Made by a program: the position numbers and the translations under genes. DNA of 64,000 nucleotides. Source: Bacteroidales bacterium. GTDB taxonomy: Bacteria; Bacteroidota; Bacteroidia; Bacteroidales; GCA-2748055. This document shows, piece after piece, positions 1 through 64,000 of the stretch (its first letter is position 1; each line of letters opens with the position of its first letter). A model generated the notes under the pieces. That model was not told the origin of the DNA and ran no database searches. It worked only from the letters and a program-made list of their open reading frames with translations. The stretch is taken from contig JBBDUV010000080.1 of NCBI GenBank assembly GCA_040903745.1, forward strand, positions 5,560-69,559, written 5' to 3'.

Positions 1-1099
1 TTAATTTGTGTTCTTCACCTATGTTGTAGCGAAGCCCCAACTTAAAACCAAAGCGGGCTATCAATTCCCTGTAATAAATGCTTCTTTCAAGTCCCATTTC
101 ACCGTAATTCAGATACAGGGAATTATCCGACTCGCACAAATACAAATCAGCATTGATCCCTTTGCGGTCCATGTGTTCATAAACAATGGCCCACTGATCC
201 AGCTTGGAAACATCATAAATGAGTTTTGTATCTCTGTTCACCCAGGGCCAGGAGTTATCGGCATCATCGTTTATGGTTAACGGGATATGATAAAGCGTAT
301 TTGCCCCTACAATGCTCAGATAGTTAATAGCACCAATAATCGCCTTACCTTTGCCATCCTGCCACTGTGGGTCCCCGGGTTGCCAATCTTTAAGGTGAAA
401 TAAATATCTGTGCAGCCCTTTTCCTGGTCCTTTGCCAAACCCATGGTCTTCATACAGGTATTTGTCAGCCTTGTAATCGTTGATGTTTAAGCCTTCAGGG
501 CCATCATACACATCATCAAAATCCTGATAGCCGAAAAAATCTTCAGGACTACCGGGGCCGGCTTTTACAAACCAGTCTTTGCTGCCTTGAAACTGAAGGT
601 AATGTTCGCCTACATAGCTTAACATCCCTTTCGCATAAAAACCGGAGGCATTGGGATCGGCCGGGGCAATTTTAAATGTGCCGGTTTCGCCATCAGGGGC
701 AATATTCCTCTCCCCGCCAACCGGTTTCAAAGATTTTGCAATTTCCGGTCCTTTTAGAAAGGATACTGAATAGTTCCAGGTCCCTGCTTCATCGGGCACA
801 AATTTAACGCGCCACTTGTTCCCGCTGGTTGCTGAAGTATTAGCAGCATTCCCGTCTGCAGCAAAATAACCGGGTACTAAATAAGTCTTACTGCCCTTTA
901 TAAAGGTTACATCAAGCCGGTAATCAGTAAAAGTTGATTCTTCTTCACTTACGGAAGGGCCGTCAAATGTCACTGTTACAGGATACCATACTATAAGTTC
1001 ACCACTTACCACACCGGTTTGAGCTTTAAGCATTCCGCTAAAAATCAAACAATAAAAAAATGTTAATGATAATCTAAGTTTAAAATTTTTTGGTTTCAT
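1..1099 (-). CDS. DUF5060-like Ig domain + GH5-like TIM-barrel putative glycoside hydrolase (3' end lies outside the window)
   Basis: Absent from the ORF track because it is open at the window edge. Hand translation from the ATG at 1097-1099 (minus) gives MKPKNFKLRLSLTFFYCLIFSGMLKAQTGVVSGELIVWYPVTVTFDGPSVSEEESTFTDYRLDVTF...YLVPGYFAADGNAANTSATSGNKWRVKF. It is a clear paralog of ORF 20824..22701. Confidence 0.7.
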   Translation of the reverse strand, partial: MKPKNFKLRLSLTFFYCLIFSGMLKAQTGVVSGELIVWYPVTVTFDGPSVSEEESTFTDYRLDVTFIKGSKTYLVPGYFAADGNAANTSATSGNKWRVKFVPDEAGTWNYSVSFLKGPEIAKSLKPVGGERNIAPDGETGTFKIAPADPNASGFYAKGMLSYVGEHYLQFQGSKDWFVKAGPGSPEDFFGYQDFDDVYDGPEGLNINDYKADKYLYEDHGFGKGPGKGLHRYLFHLKDWQPGDPQWQDGKGKAIIGAINYLSIVGANTLYHIPLTINDDADNSWPWVNRDTKLIYDVSKLDQWAIVYEHMDRKGINADLYLCESDNSLYLNYGEMGLERSIYYRELIARFGFKLGLRYNIGEEHKL

Positions 1100-1155
1100 A
1101 ATCTATTATAAAGTTTGAAATATAGCTTAAAAATACAAATTGTTTTTTTAAAGTG

Positions 1156-2709
1156 TTAATCAAAATTCAGGTCAAACTGTTTCTCCATAAGTGAATTCAG
1201 AACATCGCCCTGAAAAATATCTGAGTAATCGATTGAGATGTCCCTGTTCCGGACAAAATCATAAAGGGTTAATCCCCTTACTTCGTAGTATAAATCCCAG
1301 TATCTTTCCAGTTCCTCGAAGTAATCATTCCGGGCTGAATTTTTTTTGTTTTGGGCTGAATTCAGTTTAATAATATCCACTTCGCCCTCCAGATAGCGCT
1401 GCTGGGTTACATCGTACATCATCTGTGCAAGTGTGTCGGCCTTGGCAGCCCTTTCCACCAGTCTTTTCTGCATATTAAATTCTTCGACAGTTATTCTTAC
1501 GTTTTCATCAAAATCAATCTCTTCCTGCTCCATTTCAGCCATCACTACCTCCTGGTTACTTTGTGCCAGCTTAAAACGTTTTTTCGACAACCCCCAGTCA
1601 ACAATCGGAATATTCATACTCACCTGAACCCTTTGCTGATTTTCCAAATCCTGGTAAACAGTTCGTATGCGATTATCTTCCGAGGTTTGGTTCAATCCCA
1701 AACTAACATTCAAATCTGCACTGTAGCGTGATTTTTTAGCCCGTTCCACATCTCTTTCGGCCCACAGTCTTCTGCGTTTAAAGTCTAAAATATCCGGATT
1801 ATTTTTGTGTGCCATTTCAATTGCCAGCTGTTCATCGATATCAATAGGATAAATCCAGTCAGGCGGAATTAACTCCACTTTAAGACTTTGATCCATCCGG
1901 AGAAAGGAAAGCAAACGGGTTTGCGACCTTCTCACGTCTGTTTCACGGCGCTCAAGGTCGCTGCTGGCATCCATTAAACTAAGCTCAAGCGAATAGATAT
2001 CTTCAAGCGAAATACCACCATTTTCCTGACGCCTCAAACCGTCACGATTTAAAGCATCTGCGATGGTATAATCGTTTTGTGCAATTTTTAATTCTATTTG
2101 ATCCGCGAGTAAATCAAAAAAACGGCCAACCGCATACTCTGCAATATTCTGCGATGATTCGAAATACTCCTTTTTCGATCTTTCAAATTCCACCGGCTCA
2201 ATTTTTTTCTCCCATTTAAGGTCGTTAAAATCAAATAGGGCCTGCCTGATCCCAATTCGTATGGGGGTTGAAGAATACTCTATTTTCCCGCCAATATTTT
2301 GAATTCTTCCCAGATCAGAGTCGATGTAAATTCGTCCGCCTGTAAATGGGATGTTCTGTGTTAAAGATAAATTTGCATACGAATTCAACGATTCATTTTG
2401 AATAAACTGGTACTCTTCATCCTGCGAATTATACACTTCACGTACAGCCCTTTCATAATTGAAAGGGGTTGTCTCCAGTTTGAGGGTTGGCAAAAATTCT
2501 GCCTGATAGGTGCGAAAATCCCAGTAATCAGATAAGTATTCATTTTTATCGATAAATGCCCTCAACGAACTATCCTGCGCAATTGAAATGGCTTCGTCTA
2601 ATGTAAGCGTAACTGTGCGGCTGCTTTGTTGTGCCTGTGCTTCCTGCACGAAAGCTATAAACAAAAAGCTGGTGATAAATATTTCAATGTTTTTCATTTG
2701 CGAAATCAT
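1156..2709 (-). CDS. TolC-family outer-membrane efflux protein
   Basis: 517 aa with a signal peptide (FVQEAQAQ). N-terminal LTLDEAISIAQDSSL motif and two-repeat coiled/beta architecture typical of Bacteroidota TolC/OprM-like proteins. No partner pump genes are adjacent. Confidence 0.7.
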   Translation of the reverse strand: MISQMKNIEIFITSFLFIAFVQEAQAQQSSRTVTLTLDEAISIAQDSSLRAFIDKNEYLSDYWDFRTYQAEFLPTLKLETTPFNYERAVREVYNSQDEEYQFIQNESLNSYANLSLTQNIPFTGGRIYIDSDLGRIQNIGGKIEYSSTPIRIGIRQALFDFNDLKWEKKIEPVEFERSKKEYFESSQNIAEYAVGRFFDLLADQIELKIAQNDYTIADALNRDGLRRQENGGISLEDIYSLELSLMDASSDLERRETDVRRSQTRLLSFLRMDQSLKVELIPPDWIYPIDIDEQLAIEMAHKNNPDILDFKRRRLWAERDVERAKKSRYSADLNVSLGLNQTSEDNRIRTVYQDLENQQRVQVSMNIPIVDWGLSKKRFKLAQSNQEVVMAEMEQEEIDFDENVRITVEEFNMQKRLVERAAKADTLAQMMYDVTQQRYLEGEVDIIKLNSAQNKKNSARNDYFEELERYWDLYYEVRGLTLYDFVRNRDISIDYSDIFQGDVLNSLMEKQFDLNFD

Positions 2710-2909
2710 TCCATTTTGGCTGAGTATTTATTCATTTTGTCGGAGTATTCAAATAAAGTAATCGGTTATTACATTCAGTTTCATTGTAAAGCCATATTTA
2801 GTGTCTGTCCATAAAGTCCGACTCTATGGACACACTCTATTTAGTTTGTTTTTTCACAGTTCAAAATTATAAACAGACATCAGCATAATCGTCATAAGAA
2901 TATAATCAG

Positions 2910-2927
2910 TTGTCATAAATTGTCATG
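2910..2927 (+). promoter_or_regulatory. Candidate response-regulator site: direct repeat TTGTCAT-N3-TTGTCAT with 10-bp phasing
   Basis: Reads ttgtcataaattgtcatg, about 85 bp upstream of the histidine kinase ATG. A third cGTCATa lies at 2890-2896. The 11-mer agttgtcataa recurs at 39076-39086 and 47166-47176, upstream of both duplicated sulfatases. Confidence 0.3.
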
Positions 2928-3012
2928 AAAGATGTGTATTCTAAAATTTACCTATTTTTGTTCCTGATTATTTATCACAGCGCATTTTATAAATACTTTA
3001 TAGTCAATTGCT

Positions 3013-4578
3013 ATGCGGTTTTCCATCAAAAGAATTTTTATAGTATTTATCTTCATTATTATTTTGCCGACTGCTTTCTATTCAATATATGAGCTGAGCT
3101 CCTACAGAAAACATGAACTGGTGATAGAAAGCATATACGGCAATCAGTTGGAAGCGATTCTCTTTACCGTCAATCAATACTCTGATGAGCTGCTTAATGA
3201 ATGGGGCAACAGAATTGACGCGTCTGCAAAAACCAGAGAAGGCCGGGATAATACATCATTAAACAGGTTAATGGAAGAATACCCATCATTAAAATTAGCT
3301 TTTCTTTACCGTGAAAACGAGGTCGAAATACTGGCTAATAGTTCTGATTCTTTAGATTTTTATCGCCAGCAAGCCGGAAATATATTGAATAAAGAAACAG
3401 AGGAAATAATGAAGCTAAAGGATTTTTTAGAAAATGATTACAGAAAACTTCAGCCAATAGCTTTATCACCCGGTCATGTATTGGTCTATTTCATAGGAGA
3501 AACAGATCAGAAACTTAAGGTGGTTTATGGCATGATAATCAATGCTGAAAAATTCATTAACCAAACAATGGCTCCCATACTTCAGGAAATCAGTCAGAAT
3601 CAATTTTATATTAGCATATATAATGAGAATAAAAATACGCTTATTTACAACACCGACCGGAATATTGAGCCTGATGAAACCCGATATACAACAGCTTTAT
3701 GGCTTTTCCCGGGTTATTATGCTGCCATTGGGTTAAAGGAAATAAACATAAGTAATCTTACCAGGGAGCGATCAAGGAGTAATATCTTATTTATTCTTCT
3801 GGTGGATTTAATGTTGATTATTGGAATAGTTTTGGTATTTAAATCGATTGATAAACAGTTAAAACTTGCCCAGCTTAAATCGGATTTTGTTTCCAATGTT
3901 TCTCACGAGATTCGCACCCCTTTATCCCTCATACAGATGTATGTTGAATCGCTTAAAATGAATCGCGTAAGACCTGAGGGAAAAAAGCAGGAATACCTGG
4001 ATGTCGTGTTAAAAGAGACCCAACGATTATCAGGGATGGTCAACAAAATTCTCAATTTTTCCCAAATTGAAAAGAACAAAAAGAAATATCATTTTACCCC
4101 CGTTAACCTGAATGAAATTGTTGATGAAGTTTTAACTACTTTCAGTCACCATTTGGAAAATGAAGGTTTTGATTATCATATCCATCTCGACCAGGAACTA
4201 CCCTATATTCAAGCAGATTCCGAAGCAGTTACCGATGCAATGATGAACCTTATTGACAATTCAATAAAATACTCCCCTGGGGAAAAGTATATTGAAATTC
4301 AAACCGGACAGTTATCCGGTTATGTATATTTTGAAGTACAGGATCATGGTCAGGGCATTTCAGAAAAGGATATGAAGCACATCTTTGATAAATTTTACCG
4401 TGTAACCAGCTCAGATCTGACGCCAAATACAAAGGGATCAGGACTAGGGCTAAATATCGTTAAACACATTATGGATGCCCATGGTGGAGATATCAGGGTT
4501 CACAGCAAAAAAGGAAAAGGTAGTCGCTTCGTACTAAATTTTCCGCTTATTATCGATGAAAAAGCAGCTGGTTTCTGA
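3013..4578 (+). CDS. Sensor histidine kinase (two TM segments, extracytoplasmic domain, HisKA + HATPase_c)
   Basis: H-box SHEIRTPL, N-box NLIDNSIKYS, G1 DHGQGI, G2 GSGLGL. N-terminal TM segment plus a second TM around residue 255. Confidence 0.9.
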   Translation: MRFSIKRIFIVFIFIIILPTAFYSIYELSSYRKHELVIESIYGNQLEAILFTVNQYSDELLNEWGNRIDASAKTREGRDNTSLNRLMEEYPSLKLAFLYRENEVEILANSSDSLDFYRQQAGNILNKETEEIMKLKDFLENDYRKLQPIALSPGHVLVYFIGETDQKLKVVYGMIINAEKFINQTMAPILQEISQNQFYISIYNENKNTLIYNTDRNIEPDETRYTTALWLFPGYYAAIGLKEINISNLTRERSRSNILFILLVDLMLIIGIVLVFKSIDKQLKLAQLKSDFVSNVSHEIRTPLSLIQMYVESLKMNRVRPEGKKQEYLDVVLKETQRLSGMVNKILNFSQIEKNKKKYHFTPVNLNEIVDEVLTTFSHHLENEGFDYHIHLDQELPYIQADSEAVTDAMMNLIDNSIKYSPGEKYIEIQTGQLSGYVYFEVQDHGQGISEKDMKHIFDKFYRVTSSDLTPNTKGSGLGLNIVKHIMDAHGGDIRVHSKKGKGSRFVLNFPLIIDEKAAGF

Positions 4579-4604
4579 TATAAATAAATAATAAACAGTA
4601 GGTT

Positions 4605-5291
4605 ATGAGCAAGATATTGATTATTGAAGACGAACCGGATATGCTGAGGGGACTTCAGGACAATTTGGAATTTGAAGGATATGAGGTAGATATTGCAGAT
4701 AACGGCCAAACAGGCTTGAAAATGATATCTGCAGGGGGGTATGACCTTATTTTGCTCGATATCATGTTACCCGATATCTCAGGCTTTAATATTTGTGAAA
4801 GGACAAGAGATCAGGGGATAAAGACACCAATTATACTATTAACAGCCAGGGGAGAAGAGATGGATAAAGTCCGTGGTCTGGAGCTTGGAGCTGATGATTA
4901 CATAACCAAACCCTTTAGTTTACCTGAGCTGCTGGCAAGGCTAAAAGCGATATTAAGAAGGACAGATGCAGGGGATGATATCGAAAGGAGCCAAACCTGT
5001 ACCATTGGTAATTTAACAGTCAATTTTCAGACATATGAAGCAACTATAGACAGTCACTCCGTAAAAATGTCAACAAAGGAGTTTGATATTTTATGGTTGC
5101 TGATGAAAAGAAAACATGAAGTTGTTCACAGAGACGAGATTTTGTCAGAGGTATGGAACATAGACAGCTACATTACACCACGTACTGTAGATAATTTTGT
5201 GCATAAACTGCGTCAGAAAATTGAGGATGACCCGGCTAATCCACAGAATATTGTCACAATCCATGGAATCGGCTATAAATTAATTCGTTAA
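4605..5291 (+). CDS. OmpR/PhoB-family response regulator (receiver + winged-helix)
   Basis: MSKILIIEDEPD...LILLDIMLPD receiver domain and a C-terminal trans_reg_C-like GYKLIR end. Starts 27 bp after the kinase. Confidence 0.9.
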   Translation: MSKILIIEDEPDMLRGLQDNLEFEGYEVDIADNGQTGLKMISAGGYDLILLDIMLPDISGFNICERTRDQGIKTPIILLTARGEEMDKVRGLELGADDYITKPFSLPELLARLKAILRRTDAGDDIERSQTCTIGNLTVNFQTYEATIDSHSVKMSTKEFDILWLLMKRKHEVVHRDEILSEVWNIDSYITPRTVDNFVHKLRQKIEDDPANPQNIVTIHGIGYKLIR

Positions 5292-5390
5292 GGGCAGTCA
5301 GCTTGGTCTGGTTATTGTGGTAATCTATTGTTTATTTAATACTTTATACACGTTTGCATTGCGATAATACTTTCAATAAATCAAATCGTT

Positions 5391-6425
5391 ATGAATCTAT
5401 TTTCAAGATATAAATATTTTACCGGCTTGTTGCTGGGCCTGATGATTTTCCAGTCTTCTTACGCGGATGACGATAATTATAAACTTATTGTTGACCTGAA
5501 GGGGCAATGGAAATTTTCTATTGGGAATCGTGAGGCATGGATACGGAACGACTACGACGATCGATCCTGGGATGAAATCAAGGTTCCGAAAAATTGGGAA
5601 GAACAAGGGTTTCATGGTTACAACGGTTATGCCTTTTATCGGAAAAAAGTCACCATTTCAAAAGATTTCAGAGGACATTTGTACTTTCTGAAATTAGGAT
5701 ACATTGATGATGTGGACGAGGTGTATTTCAACGGAGAATTAATAGGATCAACGGGCTCTTTCCCACCCAAGTATGAATCTGCCTATGAGGCAAGTAGAAA
5801 ATATTACATTCCTGAGAATCTGGTTACGTATGATGAACCCAATATAATTGCCGTTAAGGTTTATGATAATCATTCGAAAGGAGGCATTGTCAGTGGTCAG
5901 ATTGGTCTGTATGCCAGCCGTGCTCCAATGCCCATTGACATTCATTTATCAGGCTTTTGGAGTTTTAATACCGGAGACGATCTCACTTTTAAAGAACCAG
6001 ACTACAATGATGGGGACTGGAACGAGATACTGGTTCCGTCAAATTGGGAAAACCAGGGATACAGGGATTATGACGGATTTGCATGGTACAGAAAAACGTT
6101 CAGAAATACGAATGCCATGAGAGATGAAAAGATGGTGGTATTGCTTGGTAAAATTGATGATATTGATGAAGTTTATCTCAACGGTGAGTTTATTGGCAGC
6201 ACTGGAAATTTCAATAATACGGACCGAAAAAGTAGTGGCAGTGATTTTTATGATGCATTACGAGGTTATATAATTCCAAAAAACATTTTAAGACGAGGAC
6301 GCAATGTGATTTCGGTCCGGGTGTATGATTTCCGGGGTGTTGGGGGCATTTATGAAGGTCCTGTTGGTATTATCACTCAGGAAAAATATATTAAATACTG
6401 GCATAAATTATCCTCGGAAAAATAA
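5391..6425 (+). CDS. Secreted protein with two tandem GH2-N-type (galactose-binding-like) sugar-binding domains and no catalytic domain
   Basis: Signal peptide, then two repeats of about 145 aa. Both carry W(D/N)EI.VP.NWE.QG...Y.G.A.YRK and IDD.DEVY.NGE.IGSTG motifs. Confidence 0.65.
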   Translation: MNLFSRYKYFTGLLLGLMIFQSSYADDDNYKLIVDLKGQWKFSIGNREAWIRNDYDDRSWDEIKVPKNWEEQGFHGYNGYAFYRKKVTISKDFRGHLYFLKLGYIDDVDEVYFNGELIGSTGSFPPKYESAYEASRKYYIPENLVTYDEPNIIAVKVYDNHSKGGIVSGQIGLYASRAPMPIDIHLSGFWSFNTGDDLTFKEPDYNDGDWNEILVPSNWENQGYRDYDGFAWYRKTFRNTNAMRDEKMVVLLGKIDDIDEVYLNGEFIGSTGNFNNTDRKSSGSDFYDALRGYIIPKNILRRGRNVISVRVYDFRGVGGIYEGPVGIITQEKYIKYWHKLSSEK

Positions 6426-6886
6426 ACCTCCTGCCTTTTCAATCAGGACTTATTTTACTGTTTTTTATTCTATGAACTCAGCATCATAAAATAATGATCT
6501 ATTGATATTAAACGCTAAATTTCCCAAACTGAACAATAATTGCTACCTCTTATTTAATTCAATAATTAATTTCGTTATATCAGTAGTGTCCACTTAAAAG
6601 TATTACGGAGTGTGAACTAAATATATTTATTCTTATTATCAATTGATTACAATGTTCTACGAGTTTATTTTTCAGAAATTGAAATTCAAATCGTGGACAT
6701 GTATTTTCATTATATATATCGCATAAGTTCAATTTCTTATGGGGATTTCATGTTATTTTAGGTGGACACTAATGTCGTTATTTTAATAATTTTGCAAATT
6801 GAAACATAATCATTAATAACAAAGTATACAAGGTATTCAAGCGTGAAATTAAATCAAATTGGGTTATTAATAAATACAATTCTATT

Positions 6887-8225
6887 ATGAATTTTAAAGG
6901 AGTTTTGTTTTTCACAGTTTTTTTAATGTTTATCTTTCATTTTAATGGTAATTATTCCCAAAATAAATTGTGGTATAATCAACCGGCTAAAGAGTGGACC
7001 GAAGCTTTACCTGTGGGCAACGGCCGTTTGGGAGCGATGGTATTTGGCAACCCCGACACGGAGCGAATTCAATTTAACGAAGAGAGCTTCAATTAAACAG
7101 AGGTATAGTAACCACTAATTTTGAAACAGGTACAAACCTTATTAAACAAGAGGTATTTGTATCTGCTCCTCACGATCTTATTGCTGTTCGAATTTCATCC
7201 AGGGAACCAGTCAGCTTTAATGTTAGCTTGATGCGTGATAAGGACGCAACTTTTCAAACCATGGCTGATGGTAAAATTCTAATGACCGGACAAATCACAG
7301 ATAAAGATGATCCGCGAAGCGGACCGGGCGGCGATCACATGAAATTTTCTGCCATAGCAAAATTGGAAAATAAAGATGGGGAAATCGAAAATACAGAAAG
7401 TGGAATCTCGTGCAGAGCTGTTTCGGAAGTTACCATTTATTTGACAGCCGCAACAAATTATGATATTGACAATCTAGACACATCAAACGAAATTGATCCC
7501 GTTTCTGAGTGTGAAAAAATTTTGAGTGGAGTGAATGATTTGTCATATGCTGAAATAAAAGAGGCTCACATTGCAGACCATTCGGAAATGTTTGACCGTG
7601 TTAGTTTAAGCTTTGGCGAAGATACATTAGCGCACCTGCCCACCAACCAGCGGCTGAATCGCATAAAAGAAGGGGCAATCGACAACGGCACATGTCCCAT
7701 CTTTTAGGACTTTATCCGTTGGCACAAATTACACCTGAAACACCCCAACTTTTTGAGGCAGCTCAAAAGACTATTCAGCGACGGCTGTCAGCTGGAGGCG
7801 GACATACCGGGTGGAGCCGGGCATGGATTATAAATTTCTTTGCAAGATTGCAAGATGGCGAAAAAGCGCATGAAAATCTTCAGGCACTTCTTGCAAAATC
7901 GACATTACCAAACCTTTTTGACAACCATGCTCCGTTTCAGATAGATGGAAATTTTGGAGGAACTTCAGGTATTGCTGAAATGCTTATACAAAGCCATGCA
8001 GGATATATTCATTTTCTTCCTGCATTGCCTTCAGCATGGAAAACCGGCGAGGTTAAAGGATTAAAAGTACGTGGCGGTTTTACGGTAGATATGGCCTGGA
8101 AAAACGAAAAACTGATACAAGCCACCGTGAAATCTCTCAATGGCAATTCTTGTGTTGTGGCATATCAGAAGAAAAAAGAAATCTTTTCTCTTAAGAAAGG
8201 CGAATCAATTGTAATAAAATGGTGA
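6887..8225 (+). pseudogene. GH95 alpha-L-fucosidase pseudogene (two internal deletions with frameshifts)
   Basis: The N-terminus [27 protein letters not shown] is a classic GH95 start. The frame breaks at 7093/7094 and again near 7692-7707. The C-terminal piece HLLGLYP...GWSRAW...FQIDGNFGGTSGIAEML is GH95-like. Only about 450 of the roughly 780 aa expected for GH95 remain. Confidence 0.8.
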
Positions 8226-8264
8226 TGAGCCTGTATTTTTTACTTTGAACGAAAATCTCCATCA

Positions 8265-10448
8265 TCAGTCGCAACCCATATTTGGATCGCCCCCTAAATT
8301 AATATAATCCTGTAATATTTCTTTATCGTAAACATGCCAATTACTAAAGCTATTATTTCGTTGAAGATCGACAGGTATGTACATTTCATCCATCGCATTA
8401 GTGTATTGTATCCAATAGCAATAAGCTTCAGCCATTGCATCCCTTGCCTCGGATTGATTTCCAGCCATTGAGTGCATAGCGGCCCGGTATTTATTGGCAC
8501 TATACAGACTAAGGTTTGCCAGGCATTTAATATCGCTGAGATTGTATTTCAAATCGATATTTGATCCGTAATCCAAGCTTTTGAGCAATTGTTTGGCGCT
8601 TAAAGCGAGTTCTTCTATTTTATCGGCATTATCCCATGCAGAAGTTTTACCATTACAATTGTTATTCACAGTTGCCTGAAAATCACAAAGATTTGAACCT
8701 TCAAATGGCCTGGTATTTTTAGTGTCATCAAGTGAATAGTGACCGCCGCCATTTGTACCATAACTCCACATTTCCGGATACCAATCTGCATCTCTTCTCC
8801 AATCACCCGTAACCTGTTCATTGGCAAGCACCATTGCTGCAGAAGCCTTACTCCAAGCCTGAAAAAGGCTTTCTATATTTAGGCTTGGGTATTTAAACGC
8901 AAGATGCTTTTTAAATAAATCATTTGAAACATCCGGATTATACCCAATTCTTCCCCAGATCTTCTGCATATACCATGTTTTCTGAGCACTGAGGGCCCTT
9001 TTGTCTCTGTAGTAATGGTCCTTTGCCGTAAACTCCCGGGTAAACGACCAGCCGTCCGAACCAATATAAAAGCCCACGGGATCTATCCAAAAGTTATTGA
9101 TATAGTTTCGGGCGTATTCGGGGTCGGCCCAATGGAGAAAATAAAAATCATCATTACGGAGATTAAACCAAATTCTAAGTGGTGGATTTGCATTAGAAAC
9201 CTCATAAATATTTGCAATACTATTTTTCCTGTAAGCAGGCGTATAATTTCCATGCATATGAGCAAGAGAATACTTGTGTGACAAATCAAAGGTGATATTA
9301 CTCTGTTCTATCAAGGGATTGAATGTTTGTTCAATGAGAGTTCCCAATGCAAGATGGATTCTAAATATAAAGTTTAGATCTCTTCCAGGGTGTGTCTGGG
9401 CATATTCTAGAGTTCCTCGCCCGTAGGTATCGTACAACCATCCTATTTTCTCAGAATCAGATCCATCAAGATTTTCCCCAGCGGTTATACCTATTCCCTT
9501 CACCAAAGGATAAGTTTCTAAAAATTTAACAACGCATTTACGCATGTATGTCCTGGTCTGATCATTAGCAGGGTCGTCTGTGATTCCATGTTTTCCATCG
9601 GCACCATAAACATAAATATTCCAGGTAAACAAATAAAATTCAAAGCCCCTATTGGCGCCATACTCCATGACATCCTGCCAGAACTTAATTTTTTCGTCAA
9701 TAGTCATGGTTTTGGTAAATTGTGGAAATCCGGCCTCACTATACCCTTCAACATTTTGAATGGCAACCCCGGGGTATTCATCTTCCATATTCACCATAGA
9801 AGTGAAAGGATGGCTTGCCCAAAGAGAAAGCAAATTATAACGATTACGGGCCATTTCATCAAACCAGCTTGTCCAGTAGTCCATATCCCATACATTACGG
9901 ATAGCATTCTGGTGTGAAGTTCCATTGTTTCCCCTCATGTAAGTTGATGATTCTGCGTCAAAGGGGATGTTTAATTTAATCCCACGTCGGCTTATTGCGG
10001 GGGAATCTTCCTCGTTGTAAGATCCGTTAAATCCGTCAAAATTGATGTACTCCGCAACTTGCAAGCCGCCATACATGGCTCCGTTATTATCGCCACCCAG
10101 CACCCAGAAACTAAAATCAGGTGTAGTGGTTGTGGATAGAGCATATGCCTGTTCTCCAAGTACGCCAGGTGCACTACCGCCCTGGTTTGCTAGTAAACTA
10201 GTTACACTTGTGTTATCAGAAAGGGCAATGACAACTTTTTTACCAATGTCTCCAGAAGACAAGGTCGACAAATCCTGAAAAACAACAGTATAACTGTCAT
10301 CTTCGAGAGCTGTTTTAATGTCATTGGCTGCGAATTCATGCTGTGGTACAGACAAATCGAAGTAAACATTAATCTCTTGACCATAAACAAAGGAATTAAT
10401 AAATGATAAAACAACAACTAGTAAAAGGTAAAATTTAGAGATTTTCAT
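8265..10448 (-). CDS. Uncharacterised module-B protein (GH20b/GH67N-like N-domain + TIM-barrel-like core + helical C-terminus), putative glycoside hydrolase
   Basis: 727 aa with a signal peptide. Motifs shared with 43338..45533, 50554..52680 and the middle of 28559..33139: EQAYAL.TTT...W.LGGDN.GAMYGGLQ.AE, RGIKLN.PFD, WDM..W..WFD.MAR.RYN.L.LW..HPF.SM, G.T.GE. Confidence 0.6.
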   Translation of the reverse strand: MKISKFYLLLVVVLSFINSFVYGQEINVYFDLSVPQHEFAANDIKTALEDDSYTVVFQDLSTLSSGDIGKKVVIALSDNTSVTSLLANQGGSAPGVLGEQAYALSTTTTPDFSFWVLGGDNNGAMYGGLQVAEYINFDGFNGSYNEEDSPAISRRGIKLNIPFDAESSTYMRGNNGTSHQNAIRNVWDMDYWTSWFDEMARNRYNLLSLWASHPFTSMVNMEDEYPGVAIQNVEGYSEAGFPQFTKTMTIDEKIKFWQDVMEYGANRGFEFYLFTWNIYVYGADGKHGITDDPANDQTRTYMRKCVVKFLETYPLVKGIGITAGENLDGSDSEKIGWLYDTYGRGTLEYAQTHPGRDLNFIFRIHLALGTLIEQTFNPLIEQSNITFDLSHKYSLAHMHGNYTPAYRKNSIANIYEVSNANPPLRIWFNLRNDDFYFLHWADPEYARNYINNFWIDPVGFYIGSDGWSFTREFTAKDHYYRDKRALSAQKTWYMQKIWGRIGYNPDVSNDLFKKHLAFKYPSLNIESLFQAWSKASAAMVLANEQVTGDWRRDADWYPEMWSYGTNGGGHYSLDDTKNTRPFEGSNLCDFQATVNNNCNGKTSAWDNADKIEELALSAKQLLKSLDYGSNIDLKYNLSDIKCLANLSLYSANKYRAAMHSMAGNQSEARDAMAEAYCYWIQYTNAMDEMYIPVDLQRNNSFSNWHVYDKEILQDYINLGGDPNMGCD

Positions 10449-10459
10449 TTTGCTGACTT

Positions 10460-10625
10460 TTATTGGTTATAATTATAATTACGATTTTTTGTTCTTTTTA
10501 CTGTTCCTTCTTCATTATATACAGCACTATATATATGCCTGTGCATAATTCACAGCGCTTTGCGCTAATACCAATCTTCCGGTGAAAAAACTTAAAAATA
10601 CCAGTAGTGCTAATTTGTAATTCAT
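10460..10625 (-). pseudogene. Heavily deleted gene remnant (signal peptide fused out of frame to a GH43-like C-terminal tail)
   Basis: Hand translation gives MNYKLALLVFLSFFTGRLVLAQSAVNYAQAYI*. A second frame reads ...HRHIYSAVYNEEGTVKRT..., resembling the GH43 tail ICHDELFYNADGTIKEV of ORF 14869..15807. Confidence 0.3.
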
Positions 10626-10665
10626 TTTTCCATTGAATAACAGAGACATTGAAACAAGCATCGTC

Positions 10666-11877
10666 TTAAATTTTTGCTATTTTACTTCCTCCCGACATAC
10701 GCAACATTACAACACCATGAGCAGGAACAACTTTATCGAAATTCTTATCTGTTTTTCCTAAGTTTTTATGTTCCCACAAATCTCTCATTTCCCAATCATT
10801 ATCTATATAAAACTTTTCTCCACGATGCGTGATGCGATACTTTTGCCAGTCGAAATCGAGTTTTATTTCTTTGTCTGAGCGGTTTAAAAAACAAACAGCT
10901 AATTCGTCCTCCGAAAGGAATTTAACCCATATTTCCAAATCGCCGAAATCGATGTATCGGAATCCCTGGTATCCCAATGGATTCTGGTTAATTGCAATCA
11001 CTTCTTCATTCGTAAAAATCTCTATGGTTTTATCACTCATCGATCTCAAATCGCAACCTGCCATAAGTGGAGCCGCCATCATGCTCCATAAACTAAACTG
11101 TGTTTTATATTCTTCAAATGTTTGAGCACCGTTTCCTATTTCCAGCATATCCGGATCGTTCCAATGACCTGGTTTAGCATATTTCCAAAGATTTTCATTT
11201 AGGTCAACAATTTGCATTGTTCCTGAGAAATTAGGTTCAAGGGTACAATCAAAGCAATCGCGAATATCTCCGGTAGTACGATACAAATGGCCAATATTGT
11301 CAGGCCACGTCCATGGCTGATTGGTTCCCCATTCACAGATACTTAAAACAATGGGGCGTCCACATGCTCTTAATGCTTTGCTCATAGTAGTATAAGAGGC
11401 TTGCGCATTTAATTCTCCGTGGTTACACCAATCATATTTAAGATAATCTACACCCCATTGGGCAAATGTCCTGGCATCCTGGAATTCATGACCGCGACTA
11501 CCTGGCCTACCCTGACAGGTCAGATCACCGGCACAAGAGTATATCCCGAATTTCAATCCCAGTGAATGGACGTAGTCAGAAAGTGCTTTAATTCCCGATG
11601 GAAAGCGCACCGGATCGGGCATCAATTCGCCATTTTCATCGCGATCCACTTGCCAGCAATCGTCAATTACAACATATTGATATCCGGCATCCTTCATGCC
11701 TGATTCAGACATGGCATCCGCGATTTCCATCACCAGCACTTCATTAATTTCACATCTGAATTTATTCCAGCTGTTCCATCCCATAGGTGGAGTTCTTGCG
11801 AGTTCATCAAAGGATTGGCTTAGGCCTGAAAAAGAGGAAAAAATGGCGAGCAAAAGGAGAATTTTTGTTTTTTTCAT
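10666..11877 (-). CDS. GH27 alpha-galactosidase
   Basis: 403 aa with a signal peptide. Contains PPMGWNSWNKFRCEINE, VVIDDCWQ and WGVDYLKYDWCN (nucleophile region), plus a C-terminal beta-sandwich. Confidence 0.9.
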   Translation of the reverse strand: MKKTKILLLLAIFSSFSGLSQSFDELARTPPMGWNSWNKFRCEINEVLVMEIADAMSESGMKDAGYQYVVIDDCWQVDRDENGELMPDPVRFPSGIKALSDYVHSLGLKFGIYSCAGDLTCQGRPGSRGHEFQDARTFAQWGVDYLKYDWCNHGELNAQASYTTMSKALRACGRPIVLSICEWGTNQPWTWPDNIGHLYRTTGDIRDCFDCTLEPNFSGTMQIVDLNENLWKYAKPGHWNDPDMLEIGNGAQTFEEYKTQFSLWSMMAAPLMAGCDLRSMSDKTIEIFTNEEVIAINQNPLGYQGFRYIDFGDLEIWVKFLSEDELAVCFLNRSDKEIKLDFDWQKYRITHRGEKFYIDNDWEMRDLWEHKNLGKTDKNFDKVVPAHGVVMLRMSGGSKIAKI

Positions 11878-11899
11878 TTTTTCAAAATTTAAGATGTTT

Positions 11900-12498
11900 T
11901 TATTTTACTTTGAAAAAGCCTGTGCCATGAGGGCTTACTTTAACTGTGAATTCGGTTTGTAGTTTACCAATATCCTTTTGTCTCCATAAATCGCGCACCG
12001 CACCTTTCTTGCCAAGTTTCTCTGCTGTAATTGAAATATTTTGTTCCTCATCTTATAAATTGAATAAGGCGACTGCTTTACTGCCATCTTCTAGATCTTT
12101 GGCCCAGATTTCATAACTGCCTTCTTCTTTTTCTACCCTGTATCCCTGCTTGACCAATGGATCCTGGTTTATAGTAAAGTGATAACATAATCACCGCTTT
12201 GCTGTGGAGCCCTGCCTGTTATCCATTCTGTGGTGGCATCGATCTGCACTTCATTCGGCAAACCCTCAGCTGCATATGTTATAGGTTTTATTCCAGAAAC
12301 TGCTACATGGTAAAATACAGGCTTGCCGGGGCGTACACCCAAAACAGAAGCTCCATTAATTTGAGCTTCGTCTTTAGCTGCAGGAGTTAAAATTTCTTTG
12401 CCATTAATTGTGGCATCATATTCTAAAGGTGCATTATTACAAGCAAATAAAATGCATGCTAAACTTAAAAAAAATATGTACTTAACGATTCTTTTCAT
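11900..12498 (-). pseudogene. Alpha-galactosidase (GH27-type) pseudogene lacking the catalytic core
   Basis: The 109-aa ORF is a lipoprotein signal plus an Ig-like domain. After a frameshift comes NQDPLVKQGYRVEKEEGSYEIWAKDLEDGSKAVALFNL*DEEQNISITAEKLGKKGAVRDLWRQKDIGKLQTEFTVKVSPHGTGFFKVK*, a typical GH27 C-terminal domain with an in-frame stop. Confidence 0.7.
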
Positions 12499-12861
12499 CT
12501 TTCTTTTATTAAGTGTAATAATTGTTGTAAAGGTTAATTGTATTCTGAAATTATCTTATAAAATCGTGTATTTATAAAATTTAAATGATGCCGGATTTTT
12601 GATTTAATGATTTTTTTGTTGGATGAATATCAGAAAGTTTCAATCCAATAATCATATCAAGGTAAAAATAGCAACAAAACTTAAAAGCGAAGGTCATTTA
12701 TAGTTCAAATGCTACCATTAATTGTTCCGAGTTCAATATTTACAAAGACAGCTCAGTTCAATAGTAATGATTCGAACTACAGATTTATAGCATCTTGGGC
12801 GATATTATTTATTATATGATGTCTTTCGAACTCTCGAATATGGCTCTTTGGGTATTTCAGT

Positions 12862-14670
12862 TTACCTTTCCAGCAAAACCTTTTTATAAACTGAATTTTG
12901 ATCGAATACGATGTGAGCTATCAATAATTCTTCCGCTTTAAATTTCTCAACATCAATTTCAAAATGCGTTTCAAATGTATTCTCAGAAATCAATAACTGG
13001 CCCCTGGTATTGAATATCTTTATGTGCTTTTCTGAAGTTGATTCAGGTAAATCAAAATGAAGCTTTATAGATGTGGGATTTGGATATACTTTAATAACGC
13101 CGCTCTGCCTGTTAGTCAGAATAGCACCAATGACTTCAGATCCATCAACCAGGACAATACACTGAGCGCTGTAACCGCCATCATTCGTAGTGACTTTAAT
13201 GATGGAATTTCCCATTGAAACTATTGTAAGAAACCCGCTTGAATCCACGGTGGCAACTGAGGTATTTGATGAACTCCAGCTAACTGATTTGTCATCGGCA
13301 TCGTCAGGAAAAACAGTGGCAGTGAACTGGAAGGTTTCACCTGCATGAAATAATATGGAAGGACAATCGTCAATTGCTACACCATTTACTGAAATTACCG
13401 CTTTACTAATTTCGACCTCGCACTGATCGCTAAGCCCTCCATCGTTAGTAGTGACTGTAATTGTTGCCGCTCCATCTGAAATAGCAGTAATCAGACCGCT
13501 TTCATCAACAGTGGCAACTGTGATGTCTGAAGAACTCCAGTTGACAGATGGATCATCTGCATCAGCCGGGGAGACATTGGCAGTTAATTGTTGGGTGTCG
13601 CCAACTGAGAGACCACTGTTTGGGCAGTTGGATAGGTTCACACTACTTACATCAACAGTTTGCTTTACAAACTTAATAGCATCAATGTCAAATCCGGCAC
13701 CATTTACAAATTCCAATTTCAGAATTTTTTTACCGCTGCTTGTTAATAAAATGTTTTCAACACATAGAGAATCACGTTTATCCCATCCCTTATTCTGCAT
13801 TCCGCTGAAGGTGCTAATAATCTCACGACCAAGGCTAACAACCAGGTCACCGGCAGTTTCACCACAAAAATAAAACAGTGAGATATTGTAGTTGCCTGAA
13901 GTTACATCAACAGTGTATTCGAGCCACTCACCACTTTGTGAATGTCCAACAACGTAGCCATTGCTGGCTTCACTATTATTAATAATATCCACATTATCTA
14001 AAGGCCTTTGCGTTGCGTCGCCCTCTTTCGTATCGTCATCATGATAAGCAATACTTTCACCACCTAAATCATAATGTTCAGCTTCTATTGATCCGGGGAT
14101 TGTTCTGTTTGATCCACTATAAGGCTCTTGAACAGGAGGATCACCTCCCTCGACCTTGAAATAGTCTAATCTCATAAGTTCGGTGCCTGTACCCTTGAAG
14201 ACGAGGTAGATGTTTTTATCGCCTACGCTATTTGAGAGTTCACAGTTTAAAGTCTGGTAGTTTGTCCAGCTTCCTGTATTGGGTACCGCACAAGACCCCA
14301 ATAAAGTCCCGGTGGTACTGCCCTCGCGGATTTCTATTATACCGCCATCGGAATTAGCTGAGGAAACACGAAAACTTATAGGTGAATTCGCTACCATGTT
14401 CCTGATATTTGGATAGTACAGATATGTATTTTCCCCAAGGTCTCTCAATTCAAATCCGCTTGAATTTTCTCTCTTGCTTGTACCATCGGACGCCGCAAAA
14501 TACCATTCTGCCTGTATTGTCCATTTAGAATCATATTGTCCAACACCGAGGGATGATTGTGCTATAAAATCGTCGAGTACACAATCACCATTGTCTTTAT
14601 AATGAAGGTAGCTTATATTATAATACTCCCCATTTCCTGTACCAAAAATCTGATTTATTAAGTTAAACAT
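12862..14670 (-). CDS. Non-catalytic CBM6/35-like x2 + Big_2 x2 + T9SS C-terminal sorting domain protein (probably N-terminally truncated)
   Basis: Contains TGSWTNYQT...LDYFKV and IEAEHYDLGGESIAYHD...GEWLEYTV...IDAIKF (CBM6-like), two Big_2 repeats (...QQLTANVSPADADDPSVNWSSSD...) and a C-terminal VYPNPT... sorting domain. There is no signal peptide at the annotated start. Confidence 0.65.
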   Translation of the reverse strand: MFNLINQIFGTGNGEYYNISYLHYKDNGDCVLDDFIAQSSLGVGQYDSKWTIQAEWYFAASDGTSKRENSSGFELRDLGENTYLYYPNIRNMVANSPISFRVSSANSDGGIIEIREGSTTGTLLGSCAVPNTGSWTNYQTLNCELSNSVGDKNIYLVFKGTGTELMRLDYFKVEGGDPPVQEPYSGSNRTIPGSIEAEHYDLGGESIAYHDDDTKEGDATQRPLDNVDIINNSEASNGYVVGHSQSGEWLEYTVDVTSGNYNISLFYFCGETAGDLVVSLGREIISTFSGMQNKGWDKRDSLCVENILLTSSGKKILKLEFVNGAGFDIDAIKFVKQTVDVSSVNLSNCPNSGLSVGDTQQLTANVSPADADDPSVNWSSSDITVATVDESGLITAISDGAATITVTTNDGGLSDQCEVEISKAVISVNGVAIDDCPSILFHAGETFQFTATVFPDDADDKSVSWSSSNTSVATVDSSGFLTIVSMGNSIIKVTTNDGGYSAQCIVLVDGSEVIGAILTNRQSGVIKVYPNPTSIKLHFDLPESTSEKHIKIFNTRGQLLISENTFETHFEIDVEKFKAEELLIAHIVFDQNSVYKKVLLER

Positions 14671-14868
14671 TTTCTTTTTTTAAGCTGCTTTTACTTATAA
14701 ATTCACAATATGCGTCATTTAATTATATTTTACTGTTTTATCTTCTTTAACAACCCCGTGACTGCAAACTTTTACATCATCCAATAGTTTTCATTTTACT
14801 GGTAAATTTGACCTGTTAATTAGTATCACACTTAAAAATGAATTCGCATAAGGATTTTTATACCATTA

Positions 14869-15807
14869 CTATTTAGTGGGTATTACTTCTTTAATCGTTC
14901 CGTCTGCATTGTAAAATAATTCGTCATGGCAAATTGACCGACGAAATGGATGAGGGCTCCCTTCATGTCCCCAACCAAATTTTTCTTCTTTTTCAGGATT
15001 ATTGGTATAATACAAATCGGAATTATGATAGAACATATACCACTGACCTTTGTATTTCGCAATTGAATGATGGTTGGTACCACTGTTCATTCTTCTCAAG
15101 ATAACCCCTTTGTATTTAAAAGGTCCTAAAGGCTTATCGCTCATACAGTAATTAATTTCTCCGCTTGTACCAACGTATGATAGGTAATATTTGCCATTAT
15201 ATTTGTGCATCCAGGCAGCCTCAAAAAAGTCATCGGTACCCTCCAGAAGGTGCACTTCTCCATCATACGAAATCATATCTTCATTCAGTTTAATGGCATT
15301 AACGACAAGTTGTCCCATATAAAGATATGCCTGACCATCATCATCAATAAAAACTCCCGGATCAATAAAATCTCTGTTGCAAACTACACCTTTTGAATTT
15401 GTATGAATTAGCGCCGAGTCTAACGGATCTTTAAACGGCCCATAGGGTTTATCACTAACAGCTACACCAATTTTGCTTTGTTCTACCGGGTAATAAAAAT
15501 AGTATTTCCCATTTCGCTCTATGCAATCAGGTGCCCACGCCATTGTGCTTGCCCAGCTTAAATTATCCAATGAAAAAGCAACACCATGATCAGTCCAGTT
15601 TTTCATATCTGTAGTAGAGAAAACATGCCAGTCCTGCATATAAAACCAGCTGGCGGTATCCTCATCGTGACTGGGATACACATAAAGTGTATCATTAAAG
15701 AAGCGAGCTGAAGGATCAGCAGTGTACATGTGTTTAATGAACGGATTTTGGGCAAAACTGATATTACAGATCACCAAATTCATTATAAATAAAAGCTTCA
15801 AATTCAT
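14869..15807 (-). CDS. GH43 glycoside hydrolase (arabinofuranosidase/xylosidase-type five-bladed propeller)
   Basis: 312 aa with a signal peptide. NPFIKHMYTADPSARFFNDTLYVYPSHD is the characteristic GH43 N-terminus carrying the catalytic Asp. Confidence 0.85.
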   Translation of the reverse strand: MNLKLLFIMNLVICNISFAQNPFIKHMYTADPSARFFNDTLYVYPSHDEDTASWFYMQDWHVFSTTDMKNWTDHGVAFSLDNLSWASTMAWAPDCIERNGKYYFYYPVEQSKIGVAVSDKPYGPFKDPLDSALIHTNSKGVVCNRDFIDPGVFIDDDGQAYLYMGQLVVNAIKLNEDMISYDGEVHLLEGTDDFFEAAWMHKYNGKYYLSYVGTSGEINYCMSDKPLGPFKYKGVILRRMNSGTNHHSIAKYKGQWYMFYHNSDLYYTNNPEKEEKFGWGHEGSPHPFRRSICHDELFYNADGTIKEVIPTK

Positions 15808-15875
15808 ATTTAATTATCTTAAAAATTATAGCAACTACATACGCTCATTTTATTATTCGCTTTTTTTTATACATA

Positions 15876-16007
15876 TCATCTGGTATGTTTTACCATTTTT
15901 ATGGTACCATCCTCATTGTAGTATAAGCTGTTATAACATGTTATTCTTCCCTGAGCTTCCTTATGAATAGGATACTCTTCAAAGGATTTGTTGTAATTTC
16001 TTCCCAT
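15876..16007 (-). pseudogene. 43-aa remnant resembling a GH43 C-terminus
   Basis: Hand translation MGRNYNKSFEEYPIHKEAQGRITCYNSLYYNEDGTIKMVKHTR*. Compare RRSICHDELFYNADGTIKEVIPTK at the end of ORF 14869..15807. Confidence 0.3.
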
Positions 16008-16052
16008 AATTTTTTAATTTCTTGTTAAATTAAATAGTTGATTATAGCCTTG

Positions 16053-16192
16053 TTATTTATGCTCAATGATTGCATCAATCAGTGCCGAAATCCGGGTTTC
16101 CATATCCAGTTCGCTGTTTAACCAGCTTTTATCCGGGCTTTCAGCCCTAATGAAACGAAAATCGCAAAAACTCCAAATACTAACTTTTTCAT
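16053..16192 (-). pseudogene. Remnant of an N-terminus (signal peptide + GH3/GH2-like leader helix motif), frameshifted and truncated
   Basis: Reads MKKLVFGVFAIFVSLGL..., then in another frame RAESPDKSWLNSELDMETRISALIDAIIEHK*. No downstream coding continuation. Confidence 0.25.
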
Positions 16193-16241
16193 AAACACAC
16201 TATTTTAAATTTATTTCTTTGGGCAATTATTTAATAGCTGA

Positions 16242-17828
16242 TTATTCGAAGGGCTTTTCTTCTTTATCACCCGGATTCACCCAACCTGTATTGTTAATGG
16301 TAAACTCTCCGGCCATAAAACGTTCATAGTAATTCCATGCTCTTTCTTCTGAATAATCATAGGTATTGAAAATATCACCATTCCCAAACATGCGCGGGTC
16401 TTGCTGTTCTTTTAACATTGTTTCCATTCGCGTTTTCATTTTGGCTTTCAGTTCTGCATATTCCGGATTGTTAGCCAGGTTGTTCATGCATTCCTCATCT
16501 TTGGTAATATTGAAAAATTCTTCATTTGATTCACGTTTTCCCATAGAAAGTTTCCAGTAGAAGTCATTTTCACCCGACCTGAAAAGCCGTAAAATTTCAG
16601 TTTTGGTAGGTGACCCGTCAATATCGAGGTAGCCAATTTCGGGGTTTCCGGCCGGCCAAAGCGAAATATCATAATTGTACAGGTACATGTAATCATCAGA
16701 AATAATACCTCTTATCGGGAAACCCTGGTTTTTAGGACGACTGTAATCATGTCTTTCTTTTCCGATAAGAACAATATCTCTTTCAAAATTCACCTGACCG
16801 TCTTTTTCTGAATAAAGAATATCGGTTAGGCTTTTGCCCGGAGAACTTTGCATGCCTGATTCTTCGAAAGGTATTCCGGCTAATTCTAAAAAAGTTGGCG
16901 CCAAATCAATTAAGCTAACCATGTCTTTTACTGTGCGTCCGGGATTTTTGATACCCTTTGGCCACATTGCTGCCATCGGGACATGATTTGAATACTCATA
17001 TTCCTGAGCTTTTCCGCGGGGGAACGGCATTCCATGGTCTGAAGTTTGAATAATGATTGTATTTTTCAGCAATCCACGCTCTTCGAGTGCTTTAATCATG
17101 CGACCGAGATGCCAGTCGGCGTATTCTATTTCAAGGGCATAATCGAGCATGTCGTTCCGAATGATTTCATTATCGGGCCAGAAAGCAGGGACTGAATCAA
17201 TATCAGAAATTTGTTTGTTTTTTACCCGGTTTCCTGATCCATATTCATACCGGCGATGTGGCTCGCGTGCACCATACCAGAAAAACCAGGGCTGACCTTC
17301 TTCTACAGTTTCCAAAAAGGCTTCAAAGTTGGCGGCATAGTCTTCGTTGCTCATTCCTTTTGCCCAGGGTTGCATTTTAATATCACCAAATTCCTGATCA
17401 ATGAATTTTCTTAACTCACCGTCAATAAATCCCGGATGACCTGGCCCCCAGACTTTACCTGTAAATGCCGTTAAGTAACCATGCTCGCGCAACACTTCAG
17501 GAAAAGTTTTAAATTTTGCCGGAAAATTCAGCACGTGGTTTGCCGCTTCTTCCAATTGCCATGAATTACGCCCTGTTAATACGCTGGATCTCGAAGGAGC
17601 ACATTTCGCGTTAGGAGTATAAGTATTTGTAAATAAAATTCCATTCTCTGCCAACCTTTCGAAAGCAGGTGTTTCGACCCAATCGTAACCATACGCACTC
17701 ATGTGCATGCCGGCATCATCCATGATGCAGAAAAGGATGTTTGGTTTTTTATTTTCGTTTACAACGGATGATTGTTTGCAACCTCCAACTATTATAGTCA
17801 GCGCTATTAAAAATAAGTTTAGTTTCAT
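16242..17828 (-). CDS. S1 formylglycine-dependent sulfatase (lipoprotein)
   Basis: 528 aa. Signal ends GGC. Contains NILFCIMDDAG...NAKCAPSRSSVLTGR (CxPxR) and a downstream SDHG motif. Confidence 0.9.
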   Translation of the reverse strand: MKLNLFLIALTIIVGGCKQSSVVNENKKPNILFCIMDDAGMHMSAYGYDWVETPAFERLAENGILFTNTYTPNAKCAPSRSSVLTGRNSWQLEEAANHVLNFPAKFKTFPEVLREHGYLTAFTGKVWGPGHPGFIDGELRKFIDQEFGDIKMQPWAKGMSNEDYAANFEAFLETVEEGQPWFFWYGAREPHRRYEYGSGNRVKNKQISDIDSVPAFWPDNEIIRNDMLDYALEIEYADWHLGRMIKALEERGLLKNTIIIQTSDHGMPFPRGKAQEYEYSNHVPMAAMWPKGIKNPGRTVKDMVSLIDLAPTFLELAGIPFEESGMQSSPGKSLTDILYSEKDGQVNFERDIVLIGKERHDYSRPKNQGFPIRGIISDDYMYLYNYDISLWPAGNPEIGYLDIDGSPTKTEILRLFRSGENDFYWKLSMGKRESNEEFFNITKDEECMNNLANNPEYAELKAKMKTRMETMLKEQQDPRMFGNGDIFNTYDYSEERAWNYYERFMAGEFTINNTGWVNPGDKEEKPFE

Positions 17829-17830
17829 TG

Positions 17831-19210
17831 TTATTTCTTTTTAAAATGAATAAATATGACATCGTTTCCTGGAATTTTAAAAATAATTTCATCTGAGTCG
17901 TCAATTATTCTTTTTCCCCAGATAGCGTAGAGGTGATAAGAAAAGGATTTGTCCAGGCCAAGCTCTTCTTTATCCAATTTGATTAATTCCATATATGAAT
18001 TACGGTTGAAAACACCAAGCCAGCCTTCGTTTTCATTGGTTTTGTTGGGTGTTTTCCAAACATCCACTTTTTCAGCATAAGTATCGACTCTTGTAACCAA
18101 TTCACCGGTCACTCCGTTTTGATTGCATGCGAGCATATCTTCATTGGTTATTAATTCAAACACAATTTTGGGTGAAGTTGTTAATGCACCACCCATAAAA
18201 AGCGGAGAAGCCGCCATGGCACGCTGCGTTATAAAGGTTTTTTTCTGCGCATAACTGAAATTGTCCATTCGTTCATAACCCCGTCCCGAACTTAACTTAT
18301 TTTTGGTAACCGGGTAGTTTACCCTGATATGACCAAAGGGAATCATGTCCATGTCGAGCCAGAATCCTTTCTCGGCATACGGTAATATTTCTTCCCAACG
18401 ATCAAATGAAATATCAATATCTTCCTGTAAATCCCAGATATCACGCGAAATCCGAATCATTTCAGCTCTTGCGTAGGTTGAATAATATTCAGGATTAATA
18501 TCATTGCCCGGAGAAATACTCAACACAATATCCAGTCCGGTTTTTTCAAGTGCATCGGCAACTGCATTGATTTCGCGGGGTTTGTGCACAATGTCATCGT
18601 ATTTTATAAAATCCACACCCCAACTGGCAAGCAGTTCCAACACGCTGTTGTAATATTCCTGAGCGCCGGGTTTATCCATATCAACGCCATACATCAGCGA
18701 ACTCCAGTTGCAGGTATCGTTTACGTTGGCAATATCCCGGGCAGAATAATTCGTTCCTTTTACAGGAAGGTTTTTCTCCACTGCTTCGCGGGGAATGCCA
18801 CGCATCATGTGTAATCCGAATTTTATACCGTGTTGATGGGCTTTGTCGATAATCTCTTTTAAACCATTCGGGAACAATACTTCGGAAGGAACGAACCTTC
18901 CGTAATCATCAATATTCAAATAACTTTTATCGCCATCGGTTGGCCACTGTTCACCGGGCTTTAAATCGAAGTGCCTGAACCAGCCGGCATCGAGCACAAA
19001 ATATTCGTATCCGTAAGGTTTTAGTTTCTCGATAAATGCATCAAGATTCTCATGGGTTAGTTTTTCGTTAATATGAGAACCGTAACAGTCGTAACTGTTC
19101 CACCCCAGCACCGGCGCAGATGTTTTATTGGTGTATTGTGCATTTGTGCTGCCATTTGCCAGCATCAGCGAAATGAGTATTAAAACTGAAATGAAATAAT
19201 GTTTTTGCAT
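17831..19210 (-). CDS. GH27-like (clan GH-D, Melibiase_2-type) alpha-galactosidase-like hydrolase
   Basis: 459 aa. Contains LGWNSYDCYG, FVLDAGWF and WGVDFIKYDD. Paralog of 36115..37542 and 63576..64000. Confidence 0.75.
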   Translation of the reverse strand: MQKHYFISVLILISLMLANGSTNAQYTNKTSAPVLGWNSYDCYGSHINEKLTHENLDAFIEKLKPYGYEYFVLDAGWFRHFDLKPGEQWPTDGDKSYLNIDDYGRFVPSEVLFPNGLKEIIDKAHQHGIKFGLHMMRGIPREAVEKNLPVKGTNYSARDIANVNDTCNWSSLMYGVDMDKPGAQEYYNSVLELLASWGVDFIKYDDIVHKPREINAVADALEKTGLDIVLSISPGNDINPEYYSTYARAEMIRISRDIWDLQEDIDISFDRWEEILPYAEKGFWLDMDMIPFGHIRVNYPVTKNKLSSGRGYERMDNFSYAQKKTFITQRAMAASPLFMGGALTTSPKIVFELITNEDMLACNQNGVTGELVTRVDTYAEKVDVWKTPNKTNENEGWLGVFNRNSYMELIKLDKEELGLDKSFSYHLYAIWGKRIIDDSDEIIFKIPGNDVIFIHFKKK

Positions 19211-19222
19211 AATATGATATTT

Positions 19223-20662
19223 TTATTCATCTACTTTCAGGGAATATTCCTTTTTATGATTTTGGTAATATGTAATCAGCGAATCAATTACCGCTTTATA
19301 CTGAGGGTTGCAACTTACATTTATATATTCCTGCGGATCGATTATATGGTCATACAACTCAAAAGATTCCGGATCCAAATCCGTGTCGGTATTCAATCTG
19401 TAACGCTCTGTCTGCACCGATACCCTTTTGGGAGTTCCCCAGGTAAAAGCAGCTTTTTTCCAGGGCAATGAAGGATTATTCAATAACGGTACAAAACTTT
19501 TTCCTTCCACATGTTCTGGTATGGATATATTACACAAGTCGAAAAGTGTTGGGAATAAATCAATGGATTCCACTACACTTTCCGAGATTACACCTTCGGG
19601 AGTTAAACCGGGAACTTTCCAGATAAACCCTACGTTAGCGGTCTCTTCAAATAACTTATTACCCCCTTTTGAAAACTGAAAATGTTCACCCAGTAAAAAT
19701 CCATGATCAGTCCAGATTACAACCGCAGTATTTTCATCTAAATTGTTATCTATCAAGGCCTGTAGAATCTGACCTATACACCAGTCAACATAACTGATGC
19801 AGGCAAACTGAGCTCTTTTTATTTCGCGCCACTCGGTTGAATCCATAACTTCAAAAACGAGAGCCTTTTTATTAATTGCCGGGATATCATACAAATCGTT
19901 CAAAGGATTGTCAGGAAGTTCAATATCATTCACATCATAAAGATCAAAGAACTGTTTGGGTGCGGCGAATTTAACGTGAGGGGCATGAAAACCAACTGCG
20001 AGAAAAAAGGGTTTTTCATGTCTTTCAGCCAGATAATCGGACGCTACCGTGGCATAATGGCCATCGCGAAATTCTCCCGGGTCGCAGTCCACAGGCCCCC
20101 ATTGTAAATCAGTTTCAAAATATCCACCGCCTGCTACAGTATCCAGCTCGTCCAAAACCTCCATAACTTCCGGATGATAAGAGCTTAACATTTTCCGGCC
20201 TTCAACGGGTGTTTGAAGTTCCCTGCTCCAGCTTTCAGGATGTTCCATTTGATGATGAAACATTTTCCCAACCCATACTGCTTCATACCCATTATTATGA
20301 AAATGTTTTGGCATGGTAGCCTGTATTTTTGGCAATGTCATTTCTTTCCATTTGTGTTGATTTCCAAAGACTCCTGAAGTTGGAGGTCGTAACCCGGTAA
20401 ACAGCGATGTGCGGCTGGGATTACATACCGGCCCTGCACAAAACGCATTCTTAAAAATTACCCCTTCGCTTGCCAAAGCATCAATATTCGGGGTTATTGC
20501 CTTGCCTCCGTAACTCCCGAAATGTTTGGGGCTAAAATCTTCAATTGCAATGAATACAACGTTTGGTTTTGAGGGGGTTTTCTTTTCTACTGCAAATAAT
20601 GGTTTAAATAACACAAGCGTGAGCAGTGAAAATACAAATAAGTGTAATTTTAATTTTTTCAT
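19223..20662 (-). CDS. S1 sulfatase
   Basis: Contains NVVFIAIEDFSP...GPVCNPSRTSLFTGLR. I place the start at the internal Met (MKKLKLHLFVFSLLTLVLF signal peptide, ATG at 20660-20662) rather than the ORF-track start at 20818. Confidence 0.85.
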   Translation of the reverse strand: MKKLKLHLFVFSLLTLVLFKPLFAVEKKTPSKPNVVFIAIEDFSPKHFGSYGGKAITPNIDALASEGVIFKNAFCAGPVCNPSRTSLFTGLRPPTSGVFGNQHKWKEMTLPKIQATMPKHFHNNGYEAVWVGKMFHHQMEHPESWSRELQTPVEGRKMLSSYHPEVMEVLDELDTVAGGGYFETDLQWGPVDCDPGEFRDGHYATVASDYLAERHEKPFFLAVGFHAPHVKFAAPKQFFDLYDVNDIELPDNPLNDLYDIPAINKKALVFEVMDSTEWREIKRAQFACISYVDWCIGQILQALIDNNLDENTAVVIWTDHGFLLGEHFQFSKGGNKLFEETANVGFIWKVPGLTPEGVISESVVESIDLFPTLFDLCNISIPEHVEGKSFVPLLNNPSLPWKKAAFTWGTPKRVSVQTERYRLNTDTDLDPESFELYDHIIDPQEYINVSCNPQYKAVIDSLITYYQNHKKEYSLKVDE

Positions 20663-20823
20663 CTGTTTATATTTTTTAAGTTGCTGATTACCTGTTGGAT
20701 CAATATTGCTTTCATTAAACTTCCAGGCTACCCGCATAGTTTGCCCCGCTTTGGCGGGGGAACTCGCCATATAAACATTTGTCTGTGTGTGAAATGTATT
20801 TAACATGGCTCGTTTCATATTCC

Positions 20824-22701
20824 TTATTTATTGGAATTTTCTGTTTGTGTCAGTTTATTGTAACCTACAATGACAGCCCAATCATCTGTTGGAGTTGAAG
20901 GTGCCCGGCCAATATTTTGAGAGCCGGAACCTCTGATTCTTTTTTTAGTTCCATTTTGCAAAGCACCTCCGGTACGCGGATTGTACCATTTGATAACCAG
21001 GTTAACTTTTTTTGAACCTACATCAAGATCGGCTGTGCCTCCATCTTTAAGGTACACAACATATACTTGTCCTTCCTTGGCAAGCGCCCAGTTATTATTG
21101 GTCACTTTTTCAGGTGCACTTTTCATCTCCCATACGGGTATATTGTTGTTTTTAAAAAATTCAAGGACGTAGCGGGCATGATTAAAAAACTTGTCGCGAC
21201 ATCGAAAATCCTGCAGGTTCATGTCGGAATTTGGATATTTATAACCAAAATACCATTCATTTCCCCAACCACCTGCCATGAAAGTTCCCCACATTGCATT
21301 CTTTCGGGCATTTTCTTGCGTATTGCCAGGTGCTATAGGGGATGCGCCATCATGTGGAACCCCTTCAGACCCCTTGCCTTGTTCATCAGAGGCCACAGCC
21401 CAGGGCCTCCCAGATGCTGCAGATTTGTCGATAATTTCCTTAATCTTAGGATAGGTATCGCTAAAATCGGATTGATTGCCTTGATGGGACCAGCCTGTTA
21501 GTTTGGATTGATTTCCATACATGTCATCCGGACGTTGACCATTGTGCATGACAATGTGTTTTTTGTATGGGTCATTATCGAAGAAGTATTGAGCCATTGC
21601 TCTTCTTTGTGCCGAACTTTGAGCGGTGCCATCCTCAACATTATGGTCAGACCATACACCATTTTCCTCACCAAGGTTCCAGTTAAGGGCCGGGTGGTGG
21701 CTGAAACGAGCAATCAACTCGCGGTAATATAGTTTGCGAAGCACCCCGGTATCTCCTTTATCTAAGAGAGTTTCATTTTCGCATTCTTGTGTTTTAAAAT
21801 GAAGGAAGAAGCCTTTATTGGTACCATGTTCAAAAACAATTTCCCATTGATCCATACGCGATACATCAATACGATCGTAGGTTCGGTATGCGATATAGGG
21901 GAATACATTTTGATCATCGCCATCAATATTAAATGTCAGGAAACTAAAAGAGTTTAAACCTTTACTTTCCAAATAATTCACTGCACCGATAATACCTTTG
22001 CCTTTACCTCCTGCCCATGTGGGATCACCTGGCTTCCAATCGGCAATGTGTGGTTCATACGTTTTGACACCTTTATCTTTATTACCGTCTGTTTTAAAGT
22101 CGCCGTCAAAATCAGCATAGGCAAGAAAGTTTTCGGGTGAATCGGGGCCCTGCTTAAGAAAGTATTCTCCATTGCCCTTAAATCTTAGAAAATGTCCGCC
22201 CACATATTCAAGCCAACCTTTGGCGCGCATATCTCTTCCCGTTTTATCGGTTGGGCCAATCCGGAAATTGCCTGTTTCCCCATCCATAAAGCCGGCACTT
22301 ACACCGGCAGTGGGAGAAGATTCAGCATGAATATTTGTTCCGCTTCTGAAGGAAACAGTGTAATTCCAAACGCCTGTGGCTGGGGGCGAAAAATGAACAC
22401 GCCACTTATTTCCGCTGACAGCATCTGAATTGGCTGCCTCTCCATCAGCAGCGAAATAGCCGGGTACGAGGTACGAAGCATCGCCTTGTGTAAAAGTTAC
22501 ATTCAAACGGTAATTGGTAAATGGATTGGGATTTGCAGTTTCGCTAGTATTCGGACCATCGAAGGTTAGGGTTACCTTGTGCCACATTTTCAGTTCTCCG
22601 CTAATTTCAGCGTTACTCTCTTCTGCTGCATTTGCAGCTAACATTATATTGGTTGTTAAAACCAATAATGTTACTAACTTCCAAAAAATAATTTTCTTCA
22701 T
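20824..22701 (-). CDS. DUF5060-like Ig domain + GH5-like TIM barrel + C-terminal beta-sandwich putative glycoside hydrolase
   Basis: 625 aa with a signal peptide. Contains ISGELKMWHKVTLTFDGP...YLVPGYFAADGEAANSDAVSGNKWRVHF. The C-terminus YVVYLKDGGTADLDVG...WYNPRTGG is typical of this architecture. Confidence 0.65.
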   Translation of the reverse strand: MKKIIFWKLVTLLVLTTNIMLAANAAEESNAEISGELKMWHKVTLTFDGPNTSETANPNPFTNYRLNVTFTQGDASYLVPGYFAADGEAANSDAVSGNKWRVHFSPPATGVWNYTVSFRSGTNIHAESSPTAGVSAGFMDGETGNFRIGPTDKTGRDMRAKGWLEYVGGHFLRFKGNGEYFLKQGPDSPENFLAYADFDGDFKTDGNKDKGVKTYEPHIADWKPGDPTWAGGKGKGIIGAVNYLESKGLNSFSFLTFNIDGDDQNVFPYIAYRTYDRIDVSRMDQWEIVFEHGTNKGFFLHFKTQECENETLLDKGDTGVLRKLYYRELIARFSHHPALNWNLGEENGVWSDHNVEDGTAQSSAQRRAMAQYFFDNDPYKKHIVMHNGQRPDDMYGNQSKLTGWSHQGNQSDFSDTYPKIKEIIDKSAASGRPWAVASDEQGKGSEGVPHDGASPIAPGNTQENARKNAMWGTFMAGGWGNEWYFGYKYPNSDMNLQDFRCRDKFFNHARYVLEFFKNNNIPVWEMKSAPEKVTNNNWALAKEGQVYVVYLKDGGTADLDVGSKKVNLVIKWYNPRTGGALQNGTKKRIRGSGSQNIGRAPSTPTDDWAVIVGYNKLTQTENSNK

Positions 22702-22731
22702 AATACTTGATTTTATTATTAATACTTGATT

Positions 22732-23133
22732 TTATTCAGATCGAATCAATGAATCAGCAGAGGGAATTCCTGTGCCACCAACATAATGGTAATCGTCGAG
22801 AACGTATTTGGTCATATTGTTGCTGATAGTCTTGTATGCCAAGTCCATAGGAATCCCACTTAAATTTGCCCGCACCTCCCTGTCTTCTTCATGGAAGTTT
22901 TCACCGGCATGTACGATAAATCCCTTTACCAATGGAAATTCCTTCAGGAAATGGGCTATTGTCTTACGAATATATGCAATTGTTTCTTTAGAAATTGTTT
23001 TTCCCTCAAGGCCATACTTACCATCAGCACCTGCTAAATGAATGTTCCAGGTGGTCCAGTACACCTGAATACCTCTGTCGGCTGCCATTTTGTGTACCTT
23101 TTTCCAATATGCTGCTTTCTCTTCTATCGACAT
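22732..23133 (-). pseudogene. Truncated, internally deleted module-B fragment
   Basis: 133 aa. MSIEEKAAYWKKV...WTTWNIHLAGADGKYGL...PLVKGFIVHAGENF aligns to the middle of module B (compare MTIDEKIKFWQDV...FTWNIYVYGADGKHGI...GITAGENL). The last ~20 aa, LDDYHYVGGTGIPSAD, match the extreme C-terminus of 43338..45533 (LKEYTDLGGTGIPSVD). Confidence 0.7.
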
Positions 23134-23172
23134 TTTTCTATTATTATCATTTCTGCAGTTTAAAACAGGACA

Positions 23173-24948
23173 TTAATTCTTTTGTGTTATAATTTCTATA
23201 AGATGAAAAACAATGGCTTCGTTCTCCGAAATATTTTCAATAATAATATCGGAGGATTTAGCTCCTGAATTACTGAATTTTGCATCGGGTATTTCAATCG
23301 TCTTTTCTTTCCATTCTCCTGAATTACTGTTTAAATTTGTAAATGCTATCGCTTCAGGAGAATCTGTTCCGTTATATTTTATCTGCCATTTTGCTGTGCC
23401 TTCATCCAACCAGACTAATCGTAATGCTATTGCTCCATCAAACTTACATTCGTCGTTTACATCGAAGTAAAACCTATTTCCTTTTTTTGAATCGGTAGAG
23501 CGGGCAAACCGGCTGTAAACGCTTTTCTCAGGCCCTTTATGCCACCAGCCATAACTGGTGCTTTCAGAATCAATCTGTGTGATAAACCGCTGATAATTTC
23601 CATCAAGAATTTCCCAACCTACATCGTTGTAATCCTGGCGTTTCCTGTTTATCATTCCGGCATTAGTCATGCTTGCCTGGGCAACCGTATCAGACTCATC
23701 TGCATCTCCCAATATTTGCAAATCAACAATTCCGGCAGCCTTTTCAGGGTCACCCTGTTTTGCTCCATATTCTTTAAAAGCCTCTGCAATTTTCACGTAC
23801 CTGCTTACATTGTGCATTTCGGCTTTCCCAAATTGTTCTTCCGGATAATTTACAATATCCGATGCATCCAATCCTTTTCGCAATGCACAAAAAGCAGCTT
23901 TTGCAGTTTTGGGATTTTGCTCATTCGCATACCGGTTAAAAAACTCCATTGCATCTTTCATCCTGGCCCCTTTGCTTGCCTTTATAGGTACATTCCACAT
24001 GCTTAACCCGTTGTGGGTAGTATAAATAGCAGTCCAGTAAAATGCCTGTTCCGGGTTTTGAGTACTCCAACCGTAAATTTCCCACTCTCTGTCTTGTTCT
24101 CCCCGTGAAAAGAATTGACGGTTATTCTCTGCCAATTTTTGTTTAAAATCATTCCAGTTGGCTAACCTGGTTTTTCCAAAACTGATGTGGTAGCCATGGC
24201 TAAACATCCCGTTTTTCAGGCCAACAACCTCCATGTTGTTTAGCAACCACTCATACTCTTCATCCGTACAAGAATCATAGTTTACAAGGACGGGGACACT
24301 ATTTTCCCCGTTAATACTTAAAGCGTCTGTATACCTTTTCCATGTTGCAAATCGAAATGAAGTCCATTCATCCCTATTTATGTCATATCTTAAATCCAGG
24401 GGTTTGCCTTTGTAAGGCCAACCATCGCCTGTACTCCCTTCAGCTGATTGAACAAACACCAGGCGCTTTCTTACATCTTCAGGCAAATCTAAAATGTATT
24501 CTCCAAGATGATCAATCATTCTGAAAAAGAATTTTTTATAATCTTCATCAAGGTAATATGGAAAATTCCATTCTCGAACATTGCCACGTGGGTTAATTGT
24601 TTTTTCCATTTCCAAAAGGGGCACACCACTTTCGTAAATCCATTTAGGTGACATGGGTCCAACCCAGATGGATAACATGGTATAAAAATCTTCTTGATTT
24701 GCGTGTCTTAACTTGTCTCCAATCAGCTTTTCGAATTGATAGTTTCCTGGTTCTGGTTCTAATTCTGACCACCGCAACACAATAGGTGCACCTTTAACGT
24801 ATGGATAGCTCTTCTGGGTAAAATCAGCCTCGTCCCATGGGCTCCCCCAGGTATAGGTGCCCCAAACTCCCTTTCTGAAAAGTTCCTGTGTATTGCCTGC
24901 AAAACAAACAATAAGCAGCAGCGCAGTAACAATTATTTCTTTCTTCAT
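23173..24948 (-). CDS. Uncharacterised module-A protein (GH42-like TIM barrel + C-terminal beta-sandwich), putative glycoside hydrolase
   Basis: 591 aa with a signal peptide. Contains KGAPIVLRWSELEPEPGNYQF, SAEGSTGDGWPYKG, NGMFSHGYHIS, SRGEQD and GLSMWNVP. Homologous to the N-terminal halves of 39387..43247 and 28559..33139. Confidence 0.6.
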   Translation of the reverse strand: MKKEIIVTALLLIVCFAGNTQELFRKGVWGTYTWGSPWDEADFTQKSYPYVKGAPIVLRWSELEPEPGNYQFEKLIGDKLRHANQEDFYTMLSIWVGPMSPKWIYESGVPLLEMEKTINPRGNVREWNFPYYLDEDYKKFFFRMIDHLGEYILDLPEDVRKRLVFVQSAEGSTGDGWPYKGKPLDLRYDINRDEWTSFRFATWKRYTDALSINGENSVPVLVNYDSCTDEEYEWLLNNMEVVGLKNGMFSHGYHISFGKTRLANWNDFKQKLAENNRQFFSRGEQDREWEIYGWSTQNPEQAFYWTAIYTTHNGLSMWNVPIKASKGARMKDAMEFFNRYANEQNPKTAKAAFCALRKGLDASDIVNYPEEQFGKAEMHNVSRYVKIAEAFKEYGAKQGDPEKAAGIVDLQILGDADESDTVAQASMTNAGMINRKRQDYNDVGWEILDGNYQRFITQIDSESTSYGWWHKGPEKSVYSRFARSTDSKKGNRFYFDVNDECKFDGAIALRLVWLDEGTAKWQIKYNGTDSPEAIAFTNLNSNSGEWKEKTIEIPDAKFSNSGAKSSDIIIENISENEAIVFHLIEIITQKN

Positions 24949-24965
24949 TTTTACTTTATTGTTTT

Positions 24966-26417
24966 TTATTGCAGATAAGTTCCCGAATCAAATGTGAAAA
25001 TTTCTGATTCGGTGCGGGCATTTTCCATTATTTCCAACAGTTCTTTTAAAATTTCAGGATACTGTTCAGCCACATTGTTTTCTTCTCCCAAATCAGTTTC
25101 AAGATTGTATAACTCAGTAGTTGTTTTTTCTGAATCGAGCACATCATATTTTACCAGTTTCCAGTTTCCTTTACGCACAGCCTGCCGACCGCCGCGTTCA
25201 TGAAATTCCCAGTACATATATTCGTGTTTTTTCTGTTTATCTTCAATCCCCAAAAGTGTAGGTAAAAATGAAATTCCGTCAATGTTCTCCGGAGTTTTAG
25301 CACCGGTTATTTCAGCAAATGTGGGATACACATCCCAGAATGCGGAAATGTGGTCGGTTTCGCTTCCAGCAGCAATTTTGCCATTCCAAACGGCAATCAT
25401 GGGCACGCGGATACCGCCTTCGTAAAGGTCGCGTTTGTAGCCCCTGAGAGGTCCGTTTGAATCGAAATAGTCGGGGTCGGCGCCTCCCTCTCTGTGCGGG
25501 CCGTTATCGGAAACAAAAATAATGAGGGTATTATCGTAAATACCGAGTTCTTTTAACCTGGTCACAATTTCGCCTACCTGCATATCGAGGTAGTCAATCA
25601 TGGCTGCTGTTGCAGCATGCGATTCGGGTTGTGAACCATAAGGCCCCTTCCGGTAATCTTCGCCGTCGTCAACACCCTCGTAACTGTTTTCGGGTCCAAA
25701 TTTGCCCCGGTATTTTTCCATGTATTCCTCAGGTGCAAACATTTCGGCGTGTGGAATCAATGAAGGGTAAAACAAGAAAAACGGTTTGTCTTTATTGTTT
25801 TCGAGAAATTTCATCGCTTCCGCGTGAATCACTTCCGGTCCGTATTGTTTGGTTTGAAAACCTTCGTTGCCTTCGAGCATAATTTTTTCCTGATTGTCCC
25901 AAAGGTGGTAGGGGTAATAGTGGTGTGCCAGGCGCTGGCAGTTGTAACCAAAAAACTCATCGAATCCCTGGAAGTTGGGATCCCCTTCGGAACCGGGATA
26001 ACCAAGTCCCCACTTACCGAATAATCCGGTAACATAACCGGCATCCTGCAATGCTTCAGCCAGCGTGTAGGCTTCAGCTTCCAGCGGATGTTGGCCTTCG
26101 GGCATTATTTCCTTATTCCCGCGGATATAGGTATGCCCGGTATGCTGACCGGTCAGGAGCGACGAACGCGACGGGGCACATACTGTTGAGCCTGAATAGT
26201 GCTGGGTAAACTTCATTCCGTTTTCAGCCATGTTATCGATGTTAGGTGTGGAAAAAAGTTCCTGCCCGTAACAACTTAAATCGCCGTAGCCCAAATCGTC
26301 GGCCAAAATGTAAACGATGTTGGGTTGGGTTGCTTCAGTACTTTTTTGTTTTGTCTGATTATTACACGATATCAGAAATAAAGTAAAAATGGGTAATAAA
26401 TAAATAAGGTTTTTCAT
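24966..26417 (-). CDS. S1 sulfatase (arylsulfatase A / GalNAc-6-sulfatase-like, lipoprotein)
   Basis: 483 aa. Contains NIVYILADDLGYGDLSCYG...GSTVCAPSRSSLLTGQHTGH. Confidence 0.9.
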   Translation of the reverse strand: MKNLIYLLPIFTLFLISCNNQTKQKSTEATQPNIVYILADDLGYGDLSCYGQELFSTPNIDNMAENGMKFTQHYSGSTVCAPSRSSLLTGQHTGHTYIRGNKEIMPEGQHPLEAEAYTLAEALQDAGYVTGLFGKWGLGYPGSEGDPNFQGFDEFFGYNCQRLAHHYYPYHLWDNQEKIMLEGNEGFQTKQYGPEVIHAEAMKFLENNKDKPFFLFYPSLIPHAEMFAPEEYMEKYRGKFGPENSYEGVDDGEDYRKGPYGSQPESHAATAAMIDYLDMQVGEIVTRLKELGIYDNTLIIFVSDNGPHREGGADPDYFDSNGPLRGYKRDLYEGGIRVPMIAVWNGKIAAGSETDHISAFWDVYPTFAEITGAKTPENIDGISFLPTLLGIEDKQKKHEYMYWEFHERGGRQAVRKGNWKLVKYDVLDSEKTTTELYNLETDLGEENNVAEQYPEILKELLEIMENARTESEIFTFDSGTYLQ

Positions 26418-26506
26418 TTTTTTTTAATTTACATTAACTATTTCATACTATTTATACTATTAAAATTGTTAGTTTTTAGCGGTATCGCATGGAACTCGCA
26501 TGAATT

Positions 26507-28534
26507 TTAATCATTCTCAATTTGGTATTTATAAAATTTAAATGAAGCCGGGTCTTCCATTAAAAATTCAACAAATCCTTCATCATCTGCCTTGATATTT
26601 TTCTTTTCACCGGTCATCAAATCTTCAATTGCGAGCGTTTTTCCTTTTATAAAATGCAATTGAATTCTCTTATTCTTATCCTGATTATCAATTTCCCGGA
26701 ACAATGTCAGGTATCCAAAGTCTTTTCCCGGGTGGTAATTTTGAAATCCTGTCCAGCTATTATCGTTAGCTCTTTCTCCCAATGCAAATACGTAACCCTG
26801 ATACAACTCATTACGATGCGTTTTATAAATGCTGATTATCTCTTTCATGGCTTCCCGGGATTCTGGTGAATATCGCCATGTTTCAGTAAAAAATAAGGGT
26901 GAACTCATCATGGTAATTGCAAATGAATATACATCGCCATAAAGAGATGCATTGGAATATTCGTTGAGCACATGTTCAGTGGTTTGTACATTAAACATCA
27001 TCTGGTTCAGGTTTAAATAAGGCGCAAATAACCATTGATCTTTTAGCACTCTACGGGGTACGTATGCATGTGATGGTGATTTCTTTCTGCCATCCATCTG
27101 CAGTCTTCTGTTTTGAAGAAAAAGGTTCCCGTATTCCCTGTTAAACAAATAACCTACTCTAAGCCCTTTGTGTGTTACATCCCAATTAATTCTGGCTTGA
27201 TGATTACTGTGAATTAACAAGTCTCTCGCATTTTGCGTCAAATCACTGAGCATGTCATAAGTGCTCCATGTACCGATATCAACTTTATAATAAAGGAACC
27301 CGGCATCGTTTAAATGGATTAGTTTGTTTGGCACTTTGTTAACGCCGGAAGCAGTATTCCAAATACCCATTTTGATATTTTCCTGTTTTGCCAACTTCAT
27401 TATATTTTCCCAGCCATCAGGGTAAACAGACGACGAATATTTAAACGTTTTCTCCCGGTCGTCTCTATCTTGCCAGCCCGCATCAATCTGTACAACGTCG
27501 ATTCCCAAATCTGCGCAACTCTCAATTTCCCTGAGAATGTTCTCTTCTCTTGCCCCTTTTACTCCTTGTCCGGCACCCCAAATATTGGTAACCAGCACAA
27601 TATCTTCCTCAGAAACAGGATATCGCATCCTGTCAAACATTTTTATTGCAAGTTGTTTCTCATCCTCTCCACCAGCCCAGCTAATTCGCCAGTTTGCCCA
27701 ACAAGGTATATAGTATTCCCTATCTACATAAGCCAATGAAGCTCCCCATCCTGTTGTTTCAATGCCTTTACTGCTATACTCAAACATGCCGGTATTTATG
27801 CCTTCCAGATTGGCTACTTTGTGCGATTCCTTAACTAACCCAACACCTCCTTCATTGTTATACACAAATAAAATATTAGCGGCTTTGTACTCTTCTTCGT
27901 TGCCGAAAAATTCATGCTCATTCAAATCGTCAACTACGAAATCAAGATGGTCATCATTACGGCCGTCATGATCATTCAGGTATCCCACAGCCTGGCGTAC
28001 CAGATTTTCAGATGAAACCGGCAAATAATCGATTCTGTAATTATTCGAACAAGCATTTCCGGGAGCAAAATAACGGCCAATTCCTTTCAGGAATACCTGA
28101 GTTCTTAATCCTGGTGCACCGGGGTATGCCCAAATCTCAAAACGCAAACCTAACTCAGATTCCGGATATTCAATTTCAGCCGTAACCCGGATGTGCTGAC
28201 TGGTAAAATTGTTATCATCGGAAATTTCAGCATCTAAATTGATTAATTGAGCCTCCGCATTTTTAAAGGGAGCGAGATCCCAATCAGCCAGATAGCGAGG
28301 TTTTTTAGTAACCCATTCTTTATCGTCAGCAATATTTTTAAAACCTGTAGTAACAAATCCTACTCCGGTCCATTGCCATTTACCGGTAACCTCCCCGGTA
28401 GATACAATAATCTCATTATTGTGAGTAGCAACAGATGCATTTTTAAAATCTAAATTAACCCCAGGTATTTGTGCATAACTTACATGCACCAAAAATAGCA
28501 TCAATGCCGATAAAACAATTTTAGAATTCTTCAT
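26507..28534 (-). CDS. Clan GH-D (GH36-like) putative alpha-galactosidase
   Basis: 675 aa with a signal peptide. An N-terminal beta domain is followed by GIDVVQIDAGWQ and FLYYKVDIG (a K-x-D nucleophile-type motif). Confidence 0.55.
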   Translation of the reverse strand: MKNSKIVLSALMLFLVHVSYAQIPGVNLDFKNASVATHNNEIIVSTGEVTGKWQWTGVGFVTTGFKNIADDKEWVTKKPRYLADWDLAPFKNAEAQLINLDAEISDDNNFTSQHIRVTAEIEYPESELGLRFEIWAYPGAPGLRTQVFLKGIGRYFAPGNACSNNYRIDYLPVSSENLVRQAVGYLNDHDGRNDDHLDFVVDDLNEHEFFGNEEEYKAANILFVYNNEGGVGLVKESHKVANLEGINTGMFEYSSKGIETTGWGASLAYVDREYYIPCWANWRISWAGGEDEKQLAIKMFDRMRYPVSEEDIVLVTNIWGAGQGVKGAREENILREIESCADLGIDVVQIDAGWQDRDDREKTFKYSSSVYPDGWENIMKLAKQENIKMGIWNTASGVNKVPNKLIHLNDAGFLYYKVDIGTWSTYDMLSDLTQNARDLLIHSNHQARINWDVTHKGLRVGYLFNREYGNLFLQNRRLQMDGRKKSPSHAYVPRRVLKDQWLFAPYLNLNQMMFNVQTTEHVLNEYSNASLYGDVYSFAITMMSSPLFFTETWRYSPESREAMKEIISIYKTHRNELYQGYVFALGERANDNSWTGFQNYHPGKDFGYLTLFREIDNQDKNKRIQLHFIKGKTLAIEDLMTGEKKNIKADDEGFVEFLMEDPASFKFYKYQIEND

Positions 28535-28558
28535 AATTAATTTTTTTTGTTCAACAAC

Positions 28559-31500
28559 CTATTTAAAATAAACCCTCAAATTATCAAAGTGATAATACCT
28601 GGTGCTTGCATTAACATCCGATCTAATAACAAGTTGAAGTGTTTTACCTTTTGCCTCACCAGTTAGTATATTTGTATTTGTTACCGGACCTTTGATTTCT
28701 CCAATCAATTCTTCCCGGCCTCCATCAACAATTTTGTAAAAACGGGCATAATCATCTTCCTCCAGATCGCCTGAAGATTCCACTTCCATACTGATATCAA
28801 CAACACCTCCTGAGATATCTATTTTACCGGTTTTCATGACACCTTCGGTACCGTTATCGTTCAAGGTTAGTTTACCGTCGACAACGTAAAAACGTCCGTT
28901 TACCCTTTCGGAACTCCAAGATGTTACTCCGTTATCGTTCGTAGTCCTTCTTTCTAACTGAAAATTTTCAATCCAGGGAACTGAGTTGTAAGATTGGGCA
29001 TTAAATACATTAACGTTTATACTTGATGCGTCAGTATTACCAAGGTTATCGTATACCACTGCTTCCAAAGTATATTCCCCGGGAGTTGGTTTCTTTAGGA
29101 TGAAACTGTAAGGAAAATCAGAATCGCTGCCGATTAATGCGCCATTGCGAAATAATTCGACCTTCTCAACCGAGCGATTGCCAGACTCTACCACCAGTTC
29201 AACTTTTAAGTTCGTTGAATTAAGGTGAGTTGAATTATCAAACGGTGAGATAAAATCGATCCATGGGTACTGACATGAACAATTCGGTTTCCTGTTTCTA
29301 CCAAAGCTTGTATAATCTTTTAGCGCCTCATCATCCATATCGTGCCAGTCTGAATCTGCAAAGTCCCAGTTTCTTTGCGTATCAACCGGGTAATACAAAC
29401 TATCCATAATAGTGGTATATTTTTCCCAATAACAGTAGGCTGTGCCAATAGCTTCCAATGATTTTGAATTCTTTCCCTGTTTTAAATAAATAGCTGCCCT
29501 GTTTTTATAAGCATTGTATAAACTAAGATTTGACATTGCCTTTAACTCATCTTTTAACAAAAGTAACTCAGTATCTTCACCATGAATGGATTCAAGAAGC
29601 CACAGCGCCCTTTTGGCTTTCGATTCAATGCTGTCGGCAGCAACAAATGCTGAGACTTTGCCTCCACAATTATTTTCGGCAGTTTCGTAAATGCTGCATA
29701 AATTGGACCCTGGCATAGGCCCGGCATATTGTGTCTTTTCAAGTGTGATAAAACCGTTGTATCTGGTGTAAAACTCCGGCCACCACTGAAAATCGAGGTA
29801 CCGTGAAATATTACTTTGCGCAGGAGCACCACTCCCGCCCACTTGCTCATTGGCAATTTGCATAGCCCTGGAAGAGCTGGTCCAGGCTTCAAACAACACA
29901 TCCTCAGGCACCTCAGGATATTTATGTTTGATATCGGCTTTTAATGCTGAAACCGGCGTGTTCGGATCGTATTGAAGTCGTCCCCAAAGTTTATTTAAAT
30001 ACCAGTGCTTTTGAACTTCAAGCGCATTATTGTTTTTAAAATAAGGGTTTTTACTGGTAAAAACGCGTGTAAACACCCAGCCATCCGAACCAAAGAAAGT
30101 ACCTGCTAAAAGTTTATCTTCGGGCATTGCATTCACAAAATCCCTTACAAACTGGTGATCGCCCCAATGAAGAAAATAAAAATCATCGTTGCGTAATTCC
30201 AGCCATGTTTTTACACCTTTTTCTTCAATTTGTTCAAGAAATTGATTTGACCAGTGATCCGGGCTGGCAGTTGAATGGACATGCGCTTTGGCATACTTAT
30301 ACGACACATCAAGAGTTACGTTATCCAAACGGTATAAAGGAGAAAATTTTTCAATGATATCGGTAACGTCTCCCTGATGCTGGCGATGAAAGAAAATCAA
30401 CTCCCTCCCTGGGTTAGCCAATGCATGTTCTTTAAATCCTTCACCATAAGCAGCCCATGTCCAATCAGTTTTATCGGCATTGTTATCATATTTGAGATTT
30501 TCTCCGGCAGTTACGCCAAAACCATCGAGGTCAGGATAGGTTTCTAAAAACTTAACCATGCACTTTTTCAGGTAAGCTTTGGTTGCAGTTTGATCTGCAT
30601 CGTAATCATCGGTCAGTCCGTATTTACCTGCAGCATTCCACAAAAATATGTTCCAGGTACAAAAATGTATTTCAAATCCCCGACTTTTGCCGTATGCCAT
30701 AAACTCCTGCCAGAACTTAACTTTCTCATCAATTGTCATGATTTTGGAAAACCCATCGTACCCTTGCACATCCTGAATGGCAATACCCGGATATTCATCC
30801 TCCATATTTAACATGGAGGTAAAGGGATGGGGATTCCATAAGGAAAGTACATTAAACCGGTAACGAGCCATCTCATCAAAATAATCCTGCCAAAAACTCA
30901 TGTCCCATACATGTTCTATTGCATTTTGATGTGAAGTGCCTCCATTACTGTATTCATAAGTTGGGGCAATTTTATCCAAAGGAATATTGAATTTGATGCC
31001 CCGTTTTTTCACAAAAGGTGCGTTTGATTCGTTGTAGTTTCCTTGAAATCCGCTGGCATTGATTTTTTCTGCAACCTGCAAGGCACCATACATGGCTCCG
31101 TTATTATCGCCGCCGAAAACCCAGTAACTTAAATCCGGATTAGTAGTAGTTCGTAAAGCGTATGCCTGTTCTTCCAAATCATTAAAACCACATCCTCCTT
31201 CATCTTTCAAAAGTTCAGTTATTGCCTTATCATTAGAAAGCGCTATAATTACTTTCTTGCCTTTGAAATCTGCATGATAACTTGTGATATTTTTAATTTC
31301 AACTATGAAATTTCTCTGCTCTAAAGCTGCTTTTATGTCCTTTGCTGCAAAATCAATTTGTGGAATACTTTTGTTGTAATAAATGTTAACAGTTTTAGGG
31401 AAAGTTTGGGTGCCGGATGCGTCCAGCCCCCGATAGAATGGGTAAAATTCTCCTTTTGCATTTTCAGGAATTACTTTTCTAACGGCACCTAATTGCCCGG

Positions 31501-33139
31501 TGGTTTCATCTGCATGAACAACCCGAACAAAGGAAACGGTAATGTTATCGGTATTCTTACCGGCTTCCAGAACAAAATCAAAATTTTGGTCTAAACTGTT
31601 TGCTATTATTTTCGATATAAAAAATGTAGCCGTTTTCAGGGAGTTATCGCCAAGCAAAGTTAGTGGTTTACTAATTTGTTCCTGCCCGTTGTTATAAACC
31701 AGGTTTAACTCTCCCGGATGATTATCGATGTAAGAAATTTTAATGGCAATCGAATCCTTTAATCCAGCCCACCTGTCATCAATATCAAACCCAATTTTTT
31801 TGCCCTGCCTGGCCACATAATCGTAATATTTCCCGGACTGTACCATCCACATTTGAATGGCATGGTCGATTCTCACAGCTGGTTCAGTTAAGTAACCCGG
31901 TGCATCGCGCTGATACAACCATCGTTCGAAATTTTTTACCGGACTCCCTCCATTTTCTTTGATGTAACTTTCTCTTAAAAAACACCAGGCATCGGGTGCA
32001 TCTTCAATTGTCCGGCCCATTTCCAAACTTACCCATGAAAGCATTTCCGGTAAAAGCGCAAACTCATTATTCAGTAAATAATTAACACGCATTTGCAGGA
32101 GCCTCAGATTTGCAGTAAAGTAGCGATATGGGAACGATTCCAAAGCACCAAAACGGGAGATGGATCCACCGTCAGCCCATTTTTCCTCATATTCTTCATT
32201 TTCCTCTCCCTGAAAAACATTTTTGGCAATCACCGGACTTGTTTCATCCACATACAAAAAATTATTGTTGTCCAGCTTTTGACCAATATGTTCATCCGGA
32301 ATGTGGTACAAATACATTTCCACGAATCCGCGTCGAATACCAAATCCTTTGCTAAATCCATAGTTGGATAAGCCACCCATGTACACCTTATATTCAACTC
32401 CTTTACAAGCTTCTGCCCAGGCGTCAATGCGTTCAATCACATGTTGAACGGTATCGTTTGCCTCCGGATTGCCTTCACCATACGGACCTATGCCTTCGTC
32501 TCCGTTTGAAGGAGAGGCATACCCCAAAAACAGACCTTTTACTTCTTCCATGTGTGTAATACCACTTTCACCCAGTGCCTTAATAAATTTGAGGTATCTT
32601 TTGTGAAATTCAGGATGGCTCACTTCGTAATTTGTTTTTTTGGGATTTTCTTTTTTTTCTTCCCGAATCGGAATATTGTATTGTTTTATCCAGTCGGGTG
32701 CAAAATCAATTGCAGAAAAATGAATACGAACAATGGAACCATAGCCTTTTTGACTTGCCTTTTTTATGTTATCAATTAAAGGTTGAAAGTTAATGTTTCC
32801 TTCCGTGGGTTCTAATTCCCGCCATTTTACCCAATGTGAAATAACCGGATTAGCAGGAAAATTAACTTCTGGCAACTGGTTAATTTTATTTGATTCCAAA
32901 CTAAAGTTACGGATAATGCAAAGTTTTGAGACTGGGGAGGGTTCTACAAAACCTGGCAAAGACCAGTCCCAACCATTTATTACTGTGTCTTTTGATATCC
33001 AGGCTGCCTTTTTGATTTCTGATACAGGAGTTTTTTGATATTCACCCCAGTAAGGATAATTTCCAACTCCGATTTCCTGACCAGATACTATAATAAAAAT
33101 CAGACCAGTAAACAGATATAGCAATAGATAGTGTTTCAC
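28559..33139 (-). CDS. 1526-aa fusion protein: module A (about nt 33139-31505) + module B (about nt 31393-29300) + Ig-like and lectin/CBM-like C-terminal domains (about nt 29299-28562)
   Basis: Signal peptide. The A part carries HWVKWRELEPTEGNINF and GYASPSNGDEGIGPYGEG. The B part carries EQAYALRTTTNPDLSYWVFGGDNNGAMYGALQVAE, RGIKFNIPLD, WDMSFWQDYFDEMARYRFNVLSLWNPHPFTSM and GVTAGENL. The tail is an Ig-like domain plus a beta-sandwich of about 140 aa. Confidence 0.7.
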   Translation of the reverse strand: MKHYLLLYLFTGLIFIIVSGQEIGVGNYPYWGEYQKTPVSEIKKAAWISKDTVINGWDWSLPGFVEPSPVSKLCIIRNFSLESNKINQLPEVNFPANPVISHWVKWRELEPTEGNINFQPLIDNIKKASQKGYGSIVRIHFSAIDFAPDWIKQYNIPIREEKKENPKKTNYEVSHPEFHKRYLKFIKALGESGITHMEEVKGLFLGYASPSNGDEGIGPYGEGNPEANDTVQHVIERIDAWAEACKGVEYKVYMGGLSNYGFSKGFGIRRGFVEMYLYHIPDEHIGQKLDNNNFLYVDETSPVIAKNVFQGEENEEYEEKWADGGSISRFGALESFPYRYFTANLRLLQMRVNYLLNNEFALLPEMLSWVSLEMGRTIEDAPDAWCFLRESYIKENGGSPVKNFERWLYQRDAPGYLTEPAVRIDHAIQMWMVQSGKYYDYVARQGKKIGFDIDDRWAGLKDSIAIKISYIDNHPGELNLVYNNGQEQISKPLTLLGDNSLKTATFFISKIIANSLDQNFDFVLEAGKNTDNITVSFVRVVHADETTGQLGAVRKVIPENAKGEFYPFYRGLDASGTQTFPKTVNIYYNKSIPQIDFAAKDIKAALEQRNFIVEIKNITSYHADFKGKKVIIALSNDKAITELLKDEGGCGFNDLEEQAYALRTTTNPDLSYWVFGGDNNGAMYGALQVAEKINASGFQGNYNESNAPFVKKRGIKFNIPLDKIAPTYEYSNGGTSHQNAIEHVWDMSFWQDYFDEMARYRFNVLSLWNPHPFTSMLNMEDEYPGIAIQDVQGYDGFSKIMTIDEKVKFWQEFMAYGKSRGFEIHFCTWNIFLWNAAGKYGLTDDYDADQTATKAYLKKCMVKFLETYPDLDGFGVTAGENLKYDNNADKTDWTWAAYGEGFKEHALANPGRELIFFHRQHQGDVTDIIEKFSPLYRLDNVTLDVSYKYAKAHVHSTASPDHWSNQFLEQIEEKGVKTWLELRNDDFYFLHWGDHQFVRDFVNAMPEDKLLAGTFFGSDGWVFTRVFTSKNPYFKNNNALEVQKHWYLNKLWGRLQYDPNTPVSALKADIKHKYPEVPEDVLFEAWTSSSRAMQIANEQVGGSGAPAQSNISRYLDFQWWPEFYTRYNGFITLEKTQYAGPMPGSNLCSIYETAENNCGGKVSAFVAADSIESKAKRALWLLESIHGEDTELLLLKDELKAMSNLSLYNAYKNRAAIYLKQGKNSKSLEAIGTAYCYWEKYTTIMDSLYYPVDTQRNWDFADSDWHDMDDEALKDYTSFGRNRKPNCSCQYPWIDFISPFDNSTHLNSTNLKVELVVESGNRSVEKVELFRNGALIGSDSDFPYSFILKKPTPGEYTLEAVVYDNLGNTDASSINVNVFNAQSYNSVPWIENFQLERRTTNDNGVTSWSSERVNGRFYVVDGKLTLNDNGTEGVMKTGKIDISGGVVDISMEVESSGDLEEDDYARFYKIVDGGREELIGEIKGPVTNTNILTGEAKGKTLQLVIRSDVNASTRYYHFDNLRVYFK

Positions 33140-33317
33140 AATAAACTGAATTTATTATTTGTCAATACATTTTACGAAAACAACTCCGTTTGTGGATTTA
33201 TAGATAAATCCATTACTGCGTTTTATTATTTATCTAAAAAATTTCAAACTCATTTTTCTGGCCTTTATTTAGTGTCATGTCACGCCTGCTCTATATTTTT
33301 CTATAAAAGTATTCATA

Positions 33318-36005
33318 TCATGCTTTGACCGATCGCACATGGAAATAGGGCTGATTAGCCAGGGTTTGATCGAAACCGGGAAATATCACTCCGGAATTGC
33401 CGCCTTTGTTGAGGCCAAAATAATACTGAAGAGGAAAGACCGTATCAGTATAACTGCCCGGAATAGTGGCCGTGAACTGGTTCCCCGATTTAGTCATGTT
33501 TACAGATTCCCATTCTTCGGCCTGATTTATATGACGGTAATAGAGTTTCGCGCTGACCGTTAATCTGTCGGTATTAATGGAAAGCTGCAGTTGGGAACCT
33601 TTTTTGAAAATTGAAGGTTGCGTATGAGAGGCCCCTGCCGCCAATCGCACCTGCTTTGCCTTGACCCTGGCTATAGCCGCGGCCGCTGATCCGAGGTGAG
33701 TAGTAAAGTTATTCACCGAGTTATAATTAGTATTCTTAAAATCGTTGATTTCCCTTTGTATACCGTCCACCTGACCACTCCAGTGACCAGCCATGAAACC
33801 GTAATCCAGGAATTTATACACATTGCCAACTTCGACGCAGTACTTCTTCCAAAAATCGAGGGCCGTTTCATAGTATTTAATTCCTTCGGTCTTCGCATTG
33901 GAATCGTTGGTTTTGCGATATATATAATAGAGAACTCCGCCCCGCCATTTGTTGGCGAAAAACAAGCCAAGGCCGGCCTGAATTTTAATATCTATATCAT
34001 ATTGTCGAAACTCAGGATCCTGAATATCAGTAGCCTTTGATGTTGCATCGGCAAGTTTGGCAAGAGCAGTGTTGCTGTAGTTTTCCAGGTGATCAGCAAA
34101 TTCCAGGGGAGTATATTTATGTAATTCGCCATCTTTCCCGCTTAAGAGCGCCTCAGTATATTCCTCAATATTTGCCCACATTTGGGGATCGAAAGTTTCT
34201 CTGTTTGCCTTGCTGGTAGCACTTGAATCATGATTTCCGACAATATCGCGGTTCCTGTATACTTCAGGCCAGTATGCACAAAAACAACCATTTGCTCCAT
34301 GGTTGGTTGTTACCAGCATCAGAACGCGGCTGGCATTTGCAAGGGCCTCTTCGATATCCGGGGCCGCCGCTCCAAAATTTTTACTGAGTAAACGGCGTCC
34401 GGCTTCAGGGCTGGTATCAGGGTTATAAAGATGCCTGCCCCATATGCGGTAAGTGTAGAGAAACTTGTGGTAATCGTAACCTTTAGGCTCCAGGCTGCTG
34501 TCAGTATAACAGTTTCGCTCATCAGTAGTTCCCGACGGGCCACGACCATGGAAACAAAGTGGTTCATACCATTCCATTCCCTGGCTGCCGCACCAGTATG
34601 CGGCTCTTCCATAACCGGCTGCAAACACCGGATCGCCCCATAAAAGATGCCGCTGAGTACCCGGCCACATACGATGGACCACTCCGTATTTTCTGTCTTC
34701 CTGCATAAAATTTGTAATTCCGTAACGGGAATCTGAACCGCCCAGCTTAGTTACTGGATCATGAACGCCATCCCTCCGCTCATATTCTCTAATAGACGCG
34801 TGGTGGTAGGGTAGACCAGAGTGTTCGCCCACTTTTTTTGGGGTGACAACGGCATTCGACTTTGCGTCGAGCGCAGCCTGAAGATATTCATCCTTGACCC
34901 GTTTTCCGTGCATATCAATTTCAAGCGGGCGGCCGGAATTTATAATGGGAGTGGCCCCTTTGAATACCGTGGACCAGAAAGCACTATCATCAACACCGCT
35001 TTCGCCATGTACCCGAAAGGTGAGACCGGTTATGTTGGGGCATGCCTCCAGAATGGCCGTAAGCGCATCGCGACAGTACTCGGCATGAGTCGTGCCACCG
35101 TTTGGTCCTGAAAGGCCCTGAATATTGTATTTCTCTCCGGTATAGTCATACTTATGGCTCCACAAACCAAGTTGAAAATCAAGCCCCCGTCTGGCGCATT
35201 CATCAGAAATGTACTTCAGCATGTCCAGATTTTTTTGGCGCTCGGCATCGGAAAGGTCTGAAACTGTTACCCCTTGCACCGAAACAAAAAATGGATATAC
35301 GAAAGAAAAATAAGGATCGGGTAAATCGAAACCCTGGCCCACTTTAAAATTGTATGCCTGGCCGGAACTCCAGGCGAACCGATTAAACCTCTCAGTGGCT
35401 ACCATAGTAAGGTATTCATCCCAGTATTCTTTGTCATAAAAATGCGGTTTGTCTTCTACCTCACTCACAAAAGGTTTATTAACTGTTCGGGTTTGGGTTA
35501 ACGTCTGCTCAATTATAGGTGCAGGGATGGTAAAAGCCAAACCAATTGTATCGTGATAAAGTACCCGGTCAGTGAGCTCCAGAATGGCGTAGACCATACC
35601 CCGGGCGTCGCTGCCAGAAACCAAGACCACGGGCCTTCCCGCGAGGCTCCCCGTCATCAGGGTAATTGCCTCAGGAGTATTTGGAACATTGGCACCTATC
35701 TGACTGGTAAGCGAGGCCGAACCGGAACTGGCTACCAATACAATATCATTGACAGGGGCTTGCGAAATGCCGGAAAATGTCTTAACCGTCATCCCTTGCC
35801 CTTCCAGGGCTTCCCGGAGTTGGGTGAGAGCCCATTGGGGTGGCACGGAACCCGCTATGTTGTCTGCAGGATCCACAATAATTGAAACTCCCCCGGATCC
35901 TTGCGCGAAGACAGAGTGGCCAAATTTTGTAAAGGCAGTCAGAACTGCCGCCGCGACAGTCGATTTCTTTAGAAAATTACGACGATTGATAAGATATTGT
36001 TTCAT
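33318..36005 (-). CDS. TAT-exported protein distantly related to module B, function unknown
   Basis: I choose the start at the internal Met, giving the twin-arginine signal MKQYLINRRNFLKKSTVAAAVLTAF...AQ. The N-domain (...RPVVLVSGSDARGMVYAILELTD) has the GH20b/GH67N-like pattern. YWDEYLTMVATERFNRFAW parallels B-module YWTSWFDEMARNRYNLLSLW. GC is visibly higher than in the flanks. Confidence 0.55.
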   Translation of the reverse strand: MKQYLINRRNFLKKSTVAAAVLTAFTKFGHSVFAQGSGGVSIIVDPADNIAGSVPPQWALTQLREALEGQGMTVKTFSGISQAPVNDIVLVASSGSASLTSQIGANVPNTPEAITLMTGSLAGRPVVLVSGSDARGMVYAILELTDRVLYHDTIGLAFTIPAPIIEQTLTQTRTVNKPFVSEVEDKPHFYDKEYWDEYLTMVATERFNRFAWSSGQAYNFKVGQGFDLPDPYFSFVYPFFVSVQGVTVSDLSDAERQKNLDMLKYISDECARRGLDFQLGLWSHKYDYTGEKYNIQGLSGPNGGTTHAEYCRDALTAILEACPNITGLTFRVHGESGVDDSAFWSTVFKGATPIINSGRPLEIDMHGKRVKDEYLQAALDAKSNAVVTPKKVGEHSGLPYHHASIREYERRDGVHDPVTKLGGSDSRYGITNFMQEDRKYGVVHRMWPGTQRHLLWGDPVFAAGYGRAAYWCGSQGMEWYEPLCFHGRGPSGTTDERNCYTDSSLEPKGYDYHKFLYTYRIWGRHLYNPDTSPEAGRRLLSKNFGAAAPDIEEALANASRVLMLVTTNHGANGCFCAYWPEVYRNRDIVGNHDSSATSKANRETFDPQMWANIEEYTEALLSGKDGELHKYTPLEFADHLENYSNTALAKLADATSKATDIQDPEFRQYDIDIKIQAGLGLFFANKWRGGVLYYIYRKTNDSNAKTEGIKYYETALDFWKKYCVEVGNVYKFLDYGFMAGHWSGQVDGIQREINDFKNTNYNSVNNFTTHLGSAAAAIARVKAKQVRLAAGASHTQPSIFKKGSQLQLSINTDRLTVSAKLYYRHINQAEEWESVNMTKSGNQFTATIPGSYTDTVFPLQYYFGLNKGGNSGVIFPGFDQTLANQPYFHVRSVKA

Positions 36006-36114
36006 TGGCGTTTTTCTTATTTTTTTAATTATAAAAACCAACCATGTTTAAGCAGCGATAGACTATTTAATGTATAGAATTTTAACGCATTAGCACTAAG
36101 AGACTGTTTTGAAT

Positions 36115-37542
36115 TTATCCATTTATTGAATACTTCAGAAATGTAACCCCATTCGAATTTATATCAAAATTCAGCTTATCAACTTTTTCATTATTCCAAA
36201 TATTTTCCAGGTCATAAGATACTCCGTCTTCTAAACCAAGGTCTTTTTGATCCAGAGAAATTGTGGTTGCATCCCCGGTTCGGTTAAAAATTCCAATCCA
36301 GCCACCATCGCTGTTTTTCATTGGGGTATTCCAAATTTCAATACCGTTTGCTTCATACACCAAATGTCCCATTACACCATTCTGGTTGCATTCCAAAACA
36401 TCTTTATCGGTGATTAATTTTAACGAAAAATCATCGAGTGTTGGCAAATCACCACCCATCATCAAAGGTGAGGCAGCCAGAGCACGAAGCGTAATAAAGG
36501 TATGCATCTGGTCTTTGGTGAATTCACTCCGACGATGAAAACCTTTTCCTGAAAGGAGTTCAAAATTTTTTAGTTCTCCGGCTTTCATTTTTTTTATAAG
36601 TTCTGCCTTTGACTCGTCGCCCCGCACTCCTTCCGGTTTGGGTGACATTAATTGCAGTTGTCCGAAAGGAATCATATCCATATCAATCCAGAATCCGGGT
36701 TCTTCTTTGCCCTGCCATTTGCGCCAGGCTTTAAATGCTTGATTAAGCCCTTTTTGTTCGTCCCAGATATCAGATGTAACCCGCAGCATGTGCGCTCTTT
36801 TGAAAGCTTCAATGTGATTGGGATTTGTGCTGCCTCCGGGGCTAAGACTATAAACCATGGGGCGGCCACACTGTTCAATGGCATTTGCAATACCTTTAAT
36901 TTCCTCGGGGAAGGGAACTAAATCGTCATATTTAACAAAATCCACTCCCCAATCGGCCATCTGATTGATCAGGCTGTTATAAAATTCCTGGGCACCGGGT
37001 TTGCTCATGTCAACCCCGTAATTTTGATGATTCCAGTTGCAAATACTGGTTGTGTCGGTTATATCTCTTGCTGTATATTCGGTGCCTTTTATCGGTAAAT
37101 CCAAATGGTAAACTTCACGCGGTATCCCCCGCATTAAATGCAGTCCAAACTTAAAACCTAATTCGTGGCAACGATCTATAATAGGTTGCAGCCCGTTTGG
37201 AAAATAGGTTTCTGAAGGCTGAAGCAGACCGTATTCATTAAAATTCATTTTTTGGGCATGTTTCTCGGCCGGGTAAATCGTGCCGGGCTGAAGTTCGAAT
37301 TCACCAAACCATCCGGCATCAATTACAAAGTATTCATACCCGTGAGGTTTCAGTTTTTCTGCAAAGGCTTCCACGTTGGCCAGGGCTGCCTCTTCATGCA
37401 GGTAAACACCATAGCTGTCGAAGCTGTTCCAGCCCATGGGTGGCGTTTGTGCAAGACTTTCTGCTTTTTCTTCTTGCTTCTGATTGCTGCAGGCATATAT
37501 AGCAAGTAATAATAGGCCAATTGAAATTAATTTAATTTTCAT
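36115..37542 (-). CDS. GH27-like (clan GH-D) alpha-galactosidase-like hydrolase, lipoprotein
   Basis: 475 aa. Signal ends YAC. Contains PPMGWNSFDSYG, FVIDAGWF, WGVDFVKYDD and MRGIPRE. Confidence 0.75.
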   Translation of the reverse strand: MKIKLISIGLLLLAIYACSNQKQEEKAESLAQTPPMGWNSFDSYGVYLHEEAALANVEAFAEKLKPHGYEYFVIDAGWFGEFELQPGTIYPAEKHAQKMNFNEYGLLQPSETYFPNGLQPIIDRCHELGFKFGLHLMRGIPREVYHLDLPIKGTEYTARDITDTTSICNWNHQNYGVDMSKPGAQEFYNSLINQMADWGVDFVKYDDLVPFPEEIKGIANAIEQCGRPMVYSLSPGGSTNPNHIEAFKRAHMLRVTSDIWDEQKGLNQAFKAWRKWQGKEEPGFWIDMDMIPFGQLQLMSPKPEGVRGDESKAELIKKMKAGELKNFELLSGKGFHRRSEFTKDQMHTFITLRALAASPLMMGGDLPTLDDFSLKLITDKDVLECNQNGVMGHLVYEANGIEIWNTPMKNSDGGWIGIFNRTGDATTISLDQKDLGLEDGVSYDLENIWNNEKVDKLNFDINSNGVTFLKYSING

Positions 37543-37550
37543 GTCGTATC

Positions 37551-38966
37551 TTATTTAACATTGTATAGTGGAAAATACTCACTCTCAGTACGTTCTGATA
37601 TAAGTAGTTTTGTCATTTCATTCAAAACATCAGGATGCTGGTCTGAAACATCATATTGCTCTGAGGGATCGTTTTCAAGATCATACAATTCTAATCGGGT
37701 TTTTGATGGATGCAAAACATCCAGCTTCACCAATTTCCAATTATCTTTTCTTACGGCCTGTTTACCCCCCTGTTCGGTAAACTCCCAGTATAAATTAGCA
37801 TGTTTGGCTTGCTCTTTTCCCAGCAATTCGGGCAAAAATGAGATGCCGTCAATGTTTTCGGGAACTTCAACTCCTGCCAAGTCGCAAGCTGTTGGCAGAA
37901 AATCCCAGAAAGCAGAAATATGGTCGCTTGTTTGGCCCGGCTCAATTGTTTCCGGCCAGTAGGCGATCATTGGAACTCTTATGCCGCCTTCGTACAGGTC
38001 ACGTTTCTGTCCTCTCAAACCGCCACTGCTATAAAAAAACGTGGGATCGTTTTCACCTTCGCTGTGTGGTCCATTATCGCTTGCGAAAATAATTAGGGTG
38101 TTTTTATCAATACCCAGTTCTTCCAGTTTCGTATTAATTTTGCCAATATCGCTGTCCATTCGTGTTATCATGGCTGCCAGACCTATTTGAGCTTCCGGCC
38201 AGTCTTTATCTGCATATTGCCCGTAATCAGGCACCTCCATGCCATGTTCATCTACCAACCAGTGCTCATTATTAGCATGAGGAATGGTGTAGGCCAGATA
38301 AAGAAAAAAAGCAGAATCGGCAGAATTTTCAACAAAATTTAACGCATCTGTAGTGAATAAATCATGCGAATACTCTTTTTTATTTGTCGATGCACTTCCT
38401 CTTCCTTTGGCATAGCCTTTATCGGCTATTACGATCTCATTTTCGAGAGGTACTTTTTCGTTATTTCTCCATAAATAATCGGGGTAAAAATTATGTGCCC
38501 TGATTTGATTAAGGTATCCAAAAAAAAAGTCAAACCCCTTTTTATTCGGTATTCCGGGTGTGCCAAAATCACCTAACCCCCATTTCCCGATTATTCCTGT
38601 TCTATATCCGGCGCTTTTCAACAGTTCAGCAACAGTAATATCGGTTTCATCAAACGGAACATCTGCATTACCCCGTACTTTAGTATGTCCGGTATGCAAA
38701 CCGGTCATTAACACGCTACGCGATGGAGCACAAACCGTACTTCCGGAATAATGCTGAGTAAACCTGATTCCCTCTTCAGCCATTTTATCCAGATTAGGAG
38801 TCTGAATTTCAGTTTGCCCATAAGCACCAATATCTCCATAGCCTAAATCGTCGGCTAAAATATAAATGATGTTGGGCTTTTTTAGCTCATCTTTGTTTTC
38901 TTTCTTCGTTTCCGCACATGCTCCAAACAAGAAAAGTGCTGATAGTATCCAAAATACTTTTTTCAT
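37551..38966 (-). CDS. S1 sulfatase, duplicate copy A (lipoprotein)
   Basis: 471 aa. Contains NIIYILADDLGYGDIGAYG...GSTVCAPSRSVLMTGLHTGH. The first 64 residues are identical to 45632..47056. Confidence 0.9.
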   Translation of the reverse strand: MKKVFWILSALFLFGACAETKKENKDELKKPNIIYILADDLGYGDIGAYGQTEIQTPNLDKMAEEGIRFTQHYSGSTVCAPSRSVLMTGLHTGHTKVRGNADVPFDETDITVAELLKSAGYRTGIIGKWGLGDFGTPGIPNKKGFDFFFGYLNQIRAHNFYPDYLWRNNEKVPLENEIVIADKGYAKGRGSASTNKKEYSHDLFTTDALNFVENSADSAFFLYLAYTIPHANNEHWLVDEHGMEVPDYGQYADKDWPEAQIGLAAMITRMDSDIGKINTKLEELGIDKNTLIIFASDNGPHSEGENDPTFFYSSGGLRGQKRDLYEGGIRVPMIAYWPETIEPGQTSDHISAFWDFLPTACDLAGVEVPENIDGISFLPELLGKEQAKHANLYWEFTEQGGKQAVRKDNWKLVKLDVLHPSKTRLELYDLENDPSEQYDVSDQHPDVLNEMTKLLISERTESEYFPLYNVK

Positions 38967-39348
38967 AGATTTTAATTAAATTGGTGTACAAGTAAATTAT
39001 TTGTGTGAGTCAAATTAATTGTCCTCACATTCTGTTTTCTCTTATATTTTATGCTTCATTTGTTATTCGTGAAATAGTTGTCATAATAATATTCCTTCCT
39101 TATATCATTTATAGGGTAAGCAATTTGTCCTATTTTGTCCTATTCAAACAATAAACCAAAGTTAACCTTTACAATAAATTTGGTGGGGTAAATTTTGGCC
39201 AGAATGGATAATGAAATAGTCCCTTAGCACATTGGACATAATTATAGCCGGTGAGACGTTCGCCAATTTGGGCATACTTCAGGTAACGGGTGCCATCGTA
39301 TTGCAAACGGCCTTTTACCCGGTTGTCGCGACCTGTTTTGTCGGTATC
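38730..39348. repeat. Near-identical duplicated block, copy A (sulfatase 5' end + upstream region + gene remnant)
   Basis: Aligned by eye to 46820-47429. The last ~190 nt of the coding 5' end are identical. The upstream ~380 bp differs by a handful of substitutions, one 10-bp tandem indel (ttgtcctatt) and a 1-nt homopolymer change. Confidence 0.85.
39004..39029. promoter_or_regulatory. Inverted repeat TGTGAG-N14-CTCACA upstream of sulfatase copy A (conserved at 47094-47119)
   Basis: Lies 38-63 bp upstream of the ATG in both copies. The arms are conserved while the spacer carries 2 substitutions. Confidence 0.25.
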
Positions 39349-39386
39349 TGAAAATCCTGCTTATAATTGTCTTCTTAATTTTAATT

Positions 39387-42300
39387 TCACCACTTCTCTC
39401 CCCCACAAATTACCCTAAAAGAGCTTGTTGCTGCCTGTGAAACTATTTTTACAATAAGAAATTCTTCATTACTGATTTCACTGATATTGAACTCCATCGA
39501 GGAATCAGATGTAACCCGGGTTATCAGCAATTGCCCGTAAATATTATATAAACTGATCGTCTTTTCGGTGAATCCTTCACTGAATTCAAAATTGAGTTTC
39601 TCCCATACCGGGTTCGGATAGACTTTTACCCCATTTTGGGTAAGCCCACCAACAGCGCTATTGGATGTTGCAGTATCAGCCACTGTGATTAAGCATTCAT
39701 CTGTGAAATTTCCGTCATTACTTGTTGCTGTAATGGTGGCATTTCCTTCGGATATTGCAGTGATTACTCCTGCAGGATCAACGGTTGCAACTAAAGGATC
39801 TGAAGTAGTCCATGTTACACTTTTATCTCCTGCATCAACAGGGCTGACAAAAATCCTAAGTGGATGTTCATTTCCTATATTCAAAGAAGCTGTAGGACAA
39901 TTTCCCAGTTCCAGTGATGAAACAGGAACAGGAGAAACAGCTATTTCGCACACCTCAGTAAATCCACCATCAATTGAAGTTGCAGTAATTGTTACCATTC
40001 CTTCGGAAACTGCATTTATAAGTCCATCTTCATTCACAGTAGCAAGCTGGTTATCCGAGCTACTCCATAATACTCTATGATCCGTTGCATCAGAAGGCTC
40101 CACCTGTGCTGTAAGCTGGCGGGTGTGGCCGATTAATAATTCTGTATCTGAGCAACCCTCAATACCAATACTGGTTACTGCAATATAAGGTTTGTATACG
40201 TTGACCGTACATTGATCAGAAAAACCGCCGGGAGCTGACACTGAAATTATAACAGATCCTTCCGATAGGGTTGTAACCAGTCCGTTCATATCTACAGTTG
40301 CTTTAGAAGCATCGAAAGTACTCCAGATAATTTGCTTATTTGTAGCATCTGCCGGGTAAACTGTTGCACTTAACTGATGACTATCTCCCAATTTGATTTC
40401 CTGTTCGGGGCAATTGTTGAGGCTTACTTCGTTAACATCAACAGGGGAGATAACGCTTAATTCACACATGTCAGTCAGACCCCCGCCATCAGAAGTGACC
40501 GTGATAATAGCTGTACCCGCAGAGATTGCTGTAGTCAACCCATTTTCGTCTACCGCAGCCACCTCAGGGTTAGATGAACTCCAGCTTACACCACGTTTGC
40601 TGGCGTCTTCAGGAACCAGTGTGGCGAAAAACCGGTAAGTTTTGCCGGTATTTAATATTTCAGATGGGCAGGAGTTAATTGCAACATCCGTAACTTCTAT
40701 CTTTTCTCCGGGTGAAAATTTAATTGCATCAATAAAAACATTCCCCCCGTTCACGTTTTCTAAGCGCAGGATTTGATCGTTTTGTTCAGGCAAATAAATA
40801 TTCTTTACAATTACGGAGTCGGGCATGTCCAAATCTTCCTGGATTTTAAAATCACTAAATGTACAAATGACATTTCCGTCAAGACTAACTTCAATATCCC
40901 CATGAGCCCTGGGACAGAAATAATAAAGAACAATATCATAAGTCCCTTCAGATACATCGACCGTGTATTCCAGCCATTCTCCGTTTCTTGGATGCGCTGT
41001 GCTTATTCCGTTGCTGGCATTTTCTTTAGTAACAAGGTCAACACCTTCGCCAGCTCTTAAATCATTATCCCCATCATTGGGCTCTGTTACGTCATGGTAG
41101 GCTATTCCTTCGCCACCAATATCAAAATGTTCTGCTTCTATTAAACCTGGCAATACATGGTTTGTACCACCAAATGGAAATTGTATTTTTTCTTGTGTAC
41201 CTATATTAAAAAAGCAGGTATCTGTAAACGAACCATCATTGCTTGTTGCAACTATTACAGCGCTTCCATTGGCGATTGCATTTACCAAACCCCATTGATC
41301 AACAGTTGCAATATCGGTGTTTGAAGAACTCCATGTAATTGTCTGGTTGCCTGCATCAGCTGGAAATACGCTGGCGGTTAATTGGTGTGTTGAACCCGGA
41401 ATTAATTCTGAAGAACAATTTTCAATATTGATATTTGTAATTTTAATACTGTCGTTTGCAGTTATAACGAGATCTCGTTCCAATTCAATCATATGAAACC
41501 GGCAATTCGTATTTCCCAGGTTTTGCAGGATCAGGTCAGCGCCCTTTGGACCACCATTGTCCAGTAAGGCATCATTAATAATGACTTCCCTGGTAAGCCA
41601 ATCTCTGTTTACATCATTGTTGACGATACAGGCACTTTTCATGGTGCCATCCTTTGCATGATATAAAAGCTCCCAGGATCCGCCATCACCGGACCTGTAA
41701 ATGATTCTTACTTTCAATCTGCCATTTTCTTTTTCCCTGTTGCCCTCAAAGTATTTGTCATCAACATCAAAAAACATGGTATTCATTCCCTTTTCCACAT
41801 CAAAACCCCGCGCAAAACGGCCATAAATTGACCTGTCAACCTGCCACCAGGCGATGCTGGTTTCTTCCGGATCAATTTGTGTGATATGCCGTTGGTAATT
41901 TGATGGAAGAATCTGCCAGCCTACATCGTTATAATCCTGGCGTTTACGGTTTACCATTCCACCACCGGTGGCTTTTTCAGGATCTCCCTGGTTGGCTCCA
42001 TAGCCGCTCATTTCATTTGCAATGGCTATGTAGCGTTGCGTGTTATTTTTTGTCGCTGTTCCAAATTGATCCTCTGGAAAAGATTCGGTATCGAAAGCAT
42101 CCAGGCCGCGACGCAGGGCACAAAATGCACCTTTTGCATTCGCAGGATTGGTTTCCGCAGCATAACGATTAAAAAAATGTATAGCATCGGAATAGGTTTC
42201 ACCCTGACAGGCCTCCCCCGGAACATTCCACATACTTAATCCGCAATGCGTGGCATAAATGGATGACCAGTATAAACCTTGTTTTATATTTTGCGTACTC

Positions 42301-43247
42301 CATCCATAAGTCTTATATTCAGCATCCTGTTCGCCGCGCGCAAAGAATGTTTTCCCCGTTGCTTCAACGTCATTTCTGAATTGAATAAAATTTGCAAGAC
42401 GCTCCTGGGCATCGCTAATATGATATCCGTGCGAAAACATGCCGTTTTTTAAACCCAGCGCTTTTGGCAGACTATCCAGCATCCATCGGTATTGAGCCTC
42501 TTCATTGGAATCATAATTGGTTAAAAGCGGAAGTTGCAATTCGCCATTCCTTGTAAATGCTGATTTGTACTTTTCCCATGTTTCAATCCGGAATTGACTC
42601 CATTGAGCTTTGGTAATATTGTAAATCGGGTTTACCGGTGAGCCTTTGTAAGGACCTCCATCGCCTGTCGATCCTTCTGCTGATTGTAAAAAAAGGATTC
42701 TTTTTTTTAAATGTGGTGGAAGATTACAAATATAGTTGCCCAGAGAATCGATCATCCGGTGAAAAAAGAATATGTAATCTTCATCAAAATAATACGGAGA
42801 ATCCCGCCGGGTTTTTACTCCAAGCGGATTAATTGTTTCTTCCATTTCCACCAGCGGAACACCGTTCTTAAAAAGCCATTTGGGTGTAAATGCCCACGAA
42901 GTATCCGTTTCACTAACCTGGCTGGTAGCAAAGGCAACCCATACCATCAAAAAGGTATTAAAATCATTTTGGTCAAGCAATTCAAGTTTATCGCCAATTT
43001 CTTTTTTGAATTCAAATTTACCGTTTTCAGGCTCAAGATTGCTCCATCTCATTATTAGTGGCGCCCCTTTTATATTCGGACACTTTTCGCGACTTACATT
43101 GTTGGGAGAATAGCTTGCCCAGGAATATACACCCCATGCATCTTCCGGAAAAGCCGAAGTTTGTTCCATTGACTGCGCTAATGCAGAATGGGTAAGGATC
43201 GACGAAAGAAGGATTATTGTAAATGAAACTATTAATCGTTTAATCAT
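39387..43247 (-). CDS. 1286-aa secreted protein: module A (about nt 43247-41472) + Big_2 + CBM6-like + 4x Big_2 + T9SS C-terminal sorting domain
   Basis: Signal peptide. The A part carries KGAPLIMRWSNLEPENGKFEF, SAEGSTGDGGPYKG, NGMFSHGYHIS, ARGEQD and GLSMWNVP. There are five Big_2 repeats (...W(S/T)(S/T)(S/F)(D/N)...ATV(D/N)..G...A...G...I.(A/V)(T/S)), a CBM6-like IEAEHFDIGGEGIAYHD...GEWLEYTV domain and a C-terminal VYPNPVWEKLNFEF... sorting domain. Confidence 0.7.
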   Translation of the reverse strand: MIKRLIVSFTIILLSSILTHSALAQSMEQTSAFPEDAWGVYSWASYSPNNVSREKCPNIKGAPLIMRWSNLEPENGKFEFKKEIGDKLELLDQNDFNTFLMVWVAFATSQVSETDTSWAFTPKWLFKNGVPLVEMEETINPLGVKTRRDSPYYFDEDYIFFFHRMIDSLGNYICNLPPHLKKRILFLQSAEGSTGDGGPYKGSPVNPIYNITKAQWSQFRIETWEKYKSAFTRNGELQLPLLTNYDSNEEAQYRWMLDSLPKALGLKNGMFSHGYHISDAQERLANFIQFRNDVEATGKTFFARGEQDAEYKTYGWSTQNIKQGLYWSSIYATHCGLSMWNVPGEACQGETYSDAIHFFNRYAAETNPANAKGAFCALRRGLDAFDTESFPEDQFGTATKNNTQRYIAIANEMSGYGANQGDPEKATGGGMVNRKRQDYNDVGWQILPSNYQRHITQIDPEETSIAWWQVDRSIYGRFARGFDVEKGMNTMFFDVDDKYFEGNREKENGRLKVRIIYRSGDGGSWELLYHAKDGTMKSACIVNNDVNRDWLTREVIINDALLDNGGPKGADLILQNLGNTNCRFHMIELERDLVITANDSIKITNINIENCSSELIPGSTHQLTASVFPADAGNQTITWSSSNTDIATVDQWGLVNAIANGSAVIVATSNDGSFTDTCFFNIGTQEKIQFPFGGTNHVLPGLIEAEHFDIGGEGIAYHDVTEPNDGDNDLRAGEGVDLVTKENASNGISTAHPRNGEWLEYTVDVSEGTYDIVLYYFCPRAHGDIEVSLDGNVICTFSDFKIQEDLDMPDSVIVKNIYLPEQNDQILRLENVNGGNVFIDAIKFSPGEKIEVTDVAINSCPSEILNTGKTYRFFATLVPEDASKRGVSWSSSNPEVAAVDENGLTTAISAGTAIITVTSDGGGLTDMCELSVISPVDVNEVSLNNCPEQEIKLGDSHQLSATVYPADATNKQIIWSTFDASKATVDMNGLVTTLSEGSVIISVSAPGGFSDQCTVNVYKPYIAVTSIGIEGCSDTELLIGHTRQLTAQVEPSDATDHRVLWSSSDNQLATVNEDGLINAVSEGMVTITATSIDGGFTEVCEIAVSPVPVSSLELGNCPTASLNIGNEHPLRIFVSPVDAGDKSVTWTTSDPLVATVDPAGVITAISEGNATITATSNDGNFTDECLITVADTATSNSAVGGLTQNGVKVYPNPVWEKLNFEFSEGFTEKTISLYNIYGQLLITRVTSDSSMEFNISEISNEEFLIVKIVSQAATSSFRVICGGEKW

Positions 43248-43337
43248 AGATTGATTTATTTGTTGTTTAACTTATTAAAGTATTCCAGCACTTTGATCAT
43301 TTTTATTACTGGTACAAGTTTTATCATTTCCACACTG

Positions 43338-45533
43338 TTAATCAACCGAGGGAATTCCTGTGCCCCCAAGATCGGTATATTCCTTTAGCACCAATTGGTC
43401 GTGTACATGCCAATCCGGAAGATCTTCGGTTCTCGCCATGTCCATTCCTGTGTACATATCGTCCATCAGGTTGGAATAATTCATCCACCATCCATAGGCT
43501 TCTCCAAGTGAAATCTTTGCTTTCTCTTTTTCGTTGGCCATCAGGTAAGTAGCTCCCCGAATTTTATATGCATAATAATTGGCTAAGTATGACATTGCCT
43601 TGATGTTATTAATTGTTATACCCAGCCTGGTGTTTGTATCAGCATTTATACTTTTAGCAAATGATAGCGCTGCTTTGGCACTGGCCTCTATTTCATCTGC
43701 CACATCATAAGCGCTTCTTTTTCCATCCAGATTGCCCGATGCGGTTTCGGCAATGCTTGCAAGCGCCGAACCCTGATTGGGATTTGCATTTCCGAAATCT
43801 TCAACGGTTAAAAACCCACTATTTGATTGGCATGCCTCGGGCCACCACTGGTTGTCGCGTCCTAAAGTTCCTGTGATCATTTCGCCTATTAATGGAAATC
43901 CTTCAGAAGCCTTTTTCCAGGCTGTAAATAATTCTTCTGATGATACTTCAGGGTATTTAACAGCCATAATATTTTTGAACACATCGTCTCTGGTATTCGG
44001 ATTATAAGAAAGCCGCCCCCAAAGCATGTACATGTACCATTGCCGTTGCACTTCAAGAATTCCTTGCGTTACGCTGTTCTTGCTAAAAAAAGTTCGTGTG
44101 GGCGTATAACCGTCGGCACCCATATAGAAGCCTGCAAACCATTTTCCTTTATTTATCATGCCGTTAATATAAGCGCGGGCAAAATCCGGATCTCCCCAGT
44201 TATGATAGTAGAAATCGTCATTGCGGAGATTGAGCCATGATTTTAAATTATGCTCCCGAAGCGGAGTGATGTGCCTGTCATTCATTCTTTCGGGCAAAGG
44301 AATCGAATACATGTGGGCCAAACTGTATTTATATGACAGCTCAAAAGTGATATTAGGAAGCTTCATCAATTCAGCAAAATTTTCCTTCATATCGGTGAAG
44401 TCGGCCAGGTGCCAACGATGAATGAATGTCAGTTTCCTCTCCGGATGAAGCTTTGCATAATCGGCCATACCCATGCCATAGGTTTTAGCCAGAAACAAGG
44501 CATCATTTATTTGATGCTGCTCCGGGCGTAAATCGCGGGGGCCAACATGCCATGACATGTGCTCGCCCTGGGTAATGCCAAAACCATCGAGATCGGGGTA
44601 TGTTTCTAAAAGTGTTGACATACATTTGCGCATATAATCAATTGTAGCCTGATTGGTTGCAGCTTTTGCCTGTTCATCAGTAATCCCGTATTTACCGGTA
44701 GCGCCATCGGTAAATATATTCCAGTTGAAAAGATAAAATTCGAAGCCGCGCGATTTTGCATAAGCCATCACGTCTCTCCAAAATTCTATTTTTTCGTCAA
44801 TTGACATGGACTTTTTGTATCCATCCAAACCGGTTACATCCTGAATTGCGACATCCGGATATTCGGGCATTTTAATCATCGATGTAAATGGATGATTGCT
44901 CCAAATGGTAAGAACATTGTACCTGTATCTGGCCATTGTATCAAACCAGCTTGTCCAGAATGTCATATCCCATACATTGGGAATTGCTTTGATTTTAGAG
45001 GTCACATTTCCTGCTCCGTATGTTCCACTTTCTTTGTCAAACGGCAGATTGAGTTTGATTCCCCGTTTTAAGATGGCTGGAGATTCCTGTTCGTTATAAG
45101 TACCAGTAAATCCATTAATTTTGAAATTTTCAGCAAGCTGTAATCCTCCATACATGGCGCCTGTATTGTCGCCGCCCAGTGCCCAGTAAGAACTTTGTCC
45201 CTGCGTTGTGGTTCTCAAAGCATAAGCCTGCTTTCCTAAACCTGTAGTAGCAGTTACACCATGGGAAGTAAGCATCTCTTTTACCCTGGTGTCAGTTGCC
45301 AGGGCAATAATCACTTTTTTGTTGGCGTAGGCAGCGTTTAGCTGGTCAATACTCCGCATTTCAACGGTGAGACTTTTAGACTCAAGTGCTGCTTTAACAT
45401 CTCCGGCAGCAAACTCGATCTGTTCAACAGTTGAATCGTAGAAAACGCCTATTGTTTCAGCAAAAACCATTGTGTGCATGGCAAGAGCCACGATACACAT
45501 TGTGCAAAATCGCAATATTATTTTTCTAAACAT
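43338..45533 (-). CDS. Uncharacterised module-B protein, putative glycoside hydrolase
   Basis: 731 aa with a signal peptide. Contains KQAYALRTTTQGQSSYWALGGDNTGAMYGGLQLAE, RGIKLNLPFD, WDMTFWTSWFDTMARYRYNVLTIWSNHPFTSM and GITQGEHM. Confidence 0.6.
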   Translation of the reverse strand: MFRKIILRFCTMCIVALAMHTMVFAETIGVFYDSTVEQIEFAAGDVKAALESKSLTVEMRSIDQLNAAYANKKVIIALATDTRVKEMLTSHGVTATTGLGKQAYALRTTTQGQSSYWALGGDNTGAMYGGLQLAENFKINGFTGTYNEQESPAILKRGIKLNLPFDKESGTYGAGNVTSKIKAIPNVWDMTFWTSWFDTMARYRYNVLTIWSNHPFTSMIKMPEYPDVAIQDVTGLDGYKKSMSIDEKIEFWRDVMAYAKSRGFEFYLFNWNIFTDGATGKYGITDEQAKAATNQATIDYMRKCMSTLLETYPDLDGFGITQGEHMSWHVGPRDLRPEQHQINDALFLAKTYGMGMADYAKLHPERKLTFIHRWHLADFTDMKENFAELMKLPNITFELSYKYSLAHMYSIPLPERMNDRHITPLREHNLKSWLNLRNDDFYYHNWGDPDFARAYINGMINKGKWFAGFYMGADGYTPTRTFFSKNSVTQGILEVQRQWYMYMLWGRLSYNPNTRDDVFKNIMAVKYPEVSSEELFTAWKKASEGFPLIGEMITGTLGRDNQWWPEACQSNSGFLTVEDFGNANPNQGSALASIAETASGNLDGKRSAYDVADEIEASAKAALSFAKSINADTNTRLGITINNIKAMSYLANYYAYKIRGATYLMANEKEKAKISLGEAYGWWMNYSNLMDDMYTGMDMARTEDLPDWHVHDQLVLKEYTDLGGTGIPSVD

Positions 45534-45631
45534 ATTTTACCTCCTTTATAGAACAAGAATAATAGATTTTGAGATTCACATAACAATAAAGTGATAAATA
45601 AGATTAATCTTGTTGATATTTATTATTTAAC

Positions 45632-47056
45632 TTATTCATTCAAAGTATATAATGGAAAAAGCTCACTCTCTGTACGTTCTGTTTCCAGCAATTTTTTCAT
45701 TTCAGCCAAAACCTCAGGATATTGTTCTGACACATCTTGTTGCTCTGCCCGATCGTTTTCAAGATTGTAAAGCTCTAATCGGGTTTTTGATGGATCCAAA
45801 ATATCAAGTTTCACCAGTTTCCATTTACCTTTTCTGACGGCCTGTTTTCCACCTTTATTTGGTAAATTGAATTCCCAATACAAAGCTTTATGTTCGGCTT
45901 GTTCTTCACCCAATAATTCAGGCATAAATGAAATGCCGTCAATGTTATCCGGAGCTTCAATTCCGGCTAAATCGCAGGCAGAGGGCAAAAAGTCCCAGTG
46001 AGCAGAGATGTGGTCACTTGTTTGGCCCGGCTCAATTGTCTCCGGCCAGTAAGCAATCATTGGAACTCTTATACCTCCTTCGTACAGGTCGCGTTTTTGG
46101 CCTCTTAATCCACCGCTGCTGTTGAAAAATTTAGGATCGTTTTCACCTTCGCTGTGTGGTCCGTTATCGCTTGTAAAAATAACCAGGGTGTTTTTATCGA
46201 TGCCCAGTTTTTCCAGTTTCTCTTTAATTTTGCCAATATCCCTGTCCATAAGGGTTATCATGGCTGCCAGGCCTTTTTGTGCATCAGGCCAGTCTTTGTC
46301 TGCATATTGGCCATAGTCAGGGACCTCCATGCCGTGCTCATCAACCAACCAATGCTCATTATTGGTATGTGGAATGGTATAAGCGAGATAGAGAAAGAAT
46401 GGTTCGTCAGCAGATTCTTCTACAAAATTCAATGCATCGGCTGTAAACAGGTCGTGACTGTATTCGTTTTTCTCAACCGCAGCACTCCCTCTGCCTTTTA
46501 ATTTTCCTTCCTGAACATAAACCACTTCATTATCGAGGGGCACTTTTTCGGTATTTCTCCACAGGTAATCGGGATAAAAGTTATGCGCCCTTAGCTGGCT
46601 CAGGTAACCAAAGAAATAATCAAAACCCTGTTTGTTTGGATGCCCGGTAGTATTTAGTTCACCCAGACCCCATTTCCCAATTACACCGGTCTTATAGCCG
46701 GCATCCTGGAGCAGGTTGCCCACTGTAACATCTTCTTCGCTTAACGGAAGTGACGAATTAGCCCTGATTTTGGCGTGTCCGGTATGCAAACCTGTCATTA
46801 ACACACAACGCGAAGGGGCACAAACCGTACTTCCGGAATAATGCTGGGTAAACCTGATTCCCTTTTCAGCCATTTTATCCAGATTAGGAGTCTGAATTTC
46901 AGTTTGCCCATAAGCACCAATATCTCCATAGCCTAAATCGTCGGCTAAAATATAAATGATGTTGGGCTTTTTTAGCTCATCTTTGTTTTCTTTCTTCGTT
47001 TCCGCACATGCTCCAAACAAGAAAAGTGCTGATAGTATCCAAAATACTTTTTTCAT
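45632..47056 (-). CDS. S1 sulfatase, duplicate copy B (lipoprotein)
   Basis: 474 aa. Contains GSTVCAPSRCVLMTGLHTGH. Roughly 80% identical by eye to 37551..38966, with an identical 5' end. Confidence 0.9.
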   Translation of the reverse strand: MKKVFWILSALFLFGACAETKKENKDELKKPNIIYILADDLGYGDIGAYGQTEIQTPNLDKMAEKGIRFTQHYSGSTVCAPSRCVLMTGLHTGHAKIRANSSLPLSEEDVTVGNLLQDAGYKTGVIGKWGLGELNTTGHPNKQGFDYFFGYLSQLRAHNFYPDYLWRNTEKVPLDNEVVYVQEGKLKGRGSAAVEKNEYSHDLFTADALNFVEESADEPFFLYLAYTIPHTNNEHWLVDEHGMEVPDYGQYADKDWPDAQKGLAAMITLMDRDIGKIKEKLEKLGIDKNTLVIFTSDNGPHSEGENDPKFFNSSGGLRGQKRDLYEGGIRVPMIAYWPETIEPGQTSDHISAHWDFLPSACDLAGIEAPDNIDGISFMPELLGEEQAEHKALYWEFNLPNKGGKQAVRKGKWKLVKLDILDPSKTRLELYNLENDRAEQQDVSEQYPEVLAEMKKLLETERTESELFPLYTLNE

Positions 47057-47429
47057 AGAATTTAATTAAATTGGTGAACAAGCAAATTATTTGTGTGAGT
47101 CAAATTCATTGACCTCACATTCTGTTTTCTCTTATATTTTATGCTTCATTTGATATTCGTGAAATAGTTGTCATAATAATATTCCTTCCTTATATCATCT
47201 ATAGGGTAAGCAATTTGTCCTATTCAAACAATAAACCAAAGTTAACCTTTACAATAAATTTGGGGGGGGTAATTTTTGGCCAGAATGGATAATGAAATAG
47301 TCCCTTAGCACATTGGACATAATTATAGCCGGTGAGACGTTCGCCAATTTGGGCATACTTCAGGTAACGGGTGCCATCGTATTGCAAACGGCCTTTTACC
47401 CGGTTGTCGCGACCTGTTTTGTCGGTATC
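46820..47429. repeat. Near-identical duplicated block, copy B
   Basis: See 38730-39348. Identity ends abruptly at 47429/39348 (...gtcggtatc). Confidence 0.85.
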
Positions 47430-47601
47430 AACTACATTTAAACGTTAATTCATAAACGGATTGAATTCATCCGTTTCCGAGGCTTCCGGCAGGTCCATGA
47501 AAACGTGAATGATGCCGTCTTCGATCGCGAACACGCGAGCAGGAGACTTGAAGTGCGAAGACCGAATGGTGTTTGCATAGGGGGATGGGTAAGAAATTTC
47601 G

Positions 47602-48528
47602 TTATGGTTTTAGTGGCAGGACGTGAATGTTGCGGTATTCCACCTTCATCACGGAGCCGTTGTGCATTTGAAACCCGATGACTCCCTCGCGCGACCCCTG
47701 CGGATCGGAATCCACAAAGTCCATGACCTTGATGGCGTTGATCCAGTATTCCAACCGGTTGCCGCGCGCCCGGATCGTCATGCGGTTCCATTCTTCTTCC
47801 TTGTAGGCCTGCTTAATGATGGCCGGGTCCGGGAAAATACGGAGTTTTGGGCGGGCATACCAATCGCCCAGCGTGCCTTGAAAATTTACTTTCCCCGGTT
47901 TGTGGTAGGCTGCGTCGAATTCGTAACCGGAGGGAGCCTCAAAGGTTCTCCCTTGCTTCGGGCTCTTCGGGTAGGGGATCACGTTCACGCGGTAATAGAT
48001 TCCCGTATTTCGATTATCGTCGCCGGACAGCCTTAGCTCACAGGTGAACACGAAGTCGCCAAACCGCTGCTTGGTGTAGAGCCACTCTGGACTCAAGAGC
48101 TTCTCGTTGCCGGTGTGGCCGATAATGGTTCCCTCCGCTAAAGACCAACGGGGCGAGGGCACTTTCCATGCCTCGAGGGTACCTCCTGCGAGCAAATTGA
48201 TCGCGGCGGGGTTCGTGAGAGACGGCTCGACGGTCTCATTCGCCTCGGAAGCGAACGCGAGCGGTTGAAAATGATGAATTTCCATGGGCGATTTGCCTTT
48301 GGTTTCCCAACTGTTTGTTTCCGGATCGAAAACATTTACAGGATGTATACCCCGCCCTCCAATCAGGTAGAATTTATCTTTGTATTCTATAAAGGCATTT
48401 TCGTGACGAGCAGTTACCTCGCCTTCTGCATCGATAGGGTTCCAGCGAAATTCGGATAACGATACCTGCTGGCTTTTTACGCCAAAACCGGCAAAAATAA
48501 CAATCAGTAATAAAACTAACTTTTTCAT
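47602..48528 (-). CDS. Chimeric ORF: signal peptide + partial Kelch-type blade (AT-rich, ~90 aa) fused in frame to a DUF1080 (3-keto-disaccharide hydrolase-like) domain (GC-rich)
   Basis: The N-terminus ...RHENAFIEYKDKFYLIGGRGIHPVNVFDPETNSWE is Kelch-like but incomplete. The C-terminus LEAWKV...WSLAEGTIIGH...GDFVFTCELRL...NTGIYYR...NRMTIRARGNRLEYWINAIKV...IGFQMHNGSVMKVEYRNIHVLPL is DUF1080-like. Composition changes near nt 48270. Confidence 0.6.
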   Translation of the reverse strand: MKKLVLLLIVIFAGFGVKSQQVSLSEFRWNPIDAEGEVTARHENAFIEYKDKFYLIGGRGIHPVNVFDPETNSWETKGKSPMEIHHFQPLAFASEANETVEPSLTNPAAINLLAGGTLEAWKVPSPRWSLAEGTIIGHTGNEKLLSPEWLYTKQRFGDFVFTCELRLSGDDNRNTGIYYRVNVIPYPKSPKQGRTFEAPSGYEFDAAYHKPGKVNFQGTLGDWYARPKLRIFPDPAIIKQAYKEEEWNRMTIRARGNRLEYWINAIKVMDFVDSDPQGSREGVIGFQMHNGSVMKVEYRNIHVLPLKP

Positions 48529-48666
48529 AACTACTAATTTTTATCTTATTAATTTACTTAGTATTCTTGCTTTTAATATTCGTTTTTTGCTATATTTTTT
48601 TAAAAACTATGAATTATTGTTAACATATTTGAGTAACCGATTGAGATGTCCATGTTTCTAACTTAA

Positions 48667-50541
48667 TCATAATGGATTATAAAATAATGATCTATCACTT
48701 TGAATGTCATCAAAACCTGATAACTCAAAATAATCAATCTCCTGATTTACACCAATTTTACCAATTGGATGCCTTCCGCCGTTATAATAGTTTTTAATGG
48801 CAAATCTTGGCGATGGTAGATTGCCCGCAGGATCCAATATTGCTAAAGCAACAATGTATTCCCCGGCGGGTATTGCTGGCATTTTGAATAATTCATTAAC
48901 AGTATAAGTCTCTGCCGGAATGGTATATGTGTTTGCCGAATCATCCCATTCATCGCCGGGAAGCCAGGCCCGAATATCAATATCTGAAATTTGTTCTTTC
49001 CAAACAGGCTGTTTTGTTTCCGGATCGAGCAGGCTGGCCTCAACCGGCCAATTGTAATAGAAAGGTGATGATCCGGTATTCTTAACTTTAAATGAAATCG
49101 CAAAATTATTATCTACTTTCTTTGAATAACTTACTTCAGTTATTACAAAGCGATACCCTAGTGCTTTCTGAACCAATTCTGCCCCTGTGCTTACTTCCGG
49201 ATCATCCTGACTGTAGTTCGCAATCCAACCAATATGGTTTGCATGCAGCTTTCTGATTTTATCGATTATATACTCCCTGTGTACCGGTTTTTTTAGTGAT
49301 TCATCAGGACTTACACCCGGCTGGATATCGTCGTTGCCCCAGTTATATGCCGTTTCGCCTCCAATGGGAGCTGTTTTCCATCGTGGAGAGGTCTTGTTAA
49401 GATGAAATGCATAATAGTCCTGATCGTGATGAGCAAAAGAGTCCCAGTAATAACCGAAATTATAAATATGATCGTAGTATGTGTTTGGCCACCGGATCAT
49501 CACCAGCTTATTTTTAAAAGAGGTTGCGAATTGGTCGGCAATGGCTTTTTTAATATCATCGCTGGTATCCGGCCATTCCATTTCTCCCCATTCACCTATG
49601 AGCCCCATTTCTACATACGCCACACGCGGGTCGTTGTCCCAGGCCTGTCCAAGTTTCTTGATTAGGGCAATCGTTCTTTCTTTAAATTCATCGCTGGTAT
49701 AGTTGCCTTCTTCCATGTCCGATGGCCAGCCGCTTTTCTGCCCAGGCCAGTCAAGATAGACACGGGGAATTGCCTTCATGTTGTTTTTTTCATAATCTTT
49801 CCACCTCTCGTTACAGGCTTTGATGACAACATCCACATCATCACTCGCCCTGTTTTCCAATTCATTCCATTTGAAATAGGTTTTGTTCAGCGTGCTGAAT
49901 TCATGATCGAAACTTGAGGATCTAAATCCTTTGAGCGGGTTTTTCAATGCATGTTCATATTCTTTAGGATAAACCGTGAAGTAATCTTCGGGTGAAGCTA
50001 AAATTTCATCAGCCGTCTCTGTAGGTGTGGGATTAACAGTTTCTGCATCCGACTCCTCAACAACACGTTCCGAAGGCGTAAACTCCAAATAATCAAAAAT
50101 GACCATTGAACCATTTTCTGATAATGCTTCAATCCGAACCTCATCCCCTTTTTCGATCGCGATATGACGAGGGGCATGCCACCTTTGGTCACTTAGCAAA
50201 TGCCATTGATCATCCCGGGTTTTGCCCAACCAGGCTACAATCTGGTTATCTCCAATATACATAGCGTAAGTATTTTGTCCCACACTTTCAGCCAGGTAGC
50301 TGACATCAATATCGTAGTAACCCGACGGATGCATAAATTTGAAACGGGCAGTTCCGGTTGAATCAGCCAGTTTAATACTGGTACGCCCCTCAATTTCGGT
50401 AACCTTATAACCGGTGAGATCCATGTTTTCGGCTTCAACAATTAAAGGTGCAGCCTCACCGCTATTCCTGTTGGCATTATTACATGAAAATAACAATAAG
50501 GCCAATAGCGCAACTGAAAAATAATTAAAAAGAATTTTCAT
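48667..50541 (-). CDS. Module-C protein: CBM6-like domain + DUF4874/DUF4832-like TIM-barrel putative glycoside hydrolase (lipoprotein)
   Basis: 624 aa. Signal ends FSC. Contains LIVEAENMDLTGY...YLEF (CBM-like), then ALKNPLKGF, KWNELE, IPRVYLDWPG and DPRVAYVEMGLIGEWGEMEW. Paralog of 58935..61181. Confidence 0.55.
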   Translation of the reverse strand: MKILFNYFSVALLALLLFSCNNANRNSGEAAPLIVEAENMDLTGYKVTEIEGRTSIKLADSTGTARFKFMHPSGYYDIDVSYLAESVGQNTYAMYIGDNQIVAWLGKTRDDQWHLLSDQRWHAPRHIAIEKGDEVRIEALSENGSMVIFDYLEFTPSERVVEESDAETVNPTPTETADEILASPEDYFTVYPKEYEHALKNPLKGFRSSSFDHEFSTLNKTYFKWNELENRASDDVDVVIKACNERWKDYEKNNMKAIPRVYLDWPGQKSGWPSDMEEGNYTSDEFKERTIALIKKLGQAWDNDPRVAYVEMGLIGEWGEMEWPDTSDDIKKAIADQFATSFKNKLVMIRWPNTYYDHIYNFGYYWDSFAHHDQDYYAFHLNKTSPRWKTAPIGGETAYNWGNDDIQPGVSPDESLKKPVHREYIIDKIRKLHANHIGWIANYSQDDPEVSTGAELVQKALGYRFVITEVSYSKKVDNNFAISFKVKNTGSSPFYYNWPVEASLLDPETKQPVWKEQISDIDIRAWLPGDEWDDSANTYTIPAETYTVNELFKMPAIPAGEYIVALAILDPAGNLPSPRFAIKNYYNGGRHPIGKIGVNQEIDYFELSGFDDIQSDRSLFYNPL

Positions 50542-50553
50542 ATTTAAATGATT

Positions 50554-52680
50554 TTACCGGTTCTTTACCCATTCCACTTCAGCATCAACTTTTTCCTGGA
50601 AATCTTTCCAATGAAAATAATTGTCGTCATCGTCTAATATTGATAAATAGCTGCGTTGGTATTGTTTATCAGTTACCGTTACAAGGTCTTGCCAATGATG
50701 CTGCGCCTCCTTGATATATTTAACTGCATCTGCCTTTTTATTTTGATTAAGGGCCACAGCAGTGCGGATTTTTTTTGCAAAATAGTGGCCAAGATGTGCC
50801 CATGCCTCAACATCTTCAATCTCGCATTCTAATATCTCATCAGTAGTATTTATGCCATTAACAATACTTATGGCCTGTTTATTATCATTTTCAAGAGCAG
50901 TGGCTAACTGCAAGGGTGTTATTTTTGATCCAAAATCACCGCTTCCGTCGCCGTATTCTTTTATACTGACAAAATTTGGCTCTATGGGATTGGCATCAAG
51001 CATTTCATCTAAGGTAATAAAATCCCGCTCATTACCGATAAATCCCTCTGTATAAAAGGAGTGGTCCCAGGTAAAATTAAAGAACTGAGCGATGCGCTGA
51101 GTGGTGCGCGTTGCCAGTTTATAAGCGCTCACCATTTGGCTGCCGGGATTTCCCGAATACCTTTGGTTAAACGCATTGGTAAATACAGCGTCGCTCGTTG
51201 AAGGGTCGTATAATAGCCTTCCCCATTGGTTGTAATAGAGCCATTTCCGTTCAAATTCATAGTTCCAGTTTATGCGATCAGGTTTGGTAAAAATATCTTT
51301 TGCAGGAATGTAACATTCGGAACCAATGAAATAACCGCCCACATAATCCTGGCCATTGACTGCTATATGTTCCCTGATAAAATCCGGCTCTCCCCAGCGT
51401 AACCTGAAAAAATCCTCATTTCGAATCATCCAGCCCATCTTATGTTGGCTCGGTGCAGGGTCGGACCAGTATTCTTCTCCGGTGCGGCCTCCATGTGCCT
51501 TAACCAGTGTTGTGGAAGAGTGACCATGTGACCAGTTAAATTTTAGTTCAACAATTATCGGGTTTTCAGGTGTGGAGATCCCGGAATTGTCTATGGCCTC
51601 ACGATGTGGCCGGTGATCTCCGTGAAGTGATGCACGATAGATGAACCGTGCTTCCCGGTCAGCCGCCCTTATACCTTCAAAGAAAGTTCTTTCAAACCAA
51701 CCTGCCATCTGGTAGCCATCCCATTCCTGCATAGCTTCCCCCGGGGTAACGCCGAGACCGGTCAAATCGGGGTATTCATGTAGCACCTGGGTAACCGTTT
51801 CCCTGGTATATTTTTCAATTTGTGGCGAAGTATAGCCATCCGCCCAAAGTCCGGTATTGCCTTCCCCGTAATTCTCCCTGAAACTTTTGGAGACAATAAT
51901 ATTCCAGTTAATGATGTACGTTTCAATTCCCCTATCTTTGGCCATTCGAAACAGGGCCGTCCAGAACGTTTTCCATTCTGCCAGTTCAGCATCTGAAAAA
52001 GGTGTCGCCTTCGGGAAGTTTTTGGCTTTAATCATGTATGGAAAGGGATGAAGACTCCATAAGGTAAGTGCATTGAGCCTGCTTTCAGCCATCATGTCAA
52101 GGAAAGATGCCCACATGTCCAGGTCCTTACTCAGTTCACTATTTGCCTGAAGTCCCTCGTTTTCTCTGTATGAAACCCAGGGCAGATTATATTTAACCGC
52201 ACGGAAACTGAACCGGGGGGTTACCAGCTTTTCTTCAATTTTGGACAACTCCTGCTGCATCTCAATTTGCTCGGCTATCTCCAGCAGGCCATACATACCT
52301 CCCGTTGCGTCGATGGCAGTAACGATAAACGAATCGCCAGATTTACCAATTCGAAACCCCTCTTTTTTAATCTCCGCATCCTCATGGTGATTTACAATTT
52401 TTACCTGAATCTGCTCTTTACCGGTTGCCTCAGAGTTATCAACCACCTGGTGAGATATGCCCAAATTACGGAGAACTAATTCGATCTTTGAAGCCCCAAA
52501 AACCTCCATGGGCGAATTTTTGTCGATAGCAACCGAGAATATAAAATCTTCCTGAAAGCTATTTTCGCTTGCCTTTGCTATTTGTATACAGCCAATGATC
52601 AGGCAACTCGCTAGTAATACTGTTCTAATTTTCTCAATAATCATAATTATGTCCTTTAATTTCAGCGGTTTACTTTCCAT
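50554..52680 (-). CDS. Uncharacterised module-B protein (more divergent copy), putative glycoside hydrolase
   Basis: 708 aa. The likely true start is Met13 (nt 52644; MIIEKIRTVLLASCLIIGCIQIAKA). Contains EGFRIGKSGDSFIVTAIDATGGMYGLLEIAE, FRAVKYNLPW, DMWASFLDMMAESRLNALTLWSLHPFPYM and GVTPGEAM. Confidence 0.55.
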   Translation of the reverse strand: MESKPLKLKDIIMIIEKIRTVLLASCLIIGCIQIAKASENSFQEDFIFSVAIDKNSPMEVFGASKIELVLRNLGISHQVVDNSEATGKEQIQVKIVNHHEDAEIKKEGFRIGKSGDSFIVTAIDATGGMYGLLEIAEQIEMQQELSKIEEKLVTPRFSFRAVKYNLPWVSYRENEGLQANSELSKDLDMWASFLDMMAESRLNALTLWSLHPFPYMIKAKNFPKATPFSDAELAEWKTFWTALFRMAKDRGIETYIINWNIIVSKSFRENYGEGNTGLWADGYTSPQIEKYTRETVTQVLHEYPDLTGLGVTPGEAMQEWDGYQMAGWFERTFFEGIRAADREARFIYRASLHGDHRPHREAIDNSGISTPENPIIVELKFNWSHGHSSTTLVKAHGGRTGEEYWSDPAPSQHKMGWMIRNEDFFRLRWGEPDFIREHIAVNGQDYVGGYFIGSECYIPAKDIFTKPDRINWNYEFERKWLYYNQWGRLLYDPSTSDAVFTNAFNQRYSGNPGSQMVSAYKLATRTTQRIAQFFNFTWDHSFYTEGFIGNERDFITLDEMLDANPIEPNFVSIKEYGDGSGDFGSKITPLQLATALENDNKQAISIVNGINTTDEILECEIEDVEAWAHLGHYFAKKIRTAVALNQNKKADAVKYIKEAQHHWQDLVTVTDKQYQRSYLSILDDDDNYFHWKDFQEKVDAEVEWVKNR

Positions 52681-52704
52681 GTATCTGTAATATCCCTATC
52701 TATT

Positions 52705-54222
52705 TCAATTAATCTGAATTGACTCCTGTTTTATTATAATATTCTCAATATCAATTACTATTCTTCTGTAATCAAATAGTGAAGCTATTGCATTGTCGTC
52801 TTTTACTTCCAAAATCAGGTGTATTTGTTTTCCTCCTGCGCCGGAAGGAATTGTTATGCTGGTTTTCGACTGATTTGGATCAGAAATATTTATTTGCCCG
52901 GAATACGTTCCCGCTTCTTCATAAATCCACCATCTAAAAATCAGTTCATCATTATCAGGATCGGTAGAAGCTGATGCATCGAAAGAAATAACTTCTCCGG
53001 CCAAAGCGCTCATCCTGATAATTAAATTGGATTTGTCTCCGTCTATTGCTGCAACCGGATGGTGGTTTGCCTCTTCAAACGGTTTTGTGGCCCAGTCCAT
53101 GCGGCAGATTTGATTGTTATACATTGCTTCGCGCCAGCGCCAAACCGGTACATAATTATTGTTATACACTTTCCCATCCTGCGGATCAACCCAATGGTCG
53201 CTTACTTCGCGGTAAGTGTAAAATGGAGTTTGTTTTTCTTCATCGACCTTTATGTCGACATGGCGCGACCAAAAGTCAGAAACTTTTTCGGCTGTAAATC
53301 GGCCTCCCCAACCACCCCAGGAAGGATGGTTGATATCGAAAAGCCCTTTATTTAAAAGTCCCATCCAGGGAATGGTTCCTCCGCCTTCCATAAAGCCAAA
53401 GTCACCCCAGCCGAAACCGTGTCTCGACGGATATATTTTGCCAAGTTCGCCATGGCCGGTCATCACATGTTCCGTCAGCCATTCATTCTGGCCGGCAGTA
53501 CTGTATTCAAATGGCTGCCAATAGTGGGGGCCAAGATTGGTCGTTAAATCACCGTCGGTTCCACCGGGCCCTCCGTAGGCATACGTTTGATAATTGCTTC
53601 GTATCCAGTGTATTTTAGGAAAATTACTGCATATCCATGCGCCGGCATTGTCCTGTGCTCCGTTTTCAAATACCCTCAGTTTAGCCACAAAAGCATCCAC
53701 TTCGGCTTTTGAATGTTCTTTTTCATAATCATACAAGGCCTGGGCAAGGGTATTAGATCCTGCATTGACAGCAATCCATACGGGCCGTGGGTCATCTCTG
53801 GAAACAACCTCAAGGATCAATTCCGAACCCGGGCTCGATTTGCCTTCCCCTACATCGGCAATTCCGTATCCTTTCTGCCCGGAACGTACTACTTTTCTCA
53901 AATCATCCGGTTCAGGCCAGCCAGCCACGTGTTTTTTCAGGTTTGGCAGGTCCTTTTCATAAGCATCGATAATTTCGTGGAACAGTTCCGGATGTGTCAC
54001 CCTGCGGTATTCATCCCTTGCTTCAGGCCTCAGATATTTACCGGTAACAGCTATCAATCCCTCAATATCCAGCTCGTTTGAGCAGGCGAACATGTGGGTC
54101 ATCTGTTGCATTTCGTCCGGTTCGTTTCCCATATCGGCCAGGACGATCAGGCGGTGATTATCGTTGGCCTGAACTACCAATACATTGAATAATACCAATA
54201 GTGATACTAATACTTTCATCAT
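52705..54222 (-). CDS. DUF1593 (Sde0182-type nucleoside-hydrolase-like domain) protein with a C-terminal Ig-like domain
   Basis: 505 aa with a signal peptide. Contains HRLIVLADMGNEPDEMQQMTHMFACSNELDIEGLIAVTG. The C-terminus FDASASTDPDNDELIFRWWIY is PKD/Ig-like. Confidence 0.6.
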   Translation of the reverse strand: MMKVLVSLLVLFNVLVVQANDNHRLIVLADMGNEPDEMQQMTHMFACSNELDIEGLIAVTGKYLRPEARDEYRRVTHPELFHEIIDAYEKDLPNLKKHVAGWPEPDDLRKVVRSGQKGYGIADVGEGKSSPGSELILEVVSRDDPRPVWIAVNAGSNTLAQALYDYEKEHSKAEVDAFVAKLRVFENGAQDNAGAWICSNFPKIHWIRSNYQTYAYGGPGGTDGDLTTNLGPHYWQPFEYSTAGQNEWLTEHVMTGHGELGKIYPSRHGFGWGDFGFMEGGGTIPWMGLLNKGLFDINHPSWGGWGGRFTAEKVSDFWSRHVDIKVDEEKQTPFYTYREVSDHWVDPQDGKVYNNNYVPVWRWREAMYNNQICRMDWATKPFEEANHHPVAAIDGDKSNLIIRMSALAGEVISFDASASTDPDNDELIFRWWIYEEAGTYSGQINISDPNQSKTSITIPSGAGGKQIHLILEVKDDNAIASLFDYRRIVIDIENIIIKQESIQIN

Positions 54223-54440
54223 ATATATAAATCCCTTAGGTAAATAACTTCCTCATCGGATGAGGAGATAATTTCAAGACCAACATTATCAACATACCAT
54301 TTTGCCGTTGCTTCCTTATCGGGAACATTAATGCGTAAATGTTCAAACCTAATTGCTTTGAGCTCCTCCTTTAAGTTTTGAGAAAAGTTGTTTATGGGAA
54401 GAAAACAAACTAATAGAAAAATTTGAAGTAGTGTTTTCAT
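54219..54440 (-). pseudogene. Truncated VOC/glyoxalase-family fragment
   Basis: 73 aa: a signal peptide plus one half-module (RFEHLRINVPDKEATAKWYVDNVGLEI). A full VOC domain is roughly twice as long. The stop overlaps the next ATG (ATGA). Confidence 0.4.
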
Positions 54441-54455
54441 AGCTTGTCATTTTTA

Positions 54456-54830
54456 CTAAATTTCTACAATTGCATCAATTTCAACAAGGGCATTTTTTGC
54501 CATTTTTGATACCTCAACACAGGCCCTTGCAGGCTGCTGATTGGTAAAATAGGTGGCGTATATTTGATTCATAACCGCAAAATCATTCATATCCTGAAGA
54601 TAAACGGTACATTTCACGACTTTCTCCATATTCGTTCCGGCAGCCTCTATGATTGCTTTCAGATTTTCAAGCACCTGTGATGTCTGTTCTTCAATGGTTT
54701 GCGCAACCTCTCCCGTTTGTGGATGAATGGGTAACTGCCCACTGGTAAAAAGGAATCCGCCTGTAATAACCCCCTGATTGTATGGTCCTATTGCTGAAGG
54801 TGACTTTTCTGTTTTTATTATTTTTTTCAT
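54456..54830 (-). CDS. ridA: RidA family reactive-intermediate (enamine/imine) deaminase
   Basis: 124 aa. Contains PSAIGPYNQGV...FTSGQLP...ARACVEV...VEIDAIV, which is canonical YjgF/RidA. Confidence 0.9.
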   Translation of the reverse strand: MKKIIKTEKSPSAIGPYNQGVITGGFLFTSGQLPIHPQTGEVAQTIEEQTSQVLENLKAIIEAAGTNMEKVVKCTVYLQDMNDFAVMNQIYATYFTNQQPARACVEVSKMAKNALVEIDAIVEI

Positions 54831-54832
54831 AA

Positions 54833-55798
54833 TTATTTATTTACTACGTTAATAGGATTACCATTAATAAAAGCCTGGAGATTCTCAATGGCTGTATTCA
54901 TTAATCTTGCACGGGATTCTTTGGGCGCCCAGGCAATATGTGGAGTTATAATACAATTCTTTGCTTTTAAAAGTGGGTTATCAGAAGAAATTGGCTCACT
55001 TGAAACAACGTCAACTGCTGCACCTGCAACTTTGCCGCTCTCCAATGCCTGACGAAGATCTTCCTCAACTATCAATGGTCCACGCGAAGTATTGATGATC
55101 ATCACACCATTTTTCATTTTAGCTATGTTATTTTTATCGATAATCCCTTTGGTGCTATCGAAAAGCGGGCAATGCAGACTGATGATATCCGATTTCGCCA
55201 ACAACTCATCAAGTGGGACATACTTACAGGCAGCATTTTCTAATTCAGGATTCTCATAATTATCGTATGCCAGTATATTCAAGCCGAAGGCCTGTGCAAT
55301 TTTTGCAGTAGCCTGACCAATACGTCCAAAGCCAATAATCCCCAAGGTTTTATCAGCCAACTCAACGAGTGGGTAATTCCAAAAACAAAAATCGGAACCT
55401 CTTGTCCAGTCTCCGTTCTTAACTGCCCTGCTGTGTTCACCTATATGGTGACACAATTCAAGCAACATCGCTATTGTATATTGCGCTACTGCAGTCGTTC
55501 CATAGGTAGGGACATTTGTAACAATTATTCCTTGTTCCCTTGCCGCTTCAGTGTCAACTACATTAAAACCAGTAGCAAGAACACCAATGTATTTAACCGA
55601 TGGCGTATTAATTAATACACTTTTAGGAACTGGTGTTTTATTCGTAAATATAATCTCAGCGTCACCAATGGCTTCAATCACTTTTTCCGGAACAAAATCA
55701 ACTCTGTCATGAACAGTCAAATTGCCAAATTTTTCGATTCCCTCCCAGCTTAAATCACCCGGATTTAGGGTATATCCATCTAATACTACTATCTTCAT
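54833..55798 (-). CDS. D-isomer-specific 2-hydroxyacid dehydrogenase (glycerate dehydrogenase / hydroxypyruvate reductase-like)
   Basis: 321 aa. Contains the NAD fold GIIGFGRIGQATA, then SLHCPL...INTSRG...D and ITPHIAW. Confidence 0.85.
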   Translation of the reverse strand: MKIVVLDGYTLNPGDLSWEGIEKFGNLTVHDRVDFVPEKVIEAIGDAEIIFTNKTPVPKSVLINTPSVKYIGVLATGFNVVDTEAAREQGIIVTNVPTYGTTAVAQYTIAMLLELCHHIGEHSRAVKNGDWTRGSDFCFWNYPLVELADKTLGIIGFGRIGQATAKIAQAFGLNILAYDNYENPELENAACKYVPLDELLAKSDIISLHCPLFDSTKGIIDKNNIAKMKNGVMIINTSRGPLIVEEDLRQALESGKVAGAAVDVVSSEPISSDNPLLKAKNCIITPHIAWAPKESRARLMNTAIENLQAFINGNPINVVNK

Positions 55799-55827
55799 TT
55801 TATATTCCTTTTAATATTTATTTTTAC

Positions 55828-56748
55828 TTATTCATTCTCTAAAATAGCCCATGCTAAGTTCAGTACCCGCTTTGCATTTGCAACAACAATATCGGCATCT
55901 TCATCTCCAACCGGCTTAACCTCAAAACTTAAAAAACGTCTGTTGTCAGGGTTTAAGTAACCTATTTCCATCAGTACTTTAAGATATTCAACCAGTTCAT
56001 CTACATCATTTTCACCACCAGGATATCCGAAACGGGGATGTGCATCACCAAAAGCAGGATCCTGCTTATCTTTCATCATACAATTACCCATGTGCGCGTG
56101 GATGATGTAATCTTTGACGGGGATAAGTGATTGACGGGCCGTCTCGTGTATTATAGGCAAGTGGCTAAGATCAACCATGAGTCCAAAATTGTCAAACTCA
56201 GCACAAATTTCCTCTGCATATCTTTTTGCCAGATCAACGGGGCCTACAAGGGAGCATTTATCAATATCAAAATCAAACACTTCGTGCGCAATTTTCATAT
56301 CCCCTTTGGATTTGGCATAGGCACAAATTTCTCGTGTAGATTTGACCAGCGACTGATAGGCTTCTTCTTTCTTGTCTTCGCTATACTTCCCACTCAAAAA
56401 CCCAAAACCAACGGCCCCAATTTCATGGGCTTCATCTATGCCTTCCTTCAGGTTAGCTACAGCTATTTGTCTTTTCGTTTCATCAAGGTCATTAATGTTT
56501 TGTCCTGTAGTTAATAATCGTGGTTGTCCACCATAAGCGATGCTTAAGTGCGAACTGTCGAGCATTTTTTTAACTCTTTTACGGACTTCTGCATCTTTAA
56601 TCCAGGTTATCTCAATGGCATCGAAATAGTCGTCAACTGCAATTTTTCTTATGGTTTCCTCAATGGGTCCTTCTCCTTTAATTGTCGAAGGATAGGCCAT
56701 AAAGTGAATTAGCCCAATTTTTGCATACTTGTTAATTGAATCTTTCAT
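55828..56748 (-). CDS. Xylose-isomerase-like TIM-barrel sugar(-phosphate) isomerase/epimerase
   Basis: 306 aa with the general AP_endonuc_2 pattern (...HEVFDF...MVDLSHL...HAHMGN). Hydroxypyruvate isomerase belongs to this fold. Confidence 0.6.
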   Translation of the reverse strand: MKDSINKYAKIGLIHFMAYPSTIKGEGPIEETIRKIAVDDYFDAIEITWIKDAEVRKRVKKMLDSSHLSIAYGGQPRLLTTGQNINDLDETKRQIAVANLKEGIDEAHEIGAVGFGFLSGKYSEDKKEEAYQSLVKSTREICAYAKSKGDMKIAHEVFDFDIDKCSLVGPVDLAKRYAEEICAEFDNFGLMVDLSHLPIIHETARQSLIPVKDYIIHAHMGNCMMKDKQDPAFGDAHPRFGYPGGENDVDELVEYLKVLMEIGYLNPDNRRFLSFEVKPVGDEDADIVVANAKRVLNLAWAILENE

Positions 56749-56765
56749 AATTGATAATCATTTTA

Positions 56766-57917
56766 TTATTTAATTTTTACCGCGTTCCAAAGTCGCACCA
56801 CATTTTCAGCCGAATTTTCCAGTAATTCTTTGGTATTGGCTAAAGCCTCTTCCAATAACATGGGCCTGTCAATAATTGAATAAATACAATCAAAACCGCT
56901 ATTGTATAAAGTAGAATAACCTGGGCCAAGGCTTCCGGCCAAAGCAACAACAGGAATGTTCATTTTCCTGGCAATTTGAGCAACACCATAGGGTGTTTTT
57001 CCAAAAGCAGTTTGAGCATCCATTTTTCCTTCACCTGTAATCACTAAGTCAGCACCACAAATTATCTCATCAAGTTTTAATAGCCGGGTAACAATATCGA
57101 TGCCTCTCTCAAGCCTGGCATTTAAGAAAAGCATCACAGCGTATCCCAGACCGCCTGCTGCACCTGTCCCGGGTAAGTCTTTTATATCAAGCCCCAAACT
57201 ATTTTTTACGATATGGGCAAAATGAACAAGCCCTTTATCCAGGGTTTCTACATCACTATCGCTGGCACCCTTCTGCCTCCCATACACATTTGAGGCACCG
57301 TTTTGTCCGCACAAGGGATTGTCAACATCACAAGCCGCAATAAATTTCACGTTGCTTACCCTGTCATCAATTCCTGATACATCAATGGTTCTGATCCTGG
57401 ATAATTCATGGCCGCCGACATGAACGCTATTCCCGTTTTCGTCAAGAAAACAAACACCAAGTGCTTGCGCCATGCCTATTCCACCATCGTTTGTTGCACT
57501 GCCCCCAAGGCCAAGTATTATGCTCGTACAACCTTTATCCATAGCGTCTTTAATCAACTCACCGGTTCCATAGGAAGTGGTCTTCAATGGATCTCTTTCT
57601 TCAGGCTTTAACAAGGGAAGGCCGGAAGCAGCAGCCATTTCAATTACCGCAGTTTTACCATCTCCCAATATCCCGTAAAATGAATCTATTGTTCTGAATA
57701 AAGGGTCATGAACAGTCGTTTTAATGATATCTCCCCCTGTAGCATCAATTAATGATTGCACAATACCTTCGCCACCATCAGCCATCGGGACAACTATGGT
57801 GTCGATATCATGACCGACCTTTACTATTCCATCCCGAATAGCATTTCCTACCTCAAGTGCAGATAAACTGCCTTTAAAAGAATCAGGAGCGATAACTATT
57901 TTCATTCTCTTCTGCAT
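56766..57917 (-). CDS. Glycerate kinase (GlxK/GarK family)
   Basis: Contains KIVIAPDSFKGSLSALEVGNAI...VPMADGGEG...ITGEG.D.QT..GK. The likely start is MKIVIAP at nt 57905. It overlaps the end of the upstream permease. Confidence 0.9.
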   Translation of the reverse strand: MQKRMKIVIAPDSFKGSLSALEVGNAIRDGIVKVGHDIDTIVVPMADGGEGIVQSLIDATGGDIIKTTVHDPLFRTIDSFYGILGDGKTAVIEMAAASGLPLLKPEERDPLKTTSYGTGELIKDAMDKGCTSIILGLGGSATNDGGIGMAQALGVCFLDENGNSVHVGGHELSRIRTIDVSGIDDRVSNVKFIAACDVDNPLCGQNGASNVYGRQKGASDSDVETLDKGLVHFAHIVKNSLGLDIKDLPGTGAAGGLGYAVMLFLNARLERGIDIVTRLLKLDEIICGADLVITGEGKMDAQTAFGKTPYGVAQIARKMNIPVVALAGSLGPGYSTLYNSGFDCIYSIIDRPMLLEEALANTKELLENSAENVVRLWNAVKIK

Positions 57918-58860
57918 TTTGTCTGGCTAATTCCTTTTTCCTGTTTTGTTTTGCGACGAAAGTTGTCAGCACAGGAACCAGAATAGCAGTTGTTATAGTT
58001 GATGCAGCTACCTGAGGTGCAGCTATGGCAGCAATACCTGCTAAAGAAGGATCTACCATAGCAACAGCAGCTGGTGTTGCAACGGCGTTTCCGGCCGTAC
58101 TGGAAGAAGCTGCACCTGCAACTCCGGTTCCTCCGGAAGCTTTATCTGCCAAGATATTAAAAAAACCGCCAAAAACAACAGTAAATACACCAAGCAAAAT
58201 TCCCGGGAGTCCTGCTTTTAGTAGCATATCCATGTTAAGACCACAGCCTAAAGCGAAGGCAAAAAACGGGATGAGCATAGGACCACCCTTCATTAAAAAA
58301 TCCCGCATCTCTTTGTCAAGGTTACCTACCAACATTCCCAGAGCTATAGGTAGTACAACCCCCAGGAGTGACAAAAATGGGATAGATGCTATCCCGGCCG
58401 TACCTAACGCAATCATAGTTAAAAAGGGCCCATCGTTAATCGATATGATAGCAATAGCGCCAATTTCTGATTTCTTTCCAAATTCACCAGCAAGTGCTGC
58501 ATACAATCCCCCATTGGTATTGGTCATTGCCGAAATAACGGCCAGCGAAGACAAACCCCATAATCCTTCTACACCAAAAAATTTAGCCACTGCTAATCCA
58601 ATCCCAACACCAACGCCAAACTTCACCACAGTAAGAACAAACCCGGTTTTAATTGCCCTGGGGGCAGCTTTTACATCCATGCCTGCACCCATACAAAATA
58701 AAAACACCCCAATAATAGTGGTTGCACCCGTTGCAATAGCAGTTGTAAACCCTCCAATATTTAATACTCCGGGGGCCAGGGTATTGATTATCGCCCCAAG
58801 AACCAGTGGAATTACCATCATCCCACCGGGAATTTTTTCTATAGCTGCCTTTATTTTCAT
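57883..58860 (-). CDS. KdgT-family (2-keto-3-deoxygluconate-type) acid-sugar permease
   Basis: 325 aa and polytopic. MKIKAAIEKIPGGMMVIPLVLGAIINT is a typical KdgT N-terminus. Confidence 0.8.
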   Translation of the reverse strand: MKIKAAIEKIPGGMMVIPLVLGAIINTLAPGVLNIGGFTTAIATGATTIIGVFLFCMGAGMDVKAAPRAIKTGFVLTVVKFGVGVGIGLAVAKFFGVEGLWGLSSLAVISAMTNTNGGLYAALAGEFGKKSEIGAIAIISINDGPFLTMIALGTAGIASIPFLSLLGVVLPIALGMLVGNLDKEMRDFLMKGGPMLIPFFAFALGCGLNMDMLLKAGLPGILLGVFTVVFGGFFNILADKASGGTGVAGAASSSTAGNAVATPAAVAMVDPSLAGIAAIAAPQVAASTITTAILVPVLTTFVAKQNRKKELARQNAEENENSYRS

Positions 58861-58934
58861 ATTATTTAATTCGATTGCTGCTCCTTTTTTATCTTCAAAG
58901 ATGATAATTATTTCGATTCCGTCAAATTAATATT

Positions 58935-61181
58935 CTATTGGATTAAAATTAATTTTTTTGTTGAGACAATGCCATTCTCAGTCTCCAAACGGCATAAATA
59001 CAAACCGTTAGCAAGCGGATTCCCTTTTTTATCCCTTGCATCCCACTCGACACTAAAAAGCCCCTCATTATGATATTCATTCACTAAAACAGCTATTTTC
59101 TGCCCGGTAAAATTGTAAACTGCAAGGGTTGCGTGCCCTGTGCTGCTCAACAGGTAGGGTATATTGGTTTTTACACTAAAAGGGTTCGGGAAATTCTGCC
59201 CCAATGTACTTTGGCCTGGAACGGGGTTCAACACATCGCCTACACTGGTTATTGGTGAAAACAGAGCTGTTACCTCTATGTTAGCAACCACATTAAAGGA
59301 TACCGGATTGTCCGTTCCGCTCAGGTCGCCGCTCCAGCTACTGAACGCATAGCCTTCATCGGGTATGGCTGTAAGTGTAACAACTGTTCCCTTACTATAA
59401 GAGCCTCCCGGCGGATTCAGCTCCACCTGGCCATATTCTGATTCAATGTTCAAGCTGTAGATAGGGACTATTTCAAAAGATGCTGAAACATGTTTGTCTC
59501 CATCCATTGTAAGAGTAATCGGGTTTACGGTACCTGATACATCTCCTCCCCATGACTCGAACGCATAACCCAAATCGCCAACTGCCGTAACTGTAACCAC
59601 TGTTCCCTGCAAATACGAACCGCCTGCAGGATCTAAAATAAGTGATCCATTGGGCGTTTCGGATGTAATTGTATATTTTGGTAGTTCAACTGTTGGGTCA
59701 TAGTTTAAACTTTTATCGTTGAAGGGATCATCAAAATTAAAATCCTGAGGTAATTCCTCAACCGTATTGCTGCTTGTATTTATGATGGCAAGTGGATGGC
59801 GACCACCATTGATATAGTTGGCGGTCGCAAACCTCAGGGCTGGCAGATTCCCGCCGGGATCGAGTACGGCAAGTGCAACAATATAGCTCCCCCCGGGAAC
59901 GTTAACACTGAATTCCTCTTCGACGGTATTCTCTTCAGGAGGATTTGCCCAGCCGGTTACTCCTGTGCTGTTCCAATTTTCATGTGGCACATTGGTCCTC
60001 CAGCCACCAACAGGTGTCCATTCCGGTTCTGTCCATCCGCTACCGGGCAACCAGTCCCTGATATCAGCATTTTTCATAGTCGATGTCCAAACCGGGGTTA
60101 AAGTTGTTGGATCCAACAACGAAACTTCAACAGGCCAATCATAATAAAAGGGAGCGGAACCTTCGTTGGTCACATCAAACGAAATGCTTAATGAATCACT
60201 CACCCCTACCCTGACTTCATTAAGCACGTACCGGTATCCAAATGCTTTTTGGATCTCTTCAGCACCTGCCACTGCTGCCGCATTGTTTCTGTCGTAACCA
60301 GCTATCCAACGGAGCTGGGTGCAATGCAGCCAACGAATAGAGTTAATAACAAAATTCCGGTGTTTTTCAATAGCTACACTGCTCGTTGGTGAGGGTCCCG
60401 GTTGTATATCCCCATTTCCCCAGTTGTAAGCTACCTCACCACCTATGTAATTATGTAAATAACGATCCTTTGTACTGTTTACATTATGAATACTCTTTCC
60501 GTGGGGCCACATCTGATCATAATGCGCCCAGGAATCCCAATACTCACCAAAAGGCTGTTGTGTAAACTGGTCCCAAAAATGCCTTACCGATACCTTTTTA
60601 TTTTTAAAAGCTTCGGCAAATGCATCTCCGACCAACTTTTGCATCTTAGCCGTTGGCGAGGGACCATGGTGTTCACCCCATTTTCCGAATATCCCCAATT
60701 CTACAAAAGCTACCCGGGGATCATTGTCCCAGGCGATACCAAGCCTTTCTATCAGGCGCAATACCCTTTCCTGAAATTGTTCACTTGTATAGTCATCCGC
60801 TTGCATATCCGATGGCCAGTATTTTTGGTTGTCAGCACTCCAATGTAAATAAACCCGTGGGATCGCTTTTTTATTGGCAGAAGCCAAACCACCCCACTTT
60901 GCATTTGAAACTGCCAATATTTTATCAAGTCCGTCAGACTCCTTATTTTCTAACTCATTCCATTTGATATAGGTATGGTTTGCTGAGGCCCAGGGATGCT
61001 TGTTGTCTCCATGAGTAAATCCCATCATAGGGTTACGAAGCGCACGCTCATAGGGGGTTGGTGTTATGCTCAATGGATTGTCGCTTTGTGAATAAACCGC
61101 TGACATGGATGTGATAAAAACCATGGCAATGGCTAAAATCTTAAAAAAGACCGCTGAAATTTTATTGAAAAAAGTGTTCAT
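58935..61181 (-). CDS. Module-C protein: DUF4874/DUF4832-like TIM barrel + 2 InlB-B-type (Listeria-Bacteroides) repeats + T9SS C-terminal sorting domain
   Basis: I choose the start at Met25 (MNTFFNKISAVFFKILAIAMVFITSMSAVYSQ). Contains ALRNPMMGF, KWNELE, IPRVYLHWS and DPRVAFVELGIFGKWGEHHG. Two repeats follow (G.YAF.SW(G/S)GD(V/L)SG), then a C-terminal NFPNPF...LYLCRLE... sorting domain. Confidence 0.6.
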   Translation of the reverse strand: MNTFFNKISAVFFKILAIAMVFITSMSAVYSQSDNPLSITPTPYERALRNPMMGFTHGDNKHPWASANHTYIKWNELENKESDGLDKILAVSNAKWGGLASANKKAIPRVYLHWSADNQKYWPSDMQADDYTSEQFQERVLRLIERLGIAWDNDPRVAFVELGIFGKWGEHHGPSPTAKMQKLVGDAFAEAFKNKKVSVRHFWDQFTQQPFGEYWDSWAHYDQMWPHGKSIHNVNSTKDRYLHNYIGGEVAYNWGNGDIQPGPSPTSSVAIEKHRNFVINSIRWLHCTQLRWIAGYDRNNAAAVAGAEEIQKAFGYRYVLNEVRVGVSDSLSISFDVTNEGSAPFYYDWPVEVSLLDPTTLTPVWTSTMKNADIRDWLPGSGWTEPEWTPVGGWRTNVPHENWNSTGVTGWANPPEENTVEEEFSVNVPGGSYIVALAVLDPGGNLPALRFATANYINGGRHPLAIINTSSNTVEELPQDFNFDDPFNDKSLNYDPTVELPKYTITSETPNGSLILDPAGGSYLQGTVVTVTAVGDLGYAFESWGGDVSGTVNPITLTMDGDKHVSASFEIVPIYSLNIESEYGQVELNPPGGSYSKGTVVTLTAIPDEGYAFSSWSGDLSGTDNPVSFNVVANIEVTALFSPITSVGDVLNPVPGQSTLGQNFPNPFSVKTNIPYLLSSTGHATLAVYNFTGQKIAVLVNEYHNEGLFSVEWDARDKKGNPLANGLYLCRLETENGIVSTKKLILIQ

Positions 61182-61552
61182 ATTTAAATTATTTATCCAT
61201 AATAATAACAATAAACCGATCAATATCGTCCTCGCGCCTGGTCTGTTAAACATTATTTAATTTCTATATACTATTATCTTCAGAAACCCATTTTCTTTAA
61301 TCCCAGCTCTTGTAACACTAGATATAGCTATGATTAAACAACATATATTAAAAAGTGCCATTCTCATTTGCAACTCTTATAAATGTGATGAAACTAATTC
61401 GATTCCTTTATTGTGTCCAAGATTCCTGGAATATTGCCTGTCTGCCGGATTATTCCAATGCTCGTGTACACCTAAGCTTTCAAGGAGAGTTCCGTCATTT
61501 TCCGGATCGTATTTTGTTCCTGAAGTTTCAGGGTTTTCCCTCCCCGGACTTC

Positions 61553-63187
61553 TTAATTTAATTTTTGAAAATAGGGCAACCGCTCTAATGGGACTTCAAT
61601 TTCAATTGTTCTTCCTCCCTTTATAATTTCTCCTTGTTCACTTTCCCATTTTCCTTTTGGAAAAACTACCGAGCGTTTACGGGCACCCTCTTCTAACACA
61701 GGTGCTACCATAATATTATCACCTAACATAAATTGATCCTTTATGGTTTCAAATGCTTTATCCGGATAGGATAGTGCCATAGGTCTAACGATAGGTTCGC
61801 CAGTTTTTGATGCACGCTTTGCCAATTCCATAATTGTCGATCCCATTTCCAAATGGAGATTAGCCATATCAGCGCAAATTTTCATATTTTCAGTCGACAA
61901 TACCCTCCAGGGCGCAACAGAAAACTGCATCATAGGCATTAAAGCGTGTACCTGAGCAGAACGTACCACCAACTCCTCATCGATGGTTGATGATTTTAAA
62001 AATGATTGGTATTCTCCTCCGCCAATCATATCGGGACAGGTATAACTATATCCCATCAAACTCTGAGACATTTGGTCGGGGATTAGTTTTTTTAGATCCC
62101 CCCAACCATGCGTTTTATCTCTTAACCTTTGAACCAATGGTAATCCGGCCATTTTCCATGCAGCCCGGTACTCGTTATATGGGTATCTCAGGCCCAATTC
62201 AGCAAAATATTGCGTATGTCTGTTAGGGGAAACATCTTCATAAGATACCACACCACCGGTATAAAATCCAGCATCCCCTGCATCTAACTTAAATCCATCA
62301 ACGCCGTATTCTTCAACCAAATAGTCCAATTCACCTATGAACCAATCCATCGTTCTGGGATTACTTAGATCCAGACAGGCACTTGCTCCATTCCACCATC
62401 GGATGATTGCTGCTCTGTTCTGCGTATTTGCCCACAAAATATCTTGCGTTCTCTCAACATCCAATAACAACATTCCCTCCTTTGCCAGATACCTGAATAC
62501 TTCAGTGTCGGCAGTAACAAACGGACATACCCAAAGCATTACCTTAAAGCCCATGTCATGCAATTTCCTGATCATCCCCTTAGGGTCCTGAAACTTTTCT
62601 GCAGCAAATCTCCATGTCCCATAATTGGCTTGCCAGTTGTCATCTATCATGATAACACCCGGGGGAAATCCATTGTCAAGTATAGCTTGGGCATAATTTA
62701 AAATATCCTCTTCATTCTGATTGTACATTAATTCAATCCAGGTATTATACTGAGGATGTGAAAAAAACATATCCGGTGGAACTTCACCATTCGGAGGAAA
62801 AAAGTTTTGACTAACAAATTGGTAAGCCTCTGAAAGATTATTTCCAGCTGTACCATAACTAATCTTTCCGTCTCTGGATGTTACAATAAGTTTACCGTTA
62901 TTGAACGAATATTTAATTGGTTGCTCGCACCAAATATATCTTCCTTTACTGGATAACAACAAAGGCTGGGCCTGATTCCCTGCATTATTGCCCCAAAGAT
63001 CATATTCGGCCACAGAAGTGACATCATAAGGCATTTCATAGCCAACAGAGCTTAAGCCTCCCCACCAGTATTCATCCGATTCGATCACTATTTCTAACCT
63101 ATCCGGGGAGGATGCAAATAATTGTGAGCTTATCATACATATCAGGATTAGCTGTAATCCTATTTTCAGTTTAGTAAATACTTTCAT
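61553..63187 (-). CDS. GH31 family glycoside hydrolase (short alpha-glycosidase subfamily)
   Basis: 544 aa with a signal peptide. Contains GVIMIDDNWQ, FKVMLWVCPF and GVDGFKLDAGD. Confidence 0.75.
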   Translation of the reverse strand: MKVFTKLKIGLQLILICMISSQLFASSPDRLEIVIESDEYWWGGLSSVGYEMPYDVTSVAEYDLWGNNAGNQAQPLLLSSKGRYIWCEQPIKYSFNNGKLIVTSRDGKISYGTAGNNLSEAYQFVSQNFFPPNGEVPPDMFFSHPQYNTWIELMYNQNEEDILNYAQAILDNGFPPGVIMIDDNWQANYGTWRFAAEKFQDPKGMIRKLHDMGFKVMLWVCPFVTADTEVFRYLAKEGMLLLDVERTQDILWANTQNRAAIIRWWNGASACLDLSNPRTMDWFIGELDYLVEEYGVDGFKLDAGDAGFYTGGVVSYEDVSPNRHTQYFAELGLRYPYNEYRAAWKMAGLPLVQRLRDKTHGWGDLKKLIPDQMSQSLMGYSYTCPDMIGGGEYQSFLKSSTIDEELVVRSAQVHALMPMMQFSVAPWRVLSTENMKICADMANLHLEMGSTIMELAKRASKTGEPIVRPMALSYPDKAFETIKDQFMLGDNIMVAPVLEEGARKRSVVFPKGKWESEQGEIIKGGRTIEIEVPLERLPYFQKLN

Positions 63188-63575
63188 TTGTATTAATTCT
63201 TTATTTAAATGATTGATATATAATAATATAAATATCGTTTTAACTACATGTAAGTTATTCGTCCTCCTACGTCGGCCTCATGAGCTCCACTTCGTTCCGG
63301 TTGTTACCTCGCATAATAAAATATTCAAATTCAAAGCAAGTCATGTACTTTGAGTAATTCAAATATATATCTTTAACAATAATACATTGGATGATAATAT
63401 CTCAAAATGGGTACAGAAATTGTTCTCCAAAATATAAACTGACCTTTTATCAATAATATGCTATTGTTTTAAAATATAAGGGATGGCCTTTTGGGAGATT
63501 GCCCCATTATTTTTATATATTTGAGTCACCTTCTAAAAGTCTCTTTGTGTTTGAATTCAACAATCTAAAAATAAA

Positions 63576-64000
63576 ATGATGAGAAATTTCGCACTCGTAT
63601 TAACATTGGTTTTGGGAATCATTTCCCCGAAAATTTATTCACAGACCGGTATACAGGAATTCGCCCCGACTCCTCCACTTGGATATAACAGTTTTGATAG
63701 TTACAGAAGCAAATTAACTGAAGAAAAAGCCTTTGCCTTGATCGATGTGATGGCGGAGAAGTATCTGCCTTTTGGTTATAATTATTTTGTAATGGACGCA
63801 GGGTGGTACAGTGCCTATATCCCAGAAAAACATGATGATTTAGGACTGGAATCATTTGGACTATGTGTGGTTCATCAACCCTATTTCCCCAATGGAATTA
63901 AAGCGCTAATTGATCATGCCCACGAAAAAGGGTTAAAATTTGGTGTGTGGCTTATGCGCGGAATCCCAAGAGAGGCTGTTGAGCTTAATCTTCCTATTCC
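63576..64000 (+). CDS. GH27-like (clan GH-D) alpha-galactosidase-like hydrolase, 5' part only (runs off the window)
   Basis: Hand translation MMRNFALVLTLVLGIISPKIYSQ...PPLGYNSFDSYRSKLTEEKA...FVMDAGWY...GLKFGVWLMRGIPREAVELNLPI. Third paralog of 17831..19210 and 36115..37542, and the only plus-strand gene right of 8.2 kb. Confidence 0.75.
   Translation, partial: MMRNFALVLTLVLGIISPKIYSQTGIQEFAPTPPLGYNSFDSYRSKLTEEKAFALIDVMAEKYLPFGYNYFVMDAGWYSAYIPEKHDDLGLESFGLCVVHQPYFPNGIKALIDHAHEKGLKFGVWLMRGIPREAVELNLPI

Follow-up and report, generated by a model that had tools for sequence, protein, structure and literature searches.

A very large gene cluster of an uncultured Bacteroidales bacterium for the probable digestion of a sulfated glycan

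Related systems

Environmental Bacteroidota possess Sus-type PULs that include T9SS enzymes, for example the chitin locus of Flavobacterium johnsoniae with its T9SS-secreted ChiA. The rhamnogalacturonan-II loci of Bacteroides thetaiotaomicron combine GH138 (BT0997; BPa0997 structure, PDB 6hze) with GH95, GH43 and GH2. The Verrucomicrobiota and Planctomycetota hold sulfatase-rich clusters without SusC/SusD, such as the fucoidan plasmid of Lentimonas. The B. thetaiotaomicron proteins BT1622 and BT1636 (PDB 7ana and 7an1) are S1_20 sulfatases for 3-O-sulfated Gal/GalNAc and are associated with mucin O-glycans (PMC10154620).

The stretch of DNA analysed here (the window; 64,000 nt) comes from an uncultured member of the Bacteroidales, the closest relatives of which are Mariniphaga and Prolixibacteraceae. 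It holds a very large gene cluster that would digest a sulfated glycan. The locus is ordinary in kind and contains several uncharacterised enzyme families. All coordinates are window positions; gNNNN is the gene at that coordinate, and Lnnn is a related locus or contig.

As in the T9SS-enzyme PULs, glycosidase genes follow one another on a single strand behind a SusC/SusD pair, and large multi-domain enzymes carry type A sorting domains while others have ordinary or lipoprotein signal peptides. The present locus differs in its size (approximately 74 kb from SusC to position 8265), its richness in sulfatases, the dominance of unassigned or distant enzyme families, and the opposite-strand interruptions that part SusC/SusD from most of the genes. 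It shares with the rhamnogalacturonan-II loci a GH138-homologous module (module A), a broken GH95, a GH43 and a GH2_N-like protein. However, there are at least seven copies of module A here, accompanied by sulfatases; the GH138 residue Glu-361 is replaced, single sequences show weak similarity, and neither the pectin-specific lyases nor enzymes of GH28, GH78, GH105 or GH106 are present. The sulfatase g24966 is a close match to BT1636/BT1622, g37551 and g45632 are its paralogues, and all three carry the formylglycine motif CAPSR, whereas the GH33, GH20, GH29 and GH84 of mucin use are lacking. Many sulfatases are interleaved with exo-glycosidases, as in the Verrucomicrobiota and Planctomycetota clusters, but the host is a member of the Bacteroidales with SusC/SusD nearby.

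Organisation of the locus

There are 28 ORFs of at least 150 aa between positions 8265 and 63187, all on the - strand (Table 1). The first-pass annotation had described a co-directional block reaching into the GH27-like gene at 63576; the block stands, but that gene is divergent, on the + strand. The block is interrupted by six intergenic gaps of 420-984 bp and therefore comprises several transcription units. The identities given to g61553 (GH31), g14869 (GH43), g20824 (DUF5060) and g52705 (DUF1593) agree with Pfam, which also places DUF4832/DUF4874 proteins at 48667 and 58935, and blastp confirms that the three paralogue families (modules A, B and C) are real.

Table 1. Features of the window, with strand and supporting evidence.
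Position	Strand	Feature	Evidence
1..1099	-	Second DUF5060 protein, N-terminal 366 codons (625 aa in full)	44% identity to g20824
1156..2709	-	Outer-membrane efflux protein (OEP/TolC-like)	Pfam OEP, E 1e-24
3013..5291	+	Classical two-component pair	Histidine kinase 3013-4578; OmpR-type response regulator 4605-5291
5391..6425	+	Secreted protein, galactose-binding-like (GH2_N-type) domains	Glyco_hydro_2_N E 8e-10; BetaGal_ABD2
6887-7096, 7228-7707, 7692-8225	+	Broken GH95, three ORF pieces	Pfam GH95_cat positions 1-49, 308-408 only
8265..10448	-	Module A, GH138-like predicted glycosidase, 727 aa	PDB 6hze (GH138 BPa0997) E 4e-9, single sequence
10666..11877	-	GH27 alpha-galactosidase-type enzyme	Pfam Melibiase_2 E 4e-76; Melibiase_C
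11906..12498	-	Dead GH27	N-terminal lipoprotein ORF 12169-12498 (109 aa); C-terminal remnant 11906-12175
12862..14670	-	CBM6-CBM35-Big_2 x2-T9SS sorting domain, no signal peptide	Pfam; TIGR04183
14869..15807	-	GH43, arabinofuranosidase/xylosidase type	Pfam GH43 E 9e-38
16242..17828	-	Cys-type S1 sulfatase, lipobox-like N-terminus	Pfam Sulfatase E 2e-47; CAPSR
17831..19210	-	Divergent GH27-like enzyme	Pfam Melibiase_2 E 1e-11
19223..20818	-	Cys-type S1 sulfatase, nearest S1_7-type 2-O-sulfatases	Pfam E 6e-44; CNPSR
20824..22701	-	DUF5060 + Collagen_bind_2, putative glycosidase	Pfam
22732..23133	-	Module A remnant, 133-aa ORF	42% identity to g8265 residues 246-333
23173..24948	-	Module B, barrel + beta-sandwich, putative beta-glycosidase	AF2 model pLDDT 89
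24966..26417	-	S1_20-like Cys-type sulfatase (3-O-sulfo-Gal/GalNAc type), lipobox-like N-terminus	PDB match
26507..28534	-	675-aa secreted protein, weakly GH97/GH36-like	GH97 22.8 bits vs cut-off 32.5
28559..33139	-	1526-aa fusion: module B-like N-terminus, module A (residues 579-1289), Big_7	blastp; Pfam
33318..36041	-	Distant module A relative, 907 aa	~21% identity to module A
36115..37542	-	Divergent GH27-like enzyme	Melibiase_2 E 4e-15; Melibiase_C
37551..38966	-	S1_20-like Cys-type sulfatase, lipobox-like N-terminus	Pfam; CAPSR
39387..43247	-	T9SS cargo, 1286 aa: signal peptide, module B, CBM6-like region, Big_2 x5, sorting domain
43338..45533	-	Module A, GH138-like, 731 aa	blastp; family profile
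45632..47056	-	S1_20-like Cys-type sulfatase, lipobox-like N-terminus	Pfam; CAPSR
47602..48528	-	DUF1080 (3-keto-disaccharide hydrolase family) protein	Pfam E 1.5e-30
48667..50541	-	Module C, DUF4874/DUF4832, lipobox-like N-terminus	Pfam
50554..52680	-	Module A, divergent subgroup, 708 aa	25-29% identical to other copies
52705..54222	-	DUF1593 (Sde182 nucleoside-hydrolase-like) protein	Pfam E 5e-78
54456..58860	-	Cytoplasmic funnel operon, five genes	Pfam, NCBIfam
57883-58860	-	KdgT-family permease, first in transcription order
56766-57917	-	Glycerate kinase, second
55828-56748	-	Sugar isomerase/epimerase TIM barrel, third
54833-55798	-	D-2-hydroxyacid dehydrogenase, fourth
54456-54830	-	RidA, last
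58935..61253	-	T9SS cargo, 772 aa: signal peptide, DUF4832, Flg_new_2 x2, sorting domain
61553..63187	-	GH31 enzyme	Glyco_hydro_31_2nd E 9e-27; C-terminal domain
63576..64000	+	Divergent GH27-like gene, N-terminal 141 codons (452 aa in full)	Translation; Pfam

The locus exceeds the window and continues on both sides. No ORF of the window matches the models for SusC/TonB, SusD, HTCS, ECF sigma, radical-SAM or FGE proteins, in agreement with the earlier description that SusC/SusD, an HTCS/ECF regulator and an anSME/FGE maturase are absent from it. Neither a hybrid two-component nor an ECF regulator appeared in the sequence covered; some 32 kb of the left-hand contig and about 20 kb lying upstream of SusC fall outside it.

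The SusC/SusD pair

The absence of SusC/SusD had been read as evidence for degradation that is secretion-based rather than Sus-like. This conclusion is not supported, as the flanking genome contains the pair at the head of a same-strand array beyond the right edge. Window positions 59803-64000 are matched at 100% identity by contig JBBDIF010000032.1 and by a Logan contig; of the two sibling assemblies (L086, an NCBI MAG; L087, Logan), the 100% identity is shown for the MAG contig shared with L001. The order in the array is a SusC-like receptor (1061-1104 aa, Plug domain), SusD (622 aa; SusD_RagB 41 bits against a cut-off of 23), a T9SS malectin protein (malectin, Flg_new_2 x4 and a sorting domain), a GH3, two module A genes and then the window. 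In both assemblies, these genes lie on the strand of the block, upstream of the window. The pair is located 13.5-19 kb beyond the right edge, with the end of SusD 13.5 kb past position 64000, and two opposite-strand interruptions (two RidA genes; a GH27-like gene) lie between it and the window genes.

The 877-aa module A gene, the 343-aa GH3 C-terminal protein MEX2428843.1 (same 90% cluster) and g23173 bear tags or accessions of the same NCBI MAG, and all are recorded on one 106,079-bp contig. As this 106-kb contig of the window appears to end inside the GH3, SusC/SusD is known only from the sibling assemblies of the same population.

Sulfatases and glycosidases

The five Cys-type S1 sulfatases reported previously were all recovered (Pfam Sulfatase, E ~1e-44 to 1e-64), and each has the C-x-P-S-R motif. 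Three of the five resemble S1_20 galactose-3-sulfatases, a specificity predicted from similarity: g24966 matches PDB 7ana at E 4e-129 and 7an1 at E 3e-119, and its two paralogues are 48-50% identical to it (g37551 is 50% identical to g24966 and 81% to g45632). The structures nearest to g16242 are S1_8 and S1_11 (PDB 9bb9, E 1.5e-35). The g19223 protein matches PDB 6hhm at E 2e-55 and iduronate-2-sulfatase at E 3e-40, and its true start is probably an internal Met at approximately residue 53.

Five members of the proposed clan GH-D set (10666, 17831, 36115, 61553 and 63576) are upheld by family, but the “GH36-like” label of g26507 is weak, its sole basis being the sub-threshold GH97 match and GH36 PDB entries at E 0.06-0.2 (AgaA at E 0.06). 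A single-sequence AF2 model of this protein was unusable (pLDDT 36). In the alignment, both catalytic Asp columns of GH27 are invariant in g17831 and g36115. The former is 90% identical to a gene of Mariniphaga sp. locus L012 and the latter 72% identical to one of L025; a Cys following the signal sequence, noted by eye, suggests that g36115 is a lipoprotein. The gene at 63576 is present at full length on L001/L086. The dead GH27 was also found as described: its C-terminal remnant matches g10666 residues 295-394 (tblastn, E 4e-8) and the catalytic barrel is deleted. The best PDB matches of the GH43 are 5a8c (E 2e-75) and 3qed (E 1e-63).

Modules A, B and C

Module A is a GH138 homologue and a predicted glycosidase. 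The family profile matches GH138 over its full length at E 4.5e-58, and the single-sequence match (E 4e-9) spans 235 residues. The equivalent of GH138 Glu-294 is conserved, while the position of Glu-361 is occupied by Ala or Ser, then His, in 36/36 sampled members, with no carboxylate. Among the copies, g43338 is 57-69% identical to genes in loci of four phyla, and g50554 has counterparts of 70-73% identity in L003 and L004, in which relatives of the module C gene g48667 also occur (60-62% identity). The N-terminus of g28559 has a weak GH42 match (E 0.11), and the distant relative g33318 has a twin-arginine-like N-terminus (RRNFLK) and a locally high GC of 0.49.

Module B of g23173 gave no Pfam family and no PDB sequence match. 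The best Foldseek matches of its model are GH35 beta-galactosidases (E 7e-10, 10-12% identity), and a GH35-like barrel fold is predicted on this basis.

Protein targeting

T9SS type A sorting domains are present in g12862, g39387 and g58935 (TIGR04183 28.1, 24.2 and 35.3 bits; cut-off 23), as the first-pass annotation had it, but g12862 lacks a signal peptide. It probably represents the 3′ half of a GH43-CBM gene that became uncoupled, and an AT-rich spacer of 198 nt separates it from the GH43; relatives have a fused ORF of 604-605 aa. Two of the three sorting-domain proteins of the window, out of approximately 28 block proteins, look like functional, credible T9SS cargo. Residues 12-589 of g39387 are 45% identical to g23173, and the architecture of g58935 recurs in Mariniphaga locus L090. 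As judged by eye from the N-termini and from the lipobox pattern, a lipobox-like cysteine occurs in at least five proteins, four of them sulfatases, and most other block proteins have a hydrophobic, signal-peptide-like N-terminus. This complement is the usual periplasmic and surface set of a PUL.

Recurrence in other genomes

The same families recur beside module A in Bacteroidota, Verrucomicrobiota and other phyla. Module A, a GH27-like enzyme, an S1_20-like sulfatase and DUF5060 are combined in Akkermansiaceae and Opitutales MAGs (L019, L021 and L040), module A adjoins TonB-dependent receptors in Opitutaceae loci, and in 9 related loci a DUF5060 protein of the g20824 type is encoded beside module A. 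In L010, L073 and L092, synteny links the KdgT/glycerate-kinase operon to the same set of enzymes.

Proposed mechanism and alternatives

The window is best read, with a probability of about 0.65, as the central part of a Sus-type polysaccharide utilisation island that extends beyond it. The T9SS would export multi-domain enzymes and binders (module B with Big_2 x5, DUF4832 with InlB-type repeats and the SusD-adjacent malectin protein), which would bind a complex sulfated heteroglycan and make the first cuts outside the cell. The SusC/SusD pair would then import the fragments. Periplasmic and lipid-anchored exo-acting sulfatases (three S1_20-like for Gal/GalNAc-3-sulfate, one S1_7-like and one unassigned) would remove sulfate, followed by removal of sugars by the GH27, the three divergent GH27-like, the GH31 and the GH43 enzymes, together with the GH138-like module A enzymes, module B, DUF4832, DUF5060 and DUF1593. 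One acidic product may enter via the KdgT-family permease and be converted to phosphoglycerate by the isomerase, 2-hydroxyacid dehydrogenase and glycerate kinase. The earlier proposal of a sulfated galactose-rich glycan is reasonable and is sharpened by the three S1_20-like sulfatases, although the exact substrate is a best guess: a branched sulfated galactan or arabinogalactan-like glycan carrying Gal-3-sulfate, alpha-Gal or beta-L-Arap, Araf or Xyl, and an acidic sugar.

It is possible, if doubtful, that the region is instead a mosaic of adjacent, independently regulated loci for different glycans. The right-hand SusC/SusD could then serve the adjacent malectin/GH3 unit only, with the window genes using other transporters, encoded in the left 32 kb or elsewhere in the genome. 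Opposite-strand genes interrupt the array between the GH3 and the window, the six gaps imply several transcription units, CAZyme genes run on past the left edge, and segmental duplication and gene remnants show piecemeal assembly. Relatives also split the enzyme set between loci (L003 and L010 in one MAG; L004 and L025 on one contig). Yet the same families co-occur repeatedly, less than 10 kb apart, in unrelated genomes, which points to a common substrate for most of these families, and the InlB-repeat sorting-domain modules tie the SusD-adjacent protein to g58935. A scheme without Sus, in which T9SS enzymes complete the breakdown of the glycan outside the cell and permeases such as that of the KdgT family take up the small products, is improbable. 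The block does encode a permease, the two T9SS enzymes are credible, the T9SS DUF4832 enzyme is conserved in Mariniphaga, and neither the 64-kb window nor the next 13.5 kb holds SusC/SusD; the pair nevertheless heads the array past that point, and homologous clusters adjoin SusD (L004), HTCS (L028) or TonB-dependent receptors (L037, L048, L049, L058 and L059). The small share of T9SS cargo, the lipobox-like and signal-peptide-like N-termini of the other proteins, and the lack of a signal peptide in g12862 also count against it, as does a sorting-domain piece beyond the window, which a stop codon and a change of frame separate from its GH3.

Part of the Sus-type island may be decaying, since the GH95, a GH27, a module A copy, the GH43/CBM-sorting domain and the GH3/sorting domain are broken or uncoupled; DUF5060 fragments and a truncated glyoxalase-like gene are present as well. 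That the whole is a relic with a pathway that no longer works is very improbable, given that at least 28 long ORFs are intact in the block, the sulfatase motifs and GH27 catalytic residues are conserved, and close orthologues (70-90% identity) exist in related genomes.

The left flank

The second DUF5060 gene runs off the left end of the window, and so the CAZyme island extends leftward. On L002, which is 100% identical to window positions 1-2827, this gene is complete and a DUF1080 paralogue follows it. The neighbouring OEP/TolC-like efflux gene probably has no tie to glycan use. The two-component pair (Pfam HisKA/HATPase_c and Response_reg/Trans_reg_C) flanks the block. The GH95 is indeed broken, but lies outside the block to which it had been assigned. 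Its pieces lack GH95_cat positions 50-307, the middle of the catalytic domain, and the N-terminal piece has a signal peptide. Identical breaks are present in the independent Logan assembly L082.

Genetic organization and the flanking SusC/SusD pair

The locus is a Sus-type glycan-degrading island. The first-pass annotation had read it as a Sus-free, T9SS-secretion-based system for a sulfated, alpha-galactose-rich glycan, and the window itself holds no model match to SusC, SusD, an HTCS, an ECF sigma factor, anSME or FGE. This reading fails in the right flank, where a SusC/SusD pair lies 13.5–19 kb past position 64,000, on the strand of the enzyme block (L086 and L087; see Table). The SusD protein scores 41.2 bits with SusD_RagB (cut-off 23.1). 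The flank could be extended by searching for homologues of the 877-aa module A protein. It is carried by the NCBI MAG contig JBBDIF010000032.1 (loci L001 and L086), which is 100% identical to window positions 59803–64000, and a Logan contig (L087) shows the same gene order. When the GH3 C-terminus served as query, the sole return was a 313-aa fragment from a short contig, which did not extend the flank.

Table. Features of the window and its right flank. Window genes are named by their start position (g); flank features run outward from the window.
Feature	Position	Strand	Assignment
Regulators	3013–5291		histidine kinase and OmpR-type regulator
GH95 remnant	6887–8225	+	broken gene
Enzyme block	8265–63187	−	28 ORFs of at least 150 aa
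g8265	8265	−	module A
g10666	10666	−	GH27
GH27 remnant	11906–12498		dead GH27
g12862 and g14869	12862–15807	−	CBM6-CBM35-Big_2-sorting domain (g12862), split from GH43 (g14869)
g16242	16242	−	S1 sulfatase
g17831	17831	−	GH27-like
g19223	19223	−	S1 sulfatase
g20824	20824	−	DUF5060, Collagen_bind_2
Module A remnant	22732–23133		fragment
g23173	23173	−	module B; WD577_11265 (NCBI)
g24966	24966	−	S1 sulfatase, S1_20-like
g26507	26507	−	
g28559	28559–33139	−	1526 aa; module B-like N-terminus, module A (residues 579–1289), Big_7
g33318	33318–36041	−	907 aa; distant module A relative
g36115	36115	−	GH27-like
g37551	37551	−	S1 sulfatase, S1_20-like
Shared upstream region of g37551	38967–39386		
g39387	39387	−	module B N-terminus, sorting domain
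g43338	43338	−	module A
g45632	45632	−	S1 sulfatase, S1_20-like
Shared upstream region of g45632	47057–47601		
g47602	47602	−	DUF1080 (Pfam)
g48667	48667	−	DUF4832/DUF4874 (Pfam)
g50554	50554	−	module A
g52705	52705	−	DUF1593
Glyoxalase-like stub	54219–54440		73 aa
RidA	54456–54830		
g58935	58935	−	DUF4832/DUF4874 (Pfam), sorting domain
g61553	61553	−	GH31
63576 gene	63576	+	GH27-like
Flank 1		opposite to block	remainder of GH27-like gene
Flank 2		as block	module A, 707 aa
Flank 3		as block	module A, 877 aa (WD577_11385)
Flank 4		opposite to block	RidA, two genes
Flank 5		as block	Flg_new_2 sorting-domain piece, 171 aa
Flank 6		as block	GH3
Flank 7	~74.6–77.3 kb (L086 2762–5413)	as block	malectin-Flg_new_2 x4-sorting-domain protein, 883 aa
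Flank 8	~77.5–79.4 kb	as block	SusD, 622 aa
Flank 9	~79.4–82.6 kb	as block	SusC-like receptor, 1061–1104 aa, Plug domain
Positions in kb are window-equivalent.

Most of the gene calls of the first-pass annotation were borne out by ORF listing and by Pfam, NCBIfam and PDB searches. The co-directional block is real, with the exception of the gene at 63576, which diverges from it. Six intergenic gaps of 420–984 bp occur inside the block, pointing to several transcription units as opposed to one operon. This bears on a serious rival to the view that one SusC/SusD pair serves all 74 kb, namely that the region is a mosaic of adjacent, independently regulated loci in which the pair serves the malectin/GH3 unit alone. 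The opposite-strand genes interrupt the stretch between SusD and the window genes twice (the RidA genes and the GH27-like gene), and the window and the 16 kb read beyond its right edge contain neither an HTCS nor an ECF/anti-sigma pair. A classical two-component pair flanks the block on its other side (Pfam). On the side of a single system, the carbohydrate-active enzymes are contiguous with SusC/SusD: SusD is followed by the malectin protein, GH3, two module A genes, the GH27-like gene and GH31, and then by the remaining window genes. Homologous clusters elsewhere have an uptake or regulatory gene at their head, with SusD in the Chitinophagales locus L004 and an HTCS beside the module A genes in the Ferruginibacter locus L028. 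In loci of Opitutaceae and Sphingomonas, module A has TonB-dependent receptors next to it.

The left flank (L002), 100% identical to window positions 1–2827, carries a further DUF5060 gene along with a DUF1080 paralogue. The window's own 106,079-bp contig, on which NCBI records g23173, carries a 343-aa GH3 C-terminal protein and therefore seems to end inside the GH3 gene, in which case about 32 kb of it would lie to the left of the window. Among species representatives, a Mariniphaga sp. MAG (L012) is nearest, with 79–90% amino-acid identity over four genes.

Several genes of the region are decayed. The dead GH27 exists as described. The dead GH95 is also a genuine broken gene, placed outside the block and on the other strand; it consists of three pieces from which the middle of the catalytic domain is gone (Pfam), and its breaks are identical in an independent assembly. 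Further remnants include a module A fragment and short DUF5060-like fragments. No tRNA and no Rfam RNA family was detected across the window, and a sigma-70 promoter scan, using a consensus unsuited to Bacteroidota, gave 42 sites against 46 expected from shuffled sequence.

T9SS cargo and protein targeting

The three type A sorting domains are confirmed, with TIGR04183 scores of 28.1 (g12862), 24.2 (g39387) and 35.3 bits (g58935) against a cut-off of 23. In Pfam, the same three proteins reach 29.6, 28.0 and 25.2, where the cut-off is 27. On visual inspection, a hydrophobic N-terminus is present in g39387 and g58935 and missing from g12862. By eye and pattern search, the majority of the block enzymes start with a hydrophobic, signal-peptide-like stretch, and a lipobox-like cysteine is present in five or more, features that fit periplasmic and surface steps.

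T9SS cargo and SusC/SusD are not alternatives, as they co-occur here and in relatives; in this locus the T9SS malectin protein directly follows SusD. The position after SusD is usually taken by a lipoprotein that acts as surface glycan-binding protein. The 883-aa malectin protein may be a T9SS-anchored binding protein.

Two enzymes appear separated from their sorting domains. The g12862 gene is set apart from the GH43 gene by a 198-nt AT-rich spacer, and relatives encode a single fused GH43-CBM6 ORF of 604–605 aa. Likewise, a stop together with a change of frame parts GH3 from the Flg_new_2-sorting domain (L001 860–1010 / L086 5563–8294). Both splits would leave the enzyme without T9SS export.

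Sulfatases and glycoside hydrolases

All five of the proposed S1 sulfatases were recovered with the Pfam Sulfatase domain and are of the Cys type by the C-x-P-S-R motif, which reads CAPSR or CNPSR in 5/5. The g24966 protein matches BT1622 (7ana, E 4e-129) and BT1636 (7an1, E 3e-119), S1_20 enzymes that act on 3-O-sulfated Gal/GalNAc (PMC10154620). With its paralogues g37551 and g45632, it is classed by sequence as S1_20-like. The closest relatives of g19223 are 6hhm and iduronate-2-sulfatase, and g16242 shows only weak similarity to S1_8 and S1_11 structures.

The paralogues g37551 and g45632 share a 5′ region. About 385 nt upstream and the first ~60 codons (~180 nt) are ~98% identical, compared with ~80% for the remainder of the genes, and the shared stretch holds a 29-aa DUF5060-like remnant. 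This pattern suggests either that the 5′ ends underwent recent gene conversion or that they form a conserved regulatory leader.

The clan GH-D set stands for the most part. The g10666 protein is a clear GH27 (Melibiase_2, E 4e-76), while g17831, g36115 and the 63576 gene are divergent GH27-like proteins above the Pfam Melibiase_2 cut-off; the catalytic Asp columns (D149 and D204 of g10666) are invariant across the GH27-like proteins. The GH31 call was also upheld, whereas the GH36-like call for g26507 is not substantiated. This protein reaches GH36 AgaA at E 0.06–0.2 over ~80 residues and GH97 at 22.8 bits against a cut-off of 32.5, and its single-sequence AF2 model (pLDDT 36) is unusable. The GH43, DUF5060 and DUF1593 genes are present as called. 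An exo-beta-1,3-galactanase role was considered for GH43 and rejected, as the nearest structures are of the arabinofuranosidase/xylosidase types. Literature searches on DUF4832, DUF4874 and DUF5060 turned up nothing on function.

Modules A and B

The paralogue families termed module A and module B in the first-pass annotation are both real by sequence comparison. A single module A sequence matches the GH138 enzyme BPa0997 (6hze) at E 4e-9, and a profile of 36 sequences does so at E 4.5e-58, with positions 14–684 aligned to chain residues 13–679. At the sequence level, module A is homologous to GH138 over its full length. Some sources name these proteins an alpha-glucuronidase family because of their GH67N-like N-terminal domain.

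The catalytic glutamates of GH138 are presumably Glu-294 and Glu-361, the latter being the nucleophile; the PDB contains an E361S mutant structure of GH138. The 36 sampled module A members, from several phyla, do not keep both. The Glu-294 column holds E in 30/36 and D in 6/36, while the Glu-361 column holds A (23/36), S (12/36) or V (1/36) and is followed by H in 34/36. The Glu-361 result is the same in HMMER and MAFFT alignments, at ~20% identity, where the residue alignment could be shifted. The missing carboxylate may reflect a changed mechanism or such a shift. In g8265, the residues at these sites are E325, A396 and H397.

The module A family comprises 2,328 clusters (50% identity) at E up to 0.001, and 592 at E up to 1e-30. 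An 878-aa paralogue, WD577_04050 (P0260), resides on another, 50.6-kb contig of the same MAG and is 70% identical to the 877-aa copy, indicating that module A has expanded beyond the present locus. The distant relative g33318 has a twin-arginine-like N-terminus (RRNFLK), a local GC of 0.49 in surroundings of ~0.40, and its best relative in a Planctomycetota locus (46%); horizontal acquisition is possible.

Module B is found in g23173 and g39387, and weakly in g28559. It has no Pfam match and no PDB sequence match, and a profile search against the PDB reached GH35/GH42 at E 0.13–0.18 only. Its model (pLDDT 89) is a barrel with a beta-sandwich and matches the fold of GH35 beta-galactosidases (E 7e-10, 10–12% identity). 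On this model, module B shares the GH35 fold class, and by sequence it matches neither GH35 nor GH42 significantly. Its homologues number hundreds and are without annotation. The g28559 gene joins both modules in one protein, and a module A remnant directly following g23173 suggests a second arrangement of this kind, now decayed.

Related loci and significance

The module A alignment, run against genomes of species representatives, recovered 79 loci, among which the best match to g8265 has 53% identity. These span Bacteroidota, Verrucomicrobiota, Planctomycetota, Myxococcota, Armatimonadota, Fibrobacterota, Sphingomonas, Paenibacillus and others, and, to judge from record titles, many are MAGs from lakes, groundwater or soil. 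The recurrent partners within 10 kb of module A are GH27-like proteins, S1_20-like and other sulfatases, DUF5060, DUF4832, GH43-CBM6 and module B. The Mariniphaga locus L090 retains the T9SS DUF4832 enzyme, GH43 and module A. The 877-aa gene has two orthologues (L089 and L091) that stand alone in unrelated contexts, so the association with the enzyme set is frequent, not universal.

Had the Sus-free claim held, the case would have been unusual: a member of the Bacteroidales that breaks down a sulfated glycan purely through secretion. A PUL with T9SS-exported components is of an already known kind, and the value of the locus resides in its uncharacterised, widely co-occurring enzyme families as opposed to its architecture. 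Five or more phyla share this well-delimited combination, mostly in lake, groundwater and soil MAGs. It consists of the GH138-like family without the Glu-361 carboxylate, the GH35-fold module B, DUF4832/DUF4874, DUF5060, divergent GH27, S1_20-like sulfatases and the KdgT/glycerate-kinase/RidA operon. It is a tentative proposal, with the odds somewhat against it (roughly 0.3), that the set forms a pathway dedicated, across phyla, to an abundant sulfated glycan of lakes, groundwater and soil, and that it holds several new glycosidase families or activities. Modules A and B and their partners are good targets for enzyme discovery, and could help to identify a widespread sulfated polysaccharide turned over by these bacteria.

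Substrate and the acid-sugar operon

The substrate can be guessed at as a branched sulfated galactan or arabinogalactan-like glycan. It would bear Gal-3-sulfate, alpha-Gal or beta-L-Arap (sterically similar to alpha-Gal), Araf or Xyl, and an acidic sugar. This guess agrees with the S1_20-like sulfatases, the GH27 family, GH43 and the acid-sugar operon.

This operon encodes KdgT, a glycerate kinase, a TIM-barrel isomerase, a 2-hydroxyacid dehydrogenase and RidA. It is syntenic with the enzyme set in three further loci (L010, L073 and L092), and on this gene order its link to the glycan pathway is probably real. In the window, the 2-hydroxyacid dehydrogenase is followed by RidA and a glyoxalase-like stub. 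The same operon in L092 (1955–3335) ends in RidA and a full 300-aa glyoxalase-like protein, which indicates that the window copy is truncated.

Follow-up and report, generated by a model that had tools for sequence, protein, structure and literature searches.

The window, by which we mean the whole 64,000-nt stretch of a Bacteroidales contig analysed here, carries in its ORF list five co-directional minus-strand ORFs between positions 54456 and 58860 (Table 1). Between the permease and kinase ORFs there is an overlap of 35 nt, which shrinks to 23 nt with a kinase start at codon five (57905), the likely true start, at which the NCBIfam match begins; the remaining intergenic gaps are 17, 29 and 2 nt. 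A first-pass annotation had described a tightly packed five-gene cassette between two flanking genes. We confirm this arrangement: no gap exceeds 29 nt, Pfam profile matches bear out all five gene identities, and an Sde182_NH-like (DUF1593) gene and a DUF4832/T9SS-tail protein lie at either side. Nor is the arrangement due to chance: the same order is found again in other phyla. Scans for promoter- and terminator-like sites revealed no excess in or beside the cassette.

Table 1. Cassette genes, flanking genes and a GH138-like gene, in window positions.
Feature	Position	Strand	Length	Family or remark
KdgT-family permease	57883-58860	(-)	325 aa	presumed inner-membrane importer of the acid substrate
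Class I glycerate kinase	56766-57917	(-)	383 aa	PF02595
Xylose-isomerase-like TIM barrel	55828-56748	(-)	306 aa	PF01261
D-2-hydroxyacid dehydrogenase, GHRC-like	54833-55798	(-)	321 aa	2-Hacid_dh_C + 2-Hacid_dh
RidA-type enamine/imine deaminase	54456-54830	(-)	124 aa	Ribonuc_L-PSP
VOC/glyoxalase-fold remnant	54219-54440	(-)	73 codons	
Sde182_NH-like (formerly DUF1593) gene	52705-54222	(-)		PF07632 + PF21027; flank
DUF4832/T9SS-tail protein	58935-61253			Pfam; other flank
Distant GH138-like (alpha-galacturonidase-like) protein	43338-45533	(-)		weak match to NF049878

The permease matches Pfam KdgT (PF03812) with 381 bits (E 6e-114), and its residues 3-304 cover profile positions 1-304 of 305, a full-length match to the family (TC 2.A.10). 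At 279.8 bits it stays under the 453.8-bit cut-off of TIGR00793, the KDG-transporter equivalog, so KDG is not implied as its substrate. The gene is single-copy in the genome. An earlier remark that KdgK and KDPG aldolase are missing is correct for the window, where no ORF of at least 150 aa matches PfkB or PF01081, but not for the genome as a whole: other contigs carry one UxaC gene and two PF01081 aldolase genes. The kinase matches Gly_kinase (PF02595) with 522 bits (E 1e-156) and, at 512.4 bits against a cut-off of 168.45, is a class I glycerate kinase by TIGR00045; it falls below the cut-offs of the 3-kinase and 2-kinase equivalogs (425 vs 625 and 398 vs 686, respectively). It is the sole glycerate kinase in the genome.

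The dehydrogenase matches 2-Hacid_dh_C (E 3e-62) and 2-Hacid_dh (E 1e-24), and its best PDB match is 5tx7 (E 2.7e-100; next solved chain, E 1e-52). Section 19 of PMC6303947 names 5tx7 as a GHRC representative, describes a tight pocket in this subfamily and gives a Methylobacterium hydroxypyruvate reductase as its sole characterised enzyme; among the hallmarks listed in that part of the paper are an Asn-Lys motif (Lys52), a pocket-lining Trp288 and an 'absolutely conserved' Trp135. In our alignment to 5tx7 residues, the motif and the pocket Trp correspond to N53, K54 and W290, invariant in 19 cassette dehydrogenase orthologues, whereas the third of these three hallmarks differs: with an assumed numbering offset of one, Trp135 is replaced by Phe137 in the window enzyme and in the cassette-orthologue consensus. 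The dehydrogenase resembles GHRC enzymes, the subfamily of hydroxypyruvate reductase HprA, and is presumably a hydroxypyruvate (or glyoxylate) reductase.

The TIM barrel is less easily placed. It matches AP_endonuc_2 (PF01261; E 2.9e-15, 57 bits, cut-off 31), and superfamily members match its AF2 model (pLDDT 93) at Z 20-28, which places it in the PF01261 fold, that of metal-dependent enediolate enzymes. The first-pass annotation had given it the fold of hydroxypyruvate isomerase; the common fold stands, but neither the Hyi models (TIGR03234, NF007444) nor the OtnI model (NF043033) matches at E <=1e-5, and similarity to E. coli Hyi is non-significant (BLASTP E 0.054, 19% identity; hhalign probability 0.3). 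We therefore rejected membership in Hyi or OtnI. The best NCBIfam match, IolO, scores 41 bits (cut-off 300), the best match in a PDB sequence search has an E of only 5e-4, and the homologues, at least 3812 at E <=1e-10, are named only 'sugar phosphate isomerase/epimerase'. Judged by sequence comparison, the protein belongs to an unnamed, uncharacterised family; its gene is single-copy in the genome.

Structure comparison of the AF2 model identified ketose 3-epimerases as the nearest folds, with D-tagatose and D-psicose 3-epimerases at Z 28.3 to 26 (rmsd 2.2-2.8 over 254-275 residues), and the same fold in OtnI/YgbM (1k77, Z 24.9). Sequence identity to these enzymes is only 14-22%, and the genomic partners of the TIM barrel are acid-metabolism genes rather than sugar kinases. 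All of 28 TIM-barrel sequences have D193, H219 and E276, and at least 90% have E156; in the non-significant BLASTP alignment with E. coli Hyi these four residues fall opposite its E, D, H and E, and a predicted Glu-Asp-His-Glu metal site may be common to the TIM barrel, the ketose 3-epimerases and OtnI/YgbM. The TIM barrel presumably supplies the dehydrogenase with its substrate as a metal-dependent isomerase, epimerase or lyase.

We compared the cassette with 102 related loci, tiered by TIM-barrel identity as close (>=80%), middle (60-79%) and distant (<60%). The TIM-barrel gene is followed by the dehydrogenase gene at 26/30 close-tier and 20/26 middle-tier loci where 1.1 kb or more of downstream sequence was available, 46/56 together, although near-duplicate loci (L047/L086 and L069/L070) make these counts overstate independence. 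This pair is the conserved core of the cassette. Three near-identical close-tier loci (L001, L049 and L051) keep KdgT and the TIM barrel and have no dehydrogenase within 7-8 kb, and in the distant tier a GHRC-like dehydrogenase occurs in 1 of 15 assessable loci. Upstream of the TIM barrel, 23 of 31 assessable close-tier loci have a permease orthologue (64-87% identity); elsewhere, carboxylate transporters of at least five types (LctP, Tct, CitMHS, TRAP and ABC) replace KdgT. A class I glycerate kinase is present in 18/30 assessable close-tier and 6/25 middle-tier loci, the unrelated DUF4147/MOFRL glycerate 2-kinase type stands in for it at L006 and L008, and no kinase of any kind was found in the verrucomicrobial cassettes. 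Middle-tier loci also contain a split transketolase (10/34) and tartronate-semialdehyde-reductase-like genes (5/34), and a CdaR-type sugar-diacid regulator occurs in related clusters.

The cassette is a rare, accessory, horizontally acquired operon. Among 600 Bacteroidota genomes sampled, none had a TIM-barrel orthologue (E <=1e-60), neither the 200 of the same order nor the 400 of the phylum, and the sequences from Bacteroidota and Verrucomicrobiota form one clade (support 97/99) in which the phyla are mixed.

The proposed tie to a glycan locus gains support, from synteny only. With CAZyme labels covering annotated clusters only, CAZyme or sulfatase neighbours occur at 12/15 well-flanked close-tier loci, and 12/15 well-flanked middle-tier loci have no CAZyme. 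Several window CAZymes have orthologues beside the cassette at other loci; orthologues of window genes 16242-17828, 17831-19210 and 28559-33139 adjoin it there at 69-76% identity. The GH138-like protein scores 79 bits against NF049878 (cut-off 1300) over its N-terminal 300 residues only; 13 ORFs at 12 loci match it better than any other window protein (up to 60% identity), and an orthologue occurs at 7/15 well-flanked close-tier loci and again in a separate Chitinophagaceae lineage (L023, L083), where LctP replaces KdgT. SusD-like and TonB-plug proteins are encoded on the same strand ~14-19 kb past the window end (L111:14066-19259), and by gene position this SusC/SusD pair lies in the same gene array as the cassette, as in a PUL. 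Recruitment beside CAZymes and a GH138-like glycosidase makes it probable that the cassette metabolises an acidic residue or fragment that breakdown of the target glycan sets free; a glycerate, pyruvate-ketal or lactyl substituent, as put forward in the first-pass annotation, would be a candidate. In anaerobic Bacillota and others, the core pair is also found at CAZyme-free loci. The module is accordingly a general small-acid unit that glycan loci have taken up, and did not arise specifically for glycans.

Our preferred reading, which we regard as about evenly balanced between right and wrong, is an accessory operon, recruited to glycan loci, that takes an imported acid through hydroxypyruvate and D-glycerate to phosphoglycerate; the gene identities, conserved synteny, rarity and spread across phyla are observed, and we infer all catalytic steps, the direction of flow and the substrate. 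The KdgT-family permease would import a small carboxylic acid, which the TIM barrel would turn into hydroxypyruvate, either by aldose-ketose isomerisation of an aldehydo-acid, e.g. tartronate semialdehyde, or by isomerising or cleaving a 2-keto-3-hydroxy acid. The GHRC-like dehydrogenase would convert hydroxypyruvate to D-glycerate and the glycerate kinase would yield 2- or 3-phosphoglycerate, while in Bacteroidota and Verrucomicrobiota the module would have been recruited into sulfatase- and CAZyme-rich loci beside the distant GH138-like glycosidase. The end of this route, from hydroxypyruvate onward, had been put forward in the first-pass annotation and is supported by the GHRC-like dehydrogenase, its 46/56 pairing with the TIM barrel, and two unrelated glycerate-kinase families or transketolase, which uses hydroxypyruvate as donor. 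Entry through tartronate semialdehyde, also put forward there, fared worse, as its usual sources are absent here and from nearly all TIM-barrel genomes: neither Gcl above cut-off nor a GarL-type aldolase was found in the cassette's genome (97% complete), and the other TIM-bearing genomes have Gcl over cut-off in 0/28 and GarL in 1/28.

The E. coli gcl-hyi-glxR ... glxK cluster shares the D-glycerate end point and the class I glycerate kinase, and has an AP_endonuc_2-fold enzyme (Hyi) adjoining the reductase; E. coli garPLRK, like the cassette, includes a dedicated acid permease. In contrast to the E. coli cluster, the cassette has a TIM barrel outside the Hyi family, a GHRC-like 2-hydroxyacid dehydrogenase instead of a GlxR/GarR-type beta-hydroxyacid dehydrogenase, a genome without Gcl or GarL, and a KdgT-family permease, RidA and a glycan-locus setting. 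Methylobacterium extorquens HprA, apparently of the same 2HADH subfamily as the dehydrogenase (5tx7, Asn-Lys motif, Trp288), carries out the conversion of hydroxypyruvate to D-glycerate that we predict here, but does so in the serine cycle, whereas no serine-cycle genes lie near the cassette and the Trp135 position is Phe.

More tentatively, the TIM barrel may have a new activity by which an imported acid of the aldehydo- or 2-keto-3-hydroxy (ulosonic) type becomes hydroxypyruvate in a direct conversion, an idea we consider rather doubtful. If it were true, the acid would be released from sulfated glycans by distant GH138-like exo-glycosidases, and the TIM barrel, GHRC-like reductase and glycerate kinase, or transketolase, would constitute a previously undescribed 'hydroxypyruvate shunt' gene-transferred among Bacteroidota, Verrucomicrobiota, Planctomycetota and anaerobic Bacillota; periplasmic preparation of the substrate would fall to a secreted VOC-fold protein and secreted RidA paralogues.

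Three other pathways could employ similar enzymes. A 2-keto-aldonate operon resembling Pseudomonas kguE-kguK-kguT-kguD, with import, phosphorylation and 2-keto reduction to a phosphorylated aldonate and the TIM barrel in the KguE role, is unlikely. We take KguE to be a PF01261 protein, PA2260 to be KguE and KguD to be a 2-hydroxyacid dehydrogenase. PA2260 (1yx1) has the fold of the TIM barrel (Z 21), and a 2-keto acid sugar gives KdgT-family carriers their name; going by the gene roles in PMC11678583, the four-part make-up of transporter, kinase, TIM-barrel 'epimerase' and reductase is likewise the same. However, 1yx1 comes far behind the ketose epimerases and is not close to the TIM barrel (9% identity), the kinase and transporter families are unlike those of kgu, and the kinase is clearly of the glycerate-kinase family, is swapped for another such family at two loci and is missing from verrucomicrobial cassettes. 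The reductase subfamily differs as well: the dehydrogenase is far nearer to GHRC (E 2.7e-100) than to the solved 2-ketogluconate reductase 9m0t (E 3e-42), and the tight pocket ascribed to GHRC in section 19 of PMC6303947 speaks against a 2-keto-aldonate substrate.

Quite unlikely, too, is an Otn-like pathway for a four-carbon acid sugar (L-threonate or D-erythronate), in which the dehydrogenase would convert a D-2-hydroxy acid to 2-oxo-tetronate and the TIM barrel would form 3-oxo-tetronate, from which phosphorylation and decarboxylation would give DHAP, or which transketolase would cleave. OtnI and Hyi chemistry is of the same type, the TIM barrel has the YgbM fold noted above, and its relatives below 60% identity sit with a Zn-dehydrogenase, a class II aldolase (a weak match to 3-oxo-tetronate-4-phosphate decarboxylase), a DUF1537 kinase or a PdxA homologue. 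Yet these partners are confined to the distant tier, where a GHRC-like dehydrogenase is found in 1/15 loci; the OtnI, OtnK and OtnC models are unmatched in the window cassette, which has no decarboxylase, and two glycerate-kinase families indicate a C3 product.

We consider a tartrate/dihydroxyfumarate route very unlikely. Here the dehydrogenase would oxidise L- or meso-tartrate to oxaloglycolate, the TIM barrel would handle the enediol and the decarboxylation to hydroxypyruvate, and the same dehydrogenase would supply D-glycerate for the kinase, a redox-neutral scheme that employs all three enzymes. In Pseudomonas, the classical route leads from tartrate via oxaloglycolate to D-glycerate, and Tct, CitMHS and TRAP di-/tricarboxylate carriers and a sugar-diacid regulator accompany the core pair. 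However, the names of KdgT and LctP carriers refer to monocarboxylates, and tartrate is not known as a constituent of glycans, yet close-tier loci are linked with CAZymes.

Housekeeping glycerate metabolism that lies in a CAZyme array by chance would fit a sole glycerate kinase and the lack of promoter- or terminator-like excess, but is highly improbable and largely refuted by the distribution, as 0/600 genomes have a TIM-barrel orthologue, phyla are mixed within the cassette clade and the same CAZyme neighbours recur at repeated loci. The first-pass annotation had regarded constitutive expression together with conservation elsewhere without CAZymes as a sign of housekeeping; CAZyme-free core pairs do exist, but the housekeeping role itself fails on rarity.

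In the preferred hydroxypyruvate-to-phosphoglycerate route, RidA would probably clear a reactive imine or enamine side product. The protein matches Ribonuc_L-PSP (E 1.3e-42) and belongs to the Rid family detoxifying hydrolases of TIGR00004 (170.7 bits, cut-off 106.25); the arginine of its 'PAR' motif, which we take to be catalytic, is R102. RidA is present in 17/23 assessable close-tier loci versus 3/26 in the middle tier. As a separate observation, the proposed route has no step requiring RidA.

Beyond RidA lies a 73-codon remnant of a secreted two-domain VOC/glyoxalase-fold protein. The Sde182_NH-like gene occupies the place of the VOC gene's 3' part; no orthologue of it adjoins the cassette among the 102 loci, and it is a flank that lies outside the cassette at other loci. 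In a tblastn search with the L047 VOC protein, only residues 2-71 matched (64% identity, window 54231-54437), and no second copy was found in the genome. At other loci an intact VOC-fold protein of ~300 aa with a Pfam Glyoxalase match follows RidA; of 20 assessable close-tier loci, 10 have the VOC gene intact.

The five tightly packed minus-strand ORFs of the first-pass annotation are all present in our ORF listing, with identities set by Pfam and NCBIfam; the flanking genes that it had described, a DUF1593 gene and a hydrolase, were likewise recovered with Pfam. The permease and kinase ORFs overlap, and the remaining gaps are 17, 29 and 2 nt. The cassette lies in a single minus-strand array of sulfatases and GH27-like, GH43, GH31 and distant GH138-like genes, and a SusC/SusD pair is located farther upstream on the same contig, outside the window. 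The TIM barrel, kinase and permease each occur once in this genome. Between 52500 and 61500, promoter-like sites numbered 18 versus 22.9 ± 4.4 in shuffles, in a scan that does not cover Bacteroidota promoters, and terminator-like sites 13 versus 8.6 ± 3.4. A sequencing-run search returned eight DNA-type holders from sediment or cold springs and no RNA holder.

Coordinates of the features, in the window or in the related locus named (L111, same contig beyond the window end)
Feature	Coordinates	Strand	Evidence or remark
KdgT-family permease	57883-58860	-	PF03812, 381 bits
Class I glycerate kinase	56766-57917	-	TIGR00045, 512 bits
Xylose-isomerase-like TIM barrel	55828-56748	-	PF01261, just 57 bits
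D-2-hydroxyacid dehydrogenase	54833-55798	-	Pfam / NCBIfam
RidA	54456-54830	-	TIGR00004, 171 bits
ORF opposite KdgT gene	58025-58930	+	301 aa; most likely shadow ORF
VOC-fold gene remnant	54219-54440	-	first 73 codons
Sulfatase/CAZyme array	8265-63187	-
Sulfatase	16242-17828		orthologues 76%
GH27-like gene	17831-19210		orthologues 71-73%
Third gene with orthologues	28559-33139		orthologues 69%
Best match of GH138-like neighbours	43338-45533		up to 60% identity
Nearer gene, not the best match	50554-52680
GH95 parts	7228-7707, 7692-8225	+	short adjacent ORFs
Extended RidA paralogue	L111:7469-7951	+	~7 kb past window end
Extended RidA	L050:10418-10963
Extended RidA	L062:10734-11195
ORF in KdgT slot	L063:5308-6399		judged shadow ORF
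GH3 C-terminal, N-terminal domains	L111:8829-9770, L111:9812-11017	-	consecutive ORFs
T9SS-tail ORF	L111:8284-8730		148 aa

The TIM barrel has at least 3812 homologues at E of 1e-10 or better, for which the sources that name them give only 'sugar phosphate isomerase/epimerase'. The protein matches neither the Hyi nor the OtnI model of NCBIfam, its best match there being IolO at 41 bits versus a cut-off of 300, and its sequence is not significantly similar to that of E. coli Hyi. No match in a PDB sequence search reached beyond E 5e-4, and the ESM Atlas returned just generic 'xylose isomerase-like' clusters. The predicted structure (pLDDT 93) has the superfamily fold, with ketose 3-epimerases nearest (Z 28), YgbM (1k77) at Z 24.9 and PA2260 at Z 21. 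Conserved E156, D193, H219 and E276 align with E, D, H and E of Hyi in an alignment that is non-significant; these residues suggest a metal-dependent enediolate enzyme.

A Hyi-like reaction that turns tartronate semialdehyde into hydroxypyruvate would suit the partner genes. No Gcl scores above cut-off in this genome (97% complete), whose HpcH-family genes are CitE-like and which has one DHDPS-family gene; among 28 other TIM-bearing genomes, Gcl is above cut-off in none and GarL in one. Since the known sources of tartronate semialdehyde are missing, the substrate more probably derives directly from an imported acid. On chemical grounds an aldehydo-acid or a 2-keto-3-hydroxy acid would each be a reasonable candidate.

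The TIM barrel was chosen as bait because it is the least generic gene of the five. We fetched 39 related loci from species genomes and 63 from metagenomes and divided them by TIM-barrel identity to that of the window into close (≥80%, n = 46), middle (60-79%, n = 38) and distant (<60%, n = 18) tiers, near-duplicates among them being L047/L086, L069/L070 and L001/L049/L051. Picking by ORF misses some copies of KdgT and the TIM barrel wherever a longer shadow ORF lies on the opposite strand, so cassette genes were counted by tblastn, restricted to loci with enough flank. An ORF in locus L063, occupying the slot where tblastn puts KdgT, was judged to be such a shadow ORF.

Partner genes of the TIM barrel in related loci with enough flank (tblastn)
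Partner	Close tier	Middle tier
Dehydrogenase orthologue downstream of TIM barrel	26/30	20/26
RidA	17/23	3/26
Secreted VOC-fold protein	10/20	0/23
Class I glycerate kinase	18/30	6/25
KdgT	23/31	1/27

In the distant tier, tblastn found the dehydrogenase in 1 of 15 assessable loci. The partner counts across tiers therefore leave the TIM barrel and the dehydrogenase as the invariant core; in Bacteroidota and Verrucomicrobiota it occurs in the five-gene form. Middle-tier loci also carry a split transketolase (10/34) or a tartronate-semialdehyde-reductase-like gene (5/34), and distant-tier partners comprise Tct transporters, a Zn-dehydrogenase, a class II aldolase, UPF0261, a DUF1537 kinase and a Gcl-like TPP enzyme. 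The last two precede a TIM-barrel relative (49-52% identity) and an IclR regulator in L036 and L037, where the TPP enzyme scores 518 bits versus a cut-off of 791; L036 has in addition an LctP carrier and a GlcD/E-like flavoprotein, L037 a class II FBP-type aldolase. In a further variant (L001, L049, L051), KdgT and the TIM barrel occur together with a pair of hybrid sensor kinases, a GH2 of LacZ type and a protein with a 3-keto-disaccharide-hydrolase domain, and a UxuA-like gene runs on the other strand. This variant lacks the dehydrogenase, so the TIM barrel there works without its usual partner. Word searches within a library of open-access papers found nothing on the five-gene combination.

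The closest solved relative of the dehydrogenase is 5tx7 (E 2.7e-100 in a PDB sequence search, the second at 1e-52), which is assigned to GHRC, a subfamily whose sole characterised member is the Methylobacterium hydroxypyruvate reductase and whose tight pocket is lined by Lys52, Trp135 and Trp288 (PMC6303947). Across the window protein and 18 cassette orthologues, neither the Asn-Lys motif nor the Trp288 equivalent varies, and the alignment of these proteins places Phe at the Trp135 position. Two unrelated glycerate-kinase families adjoin the core pair, class I and, in L006 and L008, DUF4147/MOFRL; both take their names from one and the same reaction, an argument for D-glycerate as the product. 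Hydroxypyruvate is an irreversible donor for transketolase. A transketolase accompanies the TIM barrel in L007, L013, L014 and L020, which lack the reductase and the kinase, and occurs together with those two genes in L016, L018 and L031. The clusters also contain a sugar-diacid (CdaR-type) regulator, a GlcG-like protein, LctP-type carriers and tartronate-semialdehyde-reductase-like genes, all of which fit a C2-C3 acid node. Because of the dehydrogenase subfamily, the kinases, the transketolase and these acid partners, the last steps would read hydroxypyruvate to D-glycerate to phosphoglycerate. The pathway end is conventional, and the cassette is a variant on the glycerate-pathway theme, built on an uncharacterised TIM-barrel family.

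In its four-part design the Pseudomonas kgu operon is alike, and KguE has still not been assigned a reaction (PMC11678583); a kgu-like operon is disfavoured here by kinase, carrier and reductase subfamilies that differ from those of kgu. An Otn-like tetronate route fits the distant tier only. In that tier, four Desulfobacterota-type loci (L033, L035, L096, L098) hold TIM-barrel relatives of 43-46% identity within a conserved cluster of LacI, a creatininase-like protein, UPF0261, TctCBA, the Zn-dehydrogenase and the class II aldolase, a layout that resembles the Otn pathway, UPF0261 standing where the kinase would be. A route from tartrate, though it would be redox-neutral, lacks any connection to glycans. 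An amino-acid substrate, prompted by RidA, a PLP enzyme in locus L064 and branched-chain-type ABC carriers, was rejected, and is weakened by the L064 enzyme scoring as cysteine synthase CysK above cut-off. The permease falls below the KDG-transporter equivalog cut-off of NCBIfam (279.8 versus 453.8); a canonical hexuronate role for it was rejected as the main reading, with UxaC and Eda on other contigs and the permease overlapping the glycerate kinase. The role of RidA is unexplained under the glycerate reading and under every rival.

CAZyme or sulfatase neighbours, labelled in annotated neighbour-gene clusters only, occur at 12/15 close, 3/15 middle and 0/3 distant loci that are well flanked. 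Seven of 15 close-tier loci include a distant GH138-like gene, commonly directly upstream of the permease or directly after the VOC gene, whose best window match is the farther of the two genes tabulated. Such proteins score 41-147 bits against an alpha-galacturonidase model with a cut-off of 1300, over the N-terminal part only; with so weak and partial a match, 'GH138-like' is therefore a loose label. The cassette has orthologues of a window sulfatase, a GH27-like gene and a third gene as neighbours in L002, L004 and L062. In a Chitinophagaceae lineage the order is SusC, SusD, GHL6, LctP, TIM barrel, dehydrogenase, tartronate-semialdehyde-reductase-like gene and glycerate kinase; L023 has a GH138-like gene after the kinase, and L083 has none. 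This separate lineage repeats the glycan-locus association with a different carrier. The repeated synteny supports the earlier proposal that the cassette may serve the glycan locus, and the cassette appears to have been recruited repeatedly to sulfated-glycan loci. The first-pass annotation is confirmed in its observation and partly supported in its interpretation.

Among 200 sampled genomes of the same order and 400 of the phylum, none had a TIM-barrel orthologue at E ≤ 1e-60. In a maximum-likelihood tree the window sequence clusters on short branches with eight Bacteroidota and four Verrucomicrobiota sequences (support 97/99), and a second Bacteroidota group (Chitinophagaceae) stands apart; a Planctomycetota protein, from a Novipirellula strain, is 84% identical to the window TIM barrel. 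The cassette is rare and mobile, and housekeeping glycerate metabolism, contradicted by this distribution, is not its role.

Large loci rich in sulfatases and CAZymes, in Bacteroidota and Verrucomicrobiota from sediment and soil, offer few handles on the acidic building block released from their target glycans, and a dedicated downstream operon is one of them. Here that handle would be the conserved pair of an unnamed TIM-barrel family and a GHRC-like reductase. Knowing which reaction the TIM barrel catalyses would put a function on thousands of genes now called 'sugar phosphate isomerase/epimerase', provide a second physiological context for GHRC enzymes besides the serine cycle and indicate which acid residue the GH138-like enzymes cut. 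Should the substrate prove to be no more than free glycerate or hydroxypyruvate, the result would be an ordinary one.

Downstream of RidA, the start of a secreted VOC/glyoxalase-fold gene remains, its stop overlapping the start of an Sde182_NH-like gene (ATGA). In 10 of 20 related loci the gene is intact, at ~300 aa, and comes after RidA; this genome has no intact copy elsewhere. PDB sequence searches with the secreted VOC protein and two Pfam-less neighbouring ORFs, one of them the L063 shadow ORF, gave nothing usable. A second RidA paralogue, with an N-terminal signal-peptide-like extension, lies beyond the window end, just downstream of a short RidA fragment. L050 and L062 also encode an extended RidA, placed in tandem between the cytoplasmic RidA and the secreted VOC gene. 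A secreted RidA would be unusual. Two window ORFs that match different parts of a GH95 catalytic domain plus C-terminal domain look like a gene broken by frameshift or truncation. The consecutive GH3 ORFs of L111 suggest a split or frameshifted GH3 gene, and the ORF beside them encodes a T9SS sorting tail only.
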